Below, one piece after another: positions 1 to 64,000 of a stretch of 64,000 nt of DNA. The translations under genes were made by a program, and so were the position numbers. Each line of letters starts with the position of its first letter. The stretch's first letter is position 1. A model generated the notes under the pieces. It saw only the letters and a list, made by a program, of their open reading frames with translations. It did no database searches and had not been told where the DNA came from. The stretch spans positions 436,380-500,379 of the forward strand of contig OZ246416.1 in NCBI GenBank assembly GCA_965231095.1. The letters run 5' to 3'. This stretch comes from an uncultured Gammaproteobacteria bacterium (GTDB lineage Bacteria; Patescibacteriota; Patescibacteriia; XYB2-FULL-38-15).

Positions 1-1199
1 ATTCCTTTTTCATAATATTCTTTTTCCACTTTGTATTGCAAAACTTCCATTAAATTTTCCGGCGTAAAAATTTCTCCGTTAAATTCAATGTTCCCGATTT
101 GGCGTAAAATATTTTCCATAAACGTCGGCGTAACCGCGATCACTGCGTCAATTTTCTTCTCGCGCCCGCCCTCTGCCCGATAAAACCATTGGGCTTGCGC
201 CGCCGCGGTCGGAAAATCTGGAGACCAGTTGGAATCCCGCAAAAACCAAGCGCCAACTCTTAAATATTTTCCAATCGGCGCCGGAGGGCTAACCCTAAGA
301 TATCTTTCCGCCGCGCCATCCAAGGCATAAACATTATCAGTATCAAATGTTTCCACATTTCCGTCTTTCACTTTTACAATTCCGTAGGTGCCGATAAATC
401 CGCCGGTCGGCCGGAGTTCATCACTGTTTTGTAAAAGAAAAAGATAAGTTTTTTCCGTAGGATAACCGGCAATCTTTGGCAAAATTTCCGCGGCGGGAAT
501 CGCTTTGGCAAGCACTCCTTGAATTTTTAATAACGCTTCTCGGACCGGCGCTAAAACTTTCAAAAGCTGCCCGGCGACTTCCCTCTCATCAATCTGATCC
601 AGGGCAAGCAGCGCCAAATCTATTTTTGCTTTCGCTCCGGTAAGGCGCGGCGGCGACTCAAAAAGTTTTTGTAAAAGTTCGCGTTTTTTCTCCGGACTGA
701 TTTCCGCGAAACTTGTCTCGCCGGAAATTGCCGGGATTCCTTTGACCACCGCTTCCGCGTCTCCCGTCACGCTGATAATTTCTTCGGCCACGCCGACAAG
801 ATCGCGCAAGGCCGACGAAGTTTGAACCCCAGACTGAAGCAGGCCCGCCGCGACGTCATACTGATTCCCAAGCCAGGGAATTTTACTTAAAAATTTTAAT
901 CTGCCAAAATTATTTGCCGCGGCGCTAAAATTATCTTCCGCCTCTTCCAAATACGCGCCGGCTTTTTCCAAATTCAACGCAGAAATTTCATTTGCCGCCG
1001 CTTCCAAATTTTGTTTTCCGCTTTCTGAAAGGCTATAAACTTTTCGGGCGGTTCCAAAATAAACTCCAACTAAAATCAAGCTCACGCCCACCACCGCGAC
1101 AAAAGCGTAAAGTAAAATTTTAACAAACAAAACCGCTCTTCGCTTTTCCGCTCTCGCGGGCCGGATAATATCTAAAAAATTTGTCCCCCTAAATTTCAT
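1..1199 (-). CDS. DUF4012-domain protein, N-terminal part (C-terminus lies beyond window start); N-terminal signal anchor
   Basis: Hand translation of the minus strand from ATG at 1197-1199 gives MKFRGTNFLDIIRPARAEKRRAVLFVKILLYAFVAVVGVSLIL... The ORF stays open to position 1. It contains an NSDELRPTGGFIGTYG motif typical of DUF4012 proteins, which sit near glycosyltransferase loci. It is absent from the ORF track because it is truncated. Confidence 0.55.
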   Translation of the reverse strand, partial: MKFRGTNFLDIIRPARAEKRRAVLFVKILLYAFVAVVGVSLILVGVYFGTARKVYSLSESGKQNLEAAANEISALNLEKAGAYLEEAEDNFSAAANNFGRLKFLSKIPWLGNQYDVAAGLLQSGVQTSSALRDLVGVAEEIISVTGDAEAVVKGIPAISGETSFAEISPEKKRELLQKLFESPPRLTGAKAKIDLALLALDQIDEREVAGQLLKVLAPVREALLKIQGVLAKAIPAAEILPKIAGYPTEKTYLFLLQNSDELRPTGGFIGTYGIVKVKDGNVETFDTDNVYALDGAAERYLRVSPPAPIGKYLRVGAWFLRDSNWSPDFPTAAAQAQWFYRAEGGREKKIDAVIAVTPTFMENILRQIGNIEFNGEIFTPENLMEVLQYKVEKEYYEKG

Positions 1200-1220
1200 A
1201 AATTTATATAATGATTTATA

Positions 1221-2042
1221 TTATCTGCCGGTTGATTTTGTTTCCCTTCCCCATTTTTTAAAATATTTTAACCAGCTCGCCAAATGAATTCTTGTTACTT
1301 TTTTAAAAATTGCGCCCGACCAATGCCCCTCGGCCGATTCGCGGCGATGAAAATGAACCACGGAAACTTCCGGATCATAAACCACTTTCCATTTTTTCTC
1401 CCACATGCTCCGGCATAAATCAACATCATCAAAATACGCAAAATACCTTTCATCCAAAAATCCGACATCATCCAAAGATTTTCGCCTGATCAAAAGACAC
1501 CCGCCCAAAAGCCAATCAACTTCCCGGACAGAGTTATGATCAAAGTCTTTCATTAGATAATGATCTAATTTCTTTTTAGCAAAGTCAAATCGGCCAAGCG
1601 GCGTTCGGCGATAAGCCGGTTCCCAAAAATCCGGAAAACGATAACAAGAATATTGCAAAGATTTATCCGGATTCAAAAGTTTCGGTCCGACAATTCCCAC
1701 GTCCTGTCTTACATCCAAAAATTGAACTAATTTTTCAAGCGCTCCGGGAAAAACAATAATATCGGGATTCATAATCATCACATACTTCCCGCCCGCCGCT
1801 TTTATTCCCAAATTATTACCCTTGGCATAACCCAAATTTTTATCCGAAGCGATAAATTTAATTTCCGGAAAATTCTCCCGCATCATCGCAGAGGTTCCGT
1901 CGCCCGAGGCGTTATCAACCACGATAATTTCATAATCCAATTTCGGCTGGACCATTTTTATTCCCCTCAAACATTCTTTTAGCAACCCGCGCGCCTTATA
2001 ATTTAAGATAATTATTGATAAATCCATATTTAAGAAAACCAC
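1221..2042 (-). CDS. Family 2 glycosyltransferase
   Basis: 273 aa; MDLSIIILNYKARGLL...VVDNASGDGT is an N-terminal GT-A/GT2 signature, and DxD-like FDDVD is present. Confidence 0.75.
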   Translation of the reverse strand: MVFLNMDLSIIILNYKARGLLKECLRGIKMVQPKLDYEIIVVDNASGDGTSAMMRENFPEIKFIASDKNLGYAKGNNLGIKAAGGKYVMIMNPDIIVFPGALEKLVQFLDVRQDVGIVGPKLLNPDKSLQYSCYRFPDFWEPAYRRTPLGRFDFAKKKLDHYLMKDFDHNSVREVDWLLGGCLLIRRKSLDDVGFLDERYFAYFDDVDLCRSMWEKKWKVVYDPEVSVVHFHRRESAEGHWSGAIFKKVTRIHLASWLKYFKKWGRETKSTGR

Positions 2043-3049
2043 TTTTTCATTTCCGCCATATTAACTTTTTTATTTTTCATAATCAACTTTCTTTTTTTCC
2101 ACATCTTAACAAATTTTTTAAAAAATTCTCCGAGACCGCGCAATGTCCTCGTTTCAAAAATCAAAAGATAAATTAATTTTTTAAATTCATACCATTTTAT
2201 CCGATAACCGTACCGCCACCAAACCCCCGCGGAAACATTTTTCAACAAAATAAATAAATGATTTTTATAAGAATGATAATTAACAAAGGCTGATTTGTTT
2301 TTCCGCGCCCTGGCCGAGGCCGAATCACTTTTGGCCACGCTTCTTGCCGTCCTGTCATGATAACCCTTTGCTGTCGGTACCAACCACGCCTTAAATCCGG
2401 CGAGCCGCAGACGATAAGCTAAATCCAAATCTTCTTTATAGCTAAAAAAATCTTCGTCAAAAAATTCTCCGTTAATCGCGACTTCGTTTAGAGCCGACCG
2501 CCGATAAACCGCCGCTGCCCCGGATACCCCAAATACTTCCCGCGGCGCGCCCCCTTCTTCCAAATCCATCTCCCCCGCTCCAAGTTCAATCGCCCGATGA
2601 TTTTTAAAAACTTTTATCCCGACTGAATCAATCAAGTCTGTTTTTTGGTTATTGACAAAATCCCAATACAAAAGTTTTCCCGTCACGGCCGCCGCCTCCG
2701 CGCGGCTATCTAAAAATTTTATAATCTCGTCCAAAAAATTCGGCTCTAAAATTATGTCCTGATTCAAAATTAAAACATATTCACTTTCCGTAACGCGAAG
2801 CGCCCGATTGTGCCCGGCGGCAAACCCGACATTTTTTTCATTAAATTCCACTCGGCAATCTAAAACCGGCAGCAGAGAATTTTTTAAATATTCCACCGTG
2901 CCGTCAGTTGAACCATTATCCAAAATAAAAAGGGAAAAATCGCGAAAAGTTTGTTTAGCAATTGAATCCAAACAATATGGCAAATATTTTTTCCCGTTCC
3001 AAGTTACTAAATTTATGGAAACTTTCATTTCGCACGATACAACAATCAA
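2030..3049 (-). CDS. Family 2 glycosyltransferase
   Basis: 339 aa; VSINLVTWNGKKYLPYCLDSIAKQT...ILDNGSTDGT GT2 signature. Overlaps the downstream GT2 by 13 nt, consistent with an operon. Confidence 0.75.
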   Translation of the reverse strand: MIVVSCEMKVSINLVTWNGKKYLPYCLDSIAKQTFRDFSLFILDNGSTDGTVEYLKNSLLPVLDCRVEFNEKNVGFAAGHNRALRVTESEYVLILNQDIILEPNFLDEIIKFLDSRAEAAAVTGKLLYWDFVNNQKTDLIDSVGIKVFKNHRAIELGAGEMDLEEGGAPREVFGVSGAAAVYRRSALNEVAINGEFFDEDFFSYKEDLDLAYRLRLAGFKAWLVPTAKGYHDRTARSVAKSDSASARARKNKSAFVNYHSYKNHLFILLKNVSAGVWWRYGYRIKWYEFKKLIYLLIFETRTLRGLGEFFKKFVKMWKKRKLIMKNKKVNMAEMKKWFS

Positions 3050-3051
3050 CC

Positions 3052-3086
3052 GTTAATTGTTAACTGTTAATTGTCAATTGTTAATT
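3052..3086. repeat. Tandem 7-bp repeat GTTAAYTG x5 filling the entire spacer between two GT genes
   Basis: Sequence gttaattg ttaactg ttaattg tcaattg ttaatt, lying between the stop at 3088 and the start at 3049. Confidence 0.6.
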
Positions 3087-3087
3087 A

Positions 3088-4629
3088 TTATTTCCTCGCC
3101 TTCTCCGTCACCCAAAACCCTAAATATTTTCCAAGCATCAGTCTTGTTTGCGCTTCCACGGCTGGGATTGAACCAAATAAAATCAAAGAAATCGGAAGCA
3201 ACGCCCATTGGGCAAGCATGATAATAAATTTAAACGGACTCTGATTTTTTGGCCGCGGAGGAAGTAAAAATAAAAATAAAATCGCGGAAACAACCATCCC
3301 AAGCATGGCGGCGGTCAGGAGCCACTGCAGGACAAGCGGCGCGGTCTGAAAAAACGCCGTTGTTCCAATCTTATCTTTTCCAACCCAAAGCGGCAATTTG
3401 CTCAAAACAAACATCAGGATCGGCGCGGTTGCCCAAGAATACATCCCCTCTCCCAGATTCCAAAGATATTTAATTTTTTTCCAAAAAGGAATTTTTGGCA
3501 CGGCGATTTCTCCGCTATCAGTCTTCAATGTCCCGCGAGAAAAATGCCAAACCATATATGGAAAATGCTCCACTCCCCAAGCCCAACGCCGCTGTTGTTT
3601 ATAAAGATTAACCAAGCTTTTCCAGGGGGTCTCGGCCATTACCGTATCCATGGAAACCGGAACATACATTGGCACAACTTCAAACTCCCCGCCATAACGG
3701 ATAAAACATTGTAAAAAAATTCTTGAATCATCAGTGACAATATCTTTCTGCCAAAAATCAACATCAACTAACGCCTTGAAAGCGATGCTGTGCGAAGAAA
3801 AAGTAAAAAGCCGATCGGGTTTTGCAAGTTCTGTTAGCAACCAAAAAGTTGTGCCAAAGGCCGCGACGCGCATCAGGGACATTGAATCCCAGATATTATT
3901 ATTGTAGAGCGCCACCGGCTGAAAGGCCGCCCGCTCCCGCCCGGGATGCGTGATATATTTATATGCCAGGCACGAAAAATATTCCGGATGCACGCAAGTA
4001 TCGCTATCGAAATAAGAAACAATAATTTTTTCATAAGAAATTTTAAGTTCGTCAATCAATTCTTTGGCGCGAAAACCGGCCCAGTGCGCGTTTGCCCCCT
4101 TGCCCTTAATTTCTCCAACCAAATTATCCGGATGCACAGTAGTAAGCAACCGAAAAAAATTATTACCGAATTCCTTTTTAATTTCCTCCACATTTTTTAA
4201 AAAATTTTCTTTATTTCTTTCTTCGCCGGACAAAACCACTATCATCTTATCTTTTGAATAATTTGAAGCTATCAAACTTTTAAACGTGCAACGCAAAACT
4301 TCAAGTGGTTCTTTGGAGGTCGGCAAAATTATCAAATGATAATAATTCTGCCAATCCGGCAATTCTTGAACTTTTTTCCACCAATCTGTCTTTACATCTT
4401 TTTTAAAACGCCGCCAAGAAATTGCCATGTAAAAAACGAAATACAGCACGCGGAAAAGCCAATAAATACAAAAAATTATCACGAAATAAATTACCCAAAG
4501 CGGTTTCCAAAAAGAAAGCAAAATAGCCAAAATAAAAGTAACCCAGACGAGCGCGCCTGGAATAATTTCTAACATTCTATATTTTGTCCTGTCGGTAATC
4601 TTCATAAGGTTGATTACGGCAAAATTCAA
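3088..4629 (-). CDS. Integral-membrane processive GT2 (cellulose-synthase-like, QxxRW motif)
   Basis: 513 aa with multiple N- and C-terminal TM helices. Central GT2 domain with D,D,D residues and a QQRRWAWG motif (QxxRW of processive beta-glycosyltransferases). Confidence 0.6.
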   Translation of the reverse strand: MNFAVINLMKITDRTKYRMLEIIPGALVWVTFILAILLSFWKPLWVIYFVIIFCIYWLFRVLYFVFYMAISWRRFKKDVKTDWWKKVQELPDWQNYYHLIILPTSKEPLEVLRCTFKSLIASNYSKDKMIVVLSGEERNKENFLKNVEEIKKEFGNNFFRLLTTVHPDNLVGEIKGKGANAHWAGFRAKELIDELKISYEKIIVSYFDSDTCVHPEYFSCLAYKYITHPGRERAAFQPVALYNNNIWDSMSLMRVAAFGTTFWLLTELAKPDRLFTFSSHSIAFKALVDVDFWQKDIVTDDSRIFLQCFIRYGGEFEVVPMYVPVSMDTVMAETPWKSLVNLYKQQRRWAWGVEHFPYMVWHFSRGTLKTDSGEIAVPKIPFWKKIKYLWNLGEGMYSWATAPILMFVLSKLPLWVGKDKIGTTAFFQTAPLVLQWLLTAAMLGMVVSAILFLFLLPPRPKNQSPFKFIIMLAQWALLPISLILFGSIPAVEAQTRLMLGKYLGFWVTEKARK

Positions 4630-4750
4630 AATAAAGCTCTCTTTTTAGCTCTAATTTCTGTTTAAATCATAATTCATTTAAGCGATTTTGTCAACCCTCA
4701 CCAAAGTCAAGGGGTATTATTTTATCCGAAATAAACCTCTAAATTTAAAT

Positions 4751-4782
4751 AAAAAAACCGGCCAGTATTTAAAACCAGCCGG
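4751..4782 (-). terminator. Rho-independent terminator downstream of the GC-rich ORF 4796-5377
   Basis: Minus strand reads CCGGCUGG-uuuuaaaua-CUGGCCGG (8-bp stem with 2 G-U pairs) followed by UUUUUUU. Confidence 0.45.
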
Positions 4783-4795
4783 GACGGGACCTTCC

Positions 4796-5377
4796 TCACT
4801 TACTGCCACCGTTCTTACGCTCTTCTCCGCGAAGCCTCCGCAAAAGCCGCCAGGCGATCCAGTGGTAGGTTTTAATAAGGGCAAGACGTGTCTTGCCGAT
4901 TGTGTCAACGCCCTCGCTTGTTACGGGGCGAAGCGGCTTATCCTTACTACAAGATACCTTGAAGGAAATCTGGACATGATGGCTCCGGTCGAACTCTGAC
5001 TCGAAGGCGCAGTAACCGACTACGCGTACCTCTTCAAGATATTGCTCGATCTCTGGCCAGCGCCGCCGAACCGCCTCGTGCAGAGCGCATCTGACAACGT
5101 CGACAGAACCAAGCTCGCCATCGTAGGCATGCCCATTCTTCTCTCGATCCTTAATTACCCTCTCGTCGACGATTTCGACAAGTTGATCGTCAAGAGACAA
5201 AACGAGATGGACCTTCACCCAGCTACTACACTCATCTATCCAGTGGTTATCTACCTTGAACGTGACCACATGAAACTGCGGCGCCCTACCCGCGGCGATT
5301 GCCCCCGCCAACTCCTTCTCAATCGTGTTGTTTGTCTCGGACTCCTCCCCCTCGGGCCCTTCCTCGCACTCTGTCAC
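4796..5377 (-). CDS. Hypothetical protein, GC-rich islet 1 (193 aa, GTG start, acidic N-terminus)
   Basis: A ~53% GC block in a ~40% GC background, with no A/T homopolymer runs, unlike its flanks. GTG start is preceded by GAAAGAAGG about 6 nt upstream, and the ORF has its own terminator. No family recognised by eye. Confidence 0.4.
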   Translation of the reverse strand: MTECEEGPEGEESETNNTIEKELAGAIAAGRAPQFHVVTFKVDNHWIDECSSWVKVHLVLSLDDQLVEIVDERVIKDREKNGHAYDGELGSVDVVRCALHEAVRRRWPEIEQYLEEVRVVGYCAFESEFDRSHHVQISFKVSCSKDKPLRPVTSEGVDTIGKTRLALIKTYHWIAWRLLRRLRGEERKNGGSK

Positions 5378-5499
5378 GCCCGACCTTCTTTCTACCCCTC
5401 CCCATTTAGAAAAACGGATCCGTCAATCCGCTCAAAAACAAATTTATCACAAATAAAAAAACAAGTCCAGTTTTTGCCCGGACTTATTTTTTCTAAAAA

Positions 5500-5811
5500 T
5501 TATTTTATGTGTTTTTTGACATCACTCCATTTTGTTTTCAAATCTTCCACAACCGCCTCAACCTGCGTTTTGGCCATATTTTTTCTTTTACCATACTCCT
5601 TCACCACTTTTTCCACGACCTCATCGTATTTTTCTTTGCTTATCACTTTCATCTTCCCAACCGCTTCCAAAATTTTGGCAGTGAGCTCCGGATACTTCAT
5701 TTTAAATTCTTCTTGCCGCGTCTTGCCGGTCTTTTTTGTGGTGAAAAGCGCGACGGCCGTACCAATCAAGGCTCCAAGAAGAGCGCCCTTCATAAATGTG
5801 TTTTTACCCAT
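5500..5811 (-). CDS. YtxH-like (DUF948) small membrane protein
   Basis: 103 aa. N-terminal glycine-zipper TM helix KGALLGALIGTAVALFTTKKTGK followed by a charged coiled-coil tail. A terminator hairpin AAGTCC...GGACTT plus T-run lies downstream at ~5447-5480. Confidence 0.45.
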   Translation of the reverse strand: MGKNTFMKGALLGALIGTAVALFTTKKTGKTRQEEFKMKYPELTAKILEAVGKMKVISKEKYDEVVEKVVKEYGKRKNMAKTQVEAVVEDLKTKWSDVKKHIK

Positions 5812-5821
5812 AAATTTTAAA

Positions 5822-6292
5822 TTATTTATAAATTACTATTATGCGCCTAACAATTAAATCCTTTTTTCTTCTTAAGTATCCTCCTCGAAAATCAAACCAA
5901 ACTCTTTTAAACATTTTCTTTTCCATTTTTTTAATTTTTCCAAACTCGGGATCGGCTAAATAAATATTTTTTTGAGCCAGGCCAACCGCGACCGAATAAT
6001 GGCCGCCATCCACCGAAAACCAATCTATAATAACCGGTATGTTTTTTTTCAAATAAAAATTTATATCGGAAAAATCGGAAAAATCTTTTACTAAAATTTT
6101 AAAACCAAAATATTTCGCGGCTCGCTTAAATCCTTCCAGGCCCGTCCCCTTGCTTTTTGTGGTCCGGCAAATTTTTACCAATTTTTTTTCACTCTCTTTT
6201 ACGCCATAAAGATCTAAAATCATTTTTAGGGAAGCTGGCCCGCAGGAACTCCACCCCGCTGTTTGTTCATAAGGTTTTACTTTAAGCATCAT
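5822..6292 (-). CDS. Papain-like cysteine peptidase, C39-like (Peptidase_C39_2/BtrH-like) domain protein
   Basis: 156 aa. Q...GWSSCGPASLKMIL active-site Cys context and downstream GGHYSVAVG His, typical of the C39-like family. No adjacent ABC transporter. Confidence 0.5.
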   Translation of the reverse strand: MMLKVKPYEQTAGWSSCGPASLKMILDLYGVKESEKKLVKICRTTKSKGTGLEGFKRAAKYFGFKILVKDFSDFSDINFYLKKNIPVIIDWFSVDGGHYSVAVGLAQKNIYLADPEFGKIKKMEKKMFKRVWFDFRGGYLRRKKDLIVRRIIVIYK

Positions 6293-6440
6293 ATTATTTA
6301 ATTAGTTTACCATAAAAATATAAAATAAAAAAGAACCACTAGATTTTCCGAGCTTTCCACCATTTTTTCTATCACAAATAAAAAAGCAACAAATAAAAAT
6401 ACCCGCCAAAAAGACGGATATTTTAGTCGCGACTAAAAAT

Positions 6441-6815
6441 TTACGCTTGCGGCCCCATTGGCGGCGGAGTCATTGCCGTCGCTTTCTTAACTCTAAGAAG
6501 CGGCGCTAAAAGAACCAAGCCGTAGCCCAGCCACAATTCCCAAGCCATAAAAATTTCCGAATTAAACCGCATTGTCACAATCCCATCCAAGATCACGCCA
6601 ACCACAACCCATGAAGCGCCGTAGCCCAACGCCATGCCTAAATTTTTTGGTTTAGCATAACCCGCCAAAACAAAAGAAATCACACCGGAAATAACAGCAA
6701 AACTAATATTCAACCAAAGTGATTCGGGAATCTTAAAACCGATAGCAATGGAAACAATCACAAACATCAGCACCCAAAGCAGAGCGCCAAAACCCAACAT
6801 TTTTTTCCAATTCAT
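6441..6815 (-). CDS. Hypothetical membrane protein (3-4 TM)
   Basis: 124 aa, hydrophobic throughout. A perfect 16-bp palindrome TTTAGTCGCGACTAAA lies just downstream (6422-6437). Confidence 0.4.
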   Translation of the reverse strand: MNWKKMLGFGALLWVLMFVIVSIAIGFKIPESLWLNISFAVISGVISFVLAGYAKPKNLGMALGYGASWVVVGVILDGIVTMRFNSEIFMAWELWLGYGLVLLAPLLRVKKATAMTPPPMGPQA

Positions 6816-6834
6816 AAATTCACCTCCCTTCCGT

Positions 6835-8073
6835 TTAAGGATGATAAATTATTCTATAAATCACGCCGGCTTTATCGTCGGAAACATAAGCCGCGCCATC
6901 AAAAAATAAAATTCCCGCCGGACGGCCAAGAACTTCTCCCTCTGCCGTGAGCCAACCGGAAATAAAATCTTCCTCGCCCAAATAATTTCCATCGGCATCC
7001 AATCTATAACGCGCAATTTTATATCCGGTCGGCGCGCTTCTATTCCAGGAACCATGATATGCCACCAATAAATTATTTTGAAAATCCGCCGGCCAACCAC
7101 TCTCTGCCGGAATAAAATCTAAACCCAGCGGCGCCGAGTGCGCCGGAATATCAATGTACGACGCCGTTTCAAATGGCTCCGTGCACGGATTTCTAATATA
7201 AACATTTTTATCAAAATTTGTGTCATGAACATTTTTACCATAACAGGTCGGCCAACCATAATTTTTCCCCTCGTGAATTATATTAATTTCATCGGGCGGT
7301 AAATTATCACCCAAAAAATCTCGTCCCATTTCTGTCGCCCAAATTTCCCCGGTCACCGGATGCCGAGCCATAAAAACAGAATTGCGCAACCCGGAGGAAA
7401 AAGTTCCCAGAGCTCCGGTTTTTACATCAGCCATCAAAATTTTTGCCCGCCGCGCGTCGCTCTCATTACAAACATCGCAAGACGAACCGACCGCAATTAA
7501 AATTTTCTGCGGATCGCTCGGCAAAAACTGCAACGTCCGAGTAAAATGCCGGCCGCCGCCGGGCAAATCTAAAATTTTTCTGCCATTGGTCGCGGCAGCA
7601 GTTTTTTTATCATAATCATAAACCAATAATTTATCTGATTCCGCAACATACAAATTACAACTTTCCCCATCACATTTCACCGCCAAGCCATGCGGACTAT
7701 TGAGGCCGCTAAGTACGGTGGCATTTTCGTCAGCCACGCCGTCTCTATTTTTATCAGGTAACGTCAAAACTTTCCCGGCGCCCGTCACGCTAACAAGCAA
7801 CCGTCCGGCCCCGTCGGAAAGAATAACCCGCGGTGTTCCTAAATTTTTGGCAAAAATTGAGATGGAAAAACCGTCTGGCAAGGCCAGTGGAAATTCCGGC
7901 GGAATTATTTTTTGGGGAACACTATTTTGATTTTCTAAAGAATTTACGATATTAACCGATGGCTCGCTAACATTTCTCCAAAATCCACCAAAATTTTTCC
8001 AAAAATAAAATATTCCCCACCCGACGGTGGCCAAAAAAATCACGGCAACCGCGCCCAAAATTATTTTTTTCAT
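6835..8073 (-). CDS. PQQ-dependent soluble sugar (glucose/sorbosone) dehydrogenase-like beta-propeller protein
   Basis: 412 aa with N-terminal signal/TM. GKNYGWPTCYG (the NYGWP hallmark) and a C-terminal ...VSDDKAGVIYRIIY typical of YliI/SGDH family. Confidence 0.65.
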   Translation of the reverse strand: MKKIILGAVAVIFLATVGWGIFYFWKNFGGFWRNVSEPSVNIVNSLENQNSVPQKIIPPEFPLALPDGFSISIFAKNLGTPRVILSDGAGRLLVSVTGAGKVLTLPDKNRDGVADENATVLSGLNSPHGLAVKCDGESCNLYVAESDKLLVYDYDKKTAAATNGRKILDLPGGGRHFTRTLQFLPSDPQKILIAVGSSCDVCNESDARRAKILMADVKTGALGTFSSGLRNSVFMARHPVTGEIWATEMGRDFLGDNLPPDEINIIHEGKNYGWPTCYGKNVHDTNFDKNVYIRNPCTEPFETASYIDIPAHSAPLGLDFIPAESGWPADFQNNLLVAYHGSWNRSAPTGYKIARYRLDADGNYLGEEDFISGWLTAEGEVLGRPAGILFFDGAAYVSDDKAGVIYRIIYHP

Positions 8074-8115
8074 ATTTTAAACTAAAACCCCGGAAATAAA
8101 TCCGGGGTATAATTT

Positions 8116-8847
8116 TTATTCTGCTAAAGGAAGCGCCGTCAGATTCGTGTTGCTAATTCCCAAACCCAGCTCTCTCATAATCCTGAAGGCGTCATCCGGC
8201 CGGCCAAGATAATATTTTTTTCTGTCTTTTGGATAAATGTAATACGCTTCGCCGTGCGCCTCCACATCAAGTAAAATTCTTCCGACAACATGCGAAGGAA
8301 AATAAGTTGTGTTTGTTATAAAATCATGAGTCGCGCCGAGCCCGAGCGTCCGCATCACGCTAAACGCGTCTGCCGGCCTCCCCAAATAATAACCTTTTTG
8401 ATTCACCGGATAATAGTAATACGCCTCACCATGTTTTTCTACCGCCAAAAAAATGTAACCAATGTATTTTGCCAAACTTGCCGTAGAGGCTGAGCTGCCC
8501 GAACTTCCACTTGTTGTCCCGGAAGTATTTGTCAAAGCCTTGTCAGTGAGCTGCATTAAAACTTGCCCAACCCAACCAACCGTCCCATCAGCCAACTCCA
8601 CTTTATACCAACCGTCGGTTTCACCGATAACTTTAATAACCGATCCCTTGACCACGGTTTTTAAAATCGTGGAATTTACCGTGCATGGCTCGTTTCGAAC
8701 GTAAGCACTAATTACGACTTCGCCGCGCAAATCGCGCTCATAAATCGGATCACAGCCGCAACATTCCCCGGCCCCTACCTCGCCGCTTGGCCAAAAAATG
8801 AAAACCAAGACAGCCAAAACTACAATGGAAAATGCCTGTTTTTTCAT
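8116..8847 (-). CDS. Secreted protein with SH3b domain and two ~50-aa internal repeats
   Basis: 243 aa; signal peptide. SH3_3-like segment ...VKGSVIKVIGETDGWYKVELADGTVGWV. Duplicated motif HGEAYYYYP...YYLGRPADAF..MR.LGLG appears twice. Confidence 0.45.
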   Translation of the reverse strand: MKKQAFSIVVLAVLVFIFWPSGEVGAGECCGCDPIYERDLRGEVVISAYVRNEPCTVNSTILKTVVKGSVIKVIGETDGWYKVELADGTVGWVGQVLMQLTDKALTNTSGTTSGSSGSSASTASLAKYIGYIFLAVEKHGEAYYYYPVNQKGYYLGRPADAFSVMRTLGLGATHDFITNTTYFPSHVVGRILLDVEAHGEAYYIYPKDRKKYYLGRPDDAFRIMRELGLGISNTNLTALPLAE

Positions 8848-8926
8848 AATTTTAAGATTATGATTTAGCCGGACGCTGATTAAATTTTACCATATTTTAA
8901 AATCAACGTCCATTTCCATTATAACG

Positions 8927-9310
8927 TTAATACACCCTCTTAAATTTCACGACAAAAACCGGTTCGTATTTATTTTCATATTCGTCCGTCACTTGAACCG
9001 TCTCGCCTTTTACGAAAGTATTTAAAGCCAAATCGGAAAGCATTTCCGCATCGGTTTCCGTGTCCGCCTTTAAAGTTTCAAGTTCAGAAAACTCGGAAGA
9101 AAAATCTCCTCGCACGTCCATTTCAATTTTTTTCTTTTTCTCGCGCAAAGTTTTTAGATCCTCCACAATTTTTCCGTAGTCAGCGCTCCCGGCTAACGCC
9201 TCTTTATACGCCGATCTGATTTCCTTTTGTTTCTTTTTTGTTTTTTGCATGCGAAGCCAAACTTCTTGAAGATTTGCCATACGAAATTTTAATATTAATT
9301 TTTTAATCAA
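8927..9310 (-). CDS. Hypothetical coiled-coil protein
   Basis: 127 aa; likely start at MANLQEVW. Lys/Glu-rich. Confidence 0.3.
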   Translation of the reverse strand: MIKKLILKFRMANLQEVWLRMQKTKKKQKEIRSAYKEALAGSADYGKIVEDLKTLREKKKKIEMDVRGDFSSEFSELETLKADTETDAEMLSDLALNTFVKGETVQVTDEYENKYEPVFVVKFKRVY

Positions 9311-9370
9311 AAAACCGGTTATCCACCTCCGTTTAACCGGATTAATTTATTTTACTACAAATCTTAAACT

Positions 9371-10063
9371 TTACAAATATTTTTCCCAAACTTTCGGCCA
9401 AGGAAGTTCAACCGTTTCCGATTTTTCACCAGTAGCGGAAGTAAAAGAGAGCGAGGCGGAAAAAAGCGCGATGGATTTATCGGCAAGCGGTTCGGGTGCG
9501 CCGTATTTTATGTCTCCCAAAATCGGGTGGTTGGCTGAAGCAAGTTGTGCCCGAATTTGATGCGCCCGGCCTGTTCCCAATTTTATTTTTAACAAAGAAT
9601 TTTTGTCTCCAACTTTTTCCACTTCCCAAAAAAGTTCTGCCCGCTTTGTCCCCGGCATTTCCCGATTAAAAACCTCCACTAGATTTTTCTTCTCATCTTT
9701 TTTCAAAAAACTCACGATCTCACCTTCCGCTTTTTCCATTTTTCCGGCCACAACCGCGTAATAATATTTTTCCACGCTTCGTTCGCGCCATTGCGCCGAA
9801 AGCCGTGAAGCGCCCTTGCTTGTTTTTGCGAAAAGCACCACGCCGCCGACCGGACGATCAAGCCGATGGACGAGCCCCAAAAAAACATTTCCCGGCTTTT
9901 TATATTTTTCTTTCAAATATTTTTTTACTTCATCCATCAAATTCGGATCACCGGTTTTATCTCCTTGCACCAGCATTCCCGCTGATTTTTCCACTACGAT
10001 TAAATGATTGTCCTCGTATAAAACATTCAACTTCATATGTTCCACCGAGCAAAAATTCCGCAA
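9371..10063 (-). CDS. RluA-family 23S/tRNA pseudouridine synthase
   Basis: HRLDRPVGGVVLFAKT (the HRLD catalytic Asp motif) and GRAHQIRAQL. True start is probably MKLNVLYEDNH at 10036, which avoids overlap with the upstream gene. Confidence 0.75.
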   Translation of the reverse strand: MRNFCSVEHMKLNVLYEDNHLIVVEKSAGMLVQGDKTGDPNLMDEVKKYLKEKYKKPGNVFLGLVHRLDRPVGGVVLFAKTSKGASRLSAQWRERSVEKYYYAVVAGKMEKAEGEIVSFLKKDEKKNLVEVFNREMPGTKRAELFWEVEKVGDKNSLLKIKLGTGRAHQIRAQLASANHPILGDIKYGAPEPLADKSIALFSASLSFTSATGEKSETVELPWPKVWEKYL

Positions 10064-10899
10064 GGCAAAAGCCGGCCACCTGCCTCGAGAATCGTCAATT
10101 CCCCGGCTTCAAGCGTTCCGCCATATTTTTCTACCAGTGGCAATAAATTATTTTTGTAAGCCATAGCGGAATATCCCGAAGCGTAACCGTTGATTAAAAA
10201 AAATAACGGCTTGTCGGAAAGTAATTTAAAACATAAATCAATCAATTCTAAAAAATTATCTTCAATTTTCCAAAGTTCGCCGCCCGGACCATGGCCAAAG
10301 GCCGGCGGATCCAAAACAATTCCGTCGTAGCGATGGCCGCGTTTTATTTCTCGTTTTACGAATTTCACCGCGTCTTCCAAAATCCAGCGGATTGGTTTTT
10401 TATCAAGCTTTGATAATGTCGCATTATCCCGCGCCCAAGTAATCGCGACTTTTGATCCGTCCAGGTGGCAAACTTCCGCCCCGGCCGACGCCGCCGCGAG
10501 CGTTGCCCCACCCGTGTAGCCAAAAAGATTAATCACGGAAACTTTTCTTTTTTCCTTGCCGACTAAATTTTTAATCCACTCCCAATTTCCAACTTGCTCC
10601 GGAAAAATTCCCAAATGTTTAAAGGTTGTGGGCTTTATCCAAAAATCCAAACCTGCCAAATTTATCTTCCAGCGGCCGGGCACTTCACGCCCAATTTTCC
10701 ATTCTGCTGACTCCGCGCTTCGCTTAAATTCTCCATCAATTTTTTTCCACGCCGCCACATTTAATTTCGGCCAAAGCGCCTGCGGATCCGGGCGCGAAAA
10801 AACAAACCGCCCGTAGCGTTCCAATTTCTCTCCCTCCCCGGAATCAATAAGTTCGTAATCAGTTGAGGGTTTGGTTTTTAGGATTATATAGTCGGACAT
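10033..10899 (-). CDS. Class I SAM-dependent rRNA methyltransferase, RlmI/YwbD-like
   Basis: 288 aa. SAM-binding LFGYTGGATLAAASAGA...DGSK and a VLDPPAFG (DPP(A/F)) catalytic motif. Confidence 0.6.
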   Translation of the reverse strand: MSDYIILKTKPSTDYELIDSGEGEKLERYGRFVFSRPDPQALWPKLNVAAWKKIDGEFKRSAESAEWKIGREVPGRWKINLAGLDFWIKPTTFKHLGIFPEQVGNWEWIKNLVGKEKRKVSVINLFGYTGGATLAAASAGAEVCHLDGSKVAITWARDNATLSKLDKKPIRWILEDAVKFVKREIKRGHRYDGIVLDPPAFGHGPGGELWKIEDNFLELIDLCFKLLSDKPLFFLINGYASGYSAMAYKNNLLPLVEKYGGTLEAGELTILEAGGRLLPCGIFARWNI

Positions 10900-11029
10900 G
10901 TTAATTGCGTAACTTTAATTTGAAGACTTCTCGGTGCCGGAGCGGCCGCAACGGACGGAACGGGGACTAGGCCAAATCTTCGCCCGCGAGTTCAAGGGAA
11001 AGGTTGGGTATAAAACCCAAACCTTCCCT

Positions 11030-11103
11030 TGGCTCCGGGACTTGGATTCGAACCAAGATAAGCAGCTTCAAAGGCTGCTGTCCTGCCATTAGACGATCCC
11101 GGA
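11030..11103 (-). tRNA. tRNA-Gln (TTG), CCA encoded
   Basis: Hand-folded: acceptor TCCGGGA/TCCCGGA, anticodon stem GCAGC/GCTGC with loop CTTTGAA (anticodon TTG), T-arm CTTGG-TTCGAATC-CCAAG, 3' GCCA. Confidence 0.8.
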
Positions 11104-11159
11104 ATAATTGAATAAAAAAACACAGACTTTTGACTTGTCTGTATTTTATCTTTTTTCTT

Positions 11160-12074
11160 TTAAACTTTCAAGTACCGGCCAACCGCCAGGGTACTGGTCA
11201 CCATATTTAGAAGCACGACGCCGACAAACTGCCACCCGAAAATCTGTAAAAAATTATTTGAAAAATACCCGAGCAAGTTGAATTCCGAGCCGCCGAAAAA
11301 TCCGGCGAGGTATGGCTCGGCAAAACCGATCGCGGGGTATGTAATTAAAACCGTGAAAAGCACGGCGAAAATTCCGTAAAAAATTCCGCTCGCGACGTAA
11401 GGCGCCCGGACAAACCAATTGGCCGCGCCGACAAGTTTCATTACCCCGATTTCCTCGCGATGCGTGTAAATTGTCATCCGGACCGTATTAAACCCAATCA
11501 AAACCGCAATCACGGCAAAAAGTCCGGCTACGCCAAAACCGGTTGTCTTAGCTTTTTCCGAAATAGAATCGATTTTTTTAATCACCGCTTCGTGGTCTTC
11601 AAAATTTTTCTCTTGAATAATGCTCTCGTATTGCGCGTCGTCAAAAACTTCCAAAATTTCCGGGTAGTCGGCGGTGTCATGTGCCCGAATTACGAGCGTC
11701 GCGCCCAAAGGATTCTCCCCCACCTCTTCAAGCGATTCTTTAATCACCGCGTCGTTGGCATGTTTTTTTTCAAATTCCCGAAGCGCCTCTTCCGGCGAAA
11801 CGTAAACCACGTCTTTCACCTCGGACAAACTCAAAAGATATGATTTAATATTTCCAATCTCGCTTTCCGCCACTCCCGGCTTGAAATAAATACTGACATC
11901 AATTTTATTTTCCACTTCCGCCACCGCGGTTTTCGTCAAAAAATTCAAAGTGATCAAAAAATTTATGGAAACTAAAGTCAAAACTAAAACCACGATCGTG
12001 GCCGTGGAAAGCCAAAAATTTCTCCAAAAATCCTGCGAAGAGAATTTTAAAATTTTGAGTAACGCGGAAAACAT
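11160..12074 (-). CDS. ftsX: Cell division permease FtsX
   Basis: 304 aa. N-terminal TM, large periplasmic loop, three C-terminal TM helices. Immediately downstream of ftsE. Confidence 0.75.
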   Translation of the reverse strand: MFSALLKILKFSSQDFWRNFWLSTATIVVLVLTLVSINFLITLNFLTKTAVAEVENKIDVSIYFKPGVAESEIGNIKSYLLSLSEVKDVVYVSPEEALREFEKKHANDAVIKESLEEVGENPLGATLVIRAHDTADYPEILEVFDDAQYESIIQEKNFEDHEAVIKKIDSISEKAKTTGFGVAGLFAVIAVLIGFNTVRMTIYTHREEIGVMKLVGAANWFVRAPYVASGIFYGIFAVLFTVLITYPAIGFAEPYLAGFFGGSEFNLLGYFSNNFLQIFGWQFVGVVLLNMVTSTLAVGRYLKV

Positions 12075-12077
12075 AAT

Positions 12078-12758
12078 TTACAATACATATTTTCCCACTT
12101 CCTGATCGCTGATAACTATCCCCTGCTCAAGCGTGACAACTCGGCGCCGCAGAGAATTTACCAGCTCGCGATTATGGGAAACTAAAATAACGGTCGTGCC
12201 AAACTCATTTATTTTTAAAAGCAAGTCGGCGATTTCTCTTGTGTTTATGGAATCCAAATTCCCTGTCGGCTCATCAGCCACTAAAATTTTCGGCCGGTGA
12301 ATAAGAGCGCGGGCAATGGCGACTCTTTGCTGTTCGCCGCCGGAAACTTGCCGCGGATAGCGTTCAGATTTTTGATCCAAGCCAACAATCCTTAAAACCT
12401 GCGGAACGATTGTTTTTATTCTGTGCGACGGCGTGCCGCAAACTTCCAGAGCAAAAGCGACATTTTCAAAAATAGTTTTCTTCGGCAAAAGTTTAAAATC
12501 CTGAAAAATAACTCCTATCTGCCGCCGAAGTGTCGGCATTTCCGAACGCCTAATTTTCGTAATATCCCAATCCCCAACTAAAATTTTCCCGCGGGTCGGG
12601 CGCTCTTCCGCGGTCAAAAGTTTTATAAGCGTCGTTTTCCCGGTTCCGGATTGGCCGACAATGGAAACAAACTCTCCGGCGTCAATTTTTAAATTAACAT
12701 CCGCAAGAGCCGTAATGTTTGGAGGATAAATTTTTTCTATGCCTCGAAACTCAATCAT
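12078..12758 (-). CDS. ftsE: Cell division ABC ATPase FtsE
   Basis: 226 aa. Walker A GQSGTGKTT, ABC signature VSGGEQQRVAIARAL, Walker B ILVADEPT. TATAAT lies 9 nt upstream of the ATG, suggesting a leaderless transcript. Confidence 0.85.
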   Translation of the reverse strand: MIEFRGIEKIYPPNITALADVNLKIDAGEFVSIVGQSGTGKTTLIKLLTAEERPTRGKILVGDWDITKIRRSEMPTLRRQIGVIFQDFKLLPKKTIFENVAFALEVCGTPSHRIKTIVPQVLRIVGLDQKSERYPRQVSGGEQQRVAIARALIHRPKILVADEPTGNLDSINTREIADLLLKINEFGTTVILVSHNRELVNSLRRRVVTLEQGIVISDQEVGKYVL

Positions 12759-12861
12759 ATTAAATCATTATACGCAATTCCTTGAAAAATGCCAAATATA
12801 AAACTGGCATTGATTTTTATTCTAAAATATCTTAGAATTAGATTAATATTTACAAACAGAC

Positions 12862-12932
12862 GCGGGATTAGTATAGTGGCAGTATGCGACCTTCCCAAGG
12901 TTGAGGCGCCGGTTCGATTCCGGTATCCCGCT
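12862..12932 (+). tRNA. tRNA-Gly (CCC)
   Basis: Acceptor GCGGGAT/ATCCCGC, anticodon stem CGACC/GGTTG with loop TTCCCAA, T-arm GCCGG-TTCGATT-CCGGT. D-arm pairing is atypical (9-nt loop). Confidence 0.7.
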
Positions 12933-12954
12933 TTTGAAACTTGGCGCAATCTTC

Positions 12955-13027
12955 GCCGACGTAGCTCAGCTAGCAGAGCAATGCTTTCGTAAAGCAGAGG
13001 TCGTGGGTGCAAATCCCACCGTCGGCT
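12955..13027 (+). tRNA. tRNA-Thr (CGT)
   Basis: Acceptor GCCGACG/CGTCGGC, D-arm GCTC...GAGC, anticodon loop TTCGTAA, T-arm GTGGG-TGCAAAT-CCCAC. Confidence 0.75.
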
Positions 13028-13033
13028 TTTCTA

Positions 13034-13066
13034 AAAAGATCTTCACCTATCGAAGGTCTTTTTTGA
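13034..13066 (+). terminator. Rho-independent terminator after the tRNA-Gly/tRNA-Thr pair
   Basis: AGATCTTC-acctatc-GAAGGTCT followed by TTTTTT. Confidence 0.5.
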
Positions 13067-13068
13067 TT

Positions 13069-14094
13069 TTAAATTTTAACCAATTGCCAAATTTTCGCCT
13101 TTTCTTTTTCTTCCTTCAAAAAATCTTCCAAACTTTTTGTCTTAATTAAAATATGGCTGGCCCGCACCTGGCTCACTTCGCCGTTATCATCTTTTATCTC
13201 ACCCGTCACTTTTATAATATGATAACCATAATCCGTTAAAACCAAACCGCTCACTCCCCCGGCTCCAAGAGAAAACGCGGCCGCCTCAAACTCCGGAACC
13301 ATAACTCCTCTTCCAAAATAATTCAGATCACCGCCATCCGCCGCGGACGTATCTTCACTATATTCTTTTGCCAAATCTTCAAAACTTTTTTCTCCTTTTC
13401 GAACTTCCGCCAAAACACCTTCCGCTTTTTTCTTCGCCTCCTGATTCAACGTCTCGTCTTTAGAAATAGCCTCCTGTAATTTTTGCTGGATAAGATATGG
13501 TTTTAAAACTTTTTCTTTAAATTCTTCAATTCCCCAGCCGTATTGATCTCTTAGAGCTTTTTCAACATTCTCTATGGATTCGCCTTGGTCCACAATATTT
13601 TGAACTTCTTTTTTCAAATCTTCATCGGAAATTTTTATGCCATATTTTTTTGCCAACTGATCTGAAAGTTCATTGTTTACGAGCCGATCCAAAACTTGTT
13701 TCTTCATTTCTTTTTCGTCCGGAATCGCCGCGCCCAAATCCTCGCCTTGGCTCGCAAAAAAAGTCTTTAAAGTTTCCACGTCATCAATATAATCTGAATA
13801 TCTAACCATCCGCCAATTCACCAGCGCCGCCGGGTATGGCGCGACTTTGGTAATTTTTTCTACCACCTCACCCTTCCAACCAAAACGATAAATCCCCACG
13901 CCAAAAATAACCGCGGCTAAAATTATTACTCCGAGCACGCCAATAAGAAGACCGAGAAAAAATCTTTTTAAGCCTCCTCTTTTCTCCCCAACCGGCATCT
14001 CCCCACTTCCCGCAACTTCCGGATTAGTTTCAAAAATTTCCGTTTCGTCGATTTCCATTTCTTTCTCCTGATTTTCGTTTAAGGTTGAATCCAT
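13069..14094 (-). CDS. Membrane-anchored parvulin-type peptidyl-prolyl isomerase (PrsA/SurA-like foldase)
   Basis: 341 aa. N-terminal TM, central coiled region, C-terminal rotamase motif GGDLNYFGRGVMVPEFEAAAF...GYHIIKV. Confidence 0.65.
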   Translation of the reverse strand: MDSTLNENQEKEMEIDETEIFETNPEVAGSGEMPVGEKRGGLKRFFLGLLIGVLGVIILAAVIFGVGIYRFGWKGEVVEKITKVAPYPAALVNWRMVRYSDYIDDVETLKTFFASQGEDLGAAIPDEKEMKKQVLDRLVNNELSDQLAKKYGIKISDEDLKKEVQNIVDQGESIENVEKALRDQYGWGIEEFKEKVLKPYLIQQKLQEAISKDETLNQEAKKKAEGVLAEVRKGEKSFEDLAKEYSEDTSAADGGDLNYFGRGVMVPEFEAAAFSLGAGGVSGLVLTDYGYHIIKVTGEIKDDNGEVSQVRASHILIKTKSLEDFLKEEKEKAKIWQLVKI

Positions 14095-14110
14095 AAAATA
14101 AATTTATTAT

Positions 14111-14530
14111 TTAACTTTTAAAAAAATAATTCCACCACTTTTGGGGATTGCTAAGATTCTTATCCTCGGAGGCGGCGGCGTTTTTCCCCTCACCATTTTC
14201 CCGAGCCGCATTCGCCCCGGGAACAATCACAACCGACTCTCCGGGTTTTTGTAGATTAAATTTCAACCGAGCTTCTTGCTCCAAAAAATCATCCGTGCTT
14301 AAAAAATCCAAAAAATTTTCCAGTTCACCGTCTTTTGCCTCAAGTCGCGCGATCTCGTCTCCCGCTTCCCTGATTTCATTATCAATTTCCCGGCTTTCCA
14401 AAAATTTCTTTCCAAAAGAAAAAATCAAGAATCCCAAAACAATCACACCTAAAAACAAAAAAAGCTTTGAAGAGACAATTCGCTTGACACTTAATTCTTT
14501 CCTCATAATCGGAAATGATTTACTCTCCAA
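14111..14530 (-). CDS. Septum formation initiator family protein (FtsB/DivIC-like)
   Basis: 139 aa. Single TM followed by a coiled-coil EIDNEIREAGDEIARLEAKDGELENF. Confidence 0.5.
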   Translation of the reverse strand: MESKSFPIMRKELSVKRIVSSKLFLFLGVIVLGFLIFSFGKKFLESREIDNEIREAGDEIARLEAKDGELENFLDFLSTDDFLEQEARLKFNLQKPGESVVIVPGANAARENGEGKNAAASEDKNLSNPQKWWNYFFKS

Positions 14531-15248
14531 TTATACCATTTTTGGAAATTCGGGTCGAGCGCTCCTCGGTTTGGCCAATATTTTTTATTTCTTCAAGCCT
14601 TTTGAGTTTCATCTCACGCATTTTGTTTCTAATCAAGATGTCAATTTCTTCAAGCTGCCTTTCGTCAAGATCAGTGATGTTTTCCTTAATAATTTTAAAT
14701 TCTTCTTTATCGGGCGGCGCGATAGACAAGTCCGGCGTGCCATCCGGTTTCCGCCGCGCGGGATGGAGCAGGTCGGAAATCAACTGCTGCGTCTCTTCGG
14801 GCGCGCGAACATTTTTTATTTCAAGGCCAATATCCGTGTCGGCAATTTGAATTCTGACATCTCCATAGCGAAAAATTGTCTGCCAAATTCCTTTGCGGCG
14901 ATGGGACACATCTTTAATTTCTGAAAAATCCGCCTCGGAAACAACACGCGAAAATATTCCCCGCTGATCAATATCAATCACTCTGCGATTTGTGATAATA
15001 AAACAATTATAATACCAAAGTACAAAAATTCTCGCGGCATAAAATACGCCGAGCAAAATCAGCAGAAGAAAAAGCCCCACGCCCCAGGAGCCCCACTTAA
15101 AAAGCGGGAAAATAAAAAAGAACGGCGCAACAATTAAAAATATCGCCGCCAAAATTTTCGGCCAAAGTGTCAGCCCAAAATGCCGGACCACGGCGACAAT
15201 TTCCTCGCCGGCCTTAAGACTTACTCTTCTTACGATAGACTCGTCCAT
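14520..15248 (-). CDS. Membrane protein with bacterial PH (bPH_2, YdbS/YdbT-like) domain
   Basis: 242 aa. Two TM helices, then ITNRRVIDIDQRGIFSRVVSEADFSEIKDVSHRRKGIWQTIFRYGDVRIQ, a typical bPH_2 layout. Confidence 0.45.
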   Translation of the reverse strand: MDESIVRRVSLKAGEEIVAVVRHFGLTLWPKILAAIFLIVAPFFFIFPLFKWGSWGVGLFLLLILLGVFYAARIFVLWYYNCFIITNRRVIDIDQRGIFSRVVSEADFSEIKDVSHRRKGIWQTIFRYGDVRIQIADTDIGLEIKNVRAPEETQQLISDLLHPARRKPDGTPDLSIAPPDKEEFKIIKENITDLDERQLEEIDILIRNKMREMKLKRLEEIKNIGQTEERSTRISKNGIIGE

Positions 15249-15314
15249 ATTTTATAATTTTATCACCACGCAGTCCATTGCAACATTCGCAAATTATTAG
15301 CAAGCATTCGTATA

Positions 15315-16688
15315 CTAATTCGCATGTTTATTTATTTCCACCATTGTTTTCAGAATATCCCGCACTTTTTCCCGGTCGTCCCAGGGAATTTTTTTGTTGT
15401 TGGCCACACAAATCGCCTGCTCCGATCCTTTGCCGGTAATAATCACCAGATCACCTTCGCGCGCGAGACTTAAAGCTTTGGCGATTGCTTCGCCACGATC
15501 TAAAATTTTAAATAAATTTATATTTTCCACCTTGCCTGTTGCCCCAACGGCTACCTGTTTTATAATTTCTTCCGGATTTTCATCGTATGGATCTTCATTC
15601 GTAATAATTATAATGTCAGCATTTTCCGCGGCAATCTTTCCTAAAATCGGTCGGCGAGATTTATCGCGCCCGCCGCCGGCTGAACCTAACACATGAATAA
15701 TCTTGGAATTAGGAATTATAAATTTTGAATTATGAATTGTTTCATATAGTTGCCTCATGGATTCTGGCTCGGGAGCATAGTCCACGAGCACCTTAAAATT
15801 CTGCCCTTCGTTAATAAATTCCATCCGGCCAGGAACTCCGGAAACTTTTTCCAATGCGCCAGAAATCACCTCAAGTGACAAACCTTGCGATAAACCGACC
15901 GCCGCAGCCGCTAACGCGTTATAAACATTAAACTCGCCAAGAAGATGAATTATGAACCGTGAACCGTGAACTGCAAACAGTGAACCAGCCGAGTTCAACT
16001 CTACATTTTCCGCTTCCACAATTTTAGAAGTTGGGGTTTGGAATTTATTTGGGATTTGCAATTTTGAATTTGTAATTTTATAACCGTATTTTTCGTCCGC
16101 CGAAAAACTCGCAAAATATTCCGCATACTCATCATCCAAATTTACCACACTCACCTTCGGCACAACCTTTCCATCAATCACTTTCTCCGATTTTGCCGTC
16201 AAATGTCGGAAAAATTTTCCCTTGGCTTTTTTATAATTTTCAAATCCCCCGTGGGCTTCAATATGCTCCGGAGTTAAATTGGTAAAAACCGCCACGTCAT
16301 AATTCACACCCAAGTGGCGGAATTGTTCCACGCCCTGCGATGAAGTCTCAATCACCGCATATTTACACCCGACGCGTACCATCTCGCGCAACATTTTTTG
16401 CAAAGCAAACCGGCCGAGCATGGTCATCTTTTTTTTATTCAAATATTCCTCGCCGGCGATTTTAAAACCAACCGTGGAAGTCGCGCCGACTTTAAATCCC
16501 GCGCCCTCAAACATTTTGGCGATCAAATGCACGGTCGTTGATTTTCCGTTCGTGCCCGTCACGCCGATCACCACCATTTTATTTGACGGAAAACCATAAA
16601 AAATATTCGCCGCCAGCGCGAGCGTCTTATGATACCATCGAAGCAAAAATCCGGGAATAAATTTTTTGATTAATTCTTTTATATTCAT
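15315..16688 (-). CDS. murE: UDP-N-acetylmuramoyl-L-alanyl-D-glutamate--2,6-diaminopimelate (or L-Lys) ligase MurE
   Basis: Recalled alignment to E. coli MurE. GVTGTNGKSTT P-loop; IETSSQGVEQ...VFTNLTPEHIEAHGGFENYKKAK matches VSSHGL...[23 protein letters not shown]; C-terminal GGGRDKSRRPILG...ITGKGSE. Start overlaps the murD stop (ATGA). Confidence 0.85.
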   Translation of the reverse strand: MNIKELIKKFIPGFLLRWYHKTLALAANIFYGFPSNKMVVIGVTGTNGKSTTVHLIAKMFEGAGFKVGATSTVGFKIAGEEYLNKKKMTMLGRFALQKMLREMVRVGCKYAVIETSSQGVEQFRHLGVNYDVAVFTNLTPEHIEAHGGFENYKKAKGKFFRHLTAKSEKVIDGKVVPKVSVVNLDDEYAEYFASFSADEKYGYKITNSKLQIPNKFQTPTSKIVEAENVELNSAGSLFAVHGSRFIIHLLGEFNVYNALAAAAVGLSQGLSLEVISGALEKVSGVPGRMEFINEGQNFKVLVDYAPEPESMRQLYETIHNSKFIIPNSKIIHVLGSAGGGRDKSRRPILGKIAAENADIIIITNEDPYDENPEEIIKQVAVGATGKVENINLFKILDRGEAIAKALSLAREGDLVIITGKGSEQAICVANNKKIPWDDREKVRDILKTMVEINKHAN

Positions 16689-18055
16689 TTTATCTTTTTT
16701 ATTTCTTTCAAAAACTGATCCCCTCGGTCAAATTCGTTTTTAAACATTCCAAAACTCGCGGCAGACGGTGATAAAAGCACTACATCACCGCGCGTGGCAA
16801 ATTTATGCGCGATTTCCACGGCTTCACGCATGCTGCGGACGACGGTAATTGGTAATTGGCCCGCCTCGCCTCGACGGCGAGTCGAGGCTGGGTAATTAGT
16901 AATTAGTAGTTGTTTTTGAAGTTTGGGTGTCGCAGTGCCAGATAGAAGTATAACTACTTTAGTATATTTTTTAATCACTGGCGCCAAATTTTTAAAATTC
17001 AAATTTTTATCGGCTCCGCCGCAAATCAAAATAATTTTTTTCTCACCAAGGGCATGGAGCGCGGCAATTGTCGCTTCGGGCATGGTCGCGGTTGTATCGT
17101 TATAAAATTTTACCCCGCGAACCTCGCGCACAAATTCCAACCGGCCGGGCGCCCCACGGAAATTCTCTACGGCTTTTTTAATCCGCGCCATGGACAATCC
17201 TAAAATCTTCCCCACTGCCACGGCCGCGGCAACATTTTCCAAATTATGTTCTCCTAAAATTTTTAAATTCCACCCGCGCGGGACATCACTCGCCGAAAAC
17301 CAAATAACTTTTCCCGCGGCACGCTTAGCCATTTTTTTACACCACGCACAATTTTTATTCAAAACCAAAAAATCATTTTTTGTCTGATTGGCAAAAATCG
17401 CTTCTTTATCGCGAACATATTTTGCCATGTTGTTTTTGTAATAATTTTGATGATCGGGAAAAATATTTGTCACTACAGAAATTTCTGGACTGATTTTTAA
17501 ATCTCGCCAACCCTGGAGTTGCCAACTTGATAATTCCAAAACCGCCAAATCATTTTTTTTTACTTTATCCAAAAGCGGGAGCGTCGCCATACCCCGGACG
17601 TTGCCGGCAAAGTATGTTTTTTTACCAGTCGCCCGCGCAATTTCATAAATTAAATTTGAAGTTGTGGTTTTCCCTCGCGTTCCCGTAATACCAATTATTT
17701 TACAACCCGCCTCACGGCCAAACAACGCATCATCCATAAAAATCTGCACACCATTTTTTTTGGCTTCAGCGATAAACGGCGAGTCAAGCGGCACGCCCGC
17801 GGCCTTGAAAACTATATCAACATTTTTAAAATCTTCCAGTTGATGTTTCCCCAAAATAAACTTCACCGGACGCGCCCCCTTTTTATTTTTCAAAAAATTT
17901 TTTATTTCCAAAACTGACGGCGCCAAATCTTTCGCGCTTTTTAAATCGGTCACGGTCACCCTTGCACCTTTTCCCACTAAAAATTTTACAACCCCAACTC
18001 CTCGGCCCAAAAGGCCAAGTCCCATCACGGTTATTTTTTTATCTTTAAAATCCAT
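16685..18055 (-). CDS. murD: UDP-N-acetylmuramoylalanine--D-glutamate ligase MurD
   Basis: VMGLGLLGRGVGVVKFLVGKG N-terminus, LELSSWQL, GEHNLENVAAA, DVVLLSPSAASFGMFKNEFDRGDQF all parallel recalled E. coli MurD. Carries an extra ~14-aa insert encoded by a palindromic micro-repeat (see findings). Confidence 0.9.
   Translation of the reverse strand: MDFKDKKITVMGLGLLGRGVGVVKFLVGKGARVTVTDLKSAKDLAPSVLEIKNFLKNKKGARPVKFILGKHQLEDFKNVDIVFKAAGVPLDSPFIAEAKKNGVQIFMDDALFGREAGCKIIGITGTRGKTTTSNLIYEIARATGKKTYFAGNVRGMATLPLLDKVKKNDLAVLELSSWQLQGWRDLKISPEISVVTNIFPDHQNYYKNNMAKYVRDKEAIFANQTKNDFLVLNKNCAWCKKMAKRAAGKVIWFSASDVPRGWNLKILGEHNLENVAAAVAVGKILGLSMARIKKAVENFRGAPGRLEFVREVRGVKFYNDTTATMPEATIAALHALGEKKIILICGGADKNLNFKNLAPVIKKYTKVVILLSGTATPKLQKQLLITNYPASTRRRGEAGQLPITVVRSMREAVEIAHKFATRGDVVLLSPSAASFGMFKNEFDRGDQFLKEIKKIK
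16844..16906. repeat. Palindromic micro-repeat element inserted in-frame in murD
   Basis: GGTAATTGGTAATTGG - GCCTCGAC ggcga GTCGAGGC - GGGTAATTAGTAATTAG: direct GTAATTRG flanks around an 8-bp-stem palindrome. Encodes an extra ~14-aa loop (ITNYPASTRRRGEAGQLPI). Confidence 0.5.
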
Positions 18056-18058
18056 ATT

Positions 18059-18559
18059 TTATCCAAAAATATACGCTCCTCCGCCGGTTAAAAGCCCAAC
18101 AATAATTCCCGCTATTATAACGCCAATTGTAATTAAAATCAAGGCCCGCCGCGGCGGAATGCCAAATAGATATGCGGCCACCGCTCCGGACCAGGCCCCG
18201 GTCAACGGCAAGGGAATCGCCACAAAAATCACCAGCGCTAAATTAATTCCGTATTTTAAAATTCCCCCTTCAAATTTTCGACGCACACGAGCGAACCACC
18301 AATCAAAAAATCGCCGGGCCAAGCTCCAGTGCTTCATCAAAAAATCTGCCGCCGGCCGTAAAAGAAAAACAATAAAAAAAATCGGCGCCATATTTCCAAG
18401 CACCGACCAAAATAAAGCCGGCCAAAAAGACATTTTATAAACCAGCATCGCGACCGGCAAAGCTACGCGAAGTTCGGCAATCGGAATCATGGCAATCAAG
18501 GCCGTCGCCGCCTCCGGAGAAAAATTTTTAAATAATTCCGCGTAATTTATCCCGAACAT
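18059..18559 (-). CDS. Polytopic membrane protein, COG2426-like (putative small multidrug export family); tentative
   Basis: 166 aa, 4 predicted TM; IAELRVALP-type motif. Confidence 0.35.
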   Translation of the reverse strand: MFGINYAELFKNFSPEAATALIAMIPIAELRVALPVAMLVYKMSFWPALFWSVLGNMAPIFFIVFLLRPAADFLMKHWSLARRFFDWWFARVRRKFEGGILKYGINLALVIFVAIPLPLTGAWSGAVAAYLFGIPPRRALILITIGVIIAGIIVGLLTGGGAYIFG

Positions 18560-18566
18560 TTTTTTA

Positions 18567-18992
18567 TTAAATTTTATGTTTCAAAAAAAATTCATTCGCC
18601 TTTTCTAAAACTTTTTTTCCATTTGGAAAAGTAATCTGCTCCATGGCCTCCGCATAAGGCAGCCACTTGAAATCAATGTGTTCGTCCGAAAGCTTAACTT
18701 CTGCCGTTTTTGTTTCTGCCAAATAAAAAATCGCTTCTTTATAAATCGTCTGCCCGTCTTTTTTATAAAACCAAAAAATTTTCTCCCGAAAATTCGGAAG
18801 AAAAATCAAATCAGCAATTCCTGTTTCTTCTTTTGCTTCGCGCACGACCGTTTCTTCTTCTTTTTCCCCAATCTCAATCGCTCCCCGCGGAAAATCCCAG
18901 TGCCCCGACTCGTAGCGCAAAAGCAAATATTTTATTTCGCCGTCTCGCCTAAAAACCACGGCGCCGGCAGATGTCTCTTTTGGCATACCCAA
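18567..18992 (-). CDS. NUDIX hydrolase
   Basis: 141 aa. Nudix box GAIEIGEKEEETVVREAKEETGI (GX5EX7REUXEEXGU). Confidence 0.7.
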   Translation of the reverse strand: MGMPKETSAGAVVFRRDGEIKYLLLRYESGHWDFPRGAIEIGEKEEETVVREAKEETGIADLIFLPNFREKIFWFYKKDGQTIYKEAIFYLAETKTAEVKLSDEHIDFKWLPYAEAMEQITFPNGKKVLEKANEFFLKHKI

Positions 18993-19017
18993 TTACTGGT
19001 TACTAATTACTCAATTT

Positions 19018-19590
19018 CTACTCCCTCATCTTCACGTCGTAGAGAATTTCTTCCGCTCGCCGCAAATTTTGTTTTGCCTGATCATATTTTGTCCGCAAAT
19101 ATCCGGTCAAATTCATTTTAATCAATTCGCCTACAACATCGCGAACGCCGGCGACATATTCTTCAACTTTTTTAAACTTTTTCTCCGTGGCCGCGAGCAC
19201 CGCTTTTCGAACAAGCTCTCCGGTGAAATCACACATCCCGCCCAAATAAGTGTCAGCGTCTATTTCCTGCTCTTTTATAAAATCAATCTTCCCGTCTTCC
19301 AAAAATCTGCCGAAAAATTTTGCTTCCACATACTCTTCAAGCGCCGCGCGATACGCGCCCTCGTAGCGCAACTCCGGCTCTTGTTTAAACTTTTTTTCCA
19401 AATCCTGAAAAATTTTTTCCACTTCGGCGAGCAGCGCATTTCCACCCCTCAGGTCATTCCTATGAAAAGCGAAAATCGCCTGCTTTGCCCTCATCAAGGC
19501 TTCGTTAGAAACGCCGATCAACTTTCTTCTTTCCTCTCCGTAAAACTCAAAATCTTTTTTTAAACCCTGAAACAATTTTTGATTGATCAT
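19018..19590 (-). CDS. All-alpha hypothetical protein, possibly translin-family-like
   Basis: 190 aa, helical and charged; TYLGGMCDFTGELVRKAV resembles the Y..G..D..GEL.R translin motif. Weak call. Confidence 0.3.
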   Translation of the reverse strand: MINQKLFQGLKKDFEFYGEERRKLIGVSNEALMRAKQAIFAFHRNDLRGGNALLAEVEKIFQDLEKKFKQEPELRYEGAYRAALEEYVEAKFFGRFLEDGKIDFIKEQEIDADTYLGGMCDFTGELVRKAVLAATEKKFKKVEEYVAGVRDVVGELIKMNLTGYLRTKYDQAKQNLRRAEEILYDVKMRE

Positions 19591-19594
19591 ATTT

Positions 19595-20704
19595 TTATAT
19601 GCATTTATCGCATTTAACGGCTAAAAGTAAAATGATTGAATTACGCGTGACGAGCCCGACAACTTTATTATTTTCCAAAACCGGTAAACGGCCAAACTCA
19701 TTATTTGCCATTTTTAAAAATGCGTCGTAGGCCGTGTCGGTTGACCGCAAAGTTAGAAGTTTTTCCGCGCCGGTCATTATTTCACCAACTTTTATTTTAG
19801 GCCACTTTGTCCGCGGCGTTCGCCTTAAATCTTCAATCGTAACAATGCCCAAAAGCCGATCATTTTCTTCAACGGGAAATCCTCCCTGCTTATAATCCAA
19901 AAAGGCTTTGGCCAAATCTTTAAGCAAAGTGTCCGGCGCAACACTCCTAAAATCTTTTTCCATAATTTGCCCGATATTGAAACGCGACAAAACTTCTTCC
20001 ATTCTCTGCTGTTTTAAGCTTGATCCCGCGGCTTGGAGCAAAAACCAACTAATTAAAATTATCCATGCCCCGCTCAAAAAATTATTTTCTAAAAGCATTT
20101 TTATTCCCCAAAGAGTAAAAAGAAAGGCGATAAGACGGCTTACGCCAACCGCCCGCCGAGTCGCTCTTTCCATATCTTTGTATTTTGCCCAAAGCGCCGA
20201 ACGAAAAATTCTCCCGCCGTCCAAGGGAAAGGCCGGAACCATATTAAATACCGCTAAAATTCCATTGATCAAAAAAAGATAATTCGCGATGGCCGCACCG
20301 GCGACCCCAATTTCAAAAATCCCAATCCCCCAAAAAATCCCGGCCAAAATTATACTCGCGACCGGACCGGCAATCGCCATATCAAATTCATCAGCCGGCT
20401 TTTTCGGCTCACTTACCATTTCCGCCACGCCGCCAAAAACAAACAAAGTAATGCTTTTCACTATAATATTTTTTCTCTTGCCAATCAATGAATGTGAAAG
20501 TTCATGAAGCAGAACTGAAACAAAAAGCAAAAACGCGGCCACGCCCCCGGAAATCCAATAAGCCGTTTCCGTCCAGCCGGGATAATTTGCCGGAAAATAA
20601 AAATCCGCCAGCGACCAAACAATCAAAAACAAAATCAAAAACCAGGAAAAATGAATTTTTATTTCTATATTTTTAATTCTCCCGAGCGAAAACGCATTGT
20701 GCAT
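19595..20704 (-). CDS. Site-2 protease family (M50) zinc metalloprotease with C-terminal CBS pair
   Basis: 369 aa. HELSHSL (HExxH) within a TM helix, multiple TM segments, second motif region FNMVPAFPLDGGR, and two CBS-like segments (...GRLPVLENNKVVGLVTRNSI). Confidence 0.75.
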   Translation of the reverse strand: MHNAFSLGRIKNIEIKIHFSWFLILFLIVWSLADFYFPANYPGWTETAYWISGGVAAFLLFVSVLLHELSHSLIGKRKNIIVKSITLFVFGGVAEMVSEPKKPADEFDMAIAGPVASIILAGIFWGIGIFEIGVAGAAIANYLFLINGILAVFNMVPAFPLDGGRIFRSALWAKYKDMERATRRAVGVSRLIAFLFTLWGIKMLLENNFLSGAWIILISWFLLQAAGSSLKQQRMEEVLSRFNIGQIMEKDFRSVAPDTLLKDLAKAFLDYKQGGFPVEENDRLLGIVTIEDLRRTPRTKWPKIKVGEIMTGAEKLLTLRSTDTAYDAFLKMANNEFGRLPVLENNKVVGLVTRNSIILLLAVKCDKCI

Positions 20705-20723
20705 AAAATATTTTTAAAAATTC

Positions 20724-21866
20724 TTATTTAGTTTTGTAAACTTTTTCCGTCTCCAGAACAATCTTCTCCCAGTTAAAATTTTTCTCAATAAATCCCTTCC
20801 CCCGCTCGCCGCGGCCGGAGGCAATTTCCGGAACATTCAAAAGATAAACTATTTTTTCGTAAAGATCGTCAACGTTTTTTGTTTCAAAAGAAAATCCGGA
20901 GTGGTCAATTGTTTCCAAATTTTCCGGGATGTCGCTAATTAAGACACAGGTGCCGTAAGACATCGCTTCCAAAATCGTAATGGAAAGGCCTTCGGCTTCA
21001 GAGGGGTGAACATAAAGATAGGCATTCGCAAAAAGTTGTTTTAATGTATCACCCGCCTGGAATCCGGCAAAAATAATATTTGGACTCTGCTCGGCAAGCT
21101 TGTTTAAATAAGCGTAGTAATCATCAGTAAAACTTGGCGCGCCGACAATTACCAATTTTTTTATTTTCCCCCCTGGCCAATTTTTTGGGTCATCCCCAAA
21201 AATTTTTTCCATTTTCCGATAGGCTTGAATCAAATAGTGAATTCCTTTGTGCCGAATTAGCCGCGCCACTGTTAAAATATATGAATCTTTTTTCAAACCA
21301 AATTTTTCTAATTCGCCCTCTCCCTTGATCTCTTCCGCGCGAACGCCGTTTGGAATATAAACAACATCTTTCTTAAATTTTTCTTTGCAATATTTTTTTA
21401 TGGACTCTGAAACGGCAATAGTTTTGTGCGCGAAGTGGCACGCCGTCCATTCTCCAAAACCAAGATACCATCTCGCGAACCATCCCCATTTTTTATGAAA
21501 GCGGTCAATGCTGTGGAAAGTGACGACAACTTTTGCCCGCGGTTTAAAGATTCTTGGAATCCAAGCAAGGGTGGAGGGGCCGACGCCGTGATAATGAATG
21601 ATGTCCACCTTTTTAAAAAGAACATGGATCGTTGAGAAAATTGTATGGGTAATTGTGTCTAAATTTTTTGTGAGGATAGACGGTAAGGAAATCAATTTGA
21701 CGCCTTTATAAATTTTCTGGCCATTTATAATAAACCTAGGGCGGACGTAAGCAAAAACCTCGTGGCCGCTTGCGGCAAGCCGAACAGATAATTCCTCCAC
21801 ATGGCGTTCCACTCCCCCGTCCCGAATAAAGGGAATGCCCTTTGGGCCAATCATGGCAATGCGCAT
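20724..21866 (-). CDS. Family 4 glycosyltransferase (GT-B, retaining)
   Basis: 380 aa. C-terminal EAEGLSITILEAMSYGTCVLISD (E-X7-E motif of GT4). Confidence 0.7.
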   Translation of the reverse strand: MRIAMIGPKGIPFIRDGGVERHVEELSVRLAASGHEVFAYVRPRFIINGQKIYKGVKLISLPSILTKNLDTITHTIFSTIHVLFKKVDIIHYHGVGPSTLAWIPRIFKPRAKVVVTFHSIDRFHKKWGWFARWYLGFGEWTACHFAHKTIAVSESIKKYCKEKFKKDVVYIPNGVRAEEIKGEGELEKFGLKKDSYILTVARLIRHKGIHYLIQAYRKMEKIFGDDPKNWPGGKIKKLVIVGAPSFTDDYYAYLNKLAEQSPNIIFAGFQAGDTLKQLFANAYLYVHPSEAEGLSITILEAMSYGTCVLISDIPENLETIDHSGFSFETKNVDDLYEKIVYLLNVPEIASGRGERGKGFIEKNFNWEKIVLETEKVYKTK

Positions 21867-21995
21867 ATCACAACCACAAAAGTAATAAAAAAACTAAAGG
21901 CCTTGTCAAACTTAAATAACCTTGTTATCATTATATCAAAATCAGGCATATATAGCTATAATTTTACATTTTGCATTTTTAATTTCTAATTTTTT

Positions 21996-22068
21996 GACCC
22001 GGTAGCTCAGCTGGTAGAGCATCTGCCTTTTAAGCAGAGGGTCCTGGGTTCGAGCCCCAGCCGGGTCA
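21996..22068 (+). tRNA. tRNA-Lys (TTT)
   Basis: GACCCGG/CCGGGTC acceptor, D-arm GCTCAGCTGGTAGAGC, anticodon stem TCTGC/GCAGA with loop CTTTTAA, T-arm CTGGG-TTCGAGC-CCCAG. Confidence 0.85.
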
Positions 22069-22334
22069 TTTTTTATTTTTCTATAGTTTTATTAAAACCT
22101 TCAAACGGAGGTTTTTTTGTTTGTCTTGCCCCGTAGTAGAATTTTGGAATTTAAATACTCTTTCGCCGGTAATCGATTGCATTTATCTTTATCGCAAAAT
22201 ATTAAAACCAAGTTCTTTGTCCGCCCCTGGCGGATATCCAAAATTTCACTACGGGGTTGACAAAATCGGCGTATTATTCTAAAATCCAAGGTCGCGATAG
22301 ACAACAACTCTCCGAATCGGAGAAGGAGGCACCC

Positions 22335-22988
22335 ATGGTGGAGGAACGTGATTTCGAGAGACTGCGGGAGCTTACCCCACGGCAATTGTGGATGGAGCTC
22401 GCGGCGGCCTACGAGGCGCTCGCGGCGCAAGAAGTGGAGATCAGGGGTCTCCGCAGCTCGCTGGCGGAACTTTGGAACGAGGGGGAACAATACATGGCCG
22501 AGGGGCGGATCGATCACCTGACGGGCGCGCTGAACCGCAGGGGCGTCGAGATCGCTCTTACTGACGAAATGTCCTTCGCCCGACGCTTCGAGTCCCCTCT
22601 CAGCGTGATCGCGATCGACGTCGACCACTTCAAGGAAACGAACGACACGTACGGACACCCTGCCGGGGACACCGTCCTGCAGGAAATCGTCAGGCGTGCT
22701 CGCAAGGTTCTCCGCCCCTATGACTCAATCGGACGAATAGGAGGAGACGAACTCACCATCATTCTCCGAGGGGCAACTTTGAAAAACGCAACTTTGGTCG
22801 CCGAACGTATCTGCGCGGCCATAGCGCTAAATGTCTTTTCCTACGGCGAAGCAACCTTCCGTGTAACAATCAGCGTCGGTGTGGCCGTGGCCGAGAGAGA
22901 GGCAAAACAAACCCTCGAAGCGGCAGACGAGGCTCTCTATGAGGCCAAACGTAGCGGTCGCAACCGCGTAGTTGCGATCAATCGATAG
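22335..22988 (+). CDS. GGDEF-domain diguanylate-cyclase-like protein (GGDEL variant) with short N-terminal coiled coil; GC-rich islet 2
   Basis: ~60% GC. AAGGAGG lies 7 nt upstream of ATG MVEERDF (this ATG was chosen over the longer track ORF starting at 22257). GGDEF-domain hallmarks: LTGALNRRG, IDVDHFKETNDTYGHPAGD, RIGGDELTIIL. No sensor or TM domain. Confidence 0.75.
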   Translation: MVEERDFERLRELTPRQLWMELAAAYEALAAQEVEIRGLRSSLAELWNEGEQYMAEGRIDHLTGALNRRGVEIALTDEMSFARRFESPLSVIAIDVDHFKETNDTYGHPAGDTVLQEIVRRARKVLRPYDSIGRIGGDELTIILRGATLKNATLVAERICAAIALNVFSYGEATFRVTISVGVAVAEREAKQTLEAADEALYEAKRSGRNRVVAINR

Positions 22989-22996
22989 ACGGCCCA

Positions 22997-23054
22997 CAAG
23001 GACAGAAAATCCCGCAACCAGGAGGCGCGGGAAAAACTCTGTCCTTGTTTTTTT
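22997..23054 (+). terminator. Rho-independent terminator after the GGDEF gene
   Basis: CAAGGACAG...CTGTCCTTG outer stem with inner TCCCGC/GCGGGA stem, followed by TTTTTTT. Confidence 0.55.
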
Positions 23055-23056
23055 AT

Positions 23057-24136
23057 CTATCTCAAAATCTCGTCAACGATTTTTTGCGCCGCGTTGGCAG
23101 ACATTATTTCTTTAATATTTCTGCCCAAATTTTCCAATTCCACTTTGTTATTTAGCAATTCCCGAACAGCCGCGGAAAAATTTTCCGGCGTTATATTTTT
23201 TTCATCCCAAAACATAACCGCATTTTGTTTTTTAAAATAATAAGCATTGTCTTCTTGATGACTTTCGGGAATTGGGATTAAAACCGTTGGCTTGCCAAGC
23301 ACGGCGAGTTCGGTTAGCGTCGCCATGCCGGCGCGGGAAATTACAAGATCAGAGGCGGCAAAAATATCCGGCAAATCTTTTCCCAAAAATTCCGCGGAAT
23401 GATACCGCGCTGTTTCCCTTTTTATATTTTCAATTTCATTTTTCATCGCCTCATCAATTCTTCCACCAGTCATATGAATTACCTGGCAAAATTTTACAAG
23501 CTCGCGCGAGGCCGCGACAATAATTTTATTTAAACTCATTGCCCCCGTCCCCCCGCCTAAAATAAAAATTGTTGGCAAATCTTTTTCTAAATTAAAATTC
23601 TGCGCGGCGCGCATTTTATCCCCGGAAAAAATTTCTTGCCGCACCGGATTTCCAACAACTACTCCTCGCGGAAAATATTTTAAAGATTCTAAAAATGTGA
23701 CAGTTATAATTTTTGCAAACTTCGCCGTAAGTTTATTTGCTAAACCCGGCCGCAAATCTTCTTGATGAACCAAACTTGGCACGCGCAAAATCCAACCCGC
23801 CCAAATTACCGGCACAGCCACAAACCCTCCGGCCGACAAAATCATTTGTGGTTTAAATTTAAAAATCAACCAAAACGATTTTAAAAATCCCGCCGCAATA
23901 TAAAATGGCGCCAAAAAATTCCAGCCGGAAAAATACCGACGCAATTTCCCCGCCGACACACTCGTAAATTTAATCCCAAACGACTCCACAAACTTTTTTT
24001 CAGGTCCATTCTTTGTTCCAATCCACAAAAAATCCGCGCCAGACTCGCGCTTTTTTATTTCTTCGGCCACGGCCAGTAGCGGCGTCACCGATCCCATTGT
24101 CCCCCCACCTGTCAAAATTATTTTCATATCAGCCAC
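23057..24136 (-). CDS. murG: Undecaprenyl-PP-MurNAc-pentapeptide-UDPGlcNAc GlcNAc transferase MurG
   Basis: 359 aa. N-terminal ILTGGGTMGSVTPLLAV GT28 motif, C-terminal ...GGGTGAMSLN..., and ending ISRAGMATLTEL. Confidence 0.85.
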   Translation of the reverse strand: MADMKIILTGGGTMGSVTPLLAVAEEIKKRESGADFLWIGTKNGPEKKFVESFGIKFTSVSAGKLRRYFSGWNFLAPFYIAAGFLKSFWLIFKFKPQMILSAGGFVAVPVIWAGWILRVPSLVHQEDLRPGLANKLTAKFAKIITVTFLESLKYFPRGVVVGNPVRQEIFSGDKMRAAQNFNLEKDLPTIFILGGGTGAMSLNKIIVAASRELVKFCQVIHMTGGRIDEAMKNEIENIKRETARYHSAEFLGKDLPDIFAASDLVISRAGMATLTELAVLGKPTVLIPIPESHQEDNAYYFKKQNAVMFWDEKNITPENFSAAVRELLNNKVELENLGRNIKEIMSANAAQKIVDEILR

Positions 24137-24677
24137 AACGATTCAAATAATTATTTACTTTTAAAATCAAAACACAACTCGGCCCGTGAGTGATTTTGCT
24201 CTCCATTACCATCTTCACTGCTTTATCAAATTTAATTTTTATCATTTTAATTATTTCCGTACCTTCAGGATTTTTCCGGGTGAACGCCAAATCTCTGGCA
24301 AGAAAAAGCTGGGCTCGGGATTTTACAACCGTCGTAAATGGATCAACGGTTCCAAAATTAGTCCACTTATTCGCTCTAATACCCAATTCTTCAAGAAGTT
24401 CTCTTTTAGCTGTCTCGAGCGGTTTTTCCCCGCGCTCCAGCGCTCCGCTTACCGTTTCAACTGTCTTTCGTTCAACGGCATAATGATATTCGTAAGTTAG
24501 ATAAACATAACCTTTGCCGTCCATCGGAAGAACCGAAACTCCCGACTTCATATTCACGGTGCCAAAAATTCCCGGCTTGCCATCGGGTCTTATCACTTGG
24601 TCTTCATTAACTTCGATCCAAGGATTTTTATATTTTAAAATTGTTTTTTTAATTTTCCACGGACCTCTTTTTTTCAT
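24129..24677 (-). CDS. NUDIX hydrolase (ADP-ribose pyrophosphatase-like)
   Basis: 182 aa. Nudix box GALERGEKPLETAKRELLEELGI. Inserted between ftsW and murG; its stop overlaps the murG start by 8 nt. Confidence 0.7.
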   Translation of the reverse strand: MKKRGPWKIKKTILKYKNPWIEVNEDQVIRPDGKPGIFGTVNMKSGVSVLPMDGKGYVYLTYEYHYAVERKTVETVSGALERGEKPLETAKRELLEELGIRANKWTNFGTVDPFTTVVKSRAQLFLARDLAFTRKNPEGTEIIKMIKIKFDKAVKMVMESKITHGPSCVLILKVNNYLNRCG

Positions 24678-24681
24678 AAAA

Positions 24682-25779
24682 TTATTCCCTAGAATATTTT
24701 GAAATATTCGCCATAATCCCCGCGGCGGCGAGACATACTGTCAGTGCCGTTCCGCCATAACTTACAAAAGGCAAAGGAATTCCGGTTAGGGGCAAAATCC
24801 CGAGCATGGCTCCAACGTTTATAAATGACTGTAGGACAAACCAACTTGTAATGCCAACCGCGAGCAATCGGCCAAAACCATCCGGCGCGTTTTTAGCGAT
24901 TTTAAATCCGCGAATGGCCAAAAAAACCAAGGCCGCGACAAACAAAATCATAAAAATAAATCCCAACTCTTCGGCCATCACGGCAAAAATTGAATCGCCG
25001 GCGACTTCTGGCAAGTATTGAAATTTTTGTCGCGAGAGTCCCAAGCCCAATCCGAAAAATCCGCCTGAACCGATCGCGAGCAACGCTTGATTGATGTGGT
25101 ATCCAACTCCTTGCGGATCAAGTTCCGGATGCAGGAAAGTCATCAGTCGCGCCGTCCGATACGGAGCAAACTTTACCAAAAGCAAAAATAGAAAAGCGCC
25201 GACTCCGGAAATCCAAGCAAGATGCGAGAGGGGCGCTCCAGCGGAAAAATAAACAATAATGGAAATCATCGCGATAATGGAAAGCGTCCCGATGTCCGGC
25301 TGTAAAACCATTAAAATCGCAATGATACCGAAAACCACGACAAAAGGAATAAAACTTGCGCCCATTTCCTTCATGTCACGCCCACCTCGTTTTGGCCCAA
25401 GCCAAGCCGCGAGATAAATTAAAAAAGTCAGTTTAACAATTTCCGACGGCTGGAGCGACATGCCAAAAATATTTATCCAACTTTTAGAAGTTCCGTAATT
25501 GGCCGCCACTCCGGGGATAAAAACCAAAAGCAGAAGGACGACGGAAACCGCCAAAAACGGCAGGGCGTATTTTTTCCATTTTTTGTAATCTATGCGCGAC
25601 ATTAAAAAAAACGCGGCGAGACCGGGCAGTACGCCAAACAAAATTTGATGCTTTAAATACCAATAATTATCGCCGAATTTTTCATAAGCTGCCGGTGAAC
25701 TGGCTGAAGAAAGCATCATCAATCCAAAAACCAAAAGCGCCCCGACAATCCCGATAAAAACAAAATCTGGTTTTTTCAT
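24682..25779 (-). CDS. ftsW: SEDS-family peptidoglycan glycosyltransferase FtsW/RodA
   Basis: 365 aa, ~10 TM. Gene order mraY-ftsW-murG. Confidence 0.8.
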   Translation of the reverse strand: MKKPDFVFIGIVGALLVFGLMMLSSASSPAAYEKFGDNYWYLKHQILFGVLPGLAAFFLMSRIDYKKWKKYALPFLAVSVVLLLLVFIPGVAANYGTSKSWINIFGMSLQPSEIVKLTFLIYLAAWLGPKRGGRDMKEMGASFIPFVVVFGIIAILMVLQPDIGTLSIIAMISIIVYFSAGAPLSHLAWISGVGAFLFLLLVKFAPYRTARLMTFLHPELDPQGVGYHINQALLAIGSGGFFGLGLGLSRQKFQYLPEVAGDSIFAVMAEELGFIFMILFVAALVFLAIRGFKIAKNAPDGFGRLLAVGITSWFVLQSFINVGAMLGILPLTGIPLPFVSYGGTALTVCLAAAGIMANISKYSRE

Positions 25780-25806
25780 AATTGATACAAAACGTAAATC
25801 AATCTT

Positions 25807-26862
25807 TTACCCTAAACTCGAATCCATCAAAGAAATAATCACGCCCACCACCGCCGTCACTCCGGCAATAACCCAAAAACGCATCACAATTTTCGGTTCC
25901 GGCCAGCCGATTGCTTCAAGATGGTGGTGAATGGGAGCTGAAAGAAAAACTTTTTTCCTCCTGATTTTTTTGGAAATAATTTGAATAATCACGGAAACCG
26001 ATTCCACGGCGAATAAAAACCCAATGATCGGCAAAAGCAAAACCGAATTTGTAAGCATAGCCACAATACCCAGCGTCACGCCCAGCGACATCGCACCCGT
26101 GTCACCCATAAAAAATCTCGCCGGATTGATATTAAACCAAAGAAACGCCAAGAGCGCGCCGGCAATCACGCCGCAAAAAGCCGCCAATTCCATTTTCCCT
26201 TGCGAAAAAGCAATTGCCCCATAAGCGGCGAAAGCGGCCAAGAGCAGTCCCCCGGCCAAACCGTCCAAACCATCGCTTTCGTTTACCGAAAAAGATGTCG
26301 AGACAATTATAAAAATAAAAATCGGCAGATACCAAAAACCTATATCAAAATTTCCCAAAAAGGGCACGTGGATTGTGTGCCAATCAAGTTTAAAATAAAA
26401 CCACCACGCACCAACCGCCGCAATTATGGTGTACATCAAAAGTCTATGGCGTACCCTAAACCCTCCGCCATTCGGCCCAATTTTGCGCGCATTTAAATAA
26501 TCATCAACCAAACCGACGATTGCTGAAGCGACAAGCGCCCCAAGCGGCAAAAGAGTTTGCGGCCGCGTTAAAAAATTAAATTTTTTCAAAAATTCCCAAC
26601 CAGTCCACTCTCCGAGATAAAAAACCAACAGCGCCAAAAATAAAACCGTCACCCAAATCAAAACTCCGCCCATTGTCGGCGTACCGGATTTTTCCTTATG
26701 AAGTTTCGACATTATTGGCGCCGTTTTTTCATCCCTGATCTGTTTGCCCAATTTATATTTAAATAAAAAATAAGTCAGGGCCGGCGTCCAAGACATGGCA
26801 ATAATGAATGAAAGAGTTGTGAGAATAAAAATTTTAATGATGGAAAAATTGTCCATAATCAA
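25807..26862 (-). CDS. mraY: Phospho-N-acetylmuramoyl-pentapeptide transferase MraY
   Basis: 351 aa polytopic. NESDGLDGLAGG and MGDTGAMSLG motifs, ending HHHLE. Confidence 0.9.
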   Translation of the reverse strand: MIMDNFSIIKIFILTTLSFIIAMSWTPALTYFLFKYKLGKQIRDEKTAPIMSKLHKEKSGTPTMGGVLIWVTVLFLALLVFYLGEWTGWEFLKKFNFLTRPQTLLPLGALVASAIVGLVDDYLNARKIGPNGGGFRVRHRLLMYTIIAAVGAWWFYFKLDWHTIHVPFLGNFDIGFWYLPIFIFIIVSTSFSVNESDGLDGLAGGLLLAAFAAYGAIAFSQGKMELAAFCGVIAGALLAFLWFNINPARFFMGDTGAMSLGVTLGIVAMLTNSVLLLPIIGFLFAVESVSVIIQIISKKIRRKKVFLSAPIHHHLEAIGWPEPKIVMRFWVIAGVTAVVGVIISLMDSSLG

Positions 26863-26865
26863 TAA

Positions 26866-27258
26866 TTACTGATTAATCATAACGACCGAATAGGCCGTAA
26901 GAAAAAGTAAAATTTGAATAAAAGCCGCCGCCCCGGTTAAAAAATAACTTGTCACCTTGTCGCGCAAATAAATTATGTCCGCCAAAATGAAATTTATAAT
27001 AATAAAGAAAGACCCCGCGAGCGGCATAATAAATATTTCATACCACCTGCCGACAAAATCAACTCCGAAATAAATATTATAGTGCAAAGGGAAAAGTCCT
27101 TCCGTCGACCGAAGAGGAAAAAATTTTAAATAAAGAAAACCCCAGATAAGCAAATTCAGGGCCAAAGAAGAAATAAATAAAATTCTAAAAAATCCATCTT
27201 TAAAAATCAGGGCGGTAAAAAGTCTCGTAAAATTTTTGATAGCGCTTAAAAATTTCAT
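26866..27258 (-). CDS. Hypothetical membrane protein
   Basis: Start trimmed to MKFLSAIK to avoid overlap with iscS. Hydrophobic, 3-4 TM. Confidence 0.3.
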   Translation of the reverse strand: MKFLSAIKNFTRLFTALIFKDGFFRILFISSLALNLLIWGFLYLKFFPLRSTEGLFPLHYNIYFGVDFVGRWYEIFIMPLAGSFFIIINFILADIIYLRDKVTSYFLTGAAAFIQILLFLTAYSVVMINQ

Positions 27259-27262
27259 CTTG

Positions 27263-28462
27263 CTAATTTTTAATGGGTGACATCTTGCGTAATTTTTCCA
27301 CAATGCCCGGCAACACTTTTATTAAACGACTCACTTCTTCTTCATTATTATTTTTTCCCAAAGTAACGCGCAAACTCCCGTGGGAAACAATCGGAGAAAT
27401 TCCCATCGCCGAAAGAACGTGTGATGGCTCAAGCGACCCGGAGGAACAGGCCGAGCCGGTAGAGATGGCGATTCCTTCCATATCAAGCATCAATAAAATA
27501 CTTTCCCCCTCAACATTTTTGAAACAAAAACTCGCATTTCCGGGAACGCGTTTTTCCGGATCGCCGGATAAAATCGCGGCGGGAATTTTTTGCAGCACGC
27601 TCTTGATTAATTTATCGCGTAATTTTTTTATTCTTAAATTTTGACTTTTGGCTTTTGGCTTTTGACTTAACAACTCTATCGCCTTTCCCATTCCAACAAT
27701 TCCCGCAACATTCTCCGTTCCCGAACGGATTCCTTGTTCCTGATGTCCGCCAAAAACAATCGGCAAAAGCGGCGTCCCACTCCGTAAAAACAAAACCCCT
27801 ACGCCCTTTGGCCCATAAATTTTATGCGCCGAAAGCGAAAGCATATCTACTCCCAAAAAATCCACCCGGCAATCGCAAAAATTTGCCGCCTGAACCGCGT
27901 CGGTATGAAAATAAATTTTTTCCTGCTTCCCCCGGCCGGCATTAATTTTTTTAATCAATTCTCCAATCTCCCGAATGGGCTGGATTGTGCCGACTTCATT
28001 GTTGACGTACATCACGGAAACTAAAATTGTTTCCGGCCGAATCGCTTTTTCCACCTCACTCACTTTGACTAAGCCGGTCTTGGTCACCGGCAAATACGAC
28101 ACTTCGACTTCTTCCTTTTTTAATTCGCGGCAAACTTCAAGAACGGCCGGATGTTCAATCGCCGAAGTAATAACATGTATTTTTCTTTTGGGGTCAAGCG
28201 CCCGTGCCCGCCGGAGAAATCCTAAAATCGCGAGGTTGTTGCTCTCGGTCGCCCCAGAAGTAAAAATAATTTCTTTTGGCGCGCAGTCCAAAAATTTCGC
28301 TACCGCCTCGCGCGCCCCCTCTACTCCCGCCCGCGCCGCCTGCCCAAAACTATGGAGCGACGAAGCATTGCCAAAATCATTTTTTAAATACGGCAACATC
28401 GCCCGCAAAACCTCGGGATCTATCGGAGTAGTTGCTGAATGGTCAAAATATATTCGCTTCAT
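27263..28462 (-). CDS. iscS: Cysteine desulfurase (IscS/NifS, class V aminotransferase)
   Basis: 399 aa. MKRIYFDHSATTP N-terminus, PLP-Lys context SLSAHKIYGPKGVG, catalytic loop SSGSACSSGSLEPSHVL. Confidence 0.85.
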   Translation of the reverse strand: MKRIYFDHSATTPIDPEVLRAMLPYLKNDFGNASSLHSFGQAARAGVEGAREAVAKFLDCAPKEIIFTSGATESNNLAILGFLRRARALDPKRKIHVITSAIEHPAVLEVCRELKKEEVEVSYLPVTKTGLVKVSEVEKAIRPETILVSVMYVNNEVGTIQPIREIGELIKKINAGRGKQEKIYFHTDAVQAANFCDCRVDFLGVDMLSLSAHKIYGPKGVGVLFLRSGTPLLPIVFGGHQEQGIRSGTENVAGIVGMGKAIELLSQKPKAKSQNLRIKKLRDKLIKSVLQKIPAAILSGDPEKRVPGNASFCFKNVEGESILLMLDMEGIAISTGSACSSGSLEPSHVLSAMGISPIVSHGSLRVTLGKNNNEEEVSRLIKVLPGIVEKLRKMSPIKN

Positions 28463-28468
28463 AATATA

Positions 28469-28693
28469 TTAAACTGCCACCACTTCTTTTACTCCATCCA
28501 CTTTTGTTTTCAAAGCTCTCGCGATTCCCTGCTCTAGGGTCATCGCCGCCATTGGACAATGATGGCAAGCGCCGGTAAGTTTTACTTTTACCACACCGAT
28601 TTTTTCATCAACATCAACAAGTTCAACATCACCGCCGTCGGCCTGAAGCGCCGGTCTTATTTCGTCTAAAATTTTCTTGATTTTATCTTTCAT
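28469..28693 (-). CDS. NifU C-terminal-domain (Nfu-type) Fe-S assembly protein
   Basis: 74 aa. [13 protein letters not shown]...[11 protein letters not shown] CxxC motif. Confidence 0.7.
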
Positions 28694-28697
28694 AAAA

Positions 28698-29093
28698 TTA
28701 TTTATTTAATTTTTTAATCGCGTCGTGCAACGCTTCAATCGCGAGCACTGAACAATGTAATTTAATCGGCGGAAGACCGCCTAATGAATCAGCAATATTT
28801 GCTTTTGTCACCTTGGCCGCAACCTCCAATGGCTTGCCTTTTACCAAATCCGTAATCATGGACGATGTCGCAATCGCCGCAGCGCAACCAAGCGTCTCAA
28901 ATTTAATATCTTTAACGTAATCAACCGTTTCCCCGTCAATTTTTTTCTTATCAATCTTTAAATACAACTTCATCATGTCGCCGCACAGGGGATTTCCCGC
29001 CTCCCCCACCGAGGTAGGATTTTTTATCACCCCTTGATTATGCGGATTTTTAAAATGCTCTAGCACTTCTTTTGAATATATAATTTGGCTCAT
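28698..29093 (-). CDS. iscU: Fe-S cluster scaffold IscU/NifU-N
   Basis: 131 aa. [23 protein letters not shown], and LHCSVLA (three conserved Cys). Confidence 0.8.
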
Positions 29094-29108
29094 ATATAAA
29101 ATTTAAAA

Positions 29109-29480
29109 TTAAGCCGCTATTTTTGTCTCTCTTAATTTATTTAAACGACGACGATAATATCTAACTTCTTCCGCCCCGCTATTGTCCTCTCTTACTATAA
29201 CTTCTTCATTTTCATCTAAAAATTTTTCAATTTCCAAAATAATCCTTTCCTGGGTTTCAAGTTCAGTCTCAGCTTCCAGTCGATCAAAAAGTTTATCAAG
29301 CTCAACAACCGCCTGCAGTCTCTTCCGATTTTCAGCTATAAATTCTTTTGATAGTTCTTCCTCCTCCTCTTCCGAAGATCGCCGTACGTCTTTTTTCTCC
29401 TCCGAAGCTCCTTCCGGCGTTTCATGCTCGGCCTCTATCTTTCTCAAAAGACTATCAAAGGAAATTTCTGAATCTTTCAT
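29109..29480 (-). CDS. Acidic coiled-coil hypothetical protein
   Basis: 123 aa, Glu/Ser-rich. Confidence 0.3.
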   Translation of the reverse strand: MKDSEISFDSLLRKIEAEHETPEGASEEKKDVRRSSEEEEEELSKEFIAENRKRLQAVVELDKLFDRLEAETELETQERIILEIEKFLDENEEVIVREDNSGAEEVRYYRRRLNKLRETKIAA

Positions 29481-29539
29481 AAATAAATCTATAAACTTGC
29501 GAACTTAATACCCGCTAGCTTGAAACTTATAAACTAGAA

Positions 29540-29800
29540 TCAAGCCGCCGGTTTTGCCAAAATTTTTTCTAACCTATCATAATAACCGCCAAGCAACTCC
29601 CTGGCTCCCTCTTCTTTGTGGAATAACTGATTATACCTTTCAAGTGTTTGTCTGATATCCCCCGCCAATTCTTCCCGTCGGTCTCCATTAACTCCATCAG
29701 CCTCCAACTGCCGGAATAACCTCTCCAGTTCCTGCATTATTTCCACTTCTGCCGCGGCTTCGGCAGACATTGTTTCTCTGACATTTTTAGGCATGACCAT
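29540..29800 (-). CDS. Small hypothetical protein
   Basis: 86 aa, helical and charged. Confidence 0.3.
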   Translation of the reverse strand: MVMPKNVRETMSAEAAAEVEIMQELERLFRQLEADGVNGDRREELAGDIRQTLERYNQLFHKEEGARELLGGYYDRLEKILAKPAA

Positions 29801-29885
29801 ATAAATTATCCTTAAAAATTTAAACCTCCATTTTCCAATTATATCTAATTCTCACTTAAATTTCAAGTATCCGCCCAAAATGGGG

Positions 29886-29914
29886 TTGACAACCCAAAGC
29901 CTATTTGATAATAT
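29886..29914 (+). promoter_or_regulatory. Sigma-70-like promoter for rpmA
   Basis: TTGACA-N17-TAATAT. Followed by an 8-bp tandem repeat AACTTATT AACTTATT AGCTTATT GGCTTATC (29929-29962) in the leader. Confidence 0.45.
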
Positions 29915-29970
29915 TTAAAACATCAGAACTTATTAACTTATTAGCTTATTGGCTTATCAGCTAAACGAAT

Positions 29971-30255
29971 ATGGCTCATAAAAAAGCAGGCGGTTCTACT
30001 AGTTTAGGCCGCGATTCACGTTCCCAAAGATTAGGCGTAAAAATGACCGAAGGCCAGATGGCCCATCCCGGCAGAATTTTAGTCCGCCAGCGCGGAACAA
30101 AAGTTCATCCCGGAAAAAATGTCCGGCGCGGGACTGACGATACTTTGTACGCCGTGGCCGACGGAATTGTAAAATTCACCACCAGAAAAAAGATGAAATT
30201 TGACGGAAATTTACGGATGACGAAAATCGTAAACGTCCTACCTAAAGAAGTTTAA
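29971..30255 (+). CDS. rpmA: 50S ribosomal protein L27
   Basis: [24 protein letters not shown]...[16 protein letters not shown] is canonical L27. Confidence 0.9.
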
Positions 30256-30267
30256 AAAATCATCCAT

Positions 30268-30300
30268 TAAAAAGAAGGCCAATCTCGGCCTTCTTTTGTT
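30268..30300. terminator. Bidirectional terminator between convergent rpmA and the lipoprotein gene
   Basis: AAGAAGGCC-aatctc-GGCCTTCTT with T-runs on both strands. Confidence 0.5.
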
Positions 30301-30309
30301 TTTATATTT

Positions 30310-31146
30310 TTATGATTTTTCCACGACAACCATTACTCGCGCGCCCGTCCGCATATCCGGCTCCGGCCGCGGATCTTGAAATTCGCGGTCTCCCCCAACC
30401 CAATCGTGCACTGCCCAAAGTAAATCGCCATATCTATAACGGTAGGCCTCTCCCCGTTTTGTCCCCGGATCGTTTGTGATAAAATTTTCTTCATCATACC
30501 CGCGGATCAAAAGCATGTGATAGAGCGGCCCGGGCTGATGGTAATATGGATTGCCAATGTCTCGACCGGCGAGCGGCACAATAATCAAATTTCCCGCCGC
30601 CAAATTTTTCTTTATTTCCGGTTCTGAAACCATTTTATTTAAAGACGCCTTAAGGCCAAAATATTTTTCTAAAACCTCGACGGTTTGCCCGGCAGTCAAG
30701 TCAATGGGATAACCATTTTTTTCCTCCCACTCCACCAACTTTAAAATTTCTTCCGCCATTATATTATTATCCAATTTTTCATTTTTAAAATATCTCGCCG
30801 CCATAATCATTGACGCCTCTTCACAGGCCTCTTGATACGGCATACTCCAATCTCCCTGCGGCGCCTGCGAAGCGAAAGCAACTTTGATGTCAAATTTATC
30901 CGGCAGGACTGATGGTTCCGCTTTTTCGGTATTTACATTTATGTTGGCGTTGGCAGTCTCTTCTTCCTGATTATTTTCCTGATTTACATTTGCGGCATTG
31001 ACCGGCGGCAGAACATTTCCTTCAGCTTGGCTGTTTTGATTTTCCTGATTATTCGGCGTATTTTGATTATCTAAAAAACCCGACCGCGTTTCGCAGCCCG
31101 CGCCGACAAGAAATAAAATTGCGATAATAAAAAATATACGTTTCAT
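30310..31146 (-). CDS. Lipoprotein with papain-like (C39-like/BtrH-like) cysteine peptidase domain
   Basis: 278 aa. Lipobox LVGAGC, N/Q-rich low-complexity linker, then Cys (QEACEEAS), His (YHMLLIRGYDE) and NDP Asp, suggesting a Cys-His-Asp triad. Tentative. Confidence 0.4.
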   Translation of the reverse strand: MKRIFFIIAILFLVGAGCETRSGFLDNQNTPNNQENQNSQAEGNVLPPVNAANVNQENNQEEETANANINVNTEKAEPSVLPDKFDIKVAFASQAPQGDWSMPYQEACEEASMIMAARYFKNEKLDNNIMAEEILKLVEWEEKNGYPIDLTAGQTVEVLEKYFGLKASLNKMVSEPEIKKNLAAGNLIIVPLAGRDIGNPYYHQPGPLYHMLLIRGYDEENFITNDPGTKRGEAYRYRYGDLLWAVHDWVGGDREFQDPRPEPDMRTGARVMVVVEKS

Positions 31147-31195
31147 AGATTTTTATCTCACCATATTTCTATAACGAAGTCAAGACTGATATATT

Positions 31196-32833
31196 TCATC
31201 CCCGATTTTTAAGGCACGCCGAAATGAATTCTTTAAAAAGTGGATGTGGGTTTAACGGCCTACTCTTAAACTCGGGGTGAAATTGCGCGCCGACAAAGAA
31301 CGGGTGATCTTTAATTTCAATAATTTCTACTAAACTATTATCCGGCGAGGTACCGGCAATCACAAGTCCCGCTTTTTCAAATTGTTCGCGATAAGCATTG
31401 TTAAATTCATAACGATGGCGATGCCGTTCAGAAATATTTTTCTGACCGTAAGCTTTATAACTCAAAGATTTTTTGTTTAAAACGCAGGGATACGCCCCAA
31501 GCCTCATTGTCCCACCATACTTTTTATTTTTTACCAAATCGCTTTGACTTTCCATAATATGGATAATCGGATTTGATGTTTTGGGATTAATTTCCGCCGT
31601 GTTGGCATCCGCCAGTCCGCAGATATTTCGCGCGAATTCCACCACCGCTATCTGCATTCCGTAACACAAACCAAAATATGGAATTTTATTTTCCCGGCAA
31701 TATTGAATCGCTTTTATTTTTCCTTCCACCCCGCGCGCCCCAAAACCGCCCGGAACAATTATGCCGTCAAGCTGTTTTAACTCTTTTAATTTGGCCGGAT
31801 TTTTTTCATATTCTTCCGAATTCAACCAAGTTAAAACCGGCTTGCGATTTTGCGCCCAGGCCGCATGTTTTACCGCCTCAATCACGGAGATATAAACATC
31901 AGACAAAACAAAATTTCCCGTGGTAAAATATTTTCCCACTATGCCCACGCGCACTTCACCCTTCGCCGTTTTAATTGTCTTAATAAGTTTCCGCCACTCC
32001 ACCAAATCTTTTTGGCGCGCTCGCATGTTAAATTTTGAAAGAATTCTTTGTCCCAACTGTTCTTTTTCAAAATTTATCGGCACATCATAAATTGAATCAA
32101 CGTCCGGCGCGGAAATAACGTCTCGTTTGTCCACATTGCAAAAAACGGATAATTTTCTTTTTCTTGGTTCATCAAGCGGCTGTTCGGCTCGGCATAAAAT
32201 AAAATCTGGCTGAATCCCCGCGGCGTTCAAAAGTTGCGCCGCTTGCTGGGTCGGTTTGGTTTTCATCTCTCCGATTTTTGACGGAATTGGCAAATAACTT
32301 ACTAAAACAAAAAGGACGTCGTCCGGACGCCGCTGATGTAACATTCTCGCCGCTTCCAAAAATAAAACATTTTGATATTCGCCGACCGTGCCGCCGACTT
32401 CAACAATAGTGAAATCTGCTTTGGCGATTTTTGCCGCGCGGCGGATGCGGCGAATTACTTCTTCCGGAACATGAGGAACAACTTCAACACATTTTCCGCC
32501 GTATTCCAAATTTCTTTCTTTCTGAATAACTGTCTGATAAACCCGGCCGGTGGTCATGTAGTTGTCTGAATAAATATTTGTGTCCAAAAATCTTTCGTAG
32601 TTCCCAATATCCTGATCTGTCTCATCACCATCTTCTGTGACAAAAACTTCTCCGTGCTCAACCGGATTCATGGTTCCGGCGTCAACATTAATATAAGGAT
32701 CAATTTTCACGGCTGTCACGCGAAAACCTTTTCCTTGTAAAATTTTTCCGATGGAGGCCGAAGCTGTCCCTTTCCCCACTCCGGACATCACACCGCCCAC
32801 GACAAAAATAAATTTGGTTGCCATAAATATCAA
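31196..32833 (-). CDS. pyrG: CTP synthase
   Basis: 545 aa. FIFVVGGVMSGVGKG N-terminus (true start probably MATKF at 32824). C-terminal glutamine amidotransferase GLCYGMQ (Cys) and H-E motifs. Confidence 0.9.
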   Translation of the reverse strand: MIFMATKFIFVVGGVMSGVGKGTASASIGKILQGKGFRVTAVKIDPYINVDAGTMNPVEHGEVFVTEDGDETDQDIGNYERFLDTNIYSDNYMTTGRVYQTVIQKERNLEYGGKCVEVVPHVPEEVIRRIRRAAKIAKADFTIVEVGGTVGEYQNVLFLEAARMLHQRRPDDVLFVLVSYLPIPSKIGEMKTKPTQQAAQLLNAAGIQPDFILCRAEQPLDEPRKRKLSVFCNVDKRDVISAPDVDSIYDVPINFEKEQLGQRILSKFNMRARQKDLVEWRKLIKTIKTAKGEVRVGIVGKYFTTGNFVLSDVYISVIEAVKHAAWAQNRKPVLTWLNSEEYEKNPAKLKELKQLDGIIVPGGFGARGVEGKIKAIQYCRENKIPYFGLCYGMQIAVVEFARNICGLADANTAEINPKTSNPIIHIMESQSDLVKNKKYGGTMRLGAYPCVLNKKSLSYKAYGQKNISERHRHRYEFNNAYREQFEKAGLVIAGTSPDNSLVEIIEIKDHPFFVGAQFHPEFKSRPLNPHPLFKEFISACLKNRG

Positions 32834-32849
32834 AACAATTAATTACCTA

Positions 32850-33296
32850 TTATTTCTCCTCCACCACTCTCACTAAAATCTTCGCTTCCAGCCCTCCTTT
32901 CAATTTTACCACAATTTCGTGTCCACCGACATCTTTGATCGGTTTATCCAATTTTATTTTCCCACCCTCCATTTCAAAACCCTTTCTTTTGAGTTCCGCG
33001 GCAATTTCTTCCACACCAACCGAACCGTAAAGTTTTCCTCCCTCGCCGACCTTGGCCGCGATTTTAATTTCCGCCCCGGAGATTTCTTTGGCCAATTTTT
33101 TCAGCCGTTTTTCTTCGTGCGCCGCCTTCTCCACCGCCGCCTGTTTTTGCGCTTCAACTTTTGCCACAAAACCCGAGGTCGCCAACCGCGCCAAACCTTT
33201 TGGAATCAAAAAATTCCGGGCAAAACCCTCGGCCACCTCTTTTGTCTCCCCCGCCCGCCCGACTTTATCCACATTTTTTAGTAAAATAACTTTCAT
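32850..33296 (-). CDS. rplI: 50S ribosomal protein L9
   Basis: [36 protein letters not shown] is a canonical L9 N-terminus. TATAAT lies 14 nt upstream of the ATG. Confidence 0.85.
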
Positions 33297-33492
33297 ATAT
33301 ATCAGTATATTATACCAAAAAAAATTTAAAAATCAAAAACTAACTATACATTTAACATATACCACTGACCCTTAATAAGATGATGACTAACGCCCGTTAA
33401 ATATATATTAAATTAACTATACCCCCCTCTCTTCATCTTTCCATCATAAAAAAAGAATATACTATAAAGTGGGAAATTTAAAGATTAAATTT

Positions 33493-33768
33493 ATGGATCA
33501 GGACTTGTGCTATTGCGGAGAACGAGCCACTCGCGGTGAGGGGTTGCTTCGAAACACCATGTCCTGCCAGTCTTGCGGCAGCGAATGGGAAATCACCCAT
33601 TGCTGGAATTGCGGCGAACAAATTGACGGAAGATTTTCTTCAACCTGCCGCGCCTGCGACTGGTATCTCTGCGCCAAATGCGGGGCGCACGAACCGGACT
33701 GCACTAACACTCTAAACGCAAAAGCGCGCGTCGGGAATGCGGCTACTTTCGGCAGTACGGCAGTTTAA
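33493..33768 (+). CDS. Small Cys-rich (zinc-ribbon-like) protein; moderately GC-rich islet 5
   Basis: ~92 aa with five CxxC/CxC pairs (CYC, CQSC, CWNC, CRAC, CAKC...C). ~52% GC against AT-rich flanks. Start at ATG 33493 chosen (the track ORF begins at GTG 33469). Terminator follows. Confidence 0.4.
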   Translation: MDQDLCYCGERATRGEGLLRNTMSCQSCGSEWEITHCWNCGEQIDGRFSSTCRACDWYLCAKCGAHEPDCTNTLNAKARVGNAATFGSTAV

Positions 33769-33785
33769 TTTTTTCAAAAATGAAA

Positions 33786-33812
33786 AAGAGGCACTGAAGC
33801 CTCTTTTTGTAT
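33786..33812. terminator. Bidirectional terminator between the Cys-rich ORF and ctpA
   Basis: AAGAGGC-actga-GCCTCTT followed by TTTGTATTTT; A-run on the other side. Confidence 0.5.
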
Positions 33813-33813
33813 T

Positions 33814-35061
33814 TTATTCCGTCTGATTTATAATTTCTATTGCTTTGTCCATTTGCGGATCGCGGCTGGCGTTGTAATCCTCTTCAGTCAATTCTATTTC
33901 TACGTCCGGCGCTATTCCCTCTTTATCAATATGCCTGCCTTTTGGCGTCAGCCATTCGGCCACGGTAATTTTTACGGCTGAACCGTCCGTGAGCGGCTCC
34001 AGAGTTTGCACCGACCCTTTCCCAAAAGTTTTTTCTCCGACAAGCGTTGCCTTGCCATAATCTTGGAGCGCGCCGGCCACAATTTCCGAAGCTGAAGCTG
34101 AGCCTTGGTTTACTAAAACCACGGTTTTTAAATTCGCAAACCGCGCGAGGCCACTGGAACGGCCCTCACTTTTATTTCCGTCATCCATCTGCTCAATCAC
34201 AACAATATCATTTTCTATCCATTCCCCGGCCACTTCCACGGCTGTGTTCAAAAATCCGCCCGGATTATTTCTTAAGTCCAAAATCAAGCCCTTGGGATTT
34301 TTCGCGAGAAGTTCAATCGCGGCCTGATTAAATCTTCTTTCCGTATCTTCATTAAAATGATTTATTTCAATGTAGGCAATATCATTTTTCATTTCCCATT
34401 TTACGCTCGCCACTTCAATCGTATCACGCGTGATTTTAATATCTTTTGTTTTGTCCCAGCTTTCGCGCCAAACTGTTAAAGTGACATCTGTCCCTTTTTC
34501 TCCGCGAATAATACTTACGGCATAATCAAGCGCCATGTCAAGAGTATCTTGCCCATCAATCGCCAAAATTTTATCGCCGGCCATAAGTCCGGCCCGCATT
34601 GCCGGGGTATCAGGCAGCGGTGCAACAATTGTCAGCTGATTATTTTTTATGCCAAGCTCGGCGCCTATCCCGGAAAAAGTTCCTTCCAACTCTTGTTTAA
34701 AATCCGCTGCGGTTTTGGGATCAAAAAAAACCGAATAAGGATCCTTAAGGGAAGAGACAATCCCCGTCAGCGCTCCGTAGAAAAGTTGAGTGTCGGTTAC
34801 CGGCTGATGAACATAATTATTTTTTGCCAAATTCCAAACTTCCCAAAAAAGATTAAAATCAACATCTTTGGACAAATATTCCGGTAGCGCCTCCTTGTTT
34901 TGAATTTCTCCGCCGTAAATTTCTTTTTCTGCCGCGACTCTCCCCTGCCGCGCTCCGAGCGCCATGCCTCCTAAAAATCCGCCAAGCACCAAAACCAAAA
35001 TTATATAAACTGAGGTATATTTAAAAATAAATTTATATTTTTCGGTGATTTTTAAATCCAT
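33814..35061 (-). CDS. Carboxyl-terminal processing protease (S41 family, CtpA-like) with PDZ
   Basis: 415 aa. N-terminal TM, PDZ (GDKILAIDG), S41 catalytic region GSASASEIVAGALQD...K dyad. Confidence 0.8.
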   Translation of the reverse strand: MDLKITEKYKFIFKYTSVYIILVLVLGGFLGGMALGARQGRVAAEKEIYGGEIQNKEALPEYLSKDVDFNLFWEVWNLAKNNYVHQPVTDTQLFYGALTGIVSSLKDPYSVFFDPKTAADFKQELEGTFSGIGAELGIKNNQLTIVAPLPDTPAMRAGLMAGDKILAIDGQDTLDMALDYAVSIIRGEKGTDVTLTVWRESWDKTKDIKITRDTIEVASVKWEMKNDIAYIEINHFNEDTERRFNQAAIELLAKNPKGLILDLRNNPGGFLNTAVEVAGEWIENDIVVIEQMDDGNKSEGRSSGLARFANLKTVVLVNQGSASASEIVAGALQDYGKATLVGEKTFGKGSVQTLEPLTDGSAVKITVAEWLTPKGRHIDKEGIAPDVEIELTEEDYNASRDPQMDKAIEIINQTE

Positions 35062-35075
35062 AAATATTTTAATTT

Positions 35076-36329
35076 TTAAATTCTCTTAATGTCCGCGCCG
35101 AGTTTCCGCAATCGTTCATCAATTCTTTCGTAACCGCGATCCACAATTTCCGCTTCGTTGATAATTGTTTCACCGGAGGCGATTAAACCGGCAATTATCA
35201 AAGTCGCGCCGGCGCGCAAATCAAAACTTTTTATTTCCTGGCCAGCAAGCGGAGTTGGTCCAGTAATAATGACGCGATGCGGATCAGCCACAATCGCATT
35301 TGCTCCCATTTTTACAAGTTCTCCAACATATCCCATTCGCCCTTCAAAAAGCGGATCGGCAATCAGGGTCGTACCGTCGCACTGCGTCGCGAGCACGCCG
35401 AACGGCGCCTGAAGATCGGTCGGGAAACCGGGATATGGCAATGTCTGCAAACGGAAAGCGCGTAAATTTTCCGACGGTTTGATTTTCAAAAAATCTTTGC
35501 CCACTTCAAAGTTCACGCCCGCCTCTTTTAATTTCAATAAAATTATTTCAAGATGATCCGGAATAATATTTTCAATAGTCACCTCTCCCCCGGAAACCGC
35601 CGCGGCCACGGCCAAAGTCCCAATTTCAATTTGATCGGGAATCAAAGTATGGCGCGCCCCGTGCAATTTTTCCACGCCGGAAATTTTTAGAGTGTGCGTA
35701 CCCGCGCCGGAAATTTTCGCCCCCATTTCCCCCAAAAATTTTATCAAATCCTGGACGTGCGGCTCGGCGGCGGCCAAATGAACTTCTGTTTCGCCTTTGG
35801 CCAGAGAAGCGGCCATTAAAAGATTCTCTGTTGCCGTAACGGAAAATTCTGGTAAAATGATAAGTGTACCGCGAAGACCGTCTGTTTCCAGATTAAAATG
35901 TCCATTCGTACGCGTAACTTTCGCCCCCAATTTTTCCAGGGCGTAAAAATGCGTGTCCGGCGGACGATTGCCGATGATACAGCCGCCCGGCTCGGGAATC
36001 GTCACCTTCTTAAAACGGGCGAGCATCGGTCCCAAAAATAAAATTGACGAACGCATGCTTTTCACGGCTTTTTCATCAAGCAGTTTTATGTCGGCGTCTT
36101 TGGCGCAAAGCGTCACTTCGTGATCTCCTGTCCATTCCACCTTCGCTCCCAAACTTTTTAAAATATCAAGCATCCGCATCACGTCAGAAATTTTTGGAAC
36201 ATTAGAAATTACGCATTCTTCGGAGGTCAAAAGAGTCGCCGCGATAATTGGCGTCGCCGCGTTCTTCATTCCGCTCGCCCGAATTTTCCCGTTTAATGGC
36301 TTGCCTCCACTAATGATAAATTTAGACAT
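35076..36329 (-). CDS. murA: UDP-N-acetylglucosamine 1-carboxyvinyltransferase MurA
   Basis: 417 aa. MSKFIISGGKPLNGKIRASGMKNA N-terminus; active-site region with Cys (PGGCIIGNRP). Confidence 0.9.
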   Translation of the reverse strand: MSKFIISGGKPLNGKIRASGMKNAATPIIAATLLTSEECVISNVPKISDVMRMLDILKSLGAKVEWTGDHEVTLCAKDADIKLLDEKAVKSMRSSILFLGPMLARFKKVTIPEPGGCIIGNRPPDTHFYALEKLGAKVTRTNGHFNLETDGLRGTLIILPEFSVTATENLLMAASLAKGETEVHLAAAEPHVQDLIKFLGEMGAKISGAGTHTLKISGVEKLHGARHTLIPDQIEIGTLAVAAAVSGGEVTIENIIPDHLEIILLKLKEAGVNFEVGKDFLKIKPSENLRAFRLQTLPYPGFPTDLQAPFGVLATQCDGTTLIADPLFEGRMGYVGELVKMGANAIVADPHRVIITGPTPLAGQEIKSFDLRAGATLIIAGLIASGETIINEAEIVDRGYERIDERLRKLGADIKRI

Positions 36330-36483
36330 ACAATCAATTATTTAACAATTATTACAGTTTAGCCGTTTTTTTAAAAAAATACAAGAAATGCCTCATTTAT
36401 TATAAAAAAATAAATTACCAATTTCCAATTACTAATTTCCAATAAATTTTCCATGGCCAAAATTGATAATTGAAAATTGATAA

Positions 36484-37653
36484 TTGAAAATTAAAAATAT
36501 GACTCTTCCCTACCGCCGCCTCGTTTACATCTCATTTATCGTAATTTTTCTCATCATCACTCCGATTGTGATCTTATACACTACCGGATATCGTTATAAT
36601 TTTCAAACAAACAAAATTCAAAAAACAGGAATTCTTATTTTAAAATCAAACCCGACGGGAGCAAAAATTTATCTGAACGGAAAATTAAGAACGGAAACCA
36701 CTCCGGCCAGAATCGCGAATCTCCTGCCCGACGACTACGACATAAAAATTGAAAAAGAAAATTTCCACCCCTGGCAAAAAAAACTCCCCGTCCAAAGCAG
36801 CCTGACCATCTTCGCGGAAAACATCTCTCTTTTCGAAAAACTTCTGCCCGCCAAAATAGTTGAAACAAACTCTGAATTATTTAGCCTCGCGCCTAATAAA
36901 GAAAAAATTATTTATCTTGACAAAAAAGAAACTGGCGGAGAAGTCTGGCTTCTAAATTTTAGAAATAATAAAAACAATTTAATTTATAGAATTTCCGAAG
37001 ACAAAAATGAGATTGTTAATTTGGAGTGGAGCAACGACAATCAAAAAGTTCTGATTACCGTTAATTTCTCCGGCGCGGCGGAATCTCGTAAATATATTAT
37101 GGTAAACACTGGGAATGGCGAAGTCTCTGTTTACCAAAAGCTCTCTGATTTTTATTTTACTTTCCGGGGCGTTCCCATAAATTCAGCAGATGCCCATCTG
37201 CTCCCGGATCTGGATGTTGCCGCGGGATACTCTGGGGTGGTTGCCATTCTCGACAAGAATACAAAAAAACTTTCCGTGGTTCGACCGCCGGCGATGGATG
37301 TTCTTTTTGAAACGGGAGCTGACCGAATGGTTTGGTCGTCTGACGGAAAAAAACTTCTCTACACCATTGATTTTGAAATTTGGATTTATGATTTTTCCGC
37401 TGAGGAAAAAAAATTTATCAGCCGCTACGGCCAAGAGATAAAAAAAATAGATTGGGTTAACGAAAACTATATTGCCGCGCTTCTGGGCGGAGCTGTAAAA
37501 ATTATGGAACTCGATGAACGCGATCAACGAAACGTTATAGACATTATAACCCCGGAAGAAATTAGTAATTTTTTTATTGATCCCGCCAAACAAAGCATTT
37601 ATTTTTCCGGCGTGATTGGAAACAAAAAAGGAGTTTTTGAACTCCCATATTAA
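36484..37653 (+). CDS. Membrane-anchored PEGA-domain protein with TolB-like beta-propeller
   Basis: 389 aa. N-terminal TM, PEGA-like ILKSNPTGAKIYLNGKLRTETTPARIANLLPDDYDIKIEKENFHP, then WD40-like repeats (MVWSSDGKKLLYT). Confidence 0.45.
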   Translation: MKIKNMTLPYRRLVYISFIVIFLIITPIVILYTTGYRYNFQTNKIQKTGILILKSNPTGAKIYLNGKLRTETTPARIANLLPDDYDIKIEKENFHPWQKKLPVQSSLTIFAENISLFEKLLPAKIVETNSELFSLAPNKEKIIYLDKKETGGEVWLLNFRNNKNNLIYRISEDKNEIVNLEWSNDNQKVLITVNFSGAAESRKYIMVNTGNGEVSVYQKLSDFYFTFRGVPINSADAHLLPDLDVAAGYSGVVAILDKNTKKLSVVRPPAMDVLFETGADRMVWSSDGKKLLYTIDFEIWIYDFSAEEKKFISRYGQEIKKIDWVNENYIAALLGGAVKIMELDERDQRNVIDIITPEEISNFFIDPAKQSIYFSGVIGNKKGVFELPY

Positions 37654-37669
37654 ATTAATAAGTTACCCT

Positions 37670-38740
37670 CTATAACTCCACTGCTGAATTATCTCCGATT
37701 ATCATTTTATGGCCGAGCGGCAAACTGTCGGAACATGAAGCAATGACCGCGTTATGGCCAATCAAGCTGTCAACAATTCTTTTGCCGCATTTTATTTCCG
37801 CGTTATCAAAAATAATCGAATGTTCAATTTCCGTGTTGGTGATTTTAGTGTTATTGCCGATTGAAGTGTAGGGGCCGATATAGCTATCCTGGATCACGCA
37901 ATTTTGCCCAATCACAACCGGACCGCGAATTAGAGATTTTCCTCCGACAAAAGTTCCCTTTTCAATTTTTACTCTTCCTTGAATAACGACTCCCGGGGCC
38001 ACATTGGCCTCATTTTTTGTATCAGACAAATCGTGCAAAATTAATTGGTTTCCCTCAAGCAAATCTTCCGGCTTTCCCGTATCTTTCCACCAACCGGTAA
38101 TTTCTTCATATCCAACATTAAAACCTTTTTCAATTAAATAAGTATTGGCGTCGGAGATTTCATATTCGCCGCGCGGCGAGGGCAAAATATTTTCCACCGC
38201 GTCAAAAATGTGCGGGTCATAAATATAAATTCCCGTCTGGGCAAAATTGCTTTGGGGTTTAGCCGGTTTTTCCTCAACGCGAAGAACTTTTCCGTCTTGT
38301 ATAACCGGCACGCCAAATCTTTCCGGGTCGGAGACGCGGGCAAAAGCTAAAAGGACATTAAGCCGGTCGTTTACAAATTTATCCACGAACCTTTTAATGC
38401 TTCCCAAAATAATATTGTCGCCAAGATAAAAAATAAACGGTTCATTGCCCAAAAAATCTTTGGCATTTTTAACGATATGAGCCAAGCCTTTCGGCCCGCC
38501 GGATTGTTCAATGTAGGAAATTTTTAAACCCCAGCGGCTGCCGTCGCCAAGCGCGGGCTGAATTTCTTTTTCTCCGGGATTGATATTGATGCCAACTTCC
38601 TTCACGCCCGTCTCGGCGATTTTTTCCAACGCGTAAAACAACATCGGTTTGTTAGCAATGGGAATCAGGTGTTTATTGGTTGTATAAGTAATCGGCCGCA
38701 ATCTTGTCGCTCTTCCTCCGGCCGTAATCAAAGCTTTCAT
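37670..38740 (-). CDS. Glucose-1-phosphate thymidylyltransferase-like sugar nucleotidyltransferase, long form with C-terminal left-handed beta-helix
   Basis: MKALITAGGRATRLRPITYTTNKHLIPI... parallels recalled RmlA (GGSGTRLYP..., YLGDNI, ERFGV). The C-terminal ~110 aa is hexapeptide-repeat rich. Confidence 0.7.
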   Translation of the reverse strand: MKALITAGGRATRLRPITYTTNKHLIPIANKPMLFYALEKIAETGVKEVGININPGEKEIQPALGDGSRWGLKISYIEQSGGPKGLAHIVKNAKDFLGNEPFIFYLGDNIILGSIKRFVDKFVNDRLNVLLAFARVSDPERFGVPVIQDGKVLRVEEKPAKPQSNFAQTGIYIYDPHIFDAVENILPSPRGEYEISDANTYLIEKGFNVGYEEITGWWKDTGKPEDLLEGNQLILHDLSDTKNEANVAPGVVIQGRVKIEKGTFVGGKSLIRGPVVIGQNCVIQDSYIGPYTSIGNNTKITNTEIEHSIIFDNAEIKCGKRIVDSLIGHNAVIASCSDSLPLGHKMIIGDNSAVEL

Positions 38741-38763
38741 AAAATATATAAATTACAAATACT

Positions 38764-39603
38764 TTATACTCTCAAATACTCAGCGAGCGCTTCTTCCCAC
38801 TTCCGCATTGGCGGAAGTTTGGTATTTAATAAAACTGAATATTTTGGTCTTTTGGCGGGACGAGGAAATCTTTCCGCGCCTACCGGTATTAACTTAACAC
38901 TTTTCCCGGATAATTCAAATATTTTCTTGGCCCAACCGTACCAAGTGCAAGACCCCTCATTTGTCACATGATAAATTCCAAACGGTTTTTTCCATTCAAT
39001 AATCTCTCTTGTCCGACGCGCTAAATCGCAAGCATAAGTCGGGGAACTTAATTCTTCGTCAACCAATTCCAAACAATCCCTTTCTTCGGCACACTTTAAC
39101 ATCACATCAACAAAACTTTTTTTCGCGCCCTCGCTTACCGCCGCTTTTCCAAACAGCCGCGACGTTCTTATCAAATAATATTTTTCATTTTTAATTTGTT
39201 GCTCACCTATCAATTTAGAATTGGCGTATACGCTCTGCGGATTTGGCGTCGCGTCTTCCTTGTATCCATCAATCTCTTTCCCATCAAAAACATAATCAGT
39301 GCTGTAATGAACTAAAATCGCGCCGACCGCCTCGGCCGCTTCGGATAAATTTCCCACCGCGTAACCATTAATTTCTTCACCCAATTCTTTGTCGCTTTCT
39401 TCAATTTTGTCCACCGCATTATAAGCCGCGGCGTTAATAATAATTTCCGGTTTTAAATCGGAGATTTTTTTATTAACCTCTTCTTTTTTTGTAATATCAA
39501 TCTCTTCTTTATCCCAAGAGCTAACTTCATATCCATTTTCCCCGAATTCCCCTGCCAAAACCTGCCCCAACATTCCCTTTGATCCAATGATTAAAACCTT
39601 CAT
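38764..39603 (-). CDS. rmlD: dTDP-4-dehydrorhamnose reductase RmlD
   Basis: MKVLIIGSKGMLG, NAAAYNAVDK, VHYSTDYVF, SVYANSKL(I)GE all match recalled E. coli RmlD. Confidence 0.8.
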   Translation of the reverse strand: MKVLIIGSKGMLGQVLAGEFGENGYEVSSWDKEEIDITKKEEVNKKISDLKPEIIINAAAYNAVDKIEESDKELGEEINGYAVGNLSEAAEAVGAILVHYSTDYVFDGKEIDGYKEDATPNPQSVYANSKLIGEQQIKNEKYYLIRTSRLFGKAAVSEGAKKSFVDVMLKCAEERDCLELVDEELSSPTYACDLARRTREIIEWKKPFGIYHVTNEGSCTWYGWAKKIFELSGKSVKLIPVGAERFPRPAKRPKYSVLLNTKLPPMRKWEEALAEYLRV

Positions 39604-39683
39604 AAATAGACTAAATTTAAATATTTCTCACTCTATTTACTTTACTAAAATACCCGTTTTTCGTCAATCCTTAGCCCGCAGAT

Positions 39684-39725
39684 AAAAAAACGCCGTCTGG
39701 GTAGCTGCGTGCTGCCAGACGGCGT
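39684..39725 (-). terminator. Rho-independent terminator of GC-rich islet 3 ORF
   Basis: Perfect 11-bp stem ACGCCGTCTGG/CCAGACGGCGT with a 14-nt loop, followed on the minus strand by TTTTTTT. Confidence 0.55.
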
Positions 39726-39763
39726 AAAGTCAATCCTCCTTACTCGGATCAGGCCGCGGCCGA

Positions 39764-40345
39764 TTACCACCACAAAACCTTGGCCAGGGCGGCAAGCGAC
39801 CGACCGTCGGTGGACTGCTTCCGGAACTCGGCCGGGGTCATGAGCTCGGCTTCCGGGATGGCGTTGACCTCCACGGAATAGACCGCGATCATGCCCACGA
39901 TGCGCTGGGGATTGGATTCGATGTAGCCCACAGGCTCGAGTCCCTTCTCGGCCAGTTCGCCTTTGGAGATGCTCGAGGGTTTCAGCTCCAGCATCTCGCC
40001 GTTCAGGCCCTTGGCCTTGCGGACGCGCACCTTGATCTGCCCGTGCTGGTGGTTCCACTCCACGATGACGTGACCCACGACGCGCGAGCTGCCGTCCTCG
40101 GGCTGCGAGAGGTTGGGCTCTTCGTAGAGCACGAGCTGGCCCCAGCCGCCGCGATCCACGTAGCGCCCGTCGAAGAACTTGCCATCGCCCCGACCACTCC
40201 GACCCGTCGCCGGATCGAAGCACCAGAGCTCGGCCTCCTTGCCATCCTCAACCTTCTTCGTGAGGATCGGATCGAGCTCGAGGCAAACGACGACATCTTC
40301 GCCCAAACGCCTTCGCGCCTCTTCCAAAACGATGATCTGTACCAT
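39764..40345 (-). CDS. Hypothetical protein, GC-rich islet 3 (194 aa)
   Basis: ~60% GC. Start trimmed to ATG (MVQIIVLEEARRRLGEDVVV) preceded by AAGGAAGGAAAG. Strong terminator downstream. Sits inside the rml cluster. No family recognised. Confidence 0.45.
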   Translation of the reverse strand: MVQIIVLEEARRRLGEDVVVCLELDPILTKKVEDGKEAELWCFDPATGRSGRGDGKFFDGRYVDRGGWGQLVLYEEPNLSQPEDGSSRVVGHVIVEWNHQHGQIKVRVRKAKGLNGEMLELKPSSISKGELAEKGLEPVGYIESNPQRIVGMIAVYSVEVNAIPEAELMTPAEFRKQSTDGRSLAALAKVLWW

Positions 40346-40470
40346 CTCTTTCTTTCCTTCCTTGAAGCCCCCTTGGCTTCTTGTTGATATTGATAACTTA
40401 AAACAAAAAACGAATAATGTCAAGAACAGCAAAGCGGCCTTTCGGCCGCTTAATTTTTATTTAATAACCC

Positions 40471-40653
40471 CTATTTTTCTTCTTCCCCGCGCAAAAGTTT
40501 ATGCAATTTTCGTAACGCGTGCGTTCTCTGCTCCGGCGTTCCTCTTTGCGCCAATTTTTCCAGTTCGGCAATTCTCCGTTGTTTTTCTGCGAGCGCTTCG
40601 AAAGACTTTTTTTTATCTGCAAATGCTTCAGCCGAACTCATTCCTTCTCTCAT
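40471..40653 (-). CDS. Small basic coiled-coil hypothetical protein
   Basis: 60 aa, KR-rich helical. Palindrome AAGCGGCC-tttc-GGCCGCTT lies downstream. Confidence 0.25.
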   Translation of the reverse strand: MREGMSSAEAFADKKKSFEALAEKQRRIAELEKLAQRGTPEQRTHALRKLHKLLRGEEEK

Positions 40654-40672
40654 ATTTTTATAATTATATTTT

Positions 40673-41089
40673 TTATGATTTTATATAATTTTTACTCACT
40701 TTTTTAAATTCTTCATAATCTTCAATATAGTCGCTCCGGTCTGGATTATAGTTTGTTGACGAAAGCGCGAAGAGCACGGCATCCGGTGAAAAATCTTTAA
40801 AATGATGCCAAACAAAATTCGGGACGTAAAGGGCGCCCGTTGGACCAACAAGCGGAATTTCTTCTAGGCCATTTCCTTTATCAATTACCGCCGTACAAGT
40901 TCCTTGGATTAAAACAAAAAACTCTTCTTCAATTTTGTGGCAATGGGCGCCGGTCGGAGCTTGGGGTTTCGTAATAAAATAAACTCGCTTCACGGGAAAA
41001 TCAATATAATCTTTAAGTTCCACCGGATTCATCACAAATTTCGGCGTTTCTATTTTTTTAAGTTCAAAAACCTTAAATTCTTTTGCCAT
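40673..41089 (-). CDS. Cupin-fold dTDP-sugar isomerase, FdtA/WxcM-like (dTDP-4-keto-6-deoxyglucose 3,4-ketoisomerase-like)
   Basis: 138 aa. VKRVYFITKPQAPTGAHCHK resembles the R.YF...RG.HAHK motif of FdtA-type isomerases. Too short for a typical RmlC (~185 aa). Confidence 0.5.
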   Translation of the reverse strand: MAKEFKVFELKKIETPKFVMNPVELKDYIDFPVKRVYFITKPQAPTGAHCHKIEEEFFVLIQGTCTAVIDKGNGLEEIPLVGPTGALYVPNFVWHHFKDFSPDAVLFALSSTNYNPDRSDYIEDYEEFKKVSKNYIKS

Positions 41090-41090
41090 A

Positions 41091-42104
41091 TTATTTGATA
41101 TGCGGGTTTAACTCTTCTTTTCTCTTTTGTATCTTTTCTACCCATTCTTTATTTGCCAGATACCATTCTACTGTCTCGCGCATACCCTGCTCAAATTTAT
41201 CTCGGCCATATTCCGGCGCCCACCCTAAAGCCATAATCTTTGACGCGTCAATCGCATAACGCCGGTCATGGCCTGGACGGTCAACGACATGCTCAATCAT
41301 TTCTTCTCCCTTACCCATAATTTTTAACATCATCTTTGTAATTTCCATATTGCTCCGTTCGTTATCAACGCCGATATTATAAACCTCTCCCACCGCGCCT
41401 TTGTGGAGTAATAGATCTAACGCCGCGGTGTGATCAGTTACATAAATCCAGTCGCGGACATAAAGCCCGTCGCCGTAAACCGGAACTTTTTGATCGCTAA
41501 GCAAACGAAAAATAAAAAAGGGAATTATTTTTTCCGGAAACTGGTATGGGCCATAATTGTTGGAGCAATGCGTGACGACCACCGGAACTTTGTGCGTCAC
41601 AAAATAAGCGTTGCACATCAGATCTCCGCCGGCTTTAGCCGCGGCATAAGGCATGTTAGGCCAGATCGGAGTTGACTCAATAAATTTTTTATCCTCATCA
41701 AGTCCAAGCGCGCCATAAACCTCGTCAGTTGAAACATTTACAAATTTTTCTAAATTATTTACGCGCACCGCGTCCAAAATCATCTGCACGCCCAAGGTAT
41801 TGGTCATAACAAAATCCTTGCAGCCGCCGTGGATTGAACGGTCAACATGAGTTTCCGCGGCAAAGTTTATCACGTGCGTGATGCCATGATCTTTTATCAC
41901 CTGATTTAATTTTTCCAAATCACAAATATCACCCTGAACAAAAGTGTAGTTCAAATTATTTTCCACATCGCGTAAATTATCTAAATTCCCCGCGTAAGTC
42001 AGCTTATCGTAATTTACGATTTTGTAGTCCGGATATTTTTTTAGCATTTGCCGGACAAAATTTGATCCGATAAATCCGGCCCCTCCACAAACCAATAAAT
42101 TCAT
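41091..42104 (-). CDS. rmlB: dTDP-glucose 4,6-dehydratase RmlB
   Basis: 337 aa. MNLLVCGGAGFIGSNF Rossmann motif, YAAAKAG (YxxxK), and NNYGPYQFPEK. Confidence 0.85.
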   Translation of the reverse strand: MNLLVCGGAGFIGSNFVRQMLKKYPDYKIVNYDKLTYAGNLDNLRDVENNLNYTFVQGDICDLEKLNQVIKDHGITHVINFAAETHVDRSIHGGCKDFVMTNTLGVQMILDAVRVNNLEKFVNVSTDEVYGALGLDEDKKFIESTPIWPNMPYAAAKAGGDLMCNAYFVTHKVPVVVTHCSNNYGPYQFPEKIIPFFIFRLLSDQKVPVYGDGLYVRDWIYVTDHTAALDLLLHKGAVGEVYNIGVDNERSNMEITKMMLKIMGKGEEMIEHVVDRPGHDRRYAIDASKIMALGWAPEYGRDKFEQGMRETVEWYLANKEWVEKIQKRKEELNPHIK

Positions 42105-42114
42105 ATTTTTACTC

Positions 42115-42645
42115 TTAATTTTTAAAATATTTTCTTACCATTGCCCAAGCGGCCATGGTTTCTCCGTCCCAAATTTCATTTGTTTCAATCATCTTATCAA
42201 TTTCTTCCGGCGTTTTATATAAAACTTCAATTTCTTCCGACTCTTCAGGGTGGCTTTCCCCCTTTTTCAAATTTTTTGCCAAAAAAACTCTCACTAATTC
42301 TTTCGAAAAACCTCGCGACGGAGCAAACTCACCAATAAATTTTAAATCTCCCTGATAACCGGTTTCTTCTTCAAGTTCAGTTTGGGCTGCCCTCTCGGGA
42401 GTTTGTCCATCTTTAATACAACCCGAACAAAGTTCTATACAATCTCTATCAAAAAGATAACGATACTGCTTTACTAAAACAATCCGCCCGTCGTCCAAAA
42501 TTGGCACGACCATACTCCCACCAGGATTATCAAAATAATAATAATCCCCTTCCTTACCATTTGGCAACTTAAATTTATCGTGCTTATAAGTCCACCACGG
42601 ATTTTTATGTAAAACTTCTTCGCTTAATTTTTTGTATCTTTTCAT
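42115..42645 (-). CDS. NUDIX hydrolase
   Basis: 176 aa. Nudix box GCIKDGQTPERAAQTELEEETGY. Confidence 0.7.
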   Translation of the reverse strand: MKRYKKLSEEVLHKNPWWTYKHDKFKLPNGKEGDYYYFDNPGGSMVVPILDDGRIVLVKQYRYLFDRDCIELCSGCIKDGQTPERAAQTELEEETGYQGDLKFIGEFAPSRGFSKELVRVFLAKNLKKGESHPEESEEIEVLYKTPEEIDKMIETNEIWDGETMAAWAMVRKYFKN

Positions 42646-43052
42646 ACAATTTCTTTTCTAATTTTTTCTCCGATCTCCGCCATCTCCCCTTCTTTATACG
42701 GCTTTGTTCTTGACCACGGATGCAAGCCGTCGCCTTCAAAACGCGGAATGATATGCCAATGCAAATGCGGCACAACTTGGCCGGCAATCGCGCCGTTATT
42801 TTGTCCAACATTAAAACCCTTGAGGTTAAACGCCTTCGTCATTCCCCAAGCCACCTTTTTGATCGTAATCATTATTTCTTTTAAAATTCCCTCGTCGCCG
42901 TCCAGTAAATTTTCAAAATGTTCTTTCGGAACAACGAGCGTATGGCCGGGATTAACCGGATTAATATCCAAAAATGCCACGGTTTTATCATTTTCATAAA
43001 CTTTAACCGAGGGAAGTTCGCCCTTGATAATTTTACAAAAAATGCAATCCAT
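42642..43052 (-). CDS. HIT-family nucleotide hydrolase
   Basis: 136 aa. GHTLVVPKEHF and the histidine triad VVPHLHWHIIPR. Stop overlaps the NUDIX start (ATGA). Confidence 0.8.
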   Translation of the reverse strand: MDCIFCKIIKGELPSVKVYENDKTVAFLDINPVNPGHTLVVPKEHFENLLDGDEGILKEIMITIKKVAWGMTKAFNLKGFNVGQNNGAIAGQVVPHLHWHIIPRFEGDGLHPWSRTKPYKEGEMAEIGEKIRKEIV

Positions 43053-43056
43053 ATTT

Positions 43057-43257
43057 TTATTCTTTAATTTTTTGTTTCTCCAATAGTATTGTCAGGATAC
43101 CAGAAACTAAAGGAATCATCAAGAGCAAATTAAAACTAATATAAAAACTTACAAAGCCGGGCTGGAACCATTCCAAAAGTCCAAAAATAATAAAAGAAAC
43201 AAAAGAAATCGCAAATGCGTCCCGGAAAATTTTATAGAAAAATTCTTTTATTGTCAT
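43057..43257 (-). CDS. Small membrane protein (2 TM)
   Basis: 66 aa, hydrophobic. Overlaps upstream gene by 4 nt. Confidence 0.25.
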   Translation of the reverse strand: MTIKEFFYKIFRDAFAISFVSFIIFGLLEWFQPGFVSFYISFNLLLMIPLVSGILTILLEKQKIKE

Positions 43258-43847
43258 AAAATTTTGTTTAACCGATCAATTATCTCTTCCAAAACTTTGT
43301 TGGCCACTTCTTTTTCCGTCATCGGCTTCCGAAGGAAAAGCGCCCTAATTTTATAAATCACAATGTCCCCAACTTGCAGCTCCGGCGCGGAAAATCCAAA
43401 TCTGAATTTTTTCCCTTCGGGCGCGAGCTTTCCCAATTCAAAAATTTCCGTTTTTGTCTGAAGGGCTCCTTCGGTCGGCGGCAGTTCACGGAAATCAAAC
43501 GCCCAATCGTCTTTATTTGCGAGGCCGCCGAACTTTATCGGCACGCCGGATAAATTTTTATATTTTATCGTCACAGCTACTTGGGAAAAATTACTATTTG
43601 GACTCAAGTCAAAATAAACCGGCTCGTCTTTAAAAACACGATAAGCTTCCTGGTCGGCGTCTCGTTTAATTTCCGAGACTCTATCCTTGGGATAAAGCTT
43701 GGAAATAAACGGCGTCTCGCGAGCCATGTCGTAAGTTGCCTCCATTCTTCCGCCCGGCGTAATCGCTTTCGCGGTAAGCCAGCCCAAAATAATAATGGGA
43801 ATAAAAATTAAAATTACGCGGATAAATTTATGCCAAAAAGAAAGCAT
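43254..43847 (-). CDS. Hypothetical protein with N-terminal signal anchor
   Basis: 197 aa. Single N-terminal TM, then a soluble domain. Confidence 0.35.
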   Translation of the reverse strand: MLSFWHKFIRVILIFIPIIILGWLTAKAITPGGRMEATYDMARETPFISKLYPKDRVSEIKRDADQEAYRVFKDEPVYFDLSPNSNFSQVAVTIKYKNLSGVPIKFGGLANKDDWAFDFRELPPTEGALQTKTEIFELGKLAPEGKKFRFGFSAPELQVGDIVIYKIRALFLRKPMTEKEVANKVLEEIIDRLNKIL

Positions 43848-43864
43848 ACTTAAAAACTCATTTC

Positions 43865-45496
43865 TTAATTCTCATTTTTCAATTCTAACTTATAAAGCGT
43901 CTCTGCTCCAAAATTCTTTACTTCGGTTATCTCAATCTCTTCGCGATTGATTCTGCCATCATAAAGATAATTCATTTCTCGCTCAACGAGCGGTAATCCA
44001 TAATAATAAAGCGGAAAAGTTTTCGCGAGTTCGGGAATCGCGGTATAAGTGCTCTCTTCGCGAAGCGGCACAATCACCCGATGATCCGGAAAAAATATTT
44101 TGTCGGCGCGGTCAACAATAATTATCGCTTCGGCAGGAATCATCTCGTTCACCGTTTTGGCAATCGCGGCGTAATCCCAAACATTTTTATAAATATAAGC
44201 TAACCCGTCATTTTTATCAAAAAATACAAGATTCACTCCAAAAAGAATAAATATCAAACAAAGTACGCCGGCAAAAAGTTTTTCTTTCCAAGGGCGAATA
44301 AAATCAATTAATTTCGCGAGAGTAAACGCGACAAGCGGCAGCGACAAAATATAAATCGGCAACCAATAGCGCGTGTAAGAAGTTCCGATTGACGCAACCT
44401 TCGCCGGATTGTCATAAAAAACCCAGCTGCCGTAATACAAAAATAAAAATAAAGAAATAAATCCGCCAAGAGACAGATAAGATATAATTTTTTTATCTAA
44501 CTTTCCGGCGATTAATCTTCTGATAAAAACTACCGCGCCAAAAGCTGCGGGAAGGGCAAACCACCAAAACATTCCCGCAAAATACGTGGAGAAATTTTTC
44601 AAAATATTTTTAATCTGGAGACCAAAAGGAAAAATAAATTTTACGGCCGGCGTAAACCACCCCACTCCGGAAACCGCCGTGCTCCCCTCTCCTAAATTAT
44701 AAGCTGTTGTGAGCGGCTCGCCATAGATTGTCTGATTGTAAAAAATAACTGGAATGAAAGCCAGCCCCGCGGGAAGTAAAAAGACAATCACTTCAAGCCA
44801 TTTTAAATTTTTTCTATAAATTAAAAATAATAAAAAGAGCGCCGCGCCGACCCAAATTATTTCTGACAGCCGAACAGTTAAGGCTAAACCAAAAAATAAA
44901 CCAGCAAAAATATAATCGAGATAATTTAAAACCGGATTCTTTGGTTTTCCGCGCCCAACCAAAAAATAAAATCCCGCGAGTATCAGTGAGATAAATAAAA
45001 TATTCGGGAAAAATCCGCGGCTCGCGTAATACCAAAAAGCCGGATGAACTAAGAGTAAAAAAGCTGACCAAAGAGCGATTCTCCGATCAAAAATATTTTT
45101 TACAATTTTGTAAAGAAAAAAAACAGCGGCAATGGCAAAAAAGGGGGTAAGCCACCAAACTATTCCCAGGGTAAAAATTTTTGCCAACCACCCATAAATT
45201 AAAATCAATCCCAAAAAACTTCCCGGGATAAGATTTCCGCCCGAGGTCGTGATGCTCCGCGGATGAACTATTCCGCCAGTCGTAAGATTCAACGGTTCAA
45301 AAACTTTAAGCGTTCCCTCCACAACGTAATTTTTTATAAAAAAATAATTGGCCGCCTCATCTGGCGAATTAAATTTCGCTGTCGCGGCCGCTGTTCCCAA
45401 ATAAAACCATGAATAAATAAAGAAAAAAACGAGCGCTAAAAAAATCAACGCGGTTTCCGCCCTATTTCCCTTTATCCATTTTATGATAGAATACAT
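43865..45496 (-). CDS. Polytopic GT-C-fold membrane glycosyltransferase (ArnT/PMT/GT39-83-like)
   Basis: 543 aa, ~12 TM, with Arg/Asp-containing loops near the N-terminus. Architecture typical of polyprenyl-phosphate-sugar-dependent GT-C enzymes. Inference from topology only. Confidence 0.4.
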   Translation of the reverse strand: MYSIIKWIKGNRAETALIFLALVFFFIYSWFYLGTAAATAKFNSPDEAANYFFIKNYVVEGTLKVFEPLNLTTGGIVHPRSITTSGGNLIPGSFLGLILIYGWLAKIFTLGIVWWLTPFFAIAAVFFLYKIVKNIFDRRIALWSAFLLLVHPAFWYYASRGFFPNILFISLILAGFYFLVGRGKPKNPVLNYLDYIFAGLFFGLALTVRLSEIIWVGAALFLLFLIYRKNLKWLEVIVFLLPAGLAFIPVIFYNQTIYGEPLTTAYNLGEGSTAVSGVGWFTPAVKFIFPFGLQIKNILKNFSTYFAGMFWWFALPAAFGAVVFIRRLIAGKLDKKIISYLSLGGFISLFLFLYYGSWVFYDNPAKVASIGTSYTRYWLPIYILSLPLVAFTLAKLIDFIRPWKEKLFAGVLCLIFILFGVNLVFFDKNDGLAYIYKNVWDYAAIAKTVNEMIPAEAIIIVDRADKIFFPDHRVIVPLREESTYTAIPELAKTFPLYYYGLPLVEREMNYLYDGRINREEIEITEVKNFGAETLYKLELKNEN

Positions 45497-45505
45497 AAAT
45501 CAATT

Positions 45506-47638
45506 ATGACCCTCAGATTACCTTATTGTATCATCATTTCTTTGATTTTAATAGTCGGCTTGCTCGGCAATTTTTTCCTTTGGGAAAGCCCGCTGGTCGG
45601 CCTAACTTTCGGTCCGGCCTACCTTATTTTCTTCGGTTTTCTTTTGGGTTTTATTCTCTTCCGCGGCCGCCCCGATCTTTTCAAATTTCTCTACGGCCTT
45701 CTCTTTCTTTTAGCCGGCCTCTCTCTTTTCGGCGCCCTGATTTATTTTTTTTATAAATTGAATACTCTGGCACTAGGGACACTTGTTCTTCTGCCGCCTT
45801 TTGTTTTGCTTCCATTCCTGCGTTTCGGCAATCATCCTGAATCAGAAAAACATTTTAATCCTGTCCAAATCAACCCCCATATTTTGCGAACAACGTTTCT
45901 TCTGGCGGCGTTTATCTTTTTAACAGTTTTAAACGTACGCCATCTTTTGGCTCTGGGCACTGTTGAAGCTATCCGCAGCCCTTGGAAAATTTTGCCCTTT
46001 GATTTTTTTCTGACTTATGGCGCGGCAACCATTGTCCTTTTATATTTTGTTTTAAAAAGCCAAAAAGAAGGGCTGAATTTAATTTTAATTTCCGCGCATA
46101 CTTTTTTAACCGTGGCGCTTGCCCTTTTTGTTTATCGTATCGGCTACGGTTTTGATCCGTTCATTCACCAAGCCACGGAGAAAATTATTCTGGCGCAAGG
46201 TTTTATTTTGCCAAAACCATTTTATTACCTCGGCCAATATTCTCTTGTCGTTTTCTTGGCAAAAATTTTCCACACTTCGGTTGTTTGGGTTGACCGGCTC
46301 CTTCTTCCAATTTTAATTTCCACTTTTTTGCCGGCCACGGCCTATTTTTCCATCCGGCCATACACCGATCGAACCAAAACTCCCGGCGCAAGCTTAGCGG
46401 CCCTTCTTCTTTTTCTCCTACCTTTCACCTCTTTTCTCGCCACCACTCCGCAAGGCCTGGCCAATTTTTTTCTTTTGATAATAATTTTCTTTGCTGTCCT
46501 CGCCCTACGACGAGAATTTTCTATTTCCGCCCTTTGGTTTTTGGGTTTTACCGCGCTCCTCATCCATCCTCTGGCCGGCCTGCCCGCGCTTATATTTTTA
46601 TTTCTCCTCACGGTTTTTACTTTTTTTAAAAAACAACAAGGCATTTTTGAATTTGTCCGCCACGTTGTTTTTATAATGAGCACTCTTCTTGCCGCCGTTG
46701 CCATCCCCTTGGTATTTCTCGCGGCGATTTTATTTTTCAAGGGACCCTCCGCGATAATTTCTATCAAAACAATTGAGGGCGCGGATAATTTTCTCTCGGC
46801 TCTCGGCTGGTCTGTACCGTTTTTAGTTGATCACTTCCGGCCGCTCTTTGACTTGGCTTACACTTACGGACAAAATATTCCTTTTCTTCTCTTGCTCGTC
46901 GGCTTTGGCGGATATTTTATTCTCCGAAAAAATTTACCGTCTATTTTAGTTTACATCACCGCTTTTTTTGCCTTAATCACCAATTACGTTTTAATAAAAC
47001 TCTTTGCCGATTTTCCCTCGCTCATAAAATACGAGCAAGGAATTTTTCCCGGCCGCATTTTAGAAATCAGTTTTTATTTTTTAATTCCTCTTTTTCTCTT
47101 CGCTCTCTACAAATTTTTTGAAAAATTAATGGAAGGCAAAAGCCGCGGGCTGAAATTATTTTTCATTTTAATTTTTTCCATATTTTTAACTTTTTCATTT
47201 TACTATTCTTATCCCAAAGACGACGGCGAAGATTATCCGATTGACCGCGGCTATTCTGTTTCCCTTTTTGATTTAAACGCGGTCAAGAAAATTGACTCTG
47301 ACGCCGCCGGCGCGGACTATATTGTTTTAGCCAATCAAAGTGTTTCCGCCGCGGCAGTCAAAGAATTTGGATTTAATAAATATTTTGGCCCATACTTTTA
47401 TTATCCAATTCCCACCGGTGATCCGCTTTACCAATATTATCTGAAGATGGTTTACGCGCCGCCAACTCGCGCCACTGTCGCTGAAGCAACAAAATTGACC
47501 GGCGTTCGCCTTGTCTACTTTGTCTTAAATAAATATTGGACCGATTCGGAAAAAATTTTAGAAGCCGCCCGCCCCACCGCCGACGAAATTTTGGAAATTG
47601 GGAATGGAAGGATTTGGATTTTCAAATATCAGTTTTAA
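45506..47638 (+). CDS. Large polytopic membrane protein with C-terminal extracytoplasmic domain (possible GT-C/DUF2079-like)
   Basis: 710 aa, more than 14 TM, C-terminal ~150-aa soluble domain. Divergent from the previous gene, with 9 bp between start codons. Confidence 0.4.
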   Translation: MTLRLPYCIIISLILIVGLLGNFFLWESPLVGLTFGPAYLIFFGFLLGFILFRGRPDLFKFLYGLLFLLAGLSLFGALIYFFYKLNTLALGTLVLLPPFVLLPFLRFGNHPESEKHFNPVQINPHILRTTFLLAAFIFLTVLNVRHLLALGTVEAIRSPWKILPFDFFLTYGAATIVLLYFVLKSQKEGLNLILISAHTFLTVALALFVYRIGYGFDPFIHQATEKIILAQGFILPKPFYYLGQYSLVVFLAKIFHTSVVWVDRLLLPILISTFLPATAYFSIRPYTDRTKTPGASLAALLLFLLPFTSFLATTPQGLANFFLLIIIFFAVLALRREFSISALWFLGFTALLIHPLAGLPALIFLFLLTVFTFFKKQQGIFEFVRHVVFIMSTLLAAVAIPLVFLAAILFFKGPSAIISIKTIEGADNFLSALGWSVPFLVDHFRPLFDLAYTYGQNIPFLLLLVGFGGYFILRKNLPSILVYITAFFALITNYVLIKLFADFPSLIKYEQGIFPGRILEISFYFLIPLFLFALYKFFEKLMEGKSRGLKLFFILIFSIFLTFSFYYSYPKDDGEDYPIDRGYSVSLFDLNAVKKIDSDAAGADYIVLANQSVSAAAVKEFGFNKYFGPYFYYPIPTGDPLYQYYLKMVYAPPTRATVAEATKLTGVRLVYFVLNKYWTDSEKILEAARPTADEILEIGNGRIWIFKYQF

Positions 47639-47738
47639 AAAAAATAATAAAACGCCAGAAAATAATCACCGGCGTTTTTTTATTGACAAAAAATAAAATA
47701 AATGATTAAATAATGAGTCACCAACAAAGGAGGGCTTG

Positions 47739-48038
47739 ATGACCAACAAAGAGAAGGCCAAGATGGAAGACATTCTGATGCGGCACTTGGAGGAAGACGA
47801 CCGTCTTTGCCCGATCGCCGAAGCAATGCCCGGCGACTACGTCACCGTAGTGCTTCCCTACAAGCTTTTGTGGGCTTTCCGCGTGAACATCGCTCGCCAC
47901 GCGATCGTGCGCAAGCGCGACTTGTCTCGGCCCGACGACGGAGTGGAGATCGAACTTCTGAACGACCGGGCCGAAACCGATCAGCTTCCCCTGGACTATC
48001 CGTGTTTCGTGACGCCGCCTGCGACCGACGAGGAATAA
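47739..48038 (+). CDS. Small hypothetical protein, GC-rich islet 4 (~99 aa)
   Basis: ~58% GC. AAGGAGG lies 5 nt upstream of ATG (MTNKEKAKMEDIL...). Followed by a terminator. No family recognised. Confidence 0.45.
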   Translation: MTNKEKAKMEDILMRHLEEDDRLCPIAEAMPGDYVTVVLPYKLLWAFRVNIARHAIVRKRDLSRPDDGVEIELLNDRAETDQLPLDYPCFVTPPATDEE

Positions 48039-48073
48039 CAACAAAAAACCGCCGGAAAATCCGACGGCCGCCC

Positions 48074-48100
48074 GCCACCAGCTCAATGGTGGCTTTTTTT
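48074..48100 (+). terminator. Rho-independent terminator after islet 4 ORF
   Basis: GCCACCA-gctcaa-TGGTGGC followed by TTTTTTT. Confidence 0.55.
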
Positions 48101-49283
48101 ATAATCCTACAATTTTTTCAATATAATTTTCAATTTTAAAATTTTCCACCGACTTTACGGCGGCTGGCCGAATTTTTTGTAATTCATCGCGCGAAGTGGC
48201 GGCGTGTTTTAAGGCGCGCGACAAATCTTCCGCATTTCCGACATTAAATGTAAAACCATTTTCACCATCTTTTACAAGTTCCGCCACTCCCCCGATTTTT
48301 GCGGCCAAGACCGGCACGCCGGCGGCTAAACTTTCGTAAATCACGGCTGGTGAGTTTTCGTAGCAAAGTGAGGGAACAACAGTCAAATCAACCTGATTAA
48401 AATTTTCCGCTACTTCTTTGCCGATTAATTTTCCGTGAATCACGAATCGCGGATCATCACCGACCATTTTTTTTAACTCTTCCATTTTAGATCCGTCACC
48501 GGCGATATGAAGTTTAAAATCAAAATCACATTTTTTCAAAACTTCTACCAAAAGAAAAATTCCTTTGTGTTCCTCTATTAAACCAAGGTAAAGAAGTTTT
48601 AAAATACTGTTGTCCATCGGCATTCCCGCCGGATAAATCCGCTCTACCGGATTTGGCAGTACCACCTTTTTTGATTTTTTAAAAAATCCTTTGGACGCGT
48701 AAAAATCCAAAAGCCATTTTGATGGCGAAACAACAACGTCGGGCGAAGCAAAAAGGCGTCGGCACGCCGCTTCATAGAGTTTACGAAGCCATGTTCGCTG
48801 CTCCCAATTTTTTTCTCGGCCGGAAATAATCAAGCCGCTCGGCACGGCGAGTTGCACGTCGTGGAGCGTGTGAATATGTTTAATGCCGAGTTTGCAAATC
48901 GCGCGCGGAATTTCAAATCCTATACCCATCAAATTATGTGTCAAAACTAAATCCGGCTTTTCGGACCGCAAAATATTTTTCACTGATCTTCGGCTCTGGC
49001 AATTGAACATATCAAAAAAGTGCCAGACAAGCCGCGCTAACGCATTATGTTTGTGACCATTTAAATAATAAAAAATATTTGCCGGATAAAATCGATAAGT
49101 TTTTAAGCCATTTTCTTCGGCGGCAACCGGTTTTAACGACGCCCACCCGCCCCAGGGTTTTGTAGAAATAACAAAAACTTCATGGCCAGCAGATTTTAAA
49201 CCCCGCGCCACGCGTTCAGCCACTCTTTCCGCTCCCCCGCGAAAAATCGGCGGAAATAAATTTGAAATTATGCAAATTTTCAT
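48099..49283 (-). CDS. Family 4 glycosyltransferase
   Basis: 394 aa. MKICIISNLFPPIFRGGAERVA N-terminus and C-terminal E-X7-E-like region (YENSPAVIYESLAAGVPVL). Confidence 0.7.
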   Translation of the reverse strand: MKICIISNLFPPIFRGGAERVAERVARGLKSAGHEVFVISTKPWGGWASLKPVAAEENGLKTYRFYPANIFYYLNGHKHNALARLVWHFFDMFNCQSRRSVKNILRSEKPDLVLTHNLMGIGFEIPRAICKLGIKHIHTLHDVQLAVPSGLIISGREKNWEQRTWLRKLYEAACRRLFASPDVVVSPSKWLLDFYASKGFFKKSKKVVLPNPVERIYPAGMPMDNSILKLLYLGLIEEHKGIFLLVEVLKKCDFDFKLHIAGDGSKMEELKKMVGDDPRFVIHGKLIGKEVAENFNQVDLTVVPSLCYENSPAVIYESLAAGVPVLAAKIGGVAELVKDGENGFTFNVGNAEDLSRALKHAATSRDELQKIRPAAVKSVENFKIENYIEKIVGL

Positions 49284-49284
49284 T

Positions 49285-50397
49285 TTATTTCTGAAAATAT
49301 TTTTTCAACTCTTCCCCCACTTTTTTCAAATCATATTTTTCCAAAACTATTTCTCGGCCGTGCCTGCCAAAATCTTTGGCCGCCTCAGGATTATCCAAAA
49401 AGTAATTTATTTTTTCCGCCAGTTCCTTGGCATTGCCCGGAGAAAAAGTAAAACCACTTACCCCATATTCAATAACACTTCTCACGCCCGGCAAATTTGA
49501 AGCGATAATCGGCTTGGCGCAAGAGGCCGCTTCAATCAAAACTATGCCAAATGCTTCAGACCCGTCAAGCGACGGCAAAACCACAACATCAGCCAAATTA
49601 TAATAGTTTGGCAAGTCTTCCCCGCCGACCACTCCGGCAAAAATTATTTGATCTTTTAAATTTAATTCTTCTGCCATTTTTTCGTAATGCGCACGAAGAT
49701 CTCCATCGCCCACCACCAAAATTTTGGCGGCCGGAACCATGGCCTTGGCTTTAATCAAAACTTCTAAGCCCTTAAAATAATGCGCTCGATCCAACCCGCC
49801 GACAAATAAAATAGTTCGGCCGGCGGTAAGGTTAAATTTTTTAATAAGTTCTGCTCGCGGCTCGGCGGGGGAAAATTTTTCCGCATCTACGCCAAAAGGA
49901 ATTTCAACAAATTTCTCCGAATTTTTTTCTAAAATATCTTTAACATTGGAGTTTTTCGCATAGTCCAGAGATGAAACAATAATTTTATCTGCTCGCCCTA
50001 AAATTTTTGGCATCCAGTTTTTTGTATGCCAGCGGAATAATTTTCCAAGCCAACCGCTCCCCACGACGTCGTGATGATAAGTTATTATCAATTTAAATTT
50101 TCCTTTCACCACTTCCGCACCTCCAAAAAATGGATAGTGCAGATGAACCGCGTCGAAACTTTTTAATTTCCACCAAAGCTGCGGCAAAAAAGCCGCGTTA
50201 CCATATCTAAAAAACGGCCTCAAACGAAAGAGGCGAAAATTATTTTCCTTTTCTTCTTTTTTCTCTTCCGGACGGCGCGGAACAAAAACCGTCACCTCGT
50301 GGCCGCGGCGCGCCAATTCTCTGGCCTCGGTGTACGCCGCCGTTCCGATCCCGCCGCGATACGGCGGAAAAACCGGTGAGACAATCGCAATTTTCAT
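49285..50397 (-). CDS. Family 4 glycosyltransferase
   Basis: 370 aa. MKIAIVSPVFPPYRGGIGTAA, and EAFGIVLIEAASCAKPIIAS (E-X7-E). Confidence 0.75.
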   Translation of the reverse strand: MKIAIVSPVFPPYRGGIGTAAYTEARELARRGHEVTVFVPRRPEEKKEEKENNFRLFRLRPFFRYGNAAFLPQLWWKLKSFDAVHLHYPFFGGAEVVKGKFKLIITYHHDVVGSGWLGKLFRWHTKNWMPKILGRADKIIVSSLDYAKNSNVKDILEKNSEKFVEIPFGVDAEKFSPAEPRAELIKKFNLTAGRTILFVGGLDRAHYFKGLEVLIKAKAMVPAAKILVVGDGDLRAHYEKMAEELNLKDQIIFAGVVGGEDLPNYYNLADVVVLPSLDGSEAFGIVLIEAASCAKPIIASNLPGVRSVIEYGVSGFTFSPGNAKELAEKINYFLDNPEAAKDFGRHGREIVLEKYDLKKVGEELKKYFQK

Positions 50398-50400
50398 AAC

Positions 50401-51459
50401 TTACCAAAAAATTAACTGACGAACTATTTTCCAATAAACATTCAAAATCGGATTAACAATATATTTTAAAATCGGATTGGCAATCTCCTGAAATTCTAAT
50501 TTACCGACGATCAATTTTGCCAACTGCCTGTCCGACACCTTCTTTATCTTTGCCTTAGCATTTTTATTTTTAATCATTCGCTGCCAATTTCTCCAATGAA
50601 AAAAATATCCGTAGACTTTTAGTTTTGTCACAAATAGTCCGCGAAGCGCCGCATAAAAAAGCATTCCCAATTCCATAACTAAAAATGGCAAAAAAATCAA
50701 AATCAAAGTACCGATTCTAAAATTTTCAAATAACATAATCAGCCGATTCCGTTCCATATAATAAAACTGTAAAATGCTCCGAGAAAACTGATATTTATGA
50801 AACATCAATGATTTTTCCGCCAAAATTATTTTGTATCCCGCTTGCCGGATGCGCCATGACAAATCAGTATCCTCGTGATACATGAAAAATTCCCGGTCAA
50901 AAATTCCGACCTCGCGTAAAACTCGCGCGGGATATAAAACTGACGCGCCCGAAGCGTAAAAGAAATCGTTGGCTACCGGATATTTTATGTTGGATGCCAC
51001 CTCTCCATATCCACGGCAAAATCCAAAACCCAAAAAATGCAGCTCGTTCCCGAGCGAATTAATTTTATCTTTTTCCGGATAAAGGCGGATCAAAGATTGC
51101 ACCGCGCCGACATTTTTATCCGCCTCGGCCGCCTCAACCAATTCGCGAAGCCAATCGGGATCGGCAATCGTGTCCATATTAAAAAGAACTATATAATCAT
51201 AGTTCGCACCAAGCGCCGCCTCCATCGCTAAATTATTTCCTAAAGCAAAACCTGAGTTTTTTTCTTCCAAAATAATTTCCGCTTCCGGCGCAGTTTCGCG
51301 TAAATATTTTTCCGTCTCCGGCGTCGTCGCGTTATCAACTATAAAAATCTTAAAGCTATCCTTGGGATAGCTTTGTGCTCGTAGGCTCGCGATGCATTCC
51401 GGCAGATATTTTTTCGCGTAGTCTTTATAATTTATGAGAATTACGGCAACTTTTGGCAT
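50401..51459 (-). CDS. Family 2 glycosyltransferase
   Basis: 352 aa. VAVILINYKDYAKKYLPECIASLRAQSY...IVDNATT, DxD (DTD), with C-terminal TM helices. Confidence 0.7.
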   Translation of the reverse strand: MPKVAVILINYKDYAKKYLPECIASLRAQSYPKDSFKIFIVDNATTPETEKYLRETAPEAEIILEEKNSGFALGNNLAMEAALGANYDYIVLFNMDTIADPDWLRELVEAAEADKNVGAVQSLIRLYPEKDKINSLGNELHFLGFGFCRGYGEVASNIKYPVANDFFYASGASVLYPARVLREVGIFDREFFMYHEDTDLSWRIRQAGYKIILAEKSLMFHKYQFSRSILQFYYMERNRLIMLFENFRIGTLILIFLPFLVMELGMLFYAALRGLFVTKLKVYGYFFHWRNWQRMIKNKNAKAKIKKVSDRQLAKLIVGKLEFQEIANPILKYIVNPILNVYWKIVRQLIFW

Positions 51460-51473
51460 AAACCAACTTAAAT

Positions 51474-51833
51474 CTAAGTTTTTTCCTTAATCACATTCCG
51501 CTTATTATTTTCCACCTCATCTTTCATCGCCACGGTTCTGACGACTTTGGTAATATTTCTTTCAATTTTTTCGATTTTAATCGTCATCTGAAAAATAATG
51601 TAAAAAATCAAAACGATGGAGAGATAAACAATCAAATCGGCGCCGCGGCCCACCCCGACAAGCTCGGCCAAAAAACTTGTTGTGTCGGGCAACAAAATTA
51701 TTAATCCCACCACAAACCAAAAGCCAATCCAAAAAACGACATCCTTTGAAGCTAAAATCCCTTGCTTCCATTTTATCACCACTCGATAAATGATGAGCAA
51801 AATCAAAAAACTCAAAAAATACTGAATAAGCAT
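51474..51833 (-). CDS. Small membrane protein, DUF2304-like (often partnered with DPM1-like GT2; possible lipid-linked sugar flippase subunit)
   Basis: 119 aa, 3-4 TM, charged C-terminal tail. Immediately downstream of the DPM1-like GT2. Confidence 0.4.
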   Translation of the reverse strand: MLIQYFLSFLILLIIYRVVIKWKQGILASKDVVFWIGFWFVVGLIILLPDTTSFLAELVGVGRGADLIVYLSIVLIFYIIFQMTIKIEKIERNITKVVRTVAMKDEVENNKRNVIKEKT

Positions 51834-51872
51834 AACATTAACTTTTAACAGTTAACAATTAACATTTAACTT

Positions 51873-52538
51873 TTATTTTATTGATCTTCCTAAAAATAAA
51901 TCAAATAAAATTTTTAAATAATCAGGCAGGCGCTGGCCGCGGCGAATTTGCGGGGAAAAATATTTTACTGTCACCGGAACTTCCTCGTAGCGCAAACAAT
52001 GGTGGCCGATTTTTTCTAAAATTTCCGAGGCGTGCGCCATGCGGTTTTGTTCAATTGTAATTTTCTCCGCCGCTTCGCGCGAAAAAGCCCGGAAACCATT
52101 ATGAGTGTCAGACAAATTCAGTCCGGAAGTTAACCGGGTAAAAATTGTTGCGCCTTTCAAAAAAAATTTCTTAACCAAAGGAATTTCCGATTTCATAAAA
52201 CGCGCTCCCAAAACAACATCAGCTCGACCTTCCGCCACCGGCCGAACAACATTGTTAATTTCTTCCGCGACAAATTGCCCATCCGCGTCGTAAGTCACAA
52301 TAACATCGGCCTGGCGCAAAAGCGCAATTTTTTTCCCGGTTTCGAGCGCCGCTCCCTGGCCGCGATTTAGAAAATGGGAATAAACAATCGCGCCCGCCCT
52401 TTTGGCGTGCTCCATTGTGTGATCCGCCGAACCATCATCAACCACTACAACTTCCGTCACATACTTTTGCACCTCCATCACAACGTCGGCGATTGTTCTT
52501 TCCTCGTTGTAAGCGGGAATTATCGCAATTGTTTTCAT
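51873..52538 (-). CDS. Polyprenyl-phosphate glycosyltransferase (GT2, DPM1/ArnC-like)
   Basis: Start trimmed to MKTIAIIPAYNEERTI...VVVVDDGSADHT. DAD motif (YDADGQ) and C-terminal amphipathic region. Confidence 0.75.
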   Translation of the reverse strand: MKTIAIIPAYNEERTIADVVMEVQKYVTEVVVVDDGSADHTMEHAKRAGAIVYSHFLNRGQGAALETGKKIALLRQADVIVTYDADGQFVAEEINNVVRPVAEGRADVVLGARFMKSEIPLVKKFFLKGATIFTRLTSGLNLSDTHNGFRAFSREAAEKITIEQNRMAHASEILEKIGHHCLRYEEVPVTVKYFSPQIRRGQRLPDYLKILFDLFLGRSIK

Positions 52539-52557
52539 ACCAAAATTACTCAATTTT

Positions 52558-53583
52558 TTATCTCTCGTCAACCATCCCCTGCTGGCGAAGAAGCGGTTTA
52601 TAGGCTTGCGTGTAATCAATTGTTTTTTTCAAACCGTCCTCAAGCCGAACGAGCGGCACCCAACCAAGCATCTCTTTCGCCCGGCTTGTATCGGGCAAAC
52701 CAAGCGCCGTCATAAAAAGCAATGGTTTTTCAAAAACTATTTTTGCTTCAGAACCGGTCATGGAAATAATTTTATTTGCCACCTCAACCAATTTCAAATC
52801 TTCATTGCTGCCCAAATTAACCGGCCCAATATCGGCCGGCGCGGCCATAAGCTTCACTAACCCGGAGATGACATCATCAACATAGCAAAGCGAAGTGGAA
52901 AAATTTTCGTCGCCGTAAATAATTAAATCCTTATTATCCAGAGCGTCAATAATAAAATCCGGAACCATTTCTCCGTCAAACAATCTTTCTCGCGGGCCAT
53001 AGGTTCTAAAAATTCTCGCGATTTTTGCGTCCAAATCATGCATCTGGCGGTAGGTTTCCACCATCGTTTCGGCGAATCTTTTCCCCTCGTCATAAGAACC
53101 TCGCGGCGTGAGATGATTTACGCAACCAAGCGTGTCTTCCTTAAAAAATTCCTTATCCTCTTGCCGCGGACCATAAACCACAGATGATGAAGCATGCACC
53201 ACTTTTGCCTTATATTTAACCGCCAAATCCAAAATATTTTTCATTCCTATGGAATTGGCCGCGAGCGTGGCCGCCCTAAATTCATCAAAATTTTTCGCCG
53301 AAGTTGGACAAGCTAAATGATAAATCTCCGCCACTCCTTCAAATTTTACTTTAAAGCGCTCCAATTCCGGAAAAGTTTCCAGATCAATGGACTCCGAAAT
53401 GTCATGTTTAATAAAAACAAAATCCGGATGTTGAAGCAGAAAATCAATGTTTGAAACATTACCGGTGGAAAAATTATCTAAACAAATTACCCGGCTGGTT
53501 TTAATTAATTTTTCACAAAGATGCGAGCCGATAAATCCGGCGCCGCCCGTAACCAAAACATTTTTTTTCTCAAGGTTTTCCAT
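52558..53583 (-). CDS. NAD-dependent UDP-glucuronate decarboxylase-like epimerase/dehydratase (UXS/ArnA-C-terminal-like)
   Basis: Start trimmed to MENLEKKNVLVTGGAGFIGSHL. YDEGKR (YxxxK) and RIFRTYGPRE match the UXS family's RIFNTYGPRM. Confidence 0.7.
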   Translation of the reverse strand: MENLEKKNVLVTGGAGFIGSHLCEKLIKTSRVICLDNFSTGNVSNIDFLLQHPDFVFIKHDISESIDLETFPELERFKVKFEGVAEIYHLACPTSAKNFDEFRAATLAANSIGMKNILDLAVKYKAKVVHASSSVVYGPRQEDKEFFKEDTLGCVNHLTPRGSYDEGKRFAETMVETYRQMHDLDAKIARIFRTYGPRERLFDGEMVPDFIIDALDNKDLIIYGDENFSTSLCYVDDVISGLVKLMAAPADIGPVNLGSNEDLKLVEVANKIISMTGSEAKIVFEKPLLFMTALGLPDTSRAKEMLGWVPLVRLEDGLKKTIDYTQAYKPLLRQQGMVDER

Positions 53584-53665
53584 ATTTTCACGAGAACAAG
53601 ATAACAAGATAACACGAAAACGATTTTGTTATTTTGTTATTTTGCCGTTTTGTTATTTTGATAAA

Positions 53666-55885
53666 TTATCTTATCACTCCAACATTTATTCCTCCCTTAA
53701 AATCTTGGCCAAAAGCAAAAAATTCTTTACGCAAAAATCCCTTATTATTATATACCTTAACATGCGGCCCGCCGCCCGCTCCGGCGCCAACAATAATTTC
53801 CGAAACTTTATCTCCATCCAAATCACCCAAAGCCAATGTCACTCCTCCGACTAAATTAACAAACGGAGAAAATTTTAATTTCAAAGTCATATACTGGCCG
53901 TAAACCCTAACCTCGCCGCTCCCGCTCATCTTGCTTACCGCCAGCTCGGAAATTTTATCCCCGTCAATGTCGCCGACAGAAATTCGAACGCCGCTTCTGT
54001 GTTCTTTTTCGAAAGCTAAAAATTGAGTATTTAAATTTCCTTTGGAATCAAAAACTTTAATCATGGACTCCAGCCCATTGCCCGGCGCCGTAACTATGTC
54101 TGCTCGCCCGTCACTATCAATATCGCCAACCGCAACATTTACTCCCCCGCGAAAAGTTGTGGCATAGGCCATAAATCCGCCGACGGCCGTTCCGTCCTGG
54201 CGAAAAATTCTAACATGCGGCCCGCCGCCCGGCCCCGCGCCGGTAATAATTTCGCTTTTCCCGTCACTATCAATATCGCCAACCGCAACATTTACTCCCC
54301 CGCGAAAAGTTGTGGCATAGGCCATAAATCCGCCGACGGCCGTTCCGTCCTGGCGAAAAATTCTAACATGCGGCCCGCCGCCCGGCCCCGCGCCGGTCAC
54401 GATTTCACCAACTCCGTCCCCGTTTAAATCACCCGAAGACAAACTCACACCGCCTAAAAATTTTTCCGGATAAACCAAAAAACTTTTTATAAAAGTGGAA
54501 TCTTCTTTAAAAATTTTTACTTCTGGTTTTAAACCAGCGAGTGGGCTAACAATTATATTCCCCTTTTGAAGTGCAAAAGGAGAACTCTCCGTTGTCAAAT
54601 ATGCCGCCTCAATTGTCCGGCCAATATTTAATCTCCCCTTTCCCAACTTGCCAACATAATCGGGATTTTGAGCGTCAATATTATCAGCATTCACTGTTAG
54701 AAGATTTCTAATCTCCGGCACGCCAAGACTTGGATTTAAAGATTTTATAAGCGCCGCGGTTCCGGCAACAATCGGCGCGGCTACCGATGATCCTGACCAT
54801 CCGCCACTGTAATATTCCGTAAATTGCGGCATACCGGGATTGTACGCAACCGTGCCCCAAATATCAATTCCCGGCGCGGCCACATCAACGCACTTTGTTC
54901 CGTAATTTGAAAATTCTGCTTTTTTGTCGTCTTTATCCGTCGCGGCCACCCCGATCACAATATTTTCTCCGTCGCCCCCGTAATAACAAACCGGGTAAAG
55001 CGGCTCCTCATCCAAATTTTTTCCCGAGCTGCCATAATTCCCCACTGCGGCCACAACTACAATGCCGGCTTTGTATGCCCTCTCCAATGCCAAAAATAAA
55101 CTTTTACTAAAACCTGATCCAATAAAACTTAAATTGATAACGTCCACTCCTTTTTCCACCGCGTAATCAATTCCTTCAATCACCGTTAAAACATCACCCG
55201 AGCCGGAAGAATCTAAAACGCGGATTGGCATAATTTTTGCCTCCCAAGCCACGCCGGCCGTCCCTCGCGAATTGTTCCCCACCGAAGCGGCTACTCCAGC
55301 GACGATTGTTCCATGATCAATTCCTTCTTTGGTAAACCACCACTCTTTAAAATCCGGTCTGGCGTTATTGTCGCCCGCGACAAAATCCCAACCATTCACA
55401 TCGTCAACATAAATATTTCCATCATTATCCACTCCATCGTTTTTGACTTCTCCTGGATTAACCCAAATATTATCCGCGAGATCAGGATGATCGATATCCA
55501 CCCCAGAATCCAAAACGGCGATTACCGTATCTTTGTTGCCCGAAGTTTTTTCCCAGCCACTCCACACATGGACTTTATCCAAGTACCATTGCTTGGAAAT
55601 AAAGGGGTCGTTTGAAGCAATTGTCTCGGCTGTCATTTTATAATTCGGTTCGGCAAATTCCACCTCCGGCCTATTTTTATATTTTAAAATTGCCTCCGAC
55701 ACGCTCTCGCCTGAATCTAAAACTATTTTTTCCACCCGTTCCTGATTTTTGAATTTAACCAAAATCTCGTCCGCTTTGTATGGCAGAATATTTTTTTCCA
55801 AAGCCAAAACCCCGGGACCAAAAATCGTGAAAATTAAACTAAAAATTGTCGCCAAAATGATATTTTTGCGCATAGATTTATTCAT
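53666..55885 (-). CDS. Secreted subtilisin-like serine protease (S8) with C-terminal FG-GAP/VCBS-type repeats
   Basis: 739 aa. Catalytic D (VAVLDSGVDIDHPDL), H (HGTIVAGVAAS) and S (GTSVAAPIVAGTAALIKS). Then at least five GDxDGDG...GAGPGGGPHV repeats, including a near-identical 153-bp tandem duplication. Confidence 0.8.
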   Translation of the reverse strand: MNKSMRKNIILATIFSLIFTIFGPGVLALEKNILPYKADEILVKFKNQERVEKIVLDSGESVSEAILKYKNRPEVEFAEPNYKMTAETIASNDPFISKQWYLDKVHVWSGWEKTSGNKDTVIAVLDSGVDIDHPDLADNIWVNPGEVKNDGVDNDGNIYVDDVNGWDFVAGDNNARPDFKEWWFTKEGIDHGTIVAGVAASVGNNSRGTAGVAWEAKIMPIRVLDSSGSGDVLTVIEGIDYAVEKGVDVINLSFIGSGFSKSLFLALERAYKAGIVVVAAVGNYGSSGKNLDEEPLYPVCYYGGDGENIVIGVAATDKDDKKAEFSNYGTKCVDVAAPGIDIWGTVAYNPGMPQFTEYYSGGWSGSSVAAPIVAGTAALIKSLNPSLGVPEIRNLLTVNADNIDAQNPDYVGKLGKGRLNIGRTIEAAYLTTESSPFALQKGNIIVSPLAGLKPEVKIFKEDSTFIKSFLVYPEKFLGGVSLSSGDLNGDGVGEIVTGAGPGGGPHVRIFRQDGTAVGGFMAYATTFRGGVNVAVGDIDSDGKSEIITGAGPGGGPHVRIFRQDGTAVGGFMAYATTFRGGVNVAVGDIDSDGRADIVTAPGNGLESMIKVFDSKGNLNTQFLAFEKEHRSGVRISVGDIDGDKISELAVSKMSGSGEVRVYGQYMTLKLKFSPFVNLVGGVTLALGDLDGDKVSEIIVGAGAGGGPHVKVYNNKGFLRKEFFAFGQDFKGGINVGVIR
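54107..54396. repeat. Near-identical ~153-bp tandem duplication inside the S8 protease gene (one FG-GAP repeat unit duplicated)
   Basis: Two copies of a ~135-bp identical core (cgtcactatcaatatcgccaaccgcaacatttactcccccgcgaaaag...gcccgccgcccggccccgcgccggt) starting at ~54108 and ~54261. Confidence 0.7.
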
Positions 55886-55975
55886 TTATTATATCACCCC
55901 TCATTTCAAAAAACAAGCCAGGTACTACAAAGGGCCGCCCCGCCAAGGACAGCCCCTTATTTCCTCTAAACTAAC

Positions 55976-57868
55976 CTAAAACAGATCGCTTATTGTCCTT
56001 GCGGCAGCCTCAACCGAGGCCTTATTATAATCCGATGTTCCGTTAACGTCTACTCCCGCGATAGCGTTCCCATAATTTGTTTTGTAAACTTCCGGCACAG
56101 CGATAATTTTCTTTTCCCAGTCCGCGCCGTAAAGCGAAGACGCCGTACTCGCCGAAGTAATCCATCTCAATTGTCCGGTCGCAGTCAGAACGTAAACTTT
56201 TGGATCAAGGACGCGGAAGGGGGTATCCATACTGACAAATTGAACCAAATATGTCCCGGGTTTTGCGAGAACATTTCCGCCGAGCGATACTGATGTTACG
56301 GTGCTGTGAGCCACAGTTTTAATGGTAGAAAAATCTGAATACCAAGAAAAGTAAATTGCTTGGGTCGGGAAAACATGCCTTTTCCCATCATCGCCGTAAT
56401 AATATACGGCGGTGCTTCCGGATTCTTTAAATAAATCTCCGTAATTCAAGTCCCCGGCAGTTGGGGTTGTAAAGGTAACCATCACTGTTTGGGATATAGT
56501 TACACCCCCAGCTACAGCTGTAAAATTTACTATTCCGGCGGTACCTGATTTAACATTAAAATAGGCTCTGCCCAAACTATCGGTGATCCCTCCGCCAGCG
56601 CCAAATGTAATTACATCCGCTACTCCAGTGCGACTAGAATACAGAGCAACCGTTTTCCCATTTAAAGGATTACTATCTGAATCACAGACCGTTACCGTGA
56701 CGAGAGAAAAATCCGCCCCGTTCGCTATCACCGAAGTCGGAGAAGCAGAAACACTTGATCTTGAAGCGGAAACCGAACCTGTTGTCACGGCCGTAAATGT
56801 CACGGTTGCTGTCTGGCTGATTGTCGTGCCGTCCGCCACGGCGGTCAAAGTCGCGCTACCAGTCGTACTTGAACGAACTTGAAAAAACGCGTTTCCGTCC
56901 ATGTTGGTTACGCCATTAACCACGGCGATTGTATCAATCGCCCCGCGACTGGAAGATAGCGTCACGGTTTTTCCGGAGAGGACGCTCCCTGAAGAATTTT
57001 TTGCCGTCACAATAATGCCGGAGAAAGAAGATCCGTTTGCCGTGACTGAAGTTGGCGACGCGGAAACCAGGGATTGACTCGCCGAAACAACTAAAGGAAC
57101 ATCCGCGGCAGTTCTAAAGCTCCATGGATTTGCCGCAGCCGGCGAACTTCCGAAAGACACCAAATATCCGGATTTATCCTCGCCGCTTGCCGTAACTGTA
57201 ATATTTGTATCATAAGGAAGCGTTGATATCCTTGATCGAGTAACAGCCGTATTGTCACCGTTCCAAGAAGCCGCACCCCAACTTCCCTCGCTGATAGAAA
57301 GAGAAACCGTACCGGTCATCATTGGCTCGGAAAAAGTTACGACAACAGACGGCGTCGTAACACTAACTCCGGTTGCCCCGGAAGCCGGCACAGTAGAAAC
57401 AATAACCGGCGAAGCGTTGTCATCAATATTAATAAGAGACTGATCCGGCGCAAAAACACTAAGAACCGCGACACTTCCCAAATTTTCTTGATTTATATAA
57501 TCAAGATCTGCCGGGAAAAAAATTCCTGGATAACCCGTTTTATTGGCGGCTCCCCCCACCAAAAGATAAAAATAATTTGTACTGCCGTCGCAGTTTGCGT
57601 CAACTCCCGCGCCGTTTAATATCCCCGTTGGACCGGTCAGACCAACACTTCCTCCACCAAGCGCCCAATCCCCCGCTTCAAATTTACAATTTGTGACATT
57701 ACCATTCCAAACCACTTTTACGCGGTCAATCGTACCATTATGATTAAAATCACTAAAAGCGGCCGAATCCATGGTCGGCGTCCAGGCGTTTGCCGCTTGC
57801 GGAAAAAAACTTACTCCACTCGCGGTCAAAGCTATGGCAACAACAAGAAAAATTCTTAATGTTTTCAT
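55976..57868 (-). CDS. Secreted Ig-like (Big) repeat surface protein with conserved C-terminal ~190-aa domain (paralog 1)
   Basis: 630 aa. Signal peptide and repeated Big-like segments (...SGSVLSGKTVTLSSSRG...ATLTAVADGTTISQTATVTF). The C-terminal domain YYYGDDGKRHVFPTQAIYFSWY... is shared with the next two genes. Confidence 0.5.
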   Translation of the reverse strand: MKTLRIFLVVAIALTASGVSFFPQAANAWTPTMDSAAFSDFNHNGTIDRVKVVWNGNVTNCKFEAGDWALGGGSVGLTGPTGILNGAGVDANCDGSTNYFYLLVGGAANKTGYPGIFFPADLDYINQENLGSVAVLSVFAPDQSLINIDDNASPVIVSTVPASGATGVSVTTPSVVVTFSEPMMTGTVSLSISEGSWGAASWNGDNTAVTRSRISTLPYDTNITVTASGEDKSGYLVSFGSSPAAANPWSFRTAADVPLVVSASQSLVSASPTSVTANGSSFSGIIVTAKNSSGSVLSGKTVTLSSSRGAIDTIAVVNGVTNMDGNAFFQVRSSTTGSATLTAVADGTTISQTATVTFTAVTTGSVSASRSSVSASPTSVIANGADFSLVTVTVCDSDSNPLNGKTVALYSSRTGVADVITFGAGGGITDSLGRAYFNVKSGTAGIVNFTAVAGGVTISQTVMVTFTTPTAGDLNYGDLFKESGSTAVYYYGDDGKRHVFPTQAIYFSWYSDFSTIKTVAHSTVTSVSLGGNVLAKPGTYLVQFVSMDTPFRVLDPKVYVLTATGQLRWITSASTASSLYGADWEKKIIAVPEVYKTNYGNAIAGVDVNGTSDYNKASVEAAARTISDLF

Positions 57869-58042
57869 AAATTTTGATTAAAATTAAATTAAGATTAGAA
57901 GGCCGCTTTTTGACCCTCTGATTATAAGACGAATAACGCACCTAAATATTTCAACTTTCATTAAAAAATTATATCACAAAAATGGATGAAACAAAATGAA
58001 GCGAGCCAAAAAGCCCGCCCCATCTTCGATTCATCAAATTCA

Positions 58043-61000
58043 TTAATAAATTGACGTCAAGGCACTCTCCCCACCAATAATGTCCGCGCCCGGGGCGTAG
58101 TAAAGAGTTGTAGGGATTGCAAAAACGTACTCACTGCGGAAATTATTGGCGGCAAATCCAGCGGTAGTAATTTTTCTTTTTTCCGCGCCCTGGATGTAAT
58201 AGATTTCAGTTGTGCCGGAATATTGGACTAACGCGCCGGTGGGGTGAGCGTCGGTTGAAATATCTGAACCAAAGGAATAGTCGCCCCAAAAAGCCAGCGG
58301 CACATCAATTATTTTTTTTGCCCAATCCGCGCCGTAAAGAGTTTTGATTCTTACCTCGGTTGGAATCCAACGGAGAAGGCCGTTCGGTTCAACCGCGTAA
58401 ACTTTTGAATCAGTATCAATTTTTACAAGCACGGTTCCCGGGCGAACCGTAACGTTTTTGCCCAAAGGAATGGCCTGGAGTTCTGCCGCCGTGACGCTTC
58501 TGACGTTGCTCCAATCCGGATACCACGTCTTGTAAGTTTTTTCATTTGGAAAAATGTGGCGTTTATTGTCCGAGCCGTAATAGTAAACAGTCGTGCTCAT
58601 TGGACTCTTCAGAAGATCGCCTGCTACAAGCCCGGCCGAACTTCCCGCTCCCGGCGGGGTCTCTGCTCCCGGCGGCGGAGGCGTGGTATAAGTGATGGTG
58701 AAATCTGCGTCGGAAATATCAGAAGCAACAAAAACATTACTTGCATCATACCCCTCAACTTTAACTTTCACCGTGCCGCTCGGAATATTAGGAACTGTCC
58801 AAGAATAGGTGCCGTCACTATTTTCATCGGTGGCAATTGTGTACGGAAAATTTACGCCCCGATCAAGAGAATAAAATAATTTAACTTTTGTGATTGCCGA
58901 ACTGGTGGAAGACCAAGTAATATTTTTATTTGAACTGCCAGCCCAAACTTCGCCGCCGTTTGGAGATAAAACTGTAACAGAAGCCGGCAGCCCCGCTCCC
59001 CCGCCTCCGCTGCCTCCGCTTGTCGCCGCGACAGTCGTAAAGGTGTAAGGATCGGCAACGACGACGGAGCTAACATCAAGAGTTCCGTCTCCTGTAGCCG
59101 CCGAATTAATTGACCCTTGGACTAAATCAATTGAGTATATTTGTAAACCAGCCCAAGGATCATGAGAGGCAAAAGTCACAACTGTATCGCTGGCCGTCCA
59201 AGTACCATTAACGCTGCCGAGAGTAAAGGTTGGAGTTCTGCCAAGAGTGGTTGTTGTAATATCAGTCGTGGTCATGGCTTCAGAAAAAGTGATGGAGAAG
59301 CTGGCGTCCAGGGCAACACCTGTCGCAGCATCAGCCGGAGAGGTGGACATCACGATCGGATCTGCTTCATCGTTTTCCGTACCCACGGCGTCAGCAAGAG
59401 CCATCTGGTTTAAAGCCGGTGAAGCATCTGTCAGACCCAAGGTGTTGTGGTGCAAGTAAACAAGTTCCGTACCGGTAATGCCGGTTGTGACGGTCAGACG
59501 ATAATATTGATCATTGGCATCCGCGTCGGCTCCGGGGTAGACAACGGTCGTGCTCTCGCCAGAGACCGCTTCTTCGCCAGTGGCATTATCAGTTGAATCG
59601 TTATCAAGTTCAAAGTTAGCGGCGACGACAGAGGTGTCCGTGATATTTTCACTGAAAGTTATATCAACGGCGTTTACGTCGCCGTCACCGTCGGTGTCTA
59701 CTGAGTAGGTGTTTAAGACAACCGGGGCAGCCCCGTCAATACCGGTAGGACTTACCTCACCGTTCGCCATCTCAAGAGGAGTTAAGGCCTCATCATCAAT
59801 ATCCATGAGAACTCCGGCCAGGACGTATGTCGCTTCAACCGTGATTGACGTACTACCCGCGGTACAACCAGTTAAGTCGGAAAGGGTCATGGTGCTTACG
59901 CTGTTTGCGGTATAGTCATTAGTTGCGTCAACAACGCAAGAATCGGAAAGGGTGATTCCATCAAAACCATCAGCCGCTCCGTTTGTGTCTGTGATATCTA
60001 CTGTCTCTGAGAAAGTAAGAACAACTCGGTCTACTGTTCCATCTCCGGTTTGGTCTGAAGATGTTGAAGTGAGAATGGCAGGTGTGGCGGCGTCAGCGGC
60101 CGTAACGGGCGCGGCAAAAGAAGGAGCTTGATTTAAATTACCGGCATCAATCACGCTCCCCTTGGGAGCGATATTGGAATAATTAATCGTTGGGTCCGTT
60201 CCGCCGCCGGTTACATCAGAAGTGGCCGCGACTGTCACTTGGATATCATTTCCCGAAACCGCGCAAGCAGATGGCGTGTTTGCCCCCACCACTGTGCCAG
60301 CGGTGGGAATTGACCAATCAGCCGCTTGGAAAGTACAGGATAAACTCGCTTCGGCAGTCATTGTCACGTCGATTCTGTCAACCGTGCCATCGCCGTTCGC
60401 GTCTTTGTAGGCGGCCGAAACCGGACGCGGCGCGGCGCCGTCAGTTAGAGTTTGTGGCCCGGTAGTTCCGGCTGGATTTAGAGCGGTATCTTTAACGCTG
60501 CCATTGGCATCACCATTATCATAAGAAATAGTCGGAGCGCTTGTCGCGCCAGTTCGGTTTGGATCGGCAGTTACCGTCACATTGATAACCTGATTTCCCC
60601 CTGCGTCATCCGCCGCCGCAGAAAACGATGCGTTCAAATCTCCGCCAACAATTGTCCAATCATCCGTCGTGCTTCCTGTCATTGTTACATTTTCCGACCA
60701 CCAAGTTTGAAATGTCTCGACTGAACCATCCGAACTGTTATCGAGATACATCTGAATTCCCCCATCACCGCCCAAAACCGGCGCCGCGCCATCAGCAACA
60801 GTTGCCTGAGTTTGGCTACCCTGCAGGAGAGTTGTGTTCGCGCTTCCATCCACCAGAGAAAAAGCGTTTTGAGTGGAAATCGCCAAAAGAGTAGTAGCGT
60901 CGTAGGTAGCGATAACACTTGATTCCGTACCAAGATTAATATTGGTAAAAGTGACTGAACCAGTAACTAGGTCCGTGGCATCAACGCCGAAAACCGCACC

Positions 61001-62869
61001 AGTAAAACTACCAACATTGTCAAAAACCAAGTCATTGGCCGAGACAACTGAACCGATCGTAACAGTTTCCGTGTAGGTAAGCATTATCCTGTCAATTTTT
61101 CCGTCGCCATCCTCGTCTTTATAAGTAATAGTTCCAATGGTTGGAATGGCGCCGTCAGTTGACGCAACCGGCGCGCCGTCCACGGCAATGTTATTGGTAT
61201 ATGCATCGCCCAACGAAGAATTTACCGTAATTTGCGTATCCGGAGTAGCTCCAGTATCGAACGTTCCACCCTCGGTAAAAATGACTAAAAAGATATTGTC
61301 ATTAGCCGACCCGCCGGTAGAATAGCTTTCTACAATATATCCGTTAACCGTAATCGTCAAGCCTGTAAAATCATCATCAAGGTTTTCGTTTGTGGTAAAA
61401 GTGATTCTATCAATGTGCCCGTCATTATCGTTATCAGATGTCACGCGCGAAGAGATAGTTGGGCTGGCCGAATCAATAGTTTGAGTATTGGCATTTAGGA
61501 CAACTGCGTTTGTTGGGCCGTCATTTGTTGATTCCATAAACACACCAACATCGTCATCTGCTGTAGCAACCCCATCGGCACCCGCGTCATTATAAACTGG
61601 AATTTGAAATTTTAAAGTTCGGGCAGTGGTTGGCGTGGCAGTCAAATCAACTGTCACAAAAATTCTTTGGCCGACAGTCGCCGCGACTGCTTGAGCCAAA
61701 CCACCCAACCTCCACTCTTTAGTATCCCCTGAATTTACGGTCATCACTCCAAGAGAAGTGTCTGTGCCAAGCCCCTGAAATCCGGCTGCTCCGGCGTCGA
61801 CCCAAACTCTAACTTGAGAAATATCTGTTACGTTAACCGCCGTTCCGGTATTTTGAACTCCAATCCCAGTAAAAAGATCGTCCTGCCGATCAACCACGCT
61901 ATTTGGCGTCGCGCCTCCGGCTGTTCCACCGTCAATATAAATATTGGAATTTCCGTCAAAAGCCCCCGCTCCGGTATATTTACAGGCCTCTGATCCCGCG
62001 CCCGCGCCGTTGCAATCCGCCGGAAAATTGCTTATGACAGATCCCGCTCCCGCACCAACGATATAAGTCCCATCGGCTCCGGCGGAATAAGTTAATTCTC
62101 CAACATTATTTTCATAAAAAATATCTTCACCATCATCGTAGTCGCCGTCATTATTGCCGCCCATCGTCACCGCATCGCCAAAAGCCCAAGTGCCATTTGT
62201 TTCCGTCCCCGCAGCTGTAGCATTGGTACCGATAATATAGGTGCCGTCATTAGAACCGTTATTACTGCAATCTCCGTCTAAGTCAATTCTAACTGCTGTT
62301 AAGACCCAGGGAAATAAACTATCAGCACAGACGGCCACGGCGCCGTGGCCAATATCGTTACCCATGGTTAAAAGCGGATCGCCCGCGGCGGCCGCGGGAT
62401 TAATCGTGCCAATTCCTGTAGACCCTGAACCATCGGCATCAACCAAGTCATCAGCCGCCGAAGTTACAACGCTATCCGCATCCAAGTCGGCTACTACCGC
62501 CTCTGTGGTTTGAAAACCGACGTCAACCAAATCTTCAACATAACCAACGCCAGTAGTTGTCCCTATAGCCGGAAAAGCGTTTAGGGTATCCCCTTGCCAA
62601 TTATCAACTACTCCCGCATCCCAATACAAAGTATCTGCCGTGTATGCCCCGCCGCTCCAGGCGTCGGGAATTGTCACGTCCATTACCAGCCGGTCGGTAT
62701 AACTCGGGCCCCAGGTTGCGGTCGCCGCGCCGTTATTTGTAAAATCGGCCGCGACCGAGGCTTCGGTAAAAAGTAACGGATAAATCAAAAATCCAACCAT
62801 GGAAAGGGCAACAATAAAATATGTCCCCACAAATAAAATTGGAAAACGTTTTTTGATGAATTTGGCCAT
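58043..62869 (-). CDS. Giant (1608 aa) T/G/D-rich surface protein with N-terminal signal anchor, Kre9/KNH-like Ser-Thr-rich domain and the shared C-terminal domain (paralog 2)
   Basis: One continuous ORF. N-terminal TM, long low-complexity G/T/A/D-rich repeats. A VTVLSPNGGEVWAGSSNKNITWSS...YSWTVPNIPSG segment, then a PPPP linker, then C-terminal YYYGSDNKRHIFPNEKTYKTWY... Confidence 0.55.
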   Translation of the reverse strand: MAKFIKKRFPILFVGTYFIVALSMVGFLIYPLLFTEASVAADFTNNGAATATWGPSYTDRLVMDVTIPDAWSGGAYTADTLYWDAGVVDNWQGDTLNAFPAIGTTTGVGYVEDLVDVGFQTTEAVVADLDADSVVTSAADDLVDADGSGSTGIGTINPAAAAGDPLLTMGNDIGHGAVAVCADSLFPWVLTAVRIDLDGDCSNNGSNDGTYIIGTNATAAGTETNGTWAFGDAVTMGGNNDGDYDDGEDIFYENNVGELTYSAGADGTYIVGAGAGSVISNFPADCNGAGAGSEACKYTGAGAFDGNSNIYIDGGTAGGATPNSVVDRQDDLFTGIGVQNTGTAVNVTDISQVRVWVDAGAAGFQGLGTDTSLGVMTVNSGDTKEWRLGGLAQAVAATVGQRIFVTVDLTATPTTARTLKFQIPVYNDAGADGVATADDDVGVFMESTNDGPTNAVVLNANTQTIDSASPTISSRVTSDNDNDGHIDRITFTTNENLDDDFTGLTITVNGYIVESYSTGGSANDNIFLVIFTEGGTFDTGATPDTQITVNSSLGDAYTNNIAVDGAPVASTDGAIPTIGTITYKDEDGDGKIDRIMLTYTETVTIGSVVSANDLVFDNVGSFTGAVFGVDATDLVTGSVTFTNINLGTESSVIATYDATTLLAISTQNAFSLVDGSANTTLLQGSQTQATVADGAAPVLGGDGGIQMYLDNSSDGSVETFQTWWSENVTMTGSTTDDWTIVGGDLNASFSAAADDAGGNQVINVTVTADPNRTGATSAPTISYDNGDANGSVKDTALNPAGTTGPQTLTDGAAPRPVSAAYKDANGDGTVDRIDVTMTAEASLSCTFQAADWSIPTAGTVVGANTPSACAVSGNDIQVTVAATSDVTGGGTDPTINYSNIAPKGSVIDAGNLNQAPSFAAPVTAADAATPAILTSTSSDQTGDGTVDRVVLTFSETVDITDTNGAADGFDGITLSDSCVVDATNDYTANSVSTMTLSDLTGCTAGSTSITVEATYVLAGVLMDIDDEALTPLEMANGEVSPTGIDGAAPVVLNTYSVDTDGDGDVNAVDITFSENITDTSVVAANFELDNDSTDNATGEEAVSGESTTVVYPGADADANDQYYRLTVTTGITGTELVYLHHNTLGLTDASPALNQMALADAVGTENDEADPIVMSTSPADAATGVALDASFSITFSEAMTTTDITTTTLGRTPTFTLGSVNGTWTASDTVVTFASHDPWAGLQIYSIDLVQGSINSAATGDGTLDVSSVVVADPYTFTTVAATSGGSGGGGAGLPASVTVLSPNGGEVWAGSSNKNITWSSTSSAITKVKLFYSLDRGVNFPYTIATDENSDGTYSWTVPNIPSGTVKVKVEGYDASNVFVASDISDADFTITYTTPPPPGAETPPGAGSSAGLVAGDLLKSPMSTTVYYYGSDNKRHIFPNEKTYKTWYPDWSNVRSVTAAELQAIPLGKNVTVRPGTVLVKIDTDSKVYAVEPNGLLRWIPTEVRIKTLYGADWAKKIIDVPLAFWGDYSFGSDISTDAHPTGALVQYSGTTEIYYIQGAEKRKITTAGFAANNFRSEYVFAIPTTLYYAPGADIIGGESALTSIY

Positions 62870-63040
62870 AAGTTTATAATCTATAAATTAAAATTATTTA
62901 TATAAAATTTAATAAACAACCAAAAATTTTCCTCTTTAAGGAGTTCTTTGTTTCTCTGACTATATTATACCAAAAAAATAACAAAACAAAAAGAGGCAAA
63001 TCTCGCGACTTACCTCTTTTTTATCTATGTCAAGAACAAC

Positions 63041-64000
63041 TTAGTAAATTCTCGTCAAGACAGTTTCTTCGGCAACAAGCGGCGTGCCCAAAGTATAAGT
63101 GATGCTCGTTGGCACAGAAAGAACATTGGATAACTGGAATTTATTGGCGGTGAAACCGGCCGTAGAAATCAAGCGCTTCTCTGCCCCCTCTACATAATAT
63201 TTATCAGTCGTGCCGGTGTATTGAATCACGGCGCCGGTCGGATGTTTGTCGGTTGTGATATCGCTCCCAAAAGTATAATCAACCCAGAAAACCAGCGGCA
63301 CATCAATTATCTTTGTCGCCCAAGCAGAGCCGTAAAGTGTAGAGGCGCGAGCTTCGGTCGGAACCCAGCGAAGCAAACCACCCGGCTCAACCGCGTAGAC
63401 CTTGGGATCTGTTTGGATTTTTAAAAGTACTGTGCCCGGCCGGACAGTGACGTTATGGCCCAAAGTAATTCCCTGCAATTGCGAGGCGGGAATATTTTTT
63501 ATGCCAGAAAAATCAACATACCAACTCTTGTAGGTTTTTTCATTTGGGAAAAGATGTCGCTTGCCGTCAGAACCGTAATAGTAAACTGAAGTGGAAAGCG
63601 AACTCTTAATCAAATCTCCCACGCTCAAAGAAACCGGAGTTTCCCCAACTGGCGGAGTTTCGCCCGGAGCCGAGAAAACAACGGAAACTGTTTGACTCAA
63701 AACCACGCCCGCGGCGGTGGCCGTATAAGTTGAAGTTCCGGCCGTGCTTGATTTAACTTCAAAAGTGGCTACGCCGTTTGCCCCGGTTGTGCCGGTCACG
63801 GTTGTAATTGTGTCAGAAGATCCGCGAGAAGAAGCAAGAGTTACAACTTTTCCGGAGAGAAGATTGGAACTCGCGTCTTTAACGGTTACTGTAACAGTTG
63901 ATTTGGAGGTGCCATTGGCCACGACCGAGGTTGGCGTAGCGGAAACCGTTGAATTTGCGGTGGAGACAGCCGAGGCGGAATAAGTAATGGAAAAATTCGC
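63041..64000 (-). CDS. Ig-like repeat surface protein with the shared C-terminal domain (paralog 3); N-terminus beyond window end
   Basis: The reading frame stays open from 63922 to 64000 (checked codon by codon, no stop). Big-like segments plus C-terminal YYYGSDGKRHLFPNEKTYKSWY..., ~60% aa identity to paralog 2's C-terminus. Confidence 0.5.
   Translation of the reverse strand, partial: ANFSITYSASAVSTANSTVSATPTSVVANGTSKSTVTVTVKDASSNLLSGKVVTLASSRGSSDTITTVTGTTGANGVATFEVKSSTAGTSTYTATAAGVVLSQTVSVVFSAPGETPPVGETPVSLSVGDLIKSSLSTSVYYYGSDGKRHLFPNEKTYKSWYVDFSGIKNIPASQLQGITLGHNVTVRPGTVLLKIQTDPKVYAVEPGGLLRWVPTEARASTLYGSAWATKIIDVPLVFWVDYTFGSDITTDKHPTGAVIQYTGTTDKYYVEGAEKRLISTAGFTANKFQLSNVLSVPTSITYTLGTPLVAEETVLTRIY

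Follow-up and report, generated by a model that had tools for sequence, protein, structure and literature searches.

Does GC-rich coding scattered through an AT-rich patescibacterial chromosome mark imported DNA, or can resident genes keep a composition of their own? In the window, by which we mean the whole 64,000-nt stretch analysed, the initial annotation had picked out five GC-rich blocks of one gene each (here I1 to I5) and read them as repeatedly acquired foreign monocistronic cassettes, or as members of a single compact cassette family, mobile or selfish. Four of the blocks do stand out on computation from a background of 43.3% GC, rather than the ~40% first estimated: as originally delimited, I1, I2, I4 and I5 have GC contents of 53.5%, 52.9%, 58.4% and 57.8% (z = 2.9–4.4 against equal-length host windows, at most 0.4% of which match them). 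I3 is marginal, its block having a GC content of 41.5% (z = −0.3) with elevation confined to the coding sequence (52.7%).

At the codon level, the GC3 values of the five genes (Table 1) lie at z = 3.1–8.9 relative to host genes (mean 0.426, s.d. 0.046, maximum 0.52), and the host's choices are inverted, with TTC at 0.80 versus 0.13, AAG at 0.74 versus 0.18 and ATC at 0.74 versus 0.16. The reported lack of A/T homopolymer runs is borne out by counts of runs of at least 5 (0–1.5 per kb in islet coding sequences, 14.7 per kb in the host), and the islet proteins also depart from the host in amino-acid content (FYMINK z about −2 to −2.6). At 4-fold sites coding-strand C is the sole base raised (from 0.25 to 0.40), whichever DNA strand carries the gene, and the GC-rich blocks extend from start codon to terminator. 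Elsewhere, GC-richer stretches at 54–63 kb of the window owe their composition to the second codon position in genes for Big-domain surface proteins and have host-like GC3; the L9 and L27 ribosomal protein genes use A-ending, host-like Lys and Glu codons.

Expression signals of the islets

The AAGGAGG-type Shine–Dalgarno (SD) sequences described for I2 and I5 are strong (duplex dG −11.0 and −11.4), and host genes are, as had been noted, mostly SD-poor (mean −1.5; 9% at −6 or below). Of the weaker purine-rich SDs ascribed to the other three genes, that of I4 is moderate (−7.1), I1 has in this genome only a weak one (−5.3) and I3 lacks one (−0.2). SDs are kept among islet orthologues. TATAAT boxes near the ATG of ftsE and rplI are present as annotated, and all five islets end in one terminator each; a scan picked up three (I1, I3 and I5) and missed those of I2 and I4, whose loops are too long for it (over 8 nt in I2); these two were read by eye. 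Each islet holds a single ORF within the window, although beyond the I4 stop codon an SD remains from a second small ORF that has been lost here but persists in sister loci L002 and L004.

Table 1. Coordinates of islet features in the window
Feature	Position	Strand	Remarks
I1 intrinsic terminator (CCGGCTGG..CTGGCCGG + T-run)	4758..4782	-	terminator scan
I1 CDS, 193 aa; GC 0.55, GC3 0.63	4796..5377	-	
I1 weak SD (AGAAGG)	5384..5389	-	orthologues: GGAGGAGG or AAGGAGG
Conserved hairpin + U-run between ytxH terminator and I1 SD	5410..5430	-	sister-locus comparison
MITE-like insertion, 20-nt terminal inverted repeats, window-specific	22126..22256	.	inside I2 promoter -35 box
I2 promoter-like site, TTGACA-17-TAAAAT	22257..22285	+	11/12 matches; conserved in L008, L028
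I2 SD, AAGGAGG	22323..22329	+	small hairpin 22308-22324 before SD
I2 CDS, 217 aa; GC 0.59, GC3 0.68	22335..22988	+	Pfam GGDEF 3.5e-40; TIGR00254 8e-45
I2 terminator, long compound stem (AAGGACAG..CTGTCCTT) + T-run	22998..23056	+	read by eye
I3 CDS, 99 aa (91 aa from ATG at 33493); GC 0.53, GC3 0.57; no SD	33469..33768	+	
Bidirectional terminator common to I3 and convergent S41 peptidase gene	33783..33808	.	scan
I4 terminator (ACGCCGTCTGG..CCAGACGGCGT + T7)	39683..39725	-	read by eye
I4 GC-rich 3' untranslated stretch with AAGGAGG SD remnant	39726..39763	-	
I4 CDS, 193 aa; GC 0.63, GC3 0.84	39764..40345	-	
I4 purine-rich SD (AAGGAAGGAAAG) + conserved 5'UTR hairpin GAAGCC-N5-GGCUUC	40346..40380	-	
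I4 promoter-like site (TTGACA, 17 nt, TAAGTT)	40395..40424	-	read by eye
I5 SD, AAGGAGG	47727..47733	+	
I5 CDS, 99 aa; GC 0.58, GC3 0.76	47739..48038	+	
I5 terminator (GCCACCAGCTCAATGGTGGC + T7)	48074..48103	+	terminator scan

Fixed junctions and stationary GC3 in sister genomes

Orthologues of all five genes occupy matching junctions in independent sister Patescibacteria MAGs (I5 in some sisters only), and the junctions of I1 to I4 are identical in each sister genome examined. ytxH and a GT2 gene flank I1 (L006, L007, L011, L024), and a GT4 gene and murG flank I2 (L008–L010, L028, L029); I3, I4 and I5 recur at matching distances in L002–L004 and L013; and the I4 neighbourhood PMT2–HIT–NUDIX–epimerase–I4–NTP_transferase–PEGA–S41 is kept in L005, L018 and L021, whose flank proteins are ~50% identical. 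The I5 junction is a variable hot spot, occupied by Fic or MscL in other sisters; both of these are AT-rich, so GC-richness follows the gene family, not the site. Orthologous islets at the same positions with host-like codon usage had been named as the pattern that would speak against a foreign origin: the positions agree across sisters, but the codon usage is not host-like.

Between sisters, flank genes show 80–93% identity, dS about 1 (0.7–1.3), dN of 0.04–0.13 and dN/dS of 0.03–0.15, whereas islet proteins show 34–62% identity at flank-like dS, with dN of 0.28–0.6 and dN/dS of 0.25–0.5, evolving 3–6 times faster than their neighbours. Within each islet family GC3 is equally high in all sisters, with a family-specific set-point of about 0.64 (I1), 0.65 (I2), 0.84 (I4) or 0.7 (I5). 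I1 stands at 0.63, 0.65, 0.63 and 0.64 in four lineages, among them L024, where its flanks have reached dS 1.6–2.0; I2 stands at 0.68, 0.64 and 0.63; and I4 ranges from 0.81 to 0.89 over the window and seven related loci, and lies above the GC3 of its host in 10 of the 11 lineages (genome GC 38–59%). The I4 homologue of L022 is AT-richer than its own genome. Conservation applies to total GC3 and not to the choice of individual codons: across I1 orthologues the G-ending share of Lys, Glu and Gln codons drifts from 0.82 to 0.38 at a steady GC3 of 0.63–0.65. A host-like substitution model started from an ancestral GC3 of 1.0 leaves at most 0.72 at a pairwise dS of 1.0 and at most 0.62 at 1.6; it cannot yield the observed GC3 passively, and the GC-richness is therefore maintained. 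For I4, the synonymous changes, once polarised, point to an equilibrium GC3 of ~0.69, not 0.43, and since S>W changes outnumber W>S (40 versus 17), some slow decay of GC3 may be under way.

We consider it probable that a Patescibacteria (Falkowbacteria-like) clade carries I1, I2, I4 and I5 as resident accessory genes restricted to its lineage, set at fixed junctions and stably kept in GC3; they are not freshly imported DNA. I3 is a conserved host gene of the ordinary kind, mildly favouring codons that end in C as rpmA does; its Cys-rich protein (four CxxC pairs) is 77–86% identical to its sisters at a dN/dS of 0.08–0.12.

What maintains the GC-rich coding

We infer that the maintaining force acts on the codons of the gene or on its transcript. 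Pointers in this direction are the rise of coding-strand C at 4-fold sites on either DNA strand, the block limits at start codon and terminator, the tie of GC-richness to family and not to site, and the conserved SDs. I1, I2, I4 and I5 each form an SD-led unit closed by a terminator, and I2 and I4 also show a clear promoter-like site, whereas the ordinary genes of this genome are SD-poor, often with a −10 box beside the ATG. Selection might then favour a class of GC-rich, structured, SD-dependent mRNAs, an SD being required wherever the 5′ coding region is GC-rich and structured. The predicted folding of islet transcripts, terminators included, is only modestly more stable than that of shuffled sequences (z = −1.2 to −3.2; host −0.4 ± 0.9). 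Against codon selection, highly expressed, codon-optimised genes show low dN/dS, not the high values of the islets, and the L9 and L27 genes keep their host-like codons; the FYMINK shift fits general GC pressure or foreign origin better than pure codon selection, and in a CPR organism, presumably a slow grower, one would not expect a selection coefficient large enough to hold GC3 at 0.84. Selection at the codon or transcript level nevertheless seems more likely to us than GC-biased gene conversion.

Gene conversion, which we regard as unlikely, would make the islets recombination hot spots that shuffle diverged alleles between related lineages, with biased heteroduplex repair raising GC and speeding protein evolution alike. 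Alleles of I4 and of I1 are indeed clear mosaics: P0015, for example, is 95% identical to P0013 over residues 1–60 and 92% identical to P0003 over residues 126–193, and P0050 and P0060 share 100% identity over their first 30 residues, then 42–61%. The I4 tree conflicts with its flanks (in I4, L002–L004 are 75% and L003–L004 58% identical, yet L002 is the flank outgroup), and the PHI test is significant for I4 (p ≤ 0.002). High islet dN/dS, the GC-shifted amino-acid composition and the keeping of total GC3 rather than codon identity also agree with conversion, as does the published link between recombination and GC3 in bacteria (PMC4450053). PHI is, however, significant in 8 of 12 flanking host genes as well (p = 0.001–0.03), whose GC3 is 0.39–0.46, and the explanation is weakened because these recombining genes stay AT-rich. 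Conversion should moreover be strand-symmetric, whereas the 4-fold enrichment involves coding-strand C and not G; the block edges match start codon and terminator, and the other cargo of the I5 junction is AT-rich. The islet GC3 excess of +0.2 to +0.45 is also far above the effects reported in bacteria.

Less credible still is the idea that the ancestor of the clade received each gene once, long ago, from a GC-rich donor, with slow amelioration ever since and no maintaining force. I2 has its nearest non-CPR relatives (~50% identity) in GGDEF domains of proteins from the GC-rich Myxococcota and Planctomycetota, which makes an old outside origin plausible for this gene; islet codon usage resembles that of a generic 55–65% GC bacterium, amino-acid composition has shifted along with it, and I4 shows more S>W than W>S changes. 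The substitution model permits passive decay for I2 alone, from an ancestor at about 0.9–0.95, but the 0.84 of I4 and the 0.63–0.64 of I1 (at dS 1.6–2.0) are unreachable even from 1.0. GC3 is even across sisters rather than scattered, synonymous rates in the islets are indicated to equal those of the flanks, and I4 keeps its synteny even in very distant lineages, its GC3 surpassing that of the host in GC-rich genomes as well; matches to the I1, I4 and I5 families are confined to Patescibacteria or unnamed metagenome contigs.

Of the original proposal, the odd composition and the self-contained architecture with SD and terminator stand, and the position of I2 beside tRNA-Lys, the MITE-like element and att-like tRNA duplication of that region and the variable I5 junction are in keeping with it. 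Recent or repeated arrival is nonetheless contradicted by sister synteny of I1 to I4 at flank-like dS, and a common cassette family by five mutually unrelated products; we looked for shared terminal repeats or mobility genes across the five islets and found none, saw no integrase or transposase near them, and recovered no viral homologues of I1, I4 or I5 (only the generic GGDEF domain of I2 has viral relatives). The truly window-specific gene, a NUDIX gene at 24129–24677, is AT-rich. We hold the cassette reading to be very improbable. An assembly chimera or contaminant reads, suggested by the composition jump alone, can be dismissed: the independent Logan assembly of SRR8863431 contains I4 and I5 with 15 kb of flanking sequence at 100% identity, and sister MAGs of the same architecture come from other samples and several independent studies.

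Predicted products

Four of the products had been left without a recognisable family; two of them, I1 and I4, now gain predicted folds, and I5 stays an orphan. I1 is predicted to fold like a LeuA/citramalate-synthase regulatory domain and is likely to be a small-ligand-binding, regulator-like protein; its C-terminal basic helix (WRLLRRLRGE) is invariant. The hairpin upstream of I1, kept in L006 and L011 and with compensatory changes in L024, is a possible attenuator. I4 has a Nudix-like predicted fold without the canonical Nudix box and sits inside a nucleotide-sugar gene cluster; it is likely a Nudix-fold protein acting in this dTDP-sugar/glycosylation cluster. Its promoter-like site is conserved across every sister locus in the window's clade, the upstream region being 68–86% and the coding sequence 61–85% identical. 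Comparison with 1.84 billion representative proteins gave I5 only two real relatives; its orthologues in L003 and L004 are 34–38% identical.

I2, a GGDEF-domain protein with a GGDEL active site and, by alignment, an RPYD sequence as RxxD I-site, likely makes c-di-GMP; its N-terminal segment of about 55 residues is probably coiled-coil-like. Insertions do arrive in the adjoining tRNA-Lys region, and the MITE-like one, missing from L008 and L028, restores TTGACA.

Relation to known systems

Phage morons are single ORFs that each carry a promoter and a terminator and differ in composition from the genes beside them (PMC4378225). The islets resemble them in being single ORFs with an SD and a factor-independent terminator (plus a promoter-like site for I2 and I4), set between two housekeeping genes with which their composition contrasts sharply. 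Unlike morons, they lie in a bacterial chromosome rather than a phage or prophage, occur in all sister genomes, whereas morons are absent from close relatives, and maintain stably a composition that in morons marks recent acquisition.

Daubin, Lawrence and Ochman reportedly worked on atypical genes, both horizontally acquired islets and fast-evolving ORFans, which are usually AT-richer than the genome and patchily distributed. The islets share their taxonomic restriction, fast protein evolution and atypical codon usage, but are GC-richer, syntenic and constant in composition over dS 1–2. Lassalle et al. (2015) attributed the raised GC3 of recombining bacterial genes to GC-biased gene conversion (PMC4450053). 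In I4, too, intragenic recombination coincides with raised GC3 independently of codon optimality; the islets differ in that their neighbours recombine without GC enrichment and in the strand asymmetry of their own.

In modification-tunable transcripts, codon-biased regulons are translated under particular tRNA or toxin states; in M. tuberculosis, cleavage of tRNA-Lys(UUU) by MazF-mt9 favours AAG-rich transcripts. The islets likewise form a small gene set using opposite synonymous codons (AAG 74% versus 18%), but shift every codon family to GC, let particular preferences drift between orthologues and conserve GC content rather than one specific codon.

GGDEF cyclases are infrequent among CPR genomes. 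Like stand-alone diguanylate cyclases of the PleD/WspR type, I2 has a full-length GGDEF domain with a GGDE[LFI] motif and an RxxD five residues upstream of it; unlike them, it carries neither receiver nor sensor domain and, in this genome, has Leu in place of the Phe of the motif.

Of the five flagged GC-rich islets, I1–I5, four (I1, I2, I4 and I5) are, we find, conserved single-gene units, restricted to CPR and evolving fast, in which GC-rich coding is actively maintained; I3 is marginal.

Composition and expression signals

All five islet ORFs lie above the range of GC at third codon positions (GC3) of the remaining, host genes of the window (0.426 ± 0.046, maximum 0.52), with z = 3.1–8.9 against the 57 host ORFs measured. 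At two-fold sites, 58–87% of NNY codons end in C in the islets (24% in host genes) and 31–82% of NNR codons end in G (26% in host genes), flipping individual preferences (TTC 0.80 in islets versus 0.13 in host genes, AAG 0.74 versus 0.18, ATC 0.74 versus 0.16). The initial annotation had reported five GC-rich blocks on a background of about 40% GC; the window computes at 43.3%, and four of the blocks, within the limits first drawn, are GC-rich as described (53–58%, z 2.9–4.4), the fifth, I3, being marginal at 41.5%, with raised GC confined to its CDS. The reported scarcity of A/T homopolymers holds throughout, runs of at least five occurring 0–1.5 times per kb in islet CDSs versus 14.7 times per kb in host sequence. 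In composition, the islets are atypical as acquired islets are. Host codon usage is itself internally odd, with 57% GC at four-fold and about 25% at two-fold sites and a strong preference for NCG codons (CCG 0.55, GCG 0.43). Elsewhere in the window, three large surface proteins of Big_1/Invasin_D3/Big_5 type (up to 1608 aa) and a subtilase carrying FG-GAP repeats have raised GC at codon position 2 (0.50–0.53) and host-like GC3, and the cause there therefore differs from that in the islets.

Host genes are, as annotated, poor in Shine–Dalgarno (SD) sequences: their anti-SD duplex energy averages −1.5 kcal/mol and is −6 or lower in just 9%. AAGGAGG precedes I2 and I5 (about −11 kcal/mol), while weaker SDs precede I4 (purine-rich AAGGAAGGA, −7.1 kcal/mol) and I1 (AGAAGG, −5.3 kcal/mol); the duplex calculation gives none for I3, where the original claim fails. 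The description of the units as self-terminated stands, a predicted stem and T-run closing each of the five (read by eye from the sequence for I2 and I4). Promoter-like sites are predicted clearly for I2 (11/12 matches) and I4 and are kept in sisters, the promoter and leader of I2 being conserved in the sister locus L008; I1 shows no clear promoter. Upstream of I4 come, in order, the terminator of the preceding gene, TTGACA-17-TAAnyT, a 5′UTR hairpin (GAAGCC-N5-GGCUUC) and the SD, a region at least as conserved as the CDS (68–86% versus 61–85% nucleotide identity). The I4 hairpin may be an mRNA-stabilising or regulatory stem; the conserved I1 leader hairpin and U-run (CGGAUUGACGGAUCCG-UUUUU), with compensatory GCGGA..UCCGC in the related locus L024, may be an attenuator.

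Several smaller features accompany these signals. A G-run upstream of I1 (ATGGGGAGGGG) is apparently one G longer than in its closest homologue, P0048, judging from that protein's N-terminus (MGGVERRSGV...) rather than its DNA, possibly through homopolymer-length variation; the extra G would throw the upstream ATG of P0048 out of frame in the window, so that translation of I1 would begin at GTG 5377, behind a weaker SD. A strong SD, GGGAGGTG (ΔG −11.9), precedes one gene of host composition (124 aa, no Pfam match), unlike its neighbours, and many host genes have TANNNT 9–16 nt ahead of the ATG, a spacing that suggests leaderless or very short-leadered mRNAs. Exactly within the −35 box of I2 sits an element of roughly 131 nt with 20-nt terminal inverted repeats (CCCCGTAGTAGAATTTTGGA / TCCAAAATTTCACTACGGGG); it is missing from the sister loci L008 and L028, and we call it MITE-like because of this position and because a TTG duplication regenerates TTGACA.

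Positions of the islets and associated features in the window and in sister or related loci (L-numbers)
Feature	Locus	Position	Strand	GC3
I1	window	4796-5377	-	0.63
I2	window	22335-22988	+	0.68
I3	window	33469-33768	+	0.57
I4	window	39764-40345	-	0.84
I5	window	47739-48038	+	0.76
I1 upstream G-run	window	5378-5403	-	
I1 leader hairpin and U-run	window	5410-5430	-	
Host-composition gene with strong SD	window	6441-6815	-	
MITE-like element	window	22126-22256		
NUDIX gene	window	24129-24677	-	0.36
I4 3′ side	window	39726-39763		
I4 leader hairpin, ahead of SD	window	40364-40380	-	
Subtilase and surface proteins	window	53666-63922		host-like
I5 junction: I5	window	47639-48098		
I5 junction: two tandem I5-like ORFs, AT-rich P-loop kinase-like ORF	L004	1340-2600		
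I5 junction: AT-rich Fic (HPFTDGNGR) gene, 66-aa ORF	L013	2140-3250		
I5 junction: AT-rich MscL	L002	1760-2200		
tRNA-Lys 3′-end duplication	L008	9640-9900		
Second GC-rich ORF after I4	L002	10615-10830		
Second GC-rich ORF after I4	L004	about 10590-10812		
Two further GC-rich units	L006	18751-19650		
Two further GC-rich units	L011	19001-19400		

Conservation of junctions in sister genomes

Against the repeated foreign acquisition first proposed, I1, I2, I3 and I4 occupy an unchanged junction in all the sister loci examined. I1 is flanked by ytxH and a GT2 gene in L006, L007 and L011, and keeps its junction in L024 although just 40% identical there; I2 stands between a GT4 gene (with tRNA-Lys) and murG in L008–L010, L028 and L029, adjoining tRNA-Lys in all sisters too. 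Homologues of I3, I4 and I5 occur at matching distances in L002–L004 and L013, and the I4 neighbourhood PMT2-HIT-NUDIX-epimerase-[I4]-NTP_transferase-PEGA-S41 is retained in L005, L018 and L021 despite flank proteins that share about 50% identity with those of the window. I5 alone varies, its junction being a gene-content hot spot between a GT4 gene and the gene of a 710-aa membrane protein, with Fic in L013 and MscL in L002. The initial annotation had also allowed for misassembly or contaminant reads; we reject an assembly artefact, since an independent Logan assembly of SRR8863431 is 100% identical to the window over I4, I5 and 15 kb of flanking sequence, and MAGs and contigs from unrelated samples have the same islet architecture. 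Comparison with sister genomes, which had been named as the check on foreign origin, gave a divided answer: orthologues lie at the same junctions, I5 being variable, and their codon usage is not host-like.

The single clearly window-specific gene, missing in sisters, is AT-rich, not GC-rich: it encodes a 182-aa NUDIX protein (Pfam 5e-10) between murG and ftsW, which are adjacent in L008 and L028. In L008, two copies of the tRNA-Lys 3′ end (GAGCCCCAGCCGGGTCATTTTTTATT), separated by about 220 nt, bracket a small insert as an att-like duplication that has no counterpart in the window. In L002 and L004, I4 is followed by a second GC-rich ORF, basic, of 71 aa and equipped with a separate AAGGAGG; in the window, L013 and L014 just an SD remnant stands ahead of the terminator. 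Two more GC-rich units lie about 3.5 kb beyond the left end of the window in L006 and L011. Of these, an acidic ORF of 84 aa has AAGGAGGAG; the other, roughly 380 nt on the minus strand (62% GC, TTGACA-17-TAAAGT and a terminator), holds no convincing ORF, Rfam match, tRNA or tmRNA and may be an undescribed RNA.

The islets likewise do not behave as a family of mobile cassettes, the other origin first suggested. We reject shared cassette ends, since a repeat search across the five blocks returned just low-complexity A/T-tract matches at terminators and no shared 3′ element, and sisters do not share the single 13-nt inverted repeat found around I4; integrase or transposase domains were not found among islet neighbours. 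Nor is a donor outside CPR apparent for I1, I4 or I5: every named match among the 19 homologues of I1 and the 46 of I4 (Falkowbacteria, Uhrbacteria) belongs to Patescibacteria, and I5 has two real relatives when 1.84 billion representative proteins are scanned exhaustively, with none detected outside its own clade. I2 has five close CPR orthologues (57–71% identity) and, beyond CPR, about 50% identity to GGDEF domains within multi-domain proteins of Myxococcota and Planctomycetota. With junction variability at I5 alone, no mobility genes found and no such donor for I1, I4 or I5, the islets do not fit recently acquired genomic islets. A phage or defence origin is rejected too: IMG/VR scans gave no relatives of I1, I4 or I5 and, for I2, generic GGDEF domains alone (identity ≤46%), and PHROGs, PADLOC and NCBIfam gave nothing past GGDEF, I2 alone being matched in PHROGs (generic GGDEF) and PADLOC (generic GGDEF/Cas10-palm similarity).

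Integron gene cassettes lack a promoter, end in an attC site and usually stand in arrays close to intI, whereas the islets come with promoter-like sites, terminate in an ordinary stem and T-run and are scattered singly. They resemble phage morons (PMC4378225) in being single ORFs with their own terminator (5/5) and predicted promoter-like site (I2, I4); a moron, however, sits in a phage or prophage and is missing in related genomes, whereas the islets adjoin mur, fts, glycosyltransferase and ribosomal-protein genes and are present in sisters at the same place. Phage morons, atypical ORFans and recombination-linked GC enrichment (Lassalle et al. 2015, PMC4450053) each fail on a tested feature, and our searches of the CPR literature found no description of such a GC-rich islet pattern. 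The initial observation was largely right, while its interpretation as recent acquisition or mobile cassettes was not borne out.

Maintenance of GC-richness and evolutionary rates

Islet GC-richness is maintained, not decaying. In every sister, the islet orthologue is again a sharp GC island, and I4 GC3, taken like the other family values from tblastn-anchored reading frames, is higher than that of host genes in 10 of 11 lineages regardless of genome GC: 0.81–0.89 versus 0.38–0.44 in the window's clade, 0.92–0.93 versus 0.67–0.70 in genomes of 58% GC and 0.49 versus 0.32 in L005, with L022 the sole exception (0.29 versus 0.44). A decay model with its equilibrium set to host third-position frequencies and an extreme ancestor of GC3 = 1.0 allows at most 0.72–0.78 at pairwise dS 0.7–1.0 and at most 0.62 at dS 1.6; I4 stands at 0.81–0.89 in the window as in each of seven related loci, and I1 at 0.63, 0.65, 0.63 and 0.64 in four lineages, with a window–L024 flank dS of 1.6–2.0. 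Polarised synonymous changes on short I4 branches comprise 40 GC-losing and 17 GC-gaining, a count in which parsimony inflates the losses; the equilibrium GC3 that follows from the per-site rates is near 0.69, well clear of the host-like 0.43, and some net loss of GC3 in I4 may be under way. Across I1 lineages of GC3 0.63–0.65, the G-ending share of Lys/Glu/Gln codons is 0.82, 0.60, 0.54 and 0.38, and four-fold-site GC ranges from 0.55 to 0.69. Because these sub-categories drift while the total stays fixed, the conserved quantity is GC content, with a family-specific set-point.

Substitution rates and GC of islets and flanks, window genes against sister orthologues
Region	dS	dN	dN/dS	Protein identity	Orthologue GC versus surroundings
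Flanks	0.7-1.3	0.04-0.13	0.03-0.15	80-93%	
I1	flank-like	0.33-0.41	0.25	51-57%	55-57% vs 42-45%
I2	flank-like	0.35	0.40	56%	57-58% vs 40-42%
I3	flank-like	host-like	about 0.1	77-86%	
I4	flank-like	0.28-0.33	0.35-0.41	59-62%	62-66% vs about 41%
I5	flank-like	0.5-0.6	0.3-0.5	34-38%	57-59% vs 40-41%

The agreement of islet and flank dS argues for co-inheritance of the islets with their flanks, while high islet dN points to relaxed or diversifying selection on the proteins. DGR-like hypermutation is rejected: pairs of loci from the same species show about 1 differing site per kb, without excess in the islets.

Forces acting on islet composition

Mosaic alleles of I4 and I1, an I4 tree in conflict with its flanks and PHI p values of 0.0005–0.002 for I4, indicating intragenic recombination, are all as expected if GC-biased gene conversion maintains islet GC, as are high islet dN/dS and a shift in amino-acid composition as well. 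Yet 8 of the 12 flank genes also give PHI p ≤ 0.03, with GC3 of just 0.39–0.46, and gene conversion sits poorly with four-fold sites at which coding-strand C goes from 0.25 to 0.40 and G from 0.31 to 0.28, on both DNA strands, and with a GC-rich block that spans start codon to terminator. The alternative cargo at the I5 hot spot is, moreover, AT-rich, so that GC-richness tracks gene family, not site; on the same grounds, Fic and MscL being AT-rich at that junction, we reject a position-specific GC pressure.

Ordinary translational selection is rejected on the codon usage of ribosomal proteins L9 and L27 and on islet dN/dS of 0.25–0.5: these two genes (n = 2) are host-like (AAA 0.86, TTT 0.83), and the L27 pattern of high C/(C+T) with low G/(G+A) recurs in I3 and is absent from I1, I2, I4 and I5. 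Islet mRNAs are predicted to fold much more strongly per nucleotide; against composition-matched shuffles the excess is just modest (MFE z −1.2 to −3.2), and selection for extra RNA structure is rejected accordingly. Structured RNAs as such are rejected because Rfam, at its gathering threshold, gives just four tRNAs in the window, and conservation of the islet proteins at the codon level runs counter to them as well. Overlapping or dual coding is dismissed, the long alternative-frame ORFs in the islets being less conserved than the main frame and expected from GC-richness alone.

Given the evidence against gene conversion and ordinary translational selection, we favour a force specific to these genes, acting on their codons or transcript, which would bear on I1, I2, I4 and I5. 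The conserved SD would be needed alongside a GC-rich 5′ coding region, starts in this genome being otherwise A/U-rich or leaderless. A wider and, in our judgement, improbable extension is that these CPR genomes hold a second gene class of SD-led, GC-rich, strongly structured mRNAs amid SD-poor, leaderless-prone, AT-rich genes, with GC itself selected to a set-point per family and acting as a built-in expression code. Family set-points would then be held at a scaled strength of about 1–2 per site, and transcripts might, for example, survive or be translated just in a particular cell state, such as attachment, starvation or activation of a toxin. Many more such genes would, if so, be expected in the genome; sister loci do contain at least two additional GC-rich units just outside the window.

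Genes of odd composition are routinely taken for recent horizontal transfers. That rule fails here, where the oddity is inherited and has been held very long in otherwise streamlined, AT-drifting genomes, and composition-based screens for horizontal transfer in CPR MAGs call for caution. The islets offer a compact natural test bed for asking whether selection or biased gene conversion raises GC in the face of a universal AT bias of mutation: the difference is extreme (GC3 0.84 beside 0.43), its edges are sharp at gene boundaries, and many population metagenomes exist for these organisms.

Islet proteins

Four uncharacterised, conserved, fast-evolving, CPR-restricted proteins, those of I1, I2, I4 and I5, are flagged for functional study. 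I2 matches PF00990 (137.8 bits against a cut-off of 23.8; E 3.5e-40) and TIGR00254 (152.6 bits against 37.4); its motif reads GGDEL in the window and GGDEF, GGDEL or GGDEI in orthologues, and the RxxD inhibitory site, RPYD, is conserved five residues upstream of the active-site motif. With a full GGDEF domain, this motif and the I-site, the stand-alone I2 protein is probably an active, product-inhibited diguanylate cyclase, and its N-terminal segment of about 55 residues we take to be coiled-coil.

I1 is predicted to adopt the two-fold beta-beta-beta-alpha regulatory-domain fold of LeuA/citramalate synthase type, with no Pfam match (LeuA_dimer) and no significant result in a PDB profile search. 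Whereas the known domain is attached to a synthase catalytic domain, I1 stands alone with an extra basic helix; the modelled fold makes it a candidate LeuA-regulatory-domain-like protein. I4 may, likewise from modelling, be a Nudix-like protein within a glycan cluster; unlike Nudix hydrolases, it lacks the box GX5EX7REUXEEXGU, its corresponding stretch reading G113..E120-LKPSSIS-K128-GELAEKG, with the REUXEE glutamates not conserved in the family and no Pfam NUDIX match at E ≤ 1. I5 is an orphan, and I3 is a four-CxxC zinc-ribbon-like protein.

Follow-up and report, generated by a model that had tools for sequence, protein, structure and literature searches.

A GC-rich Patescibacteria gene with constant ends and an apparently exchangeable core encodes a free-standing protein with a predicted LeuA-regulatory-like fold

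The window analysed here is a DNA stretch of 64,000 nucleotides with a GC content of ~43 %, the gene content of which is that of a Patescibacteria (CPR) genome. Within this window, positions 4751-5445 constitute a block of elevated GC content (0.53-0.56, compared with 0.41-0.42 in its flanks), in agreement with the ~53 % reported for this block by an earlier note that was based on the sequence alone. The minus strand of the block contains a single ORF, 4796..5377, which corresponds in position, length and GTG start codon to that previously described. The block most likely represents a single chromosomal gene that is independently transcribed, has long been resident in a Falkowbacteria-like Patescibacteria lineage and specifies a small cytoplasmic protein. 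The following features were identified at the locus, given here in the direction of transcription of the gene:

5500-5811, minus strand: ytxH gene, located upstream (Pfam YtxH, E 5e-9).
5455..5493, minus strand: intrinsic terminator of the upstream ytxH gene, detected by terminator scan.
5441..5449, minus strand: putative extended -10 element TGaTAAATT, proposed from reading of the sequence and representing a conserved block in 13 orthologous loci.
5410..5433, minus strand: leader hairpin with core CGGAU-loop-AUCCG followed by U5, just 3' of the putative transcription start.
5384..5403, minus strand: Shine-Dalgarno region as read by eye, with GGGGAGGGG at 5403-5395 and GAAGG at 5388-5384.
4796..5377, minus strand: coding sequence of 193 aa, with the GTG start at 5377-5375 and the TGA stop at 4798-4796.
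5279..5377, minus strand: 5' constant arm (codons 1-33), encompassing the disordered acidic tail, helix α0 and the GKAP motif, which appears to stay with the flanking genome in allele exchange.
5353-5367, no strand assigned: 5' repeat copy CGGGCCCTTCCTCGC, covering codons 4-9 in the disordered N-terminal tail and judged to be a chance match.
4853..5278, minus strand: variable cassette (codons 34-175, 426 nt), encompassing the whole βββα×2 core and represented here by allele class A.
4796..4852, minus strand: 3' constant arm (codons 176-193 plus TGA), with the WRLLRRLRGEERKNG... motif that is nearly invariant in the family.
4785-4799, no strand assigned: 3' repeat copy CGGGACCTTCCTCAC, overlapping the stop codon and judged to be a chance match.
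4758..4782, minus strand: intrinsic terminator of the gene, a 9-bp G+C-rich stem followed by T7, detected by terminator scan.
4666..4694, minus strand: promoter of the next gene, TTGACA-17-TATGAT (promoter scan, 11/12 matches), marking the downstream limit of the unit.
3088-4629: GT2 glycosyltransferase gene, the next gene downstream.

The gene looks like an independent transcription unit, as had been proposed, being bracketed by two predicted terminators and followed by a gene that possesses its own promoter. The terminator previously assigned to the gene at 4751-4782 was recovered as a hairpin (4782-4758) plus T-run; in the 3' alignment it is kept by all 13 ytxH-side loci, though not by L006 or L026. 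A separate terminator of the upstream gene, which had correctly been called ytxH-like, is also present, albeit at 5493-5455 rather than at ~5447-5480, and its hairpin and T-run are kept in orthologous loci. Furthermore, the GGTTGAC block of the promoter of the next gene was found in most relatives. The 5' leader is conserved across lineages: among 13 aligned orthologous leaders the start codon is GTG in 12 and ATG in one, and purine tracts are kept 8-20 nt upstream of the start. The putative -10 element (5449-5441) was not called in a two-hexamer promoter scan. The leader hairpin, which is also present in the minimum-free-energy fold, was shown by RNAalifold analysis of 12 loci to consist of eight pairs, all of which are kept, with one-sided changes only and no compensatory double changes; it could function as an attenuator, a 5' stabiliser or an operator.

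The ORF is a genuine protein-encoding gene, based on dN/dS values of 0.11-0.19 between relatives, a third-position bias (third codon positions being ~3 times more changeable than the others) and two confident AlphaFold models. For example, the gene of the window and that of its closest relative, L027, differ at 21, 19 and 64 first, second and third codon positions, respectively, corresponding to a dN/dS of 0.11; the values of 0.3-0.4 obtained between allele classes are uninformative, as dS is saturated. A structured non-coding RNA with a spurious ORF, which the earlier note had left open and for which a high GC content in an AT-rich genome would be typical, was also considered. An Rfam scan of the whole window at gathering scores returned only four tRNAs and nothing at the locus, while a permissive scan of 4500-5700 (E up to 10) produced only terminator-driven noise. 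ARAGORN predicted neither a tRNA nor a tmRNA at the locus, consistent with the previous failure to find tmRNA hallmarks in this block, and folding z-scores against shuffled controls (-0.88 and -0.54 for the two strands) did not reveal any excess stability. Together with the codon-periodic substitutions, a dN/dS near 0.1 and the confident protein models, these results leave the RNA reading with practically no probability, and it was rejected.

The unusual composition of the block, combined with the occurrence of a similar 15-nt motif at both of its ends, had previously prompted the suggestion that an islet or cassette had been inserted here horizontally, with a duplicated target or attachment site at its borders. 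Fourteen distinct loci of relatives, all retrieved through the gene itself, were inspected, and ytxH was found directly upstream in 11 of these. Where the contig extends past the gene, the GT2 glycosyltransferase gene is next in seven of the 11 ytxH loci, while an acylphosphatase gene comes first in three. Inspection of these loci, in line with a check proposed together with the islet, revealed conserved synteny down to 40 % protein identity, the surroundings representing a conserved cell-envelope cluster with CDP-alcohol phosphatidyltransferase, SH3, DUF4012 and MreB genes. Only the most distant branch departs from this arrangement, the gene being flanked there by ndk and by a 210-aa ORF resembling signal peptidase I. 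The context of a distant member, L032, was uninformative. The called neighbours in the window and in the loci of relatives (YtxH, GT2, peptidase C39 and similar) did not include an integrase or transposase, and homologues were absent from phage, plasmid and viral (IMG/VR) collections, on which basis a mobile-element origin was rejected.

The two copies of the claimed 15-nt direct repeat are present, with CGGGACCTTCCTCAC and CGGGCCCTTCCTCGC being identical at 13 of 15 positions (19 of 25 when extended), the 5' copy ending at 5367 rather than at 5369. Their proposed role as an insertion-site duplication or cassette boundary did not hold. An equally good pair was observed in the end zones of 7.7 % of real 695-nt windows of the same sequence and anywhere in 30 % of these, and the gene ranked fifth among 48 window genes with regard to start-versus-end similarity. 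By our own count on the leader and 3' alignments, the pair matches at ~15 of 25 positions in L027, and it is missing from other relatives, such as L013 and L028. Both copies represent GA-rich tracts, the 5' copy encoding E-E-G-P in the disordered, indel-prone N-terminal tail and the 3' copy corresponding to a purine run after the stop codon. Mobile insertions and cassettes are characterised by flanking repeats that exceed chance and are common to other copies; the repeat of this gene is at chance level and not conserved, and was judged, from these comparisons, to be a coincidence. Horizontal insertion has only a very slim chance of being correct, and the gene is, as far as conserved gene order indicates, a long-resident one. 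The earlier note had contrasted its islet with a conserved host protein family that displays host-like codon usage: a conserved resident family was found, while host-like codon usage was not.

The GC content at third codon positions (GC3) of the gene is 0.629, compared with 0.430 +/- 0.042 in 45 other window genes (z = 4.8). This excess is inherited, since across 13 loci of the ytxH-linked lineage the gene exhibits a GC content of 0.55-0.57, compared with 0.39-0.52 (0.41-0.43 in most) for the rest of the locus, with a core GC3 of 0.55-0.74. The proportion of synonymous differences between these 13 loci is 0.5-0.75, i.e. near saturation, and as amelioration has nonetheless not occurred, something maintains the composition of the gene. 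Frequent, biased gene conversion at the locus may have produced the persistent GC3 excess as a side effect. Regarding translational selection as a cause, ten further window genes that were screened did not include a ribosomal or elongation-factor gene, and paralogy with the other two GC-rich genes of the window was tried and rejected.

Protein HMM and structure searches, which had also been recommended, assigned the protein to a small unnamed family with a LeuA-regulatory-like fold. A search of 5.8 billion proteins identified 19 homologous clusters (179-205 aa, 37-100 % identity), while 1.84 billion cluster representatives, searched exhaustively with a profile, yielded 26 matches, two of which, the long proteins P0036 and P0040, were discarded as spurious (repeat or PAS proteins). 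A second profile search retrieved 24 clusters, none of which has been named for a function or carries a precomputed Pfam domain. Members of the family as a whole are 142-230 aa in length and do not possess any other domain, and the named sources among them are Candidatus Falkowbacteria and Patescibacteria group bacterium. Searches of the window protein against Pfam, PHROGs, NCBIfam and PADLOC returned no match, nor did a PDB sequence search with the family profile, even at E 10. A BFVD fold search produced nothing convincing, and a description of this family was not found in the literature.

AlphaFold2 predictions were obtained for the window protein (class A; pLDDT 83.9, pTM 0.80) and for a diverged class D allele (pLDDT 89.9, pTM 0.84), both of which share the same order of elements, i.e. 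α0, βββ, α, βββ and a long α-helix. The top Foldseek match of both models is LeuA of Mycobacterium tuberculosis, and the class A model furthermore matches the regulatory domain of Leptospira citramalate synthase (probability 1.0; 3f6g_A, target-normalised TM 0.77). The protein is thus predicted to adopt, in stand-alone form, the βββα×2 fold of the LeuA and citramalate synthase regulatory domain, the likeness being at the level of the fold only. PF08502 (LeuA_dimer) produced weak, sub-threshold matches in four of 37 members (best E 6e-4; cut-off 24.9 bits) and none for the window protein itself, and hhalign comparisons with Escherichia coli LeuA and with a 15-sequence LeuA C-domain alignment gave probabilities of <1 %. 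Sequence-level homology to LeuA by profile comparison is, consequently, not significant. At the level of the models, the helix-cap motifs GxLGSxD and EGVDTI stand where LeuA has GNGPVDA and ATDIVE.

The allosteric (dimerisation) domain of LeuA and citramalate synthase (CimA; PF08502, PDB 1sr9, 3fig, 3hpz and 3f6g) likewise comprises two tandem βββα repeats of similar size in one compact domain. In contrast to these enzymes, the protein under study stands alone, lacking the catalytic TIM-barrel (HMGL-like) domain, and adds an N-terminal helix and a long basic C-terminal helix. Synthesis of branched-chain amino acids is not known as a trait of CPR bacteria, and feedback control by leucine or isoleucine is therefore unlikely for this protein. 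Tandem dsRNA-binding domains (e.g. those of MLE and DRB4), which possess the same α-β-β-β-α topology twice, were obtained as secondary Foldseek matches (E 6e-4 to 3e-3). However, TM-scores were 0.2-0.26 with an rmsd near 19-20 Å, the strands of the present protein are twice as long and its two repeats are packed into one domain; moreover, the window protein does not exhibit a Pfam match to a dsRNA-binding domain. With this family, a fold previously encountered only in the feedback-sensing tail of LeuA-type enzymes would gain a free-standing version.

Comparison of alleles revealed an architecture of constant arm, variable core and constant arm, with apparent allele exchange that is discordant with the flanking genes. 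The constant N-terminal helix ELAGAIAAGKAP and the arginine-rich end of the C-terminal helix, HWxAWRLLRRLRGE, frame the two repeats. Projected onto the model, the constant parts correspond to the N-terminal tail, α0 with the GKAP motif and the distal half of the last helix, while strands β1-β4 and the 143-149 loop are the least conserved elements of the core. The arms do not appear to contain an overlapping functional DNA or RNA element: synonymous identity is 0.54-0.66 in the arms, compared with 0.36-0.53 elsewhere, and this only mildly raised synonymous conservation indicates that the arms are conserved mainly as protein and not as special DNA sites.

The core protein is 41-43 % identical between strains whose backgrounds are 93-100 % identical, with sharp breakpoints that fall within the codons of the conserved motifs GKAP and WRLLRR. 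The near-identical-background alleles were derived from different samples, and the mosaic contigs are metagenome assemblies. L028 and L010, for example, are 98.98 % identical over 3545 nt, from the upstream genes into the gene, followed by 415 nt that cannot be aligned by blastn, after which identity resumes at 96 %. In the codon alignment of this pair, the two sequences agree completely (100 %) as far as the second base of the Pro33 codon; agreement then falls to ~55 %, ending with codon 175, and is 98 % once the Trp176 codon is reached. Similarly, L029 and L022 encode YtxH proteins that are 100 % identical and possess flanks with 91-94 % identity, with core proteins of 43 % identity, and their blastn matches stop and resume at the same two codons as those of L028 and L010. 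In a third mosaic, P0011, the arm corresponds to that of P0010 (88 %) and the core to that of P0009 (89 %). The cassette idea of the earlier note would therefore be apt for the exchanged internal segment of 426 nt (4853-5278), while the boundaries that it had placed at the ends of the gene were not borne out.

As all mosaic contigs are metagenomic, and as 36 identical bases in the 3' arm could bridge a de Bruijn graph, an assembly artefact was considered, in which contigs switch between co-occurring strains at conserved motifs. This explanation must be weighed against three independent cases from different assemblers and sources, and against four independent assemblies of the class D version. 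In addition, codons specific to its lineage (AIVAG and the tail ...GKR) are present in the L028 arms on either side of a class A core that does not match any other known sequence, and any donor of L028 would, for this reason, itself be an X-lineage strain with class A. Because the cases are independent and lineage-specific arm codons are situated on both sides of a unique core, chimerism is unlikely, and we assign it a small probability only.

The cores can be grouped into six deeply diverged classes, of which C, E and F belong to other lineages than A, B and D:

Class A cores: the window, L027, L029, L028 and L002.
Class B cores: L013 and, more distantly, L030.
Class C cores: L001 and L016.
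Class D cores: L022 and L010.
Class E cores: L025 and L004.
Class F cores: L006 and L026.

Within a class, core divergence is roughly in step with that of YtxH, and the core is subject to purifying selection. The discrete classes disagree with the phylogeny of the flanking genes, as judged from YtxH versus core identity matrices and from arm versus core identities. Classes A and D are each represented in two separate host lineages; the class D cores of the two lineages are 75 % identical, though their YtxH proteins are only 67 % identical, while class A cores follow the YtxH tree.

The main rival to a specificity-related interpretation is that of an ordinary lineage-specific gene, perhaps with a regulatory role, and with a fast-evolving core, which is occasionally overwritten by DNA of a diverged relative in a neutral and sporadic manner, without balancing selection or a specificity function. 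The conserved ends and flanks of the gene would favour such events as suitable substrates for recombination. Homologous replacement would explain the sharp breakpoints equally well, and classes C and E fit plain vertical divergence. Moreover, no partner gene, toxin, receptor or defence signature was detected nearby (PADLOC, PHROGs, NCBIfam and Pfam being negative), and the absence of such a context is consistent with this rival. Sporadic replacement does not, however, readily account for the recurrence of the same A/D class pair in two separate host lineages, for the presence of a third mosaic (P0011) among only ~19 known sequences, or for neighbouring genes that remain unreplaced over 3.5 kb at 99 % identity. 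We consider this rival unlikely, yet serious enough to be kept alongside the specificity reading.

Programmed antigenic or phase variation, in which silent cassettes elsewhere in the genome serve as donors for conversion of the expressed locus, as in pilE/pilS, would also be consistent with an architecture of constant arms and a variable core. Such a system is made less likely by the occurrence of the gene as a single copy in the 64-kb window (six-frame profile search and blastn) and as a single copy in each fetched locus, and we regard it as improbable.

On balance, we lean towards the interpretation that the gene encodes a putative specificity protein with constant ends and a variable core, kept polymorphic by homologous recombination. 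According to this model, homologous recombination would use the conserved arms as anchors for exchange of the core, and such exchange would keep several old alleles in circulation, resulting in a polymorphism that is balanced or subject to frequent replacement. The constant helices may dock the protein to an invariant partner, for which the basic amphipathic C-terminus suggests a nucleic acid or a membrane surface. The variable β-core would then represent the specificity surface for a variable partner or ligand, e.g. a phage, host or competitor factor. Alternatively, the core may tune a small-molecule site at the GxLGSxD/EGVDT helix caps, where LeuA has GPVDA and TDIVE. While the anatomy and the evolutionary pattern of the gene are described with high confidence, confidence in the function is low.

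A more far-reaching version of the specificity reading, which we put forward tentatively and as a possibility rather than an expectation, is that the gene acts as an ancient, multi-allelic determinant of recognition or incompatibility, in which a LeuA-regulatory-like β-core would serve as an exchangeable module on a constant helical handle. Phage-, host- or kin-related balancing selection would, in that case, maintain several classes across species boundaries, and biased conversion driven by recombination would keep the locus GC-rich in an AT-rich genome. A description of trans-specific balanced polymorphism in CPR bacteria was not found in the literature.

Which genes mediate the specific interactions of CPR/Patescibacteria, bacteria with tiny genomes that rely on other cells, is little understood. 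The swapping of cores in strains that are 93-100 % identical would represent a population-genetic signal of a specificity function, which makes the gene a candidate for studies of how these bacteria recognise phages, hosts or kin. The locus may furthermore serve as a test case for recombination-driven GC bias in CPR genomes. With regard to annotation, it cautions against assuming that every GC-rich 'islet' of an AT-rich genome is an insertion or an RNA gene. What is new here is the combination of a free-standing LeuA-regulatory-like protein with a locus of conserved ends and variable core in a little-studied phylum.

Localised hypervariability in a CPR protein is reminiscent of the targets of diversity-generating retroelements, which are common in CPR bacteria. 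In contrast to such targets, the differences observed here extend over all codon positions and 142 codons, and constitute discrete classes rather than adenine-specific mutations. A template repeat or second copy of the region was not found within the 64-kb window by blastn or six-frame profile search, and both a mechanism of this type and local donor copies were rejected, since no second copy exists in the window at the protein or DNA level.

A hypervariable, recombining centre between conserved ends is also a feature of the genes for flagellin (fliC) and for the type I restriction specificity subunit HsdS, as well as of pherotype or specificity loci such as agr or comQXP. The protein described here is not related to any of these in sequence or fold and, unlike them, lacks a signal peptide or export context and a visible cognate partner gene. 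It nevertheless shares with them helical constant ends around a variable globular core, discrete old allele classes with discordance between core and flanking genes and, as appears probable in the present case, exchange by homologous recombination in the conserved ends.

Comparison of the family gene, encoding the uncharacterised 193-aa Patescibacteria protein, with 12 orthologous loci revealed a leader located at the same place in all of them, and a long reading frame was found on the opposite strand:

5410-5449, minus strand: conserved leader of the family gene
5042-5857, plus strand: 271-aa ORF, antisense to the family gene and ytxH

The leader consists of TGaTAAATT, followed by the near-palindrome CGGATTGACGGATCCG and then U5, and was shown to be strongly conserved in the window and the 12 orthologous loci, more so than the adjoining ytxH coding DNA. 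TGaTAAATT represents a putative extended -10 element, and the near-palindrome together with U5 could act as an attenuator, as an mRNA-stabilising 5' hairpin or as an operator. In all likelihood, the 271-aa antisense ORF is not a gene but a side effect of GC-rich third codon positions on the other strand.

The downstream junction was found to be less fixed than the upstream one, because in some lineages an acylphosphatase gene separates the family gene from the GT2 glycosyltransferase gene, as observed in the following relatives:

L013, 6719-7000: acylphosphatase gene
L029, 1495-1773: acylphosphatase gene
L030, 1112-1390: acylphosphatase gene

The family proteins of these same loci carry the C-terminal tail NG(H/N)SC, directly before the stop codon, in place of NGG(S/Q)K, stop and the GA-rich tract.

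In the distant branch, located beside ndk, a G6...C6 hairpin immediately follows the stop codon of the family gene in L006 and L026, the loop of which contains AAGGAGGT and a start codon (TTG or ATG). Furthermore, a called downstream ORF in this branch (L009, 804-1121) overlaps the end of the family gene, and a similarly coupled downstream gene may have left behind the purine tract that the window shows after the stop codon. The family member of L017 (CAZQHU010000007.1) is 99-100% identical to that of L006 at the DNA level, and the two loci share the arrangement of the surrounding genes (uvrD, ndk and ORFs resembling lepB and hisS); the L017 contig has a GC content of ~38%. The bin label of L017, 'uncultured Gammaproteobacteria', looks wrong.

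Many contigs with the family gene span only 0.9-4 kb (L027, L028, L025 and members of the family list from the protein search), and several carrier contigs end 75-170 nt past the gene. Such short, early-ending contigs would be expected if strain-level heterogeneity at the locus disturbs metagenome assemblies.

Two further GC-rich blocks were observed in the window:

22257-22988, plus strand: second GC-rich, single-gene block (GC 0.57-0.62, GC3 0.66)
39764-40432, minus strand: third GC-rich block (GC 0.60-0.65), containing a 222-aa ORF

The former, closely preceded by tRNA-Lys (21995-22069), codes for a diguanylate cyclase of the GGDEF type (Pfam E 5e-40) with no relationship to the islet-1 family. 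The 222-aa ORF is the strongest compositional outlier of the window (GC3 0.785) and yielded no match in a Pfam search; a 192-aa ORF that overlaps it in a different frame is probably spurious.

A copy of the family's constant C-terminal motif was also encountered in a Betaproteobacteria MAG:

L019, 3743-4219: 158-aa hydrophobic protein

This protein ends in AWRLLRRLRGEE, of which 12 residues are identical to the family motif, and which is directly preceded by a hydrophobic stretch. The identity is probably due to convergence, and hints that the motif is suited to a membrane-interface position. The gene of the 158-aa protein lies between one that probably encodes a periplasmic binding protein and one for a 426-aa membrane protein; reading of the sequence and its neighbours points to a putative TRAP-transporter small permease (DctQ-like).

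Follow-up and report, generated by a model that had tools for sequence, protein, structure and literature searches.

Rickettsia provides most of the known cases of palindromic passengers carried in frame within essential genes, and Nostoc those of hairpin mini-elements lodged in heptamer arrays. The cyanobacterial small dispersed repeats (SDRs) of Elhai et al. (2008; Genome Res 18:1484), a study cited in PMC3116915, are reportedly very small dispersed hairpin elements of 21–27 nt from Nostoc and its relatives that lack a transposase, often sit in tandem heptamer repeats and are sometimes nested in palindromes. Some GC clusters of yeast mitochondria lie inside coding regions, and the target of the insertion sequence IS608 is TTAC. 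Rickettsia palindromic elements (RPEs) are palindromic and are inserted in frame in unrelated housekeeping genes, where the peptide they add is judged compatible with the folding and activity of the host (PMC10969869). REP elements are short, GC-rich, imperfect and non-autonomous palindromes, thought to be moved by an enzyme that recognises their hairpin (PMC3116915). The yeast mitochondrial GC clusters (e.g., GC42) and the 'byp' elements derived from them are GC-rich palindromes of ~30–50 nt in AT-rich genomes, whose mobility is of unknown mechanism and which have been exchanged between species (PMC4478555).

The element described here was detected in a murD gene (UDP-N-acetylmuramoyl-L-alanine--D-glutamate ligase; positions 16685–18055, minus strand; 456 aa) of the window, that is, the whole 64-kb stretch of DNA that was analysed. 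The gene was recognised from its open reading frame and its homologues, which carry PF21799 (MurD-like_N), PF08245 (Mur_ligase_M) and PF02875 (Mur_ligase_C) and include thousands of proteins named MurD. With these three domains and a confident AF2 model (pLDDT 88, pTM 0.87), its product is a member of the MurD family. murD is an essential cell-wall gene, and this one comes from a Falkowbacteria-like CPR/Patescibacteria bacterium.

The GC-rich hairpin insert spans 33 nt at 16859–16891 on the minus strand (CCAGCCTCGACTCGCCGTCGAGGCGAGGCGGGC) and encodes PASTRRRGEAG, residues 389–399 of the protein. The limits 16860–16892 fit equally well, and a covariance model scored 63.2 bits at 16859–16892. 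The insert is 79% G+C and forms a nearly perfect hairpin, its 13-bp stem containing one bulge and one mismatch, with a DNA folding energy of −14.6 kcal/mol (z = −4.8). An alternative pairing register of the hairpin is a perfect 8-bp palindrome with the loop GGCGA (GCCTCGAC-N5-GTCGAGGC; 16868–16888), which agrees with an earlier note on this DNA that had placed a palindrome inside the murD frame, a frame confirmed by the ORF and the Pfam matches. On the plus strand, 16844–16906 reads GGTAATTGGTAATTGG-CCCGCCTC-GCCTCGAC-GGCGA-GTCGAGGC-T-GGGTAATTAGTAATTAG; the elements transcribed in that note are all present, but nine bases had been dropped (CCCGCCTC before the palindrome and T after it). The insert further contains an internal tandem duplication, CGAGG CGAGG. 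Since the element is 11 codons long and has no stop in any of the six frames (PASTRRRGEAG, QPRLAVEARRA, PSLDSPSRRGG, ARLASTASRGW, PASPRRRVEAG, and PPRLDGESRLG), murD stays open. Searched at a permissive threshold, Rfam 15 returned noise only (E ~5–10), and no family was found at the element in 12 other loci. A reading of the hairpin as an intrinsic terminator was dropped, as there was no terminator-like call at the murD site and no T-run following the hairpin in the flanks of 23 copies.

On both sides, the insert is bordered by halves of a TTACNNN period-7 array. In the sense of the gene, the 5′ half (16892–16909, minus strand; CTACTAA TTACTAA TTAC) holds the codons for LLITNY, its last base being the invariant C at −1 of the insertion site, while the 3′ half (16841–16858, minus strand; CAA TTACCAA TTACCGT) encodes QLPITV; the peptide stretch across the insert reads ...ITNYPASTRRRGEAGQLPIT.... 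Removing exactly 33 nt restores the phase of the array, with 6/7 matches across the junction. The array (×4–5) is also found in orthologues without the hairpin, where it encodes the same MurD loop. The GTAATTRG flanks that had been counted as part of the insert therefore belong to a pre-existing array, and the ~14 extra residues previously proposed shrink to 11 (33 nt) against close orthologues, in which ITNY and QLPI are present without the hairpin.

The genome of the window contains many period-7 arrays. With up to two mismatches, GTAATTRGTAATTRG was found nine times in the 64 kb against 0.68 expected, a count reached by 0 of 100 shuffles; the matches include sites near 18989–19010 and 36418–36439. 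This substantiates the recurrence of heptamer units that had been noticed there. The sites at 18995 and 36416, which had been taken for related copies, share the heptamer units alone. The former belongs to a separate intergenic, AATTACT-like period-7 array without a hairpin (18991–19020), and the latter to two inverted arrays that lie close upstream of an ATG and have no GC hairpin, one AATTACC-like and the other AAAATTG-like (36413–36499); neither is a copy of the insert. Period-7 arrays are slippage-prone, and a murE-like gene in locus L001 is split at one. Within the coding sequences of CPR genomes, an array of this kind can shift by 7 nt and break up a gene, as seen in L001, which may matter for gene calling and protein evolution.

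The 11 extra codons are absent from 43 of 44 aligned MurD orthologues. P0001 alone has the 11 residues, its closest relative P0002 has a hairpin-encoding insert of 7 residues in the same place, and no insert is present in the remaining 43; the murD copy of the element in the sister lineage looks decayed to 21 nt. Empty sites at the DNA level were found in three loci (L002, L048, and L049), where the filled sequence exceeds the empty one by exactly 33 nt and neither flank is duplicated, the empty site of L002 being CTAATCACTAATTAC|CAATTACCAATTAC. No target-site duplication was seen in this filled/empty comparison, which refers to murD as a single locus and leaves at most a single C ambiguous. 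The murD of an independent Logan assembly, that of SRR8863431, is identical, insert included. Judged from these alignments, the insertion in murD is lineage-specific and was placed as a discrete unit in the middle of a TTACNNN period-7 array that already existed. In the AF2 model, MurD gains the 11-residue loop in its C-terminal domain, between the helix 376–385 and the strand 403–406, and residues 391–400, a predicted loop, form the sole segment of the protein with pLDDT <50. The earlier expectation of a lineage-specific insert located in a loop was thereby borne out by both the orthologue alignment and the structure model. We infer that MurD tolerates the loop and that the element has no function there.

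Scans of genome contigs and metagenomes located the hairpin at 23 distinct sites, near-identical in sequence and with unrelated flanks, and all canonical copies were in CPR genomes. The genome-contig scan yielded 20 loci, 17 of them canonical (13 CPR assemblies) and three of them non-canonical matches in GC-rich non-CPR genomes, whereas the metagenome scan yielded 16 canonical and seven non-canonical loci. Positions that the search had left free (the 5′ CCCA, the loop, and the 3′ CGGGC tail) were nearly invariant too. What defines the family is the 33-nt GC hairpin and nothing else. The idea of a tiny repeat family with an in-frame member in an essential gene thus survives as a 33-nt hairpin dispersed in CPR genomes, though not as a 63-nt unit or as a MITE. 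Its other copies were located by the collection scans in other CPR genomes and not in the 64-kb window, where a pattern search, a GC-hairpin scan, a GC-peak scan and the covariance model detected no second hairpin. For the 33-mer there was no real match among viral contigs, INPHARED phages or PLSDB plasmids. Copy number is low, with one copy in the window and a maximum of ~5–6 seen per MAG, all as singletons.

Twelve of the 23 sites, counting that of the window, are in frame inside Pfam-recognised housekeeping genes, in either orientation and in several frames. The other host genes, which are intact, encode PIF1 helicase, CCA-adding enzyme, iPGM, UvrA, CysRS, PGA_cap, GyrA, FemAB, and TsaD (two sites). 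Two TsaD proteins that are 42% identical have reciprocal gaps at their element sites, and the reading frame is kept at every genic site. The copies showed no bias in orientation relative to GC skew (10/24) or to the host-gene strand. An orthologous copy lies between ftsK and a RhuM-Fic gene in three genomes (L019, L022, and L039), whose FtsK proteins are 81% identical; 31–33 of 34 bases of this copy are identical, while part of its flanks has diverged. In a Liptonbacteria-like MAG, copies occur in a cassette of ~135 bp that takes up the whole of the L18|S5 and S5|L15 spacers, stops a few bases short of the following start codon, and leaves a mini-ORF of 30–32 codons open. Presence of the element in Saccharibacteria on the strength of record labels was rejected, as one 'Saccharibacteria' TPA MAG is in fact Liptonbacteria-like and the FtsK of a second MAG so labelled is 81% identical to that of a 'Doudnabacteria' MAG.

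The copies also share a preference for certain targets. Strong period-7 context was found at 10 of 22 sites, as opposed to 5% of control positions, and in this 22-site analysis deletion of exactly 33 nt maximises phase continuity. The logo of all 23 sites has C at −1 throughout, T at −4 in 18 (p = 7e-7), T/A at −3 in 20, and C again at −8 and +7. The murD insertion conforms to this, being directly 3′ of the C of a heptamer that fits the consensus ATWNC|VA. Some other copies (L009 and L014) lie within the loop of an existing palindrome. Where the hairpin occurs elsewhere, the adjoining heptamers have unrelated sequences (AGATACT, TCTAAAT, CAAAGAA, and CGAATTT).

The near-verbatim recurrence of the hairpin at 23 unrelated sites, about half of them in housekeeping genes, makes it look like an ultra-small putative mobile element. 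It is apparently undescribed; a literature search of incomplete coverage, in which absence is not proof, found no published account of it. The murD feature is probably one copy of such a 33-nt hairpin element, dispersed at low copy number in CPR/Patescibacteria as a selfish or neutral passenger. Its near-identity across genomes whose proteins are ~42% identical is not easily explained if the element is purely selfish, and would need horizontal spread or a very conserved machine. This near-identity across deeply diverged CPR genomes could instead be the mark of a functional cis-element, i.e., a conserved binding site or an RNA or DNA structural signal under purifying selection, with roles such as mRNA processing or stability, translational coupling, or the binding of a recombinase or partition protein, and with an accidental or exapted copy in murD. 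The preservation of the ftsK/RhuM-Fic copy in three related genomes despite partly diverged flanks could likewise mean function, and the ~135-bp cassettes with their open mini-ORF point the same way. We nevertheless consider a cis-element unlikely. Against it stand the copies in both orientations and several frames within loops of unrelated essential proteins, the lack of a consistent position relative to genes and of terminator features, the apparent decay of the murD copy in the sister lineage, and the absence of the element from most orthologues and from the remaining window.

It is highly improbable that a 63-nt composite, made up of GTAATTRG terminal repeats and the palindrome, is a mobile MITE- or REP-like unit with copies at 18995 and 36416, given that the full heptamer array already exists in orthologues lacking the hairpin, that the length difference is exactly 33 nt, that the heptamers around other copies are unrelated, and that neither of the two sites has a hairpin. 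The strong over-representation of heptamer units in the window would fit such a composite, as would one other genome in which a larger cassette of heptamers plus hairpin is repeated in several spacers. We give the least credence to a local origin, by template switching or duplication within the murD array, or to an assembly or library artefact. The CGAGG CGAGG duplication, the slippage-prone nature of period-7 arrays and the split murE-like gene of L001 would be in keeping with local events, but these do not account for the same 33–34 nt at 23 independent sites, the assemblies having come out of many projects, nor for the frame kept at every genic site, and the identical murD in the independent Logan assembly speaks against an artefact.

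If the hairpin is a dispersed passenger, as we favour, it would be moved by a machine that acts in trans and is not encoded by the element. Our preferred guess, and it is a guess only, would be a hairpin- or ssDNA-recognising enzyme of the HUH/Y1 type, as in IS200/IS605 and REP/RAYT, because the insertion has no duplication, involves a hairpin and is 3′ of a short motif. The lack of orientation bias counts against a strictly lagging-strand ssDNA mechanism, which would predict one. An all-against-all comparison of ORFs in the ~8-kb flanks of the 23 loci revealed no common neighbour as a candidate mobilising gene, save for one orthologous region. No Y1 transposase was found in the window or in the element-carrying loci examined; the only Y1_Tnp (L002, 3255–3788) is in a locus without the element and its flanking hairpins differ, and a tblastn search with it across the loci retrieved nothing further. 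More tentatively, the 33-mer could be active, site-specific mobile DNA across diverged CPR lineages, placed by a conserved trans-acting machine at the centre of period-7 arrays (ATWNC|VA) and in palindrome loops, and the arrays themselves would be a DNA-level process in CPR genomes by which loops of essential proteins are rewritten; we regard this with some doubt. If it were true, a defined 33-nt substrate and a heptamer target would offer a tractable system, one that could answer how SDRs and mitochondrial GC clusters move, a question that is decades old.

Selfish DNA in murD, gyrA, cysS, tsaD and uvrA would imply that streamlined, uncultivated bacteria with genomes of ~1 Mb still host or tolerate it. 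The precise boundaries, the target logo and the lack of duplication provide a concrete pair of substrate and target for an enzyme hunt. The 33-mer and its six peptides may also explain odd loop insertions in alignments of CPR proteins, and copies could serve as rare genomic markers or be masked in phylogenomic work.

Set against the known systems, the element is not a MITE, because there is no target-site duplication at murD, where exactly 33 nt separate the filled from the empty site, and because it is shorter than 50 nt. MITEs are ~50–500 bp with the terminal inverted repeats of a parent IS, whereas the whole of the 33 nt is one hairpin, and no parent IS was found in ~440 kb of loci. It resembles IS200/IS605 in the absence of target duplication, in its DNA hairpin and in insertion just 3′ of a short motif (...TTAC| at murD, T-W-N-C| in the 23-site logo). 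This is a resemblance only, as the element is a single 33-nt hairpin without separate left and right ends or strand bias, and no Y1 was found near the copies. Like the REPs of REPIN-RAYT systems, it is a short, GC-rich, imperfect palindrome of similar length; however, REPs lie outside genes, number tens to hundreds of copies that mostly form inverted doublets, and depend on the particular RAYT of their own genome, while here half of the copies are within genes, there are few of them, and the singletons are linked to no RAYT. GC clusters and byp elements differ in being organellar and in having putative target duplications, and byp elements are skipped by the ribosome; the 33-nt element needs no bypass because its 11 codons are free of stops.

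The closest parallels are with RPEs and SDRs. Like RPEs, the element is in frame in unrelated housekeeping genes and adds a surface segment, in MurD a loop according to the AF2 model. RPEs, in contrast, are ~100–150 bp long, form ten families, code for a conserved peptide and are confined to Rickettsia. The single 33-nt hairpin of CPR genomes, read in several frames and both orientations, is set apart on these grounds and would not be expected to be related to them in sequence; it works like an RPE yet is not a member, because of its length of 33 nt and its CPR/Patescibacteria host. With SDRs it shares what is reportedly the same pairing of hairpin and period-7 repeats, here with 10 of 22 sites in arrays and phase restored by the 33-nt deletion. 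It differs from SDRs, as these are reported, in its length of 33 nt, its sequence, its CPR hosts and its many copies in frame in essential genes. An association of hairpin and period-7 repeats in unrelated phyla, whether through separate origins or through retention, would point to a shared mechanism. The 33-nt element of CPR/Patescibacteria combines the two, being an in-frame palindromic passenger and a heptamer-array hairpin at once.

The element, a GC-rich 33-nt insert at about 16859–16891 (minus strand), lies in murD, a 456-aa ORF (16685–18055, minus strand) assigned through MurD homologues and the Pfam families PF21799, PF08245, and PF02875. The ORF has 7,948 homologues at E < 1e-20, the named ones being MurD from Patescibacteria and 'Candidatus Falkowbacteria'. 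On the plus strand, 16844–16906 reads GGTAATT GGTAATT GG CCCGCCTC GCCTCGAC GGCGA GTCGAGGC T GGG TAATTAG TAATTAG. The palindrome GCCTCGAC-N5-GTCGAGGC is perfect and occurs once within the window; the sequence and the ORF bear out in essence its description as an in-frame palindrome by the earlier note, whose transcription of the site lacked nine bases. An identical MurD protein is encoded on an 886-kb NCBI contig, and the independent Logan assembly of SRR8863431 contains the identical murD gene, insert included.

We aligned 45 MurD sequences (53–100% identity) and compared the insert region. The majority of close relatives read ...KLQKQLLITNY/QLPITVV..., and the window MurD reads ...LLITNY-PASTRRRGEAG-QLPITVV.... 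Because the relatives run LLITNY directly into QLPITVV, the lineage-specific part amounts to 11 residues (33 nt); the insert that the earlier note had proposed is therefore real, but smaller than its estimate of ~14 residues. At the DNA level, the filled site of the window, CTAATTACTAATTAC[CCAGCCTCGACTCGCCGTCGAGGCGAGGCGGGC]CAATTACCAATTACC (insert in brackets), corresponds to the empty site CTAATCACTAATTAC/CAATTACCAATTACT in L002, a murD locus whose protein (P0009) is 82% identical, and the same site is likewise empty in the murD genes of L048 and L049. At murD, the one site with an empty allele available, comparison of the filled and empty sites revealed no target duplication, the boundary being ambiguous by one C only. 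In an AlphaFold2 model of the window MurD (45-sequence alignment; pLDDT 88.2, pTM 0.87), the insert (residues 389–399) is predicted to occupy a loop between helix 376–385 and strand 403–406 of the C-terminal domain, as anticipated, and residues 391–400 are the sole segment with pLDDT < 50. The hairpin is stable, folding as DNA at -14.6 kcal/mol (z = -4.8), and the murD region folds in its mRNA context at -23.1 kcal/mol (z = -3.1). No T-run follows the murD hairpin, no terminator was called there, and comparison with Rfam gave no match.

The heptamers on either side, which had been taken for the termini of the element, belong instead to a TTACNNN period-7 array that encodes the MurD loop in all relatives. 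Differing heptamers give rise to loop 'alleles' such as LLITNYQLPIT, LLVTRYSLPVT, LGIMNYELPIV, and LQITNYKFPVI, and their scatter over the protein tree, which they do not track (L001, L002, L047, L048, and L049), suggests concerted or convergent evolution of the array at the DNA level. Period-7 arrays are specifically enriched in the window (six strong arrays versus none in random sequence; 0–2 for each other period from 4 to 12), and GTAATTRGTAATTRG occurs nine times there with ≤2 mismatches against 0.68 expected. The strong arrays are located at 3051–3093, 21961–21994, 27632–27672, 36413–36499, 51837–51879, and, within the gene of the MurE-like ligase neighbouring murD (15315–16688, minus strand), 15944–15980 (15944–15986 as delimited within the ligase gene); weaker ones are found at 18991–19020 and, in the same ligase gene, at 15697–15738 and 16037–16080. 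Most have an AATT-type core. Some are found inside genes and others in spacers, where one array immediately precedes a tRNA and one pair an ATG. The ligase carries a 13-residue heptamer-encoded insert, LQIPNKFQTPTSK, absent from its L002 orthologue, and two further arrays each stand in place of an equally long segment. In the L001 orthologue, the reading frame breaks precisely at an AGATTCA x4 array (about 12050–12085), leaving two ORFs; a frameshift through slippage by 7 nt, phase variation, or misassembly could account for the split.

Unrelated in-frame palindromic inserts at other loops of the protein are present in the murD genes of P0023 and P0017 (L047 3001–4410 and L048 3001–4452), and also in P0037; one is ~72 nt long (QGLRQAQAINLFPERAKRVEGSSK), and the other is a 108-nt RPE- or MITE-like insert with long terminal inverted repeats (VYPHTNK...GIGVGVY). 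From these palindromes, the arrays, and the insert in the MurE-like ligase, it seems that various types of short palindromic or periodic DNA build up in CPR genes where these encode protein loops. The window also holds a 153-bp tandem duplication (54081–54463; 92% identity, with a diverged third unit) and, in its GC-richer right end, a ~500-bp dispersed repeat pair (58138–58621 and 63136–63619; 72–73% identical, 4,998 bp apart); paralogues or repeated protein domains are the probable explanation.

A scan of genome contigs (one genome per GTDB species) with the pattern GCCTCGACNNNNNGTCGAGGCGAGG returned 20 loci, of which 17 are in CPR/Patescibacteria (13 assemblies). The other three, in GC-rich Myxococcota, Vicinamibacterales, and Acidimicrobiia, look like chance matches since their loops and flanks differ. 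JGI metagenomes added 16 canonical and seven chance-like loci, some duplicating genome hits, and a covariance model run over 348 kb added one slightly diverged copy (L011 1037–1070) and no others. Positions that the pattern does not fix (5′ CCCA, loop TCGCC, tail CGGGC) are likewise nearly invariant in all canonical copies, and outside the 34 nt these copies share no related sequence. With duplicates removed, 23 distinct sites with both flanks remained. The dispersed family that the earlier note had suspected thus exists as a near-identical hairpin at unrelated CPR sites, but no second hairpin copy was found within the 64-kb window.

Host records are labelled Doudnabacteria, Nealsonbacteria, Paceibacterota, Parcubacteria, or 'Saccharibacteria', and the 'MAG TPA_asm: uncultured Candidatus Saccharibacteria' labels (L011, L022, and others) are unreliable. 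Despite this label, the SecY of L011 is 77–78% identical to Liptonbacteria SecY, and the FtsK of L022 shares 81% identity with its counterpart in a 'Doudnabacteria'-labelled MAG. True divergence among the hosts is large all the same: two element-bearing TsaD proteins are 42% identical, and their elements agree at 30/34 positions.

Insertion follows a specific target. Strong period-7 context surrounds 10/22 element sites versus 5% of control positions, and junction continuity at period-7 sites is best with exactly 33 nt deleted, not 29–32 or 34–37. The flanking heptamers vary between genomes (AGATACT, TCTAAAT/AAATCCT, CAAAGAA, CAAATTA, CGAATTT, TTCGTGC, and TTACTAA in the window), so the array is a target and not part of the element. 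C is found at -1 in 23/23 sites, T at -4 in 18/23 (p = 7e-7), and T or A at -3 in 20/23, with C again at -8 and +7. The target heptamer takes the form ATWNC/VA, with insertion right after the C, and the murD site (TTAC/CAA) agrees with it. Two copies (L009, L014) interrupt palindromes that were already present, at the loop. No orientation bias was detected relative to local GC skew (10/24) or to the host gene.

Spanning-ORF analysis and Pfam placed half of the 23 sites in frame within housekeeping genes. Besides the window MurD, intact genes with in-frame copies encode a PIF1-like helicase, CCA-adding enzyme, iPGM, UvrA, CysRS, PGA_cap, the GyrA C-terminal domain, FemAB, a 764-aa protein without a Pfam match, and TsaD, at different sites in two genomes, with reciprocal gaps exactly where the other carries its element. 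The element is 11 codons long without a stop in any of six frames, and both its frame and its strand relative to the host gene vary. The remaining copies are intergenic.

The element is a discrete unit, lineage-specific at murD, and we infer that it is, or recently was, mobile, that it is selfish or neutral, and that it is moved in trans. The leading alternative, a conserved functional cis-element, would fit the extreme conservation of the 33-mer and two groups of spacer copies. One is an ftsK/RhuM-Fic (toxin-like) spacer copy that is orthologous and retained in three related genomes (L019 4969–5002, L022 6983–7016, L039 2764–2795) with 81% identical FtsK, and that has diverged less than some of the sequence flanking it. 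The other comprises at least four copies inside a ~135-bp cassette of one Liptonbacteria-like MAG (L011 990–1092 and 1590–1700, L021 about 5560–5680, and the end of L017). This cassette fills operon spacers such as L18/S5 and S5/L15, running from directly behind the upstream stop codon to within a few bases of the following ATG, and it holds a 30–32-codon mini-ORF open (e.g., MKKTNRKFKTVSDFPASTRRRGEAGDIRISNF), also across a 3-nt indel. A cis-element, however, accounts poorly for genic copies in all frames and for the decayed murD copy of L001. There, the closest relative (P0002) has a 21-nt hairpin, CTGCCTCGCCGGCAGGCGGGC, at exactly the same point, and this hairpin has the CTCGCCG loop and AGGCGGGC tail of the 33-mer. 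P0001 (the window MurD), P0002, and P0003 cluster together in a neighbour-joining tree, and the P0003 site is empty. We read the two hairpins as an older insertion common to P0001 and P0002, one lineage having probably lost 12 nt since; separate insertions at a hot spot are possible.

A mobile element of this kind resembles IS200/IS605 and REP/RAYT systems in having a hairpin, in leaving no duplication, and in inserting on the 3′ side of a short motif, but the absence of a linked Y1 gene in the loci examined and of strand bias counts against such chemistry. A Y1_Tnp (PF01797) gene does lie between ftsW and murG in L002 (3255–3788), with inverted GGAGTTCA/TGAACTCC and small hairpins on its flanks, a RAYT/REP-like layout within a CPR genome. 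These hairpins show no relation to the 33-mer, and the window lacks the gene. With no duplication at murD and a length < 50 nt, the element does not conform to MITEs, and it lacks most features of REP/REPIN sequences, with half of the copies intragenic, a low copy number, and no doublets. In the literature covered, which was incomplete, no published account of the 33-mer or of palindromic or heptamer repeats in CPR was found. Cyanobacterial SDRs, as reported by Elhai et al. 2008 (a paper cited in PMC3116915), also couple a tiny hairpin to tandem heptamers, a likeness that may serve as a lead. Rickettsia RPEs are in-frame palindromic passengers (PMC10969869) and behave similarly, although the element is 4–5 times shorter and its host unrelated; the GC clusters of yeast mitochondria (GC42) are a further analogue (PMC4478555). 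RPEs, SDRs, and GC clusters appear alike in behaviour to the element, which itself belongs to none of those families.
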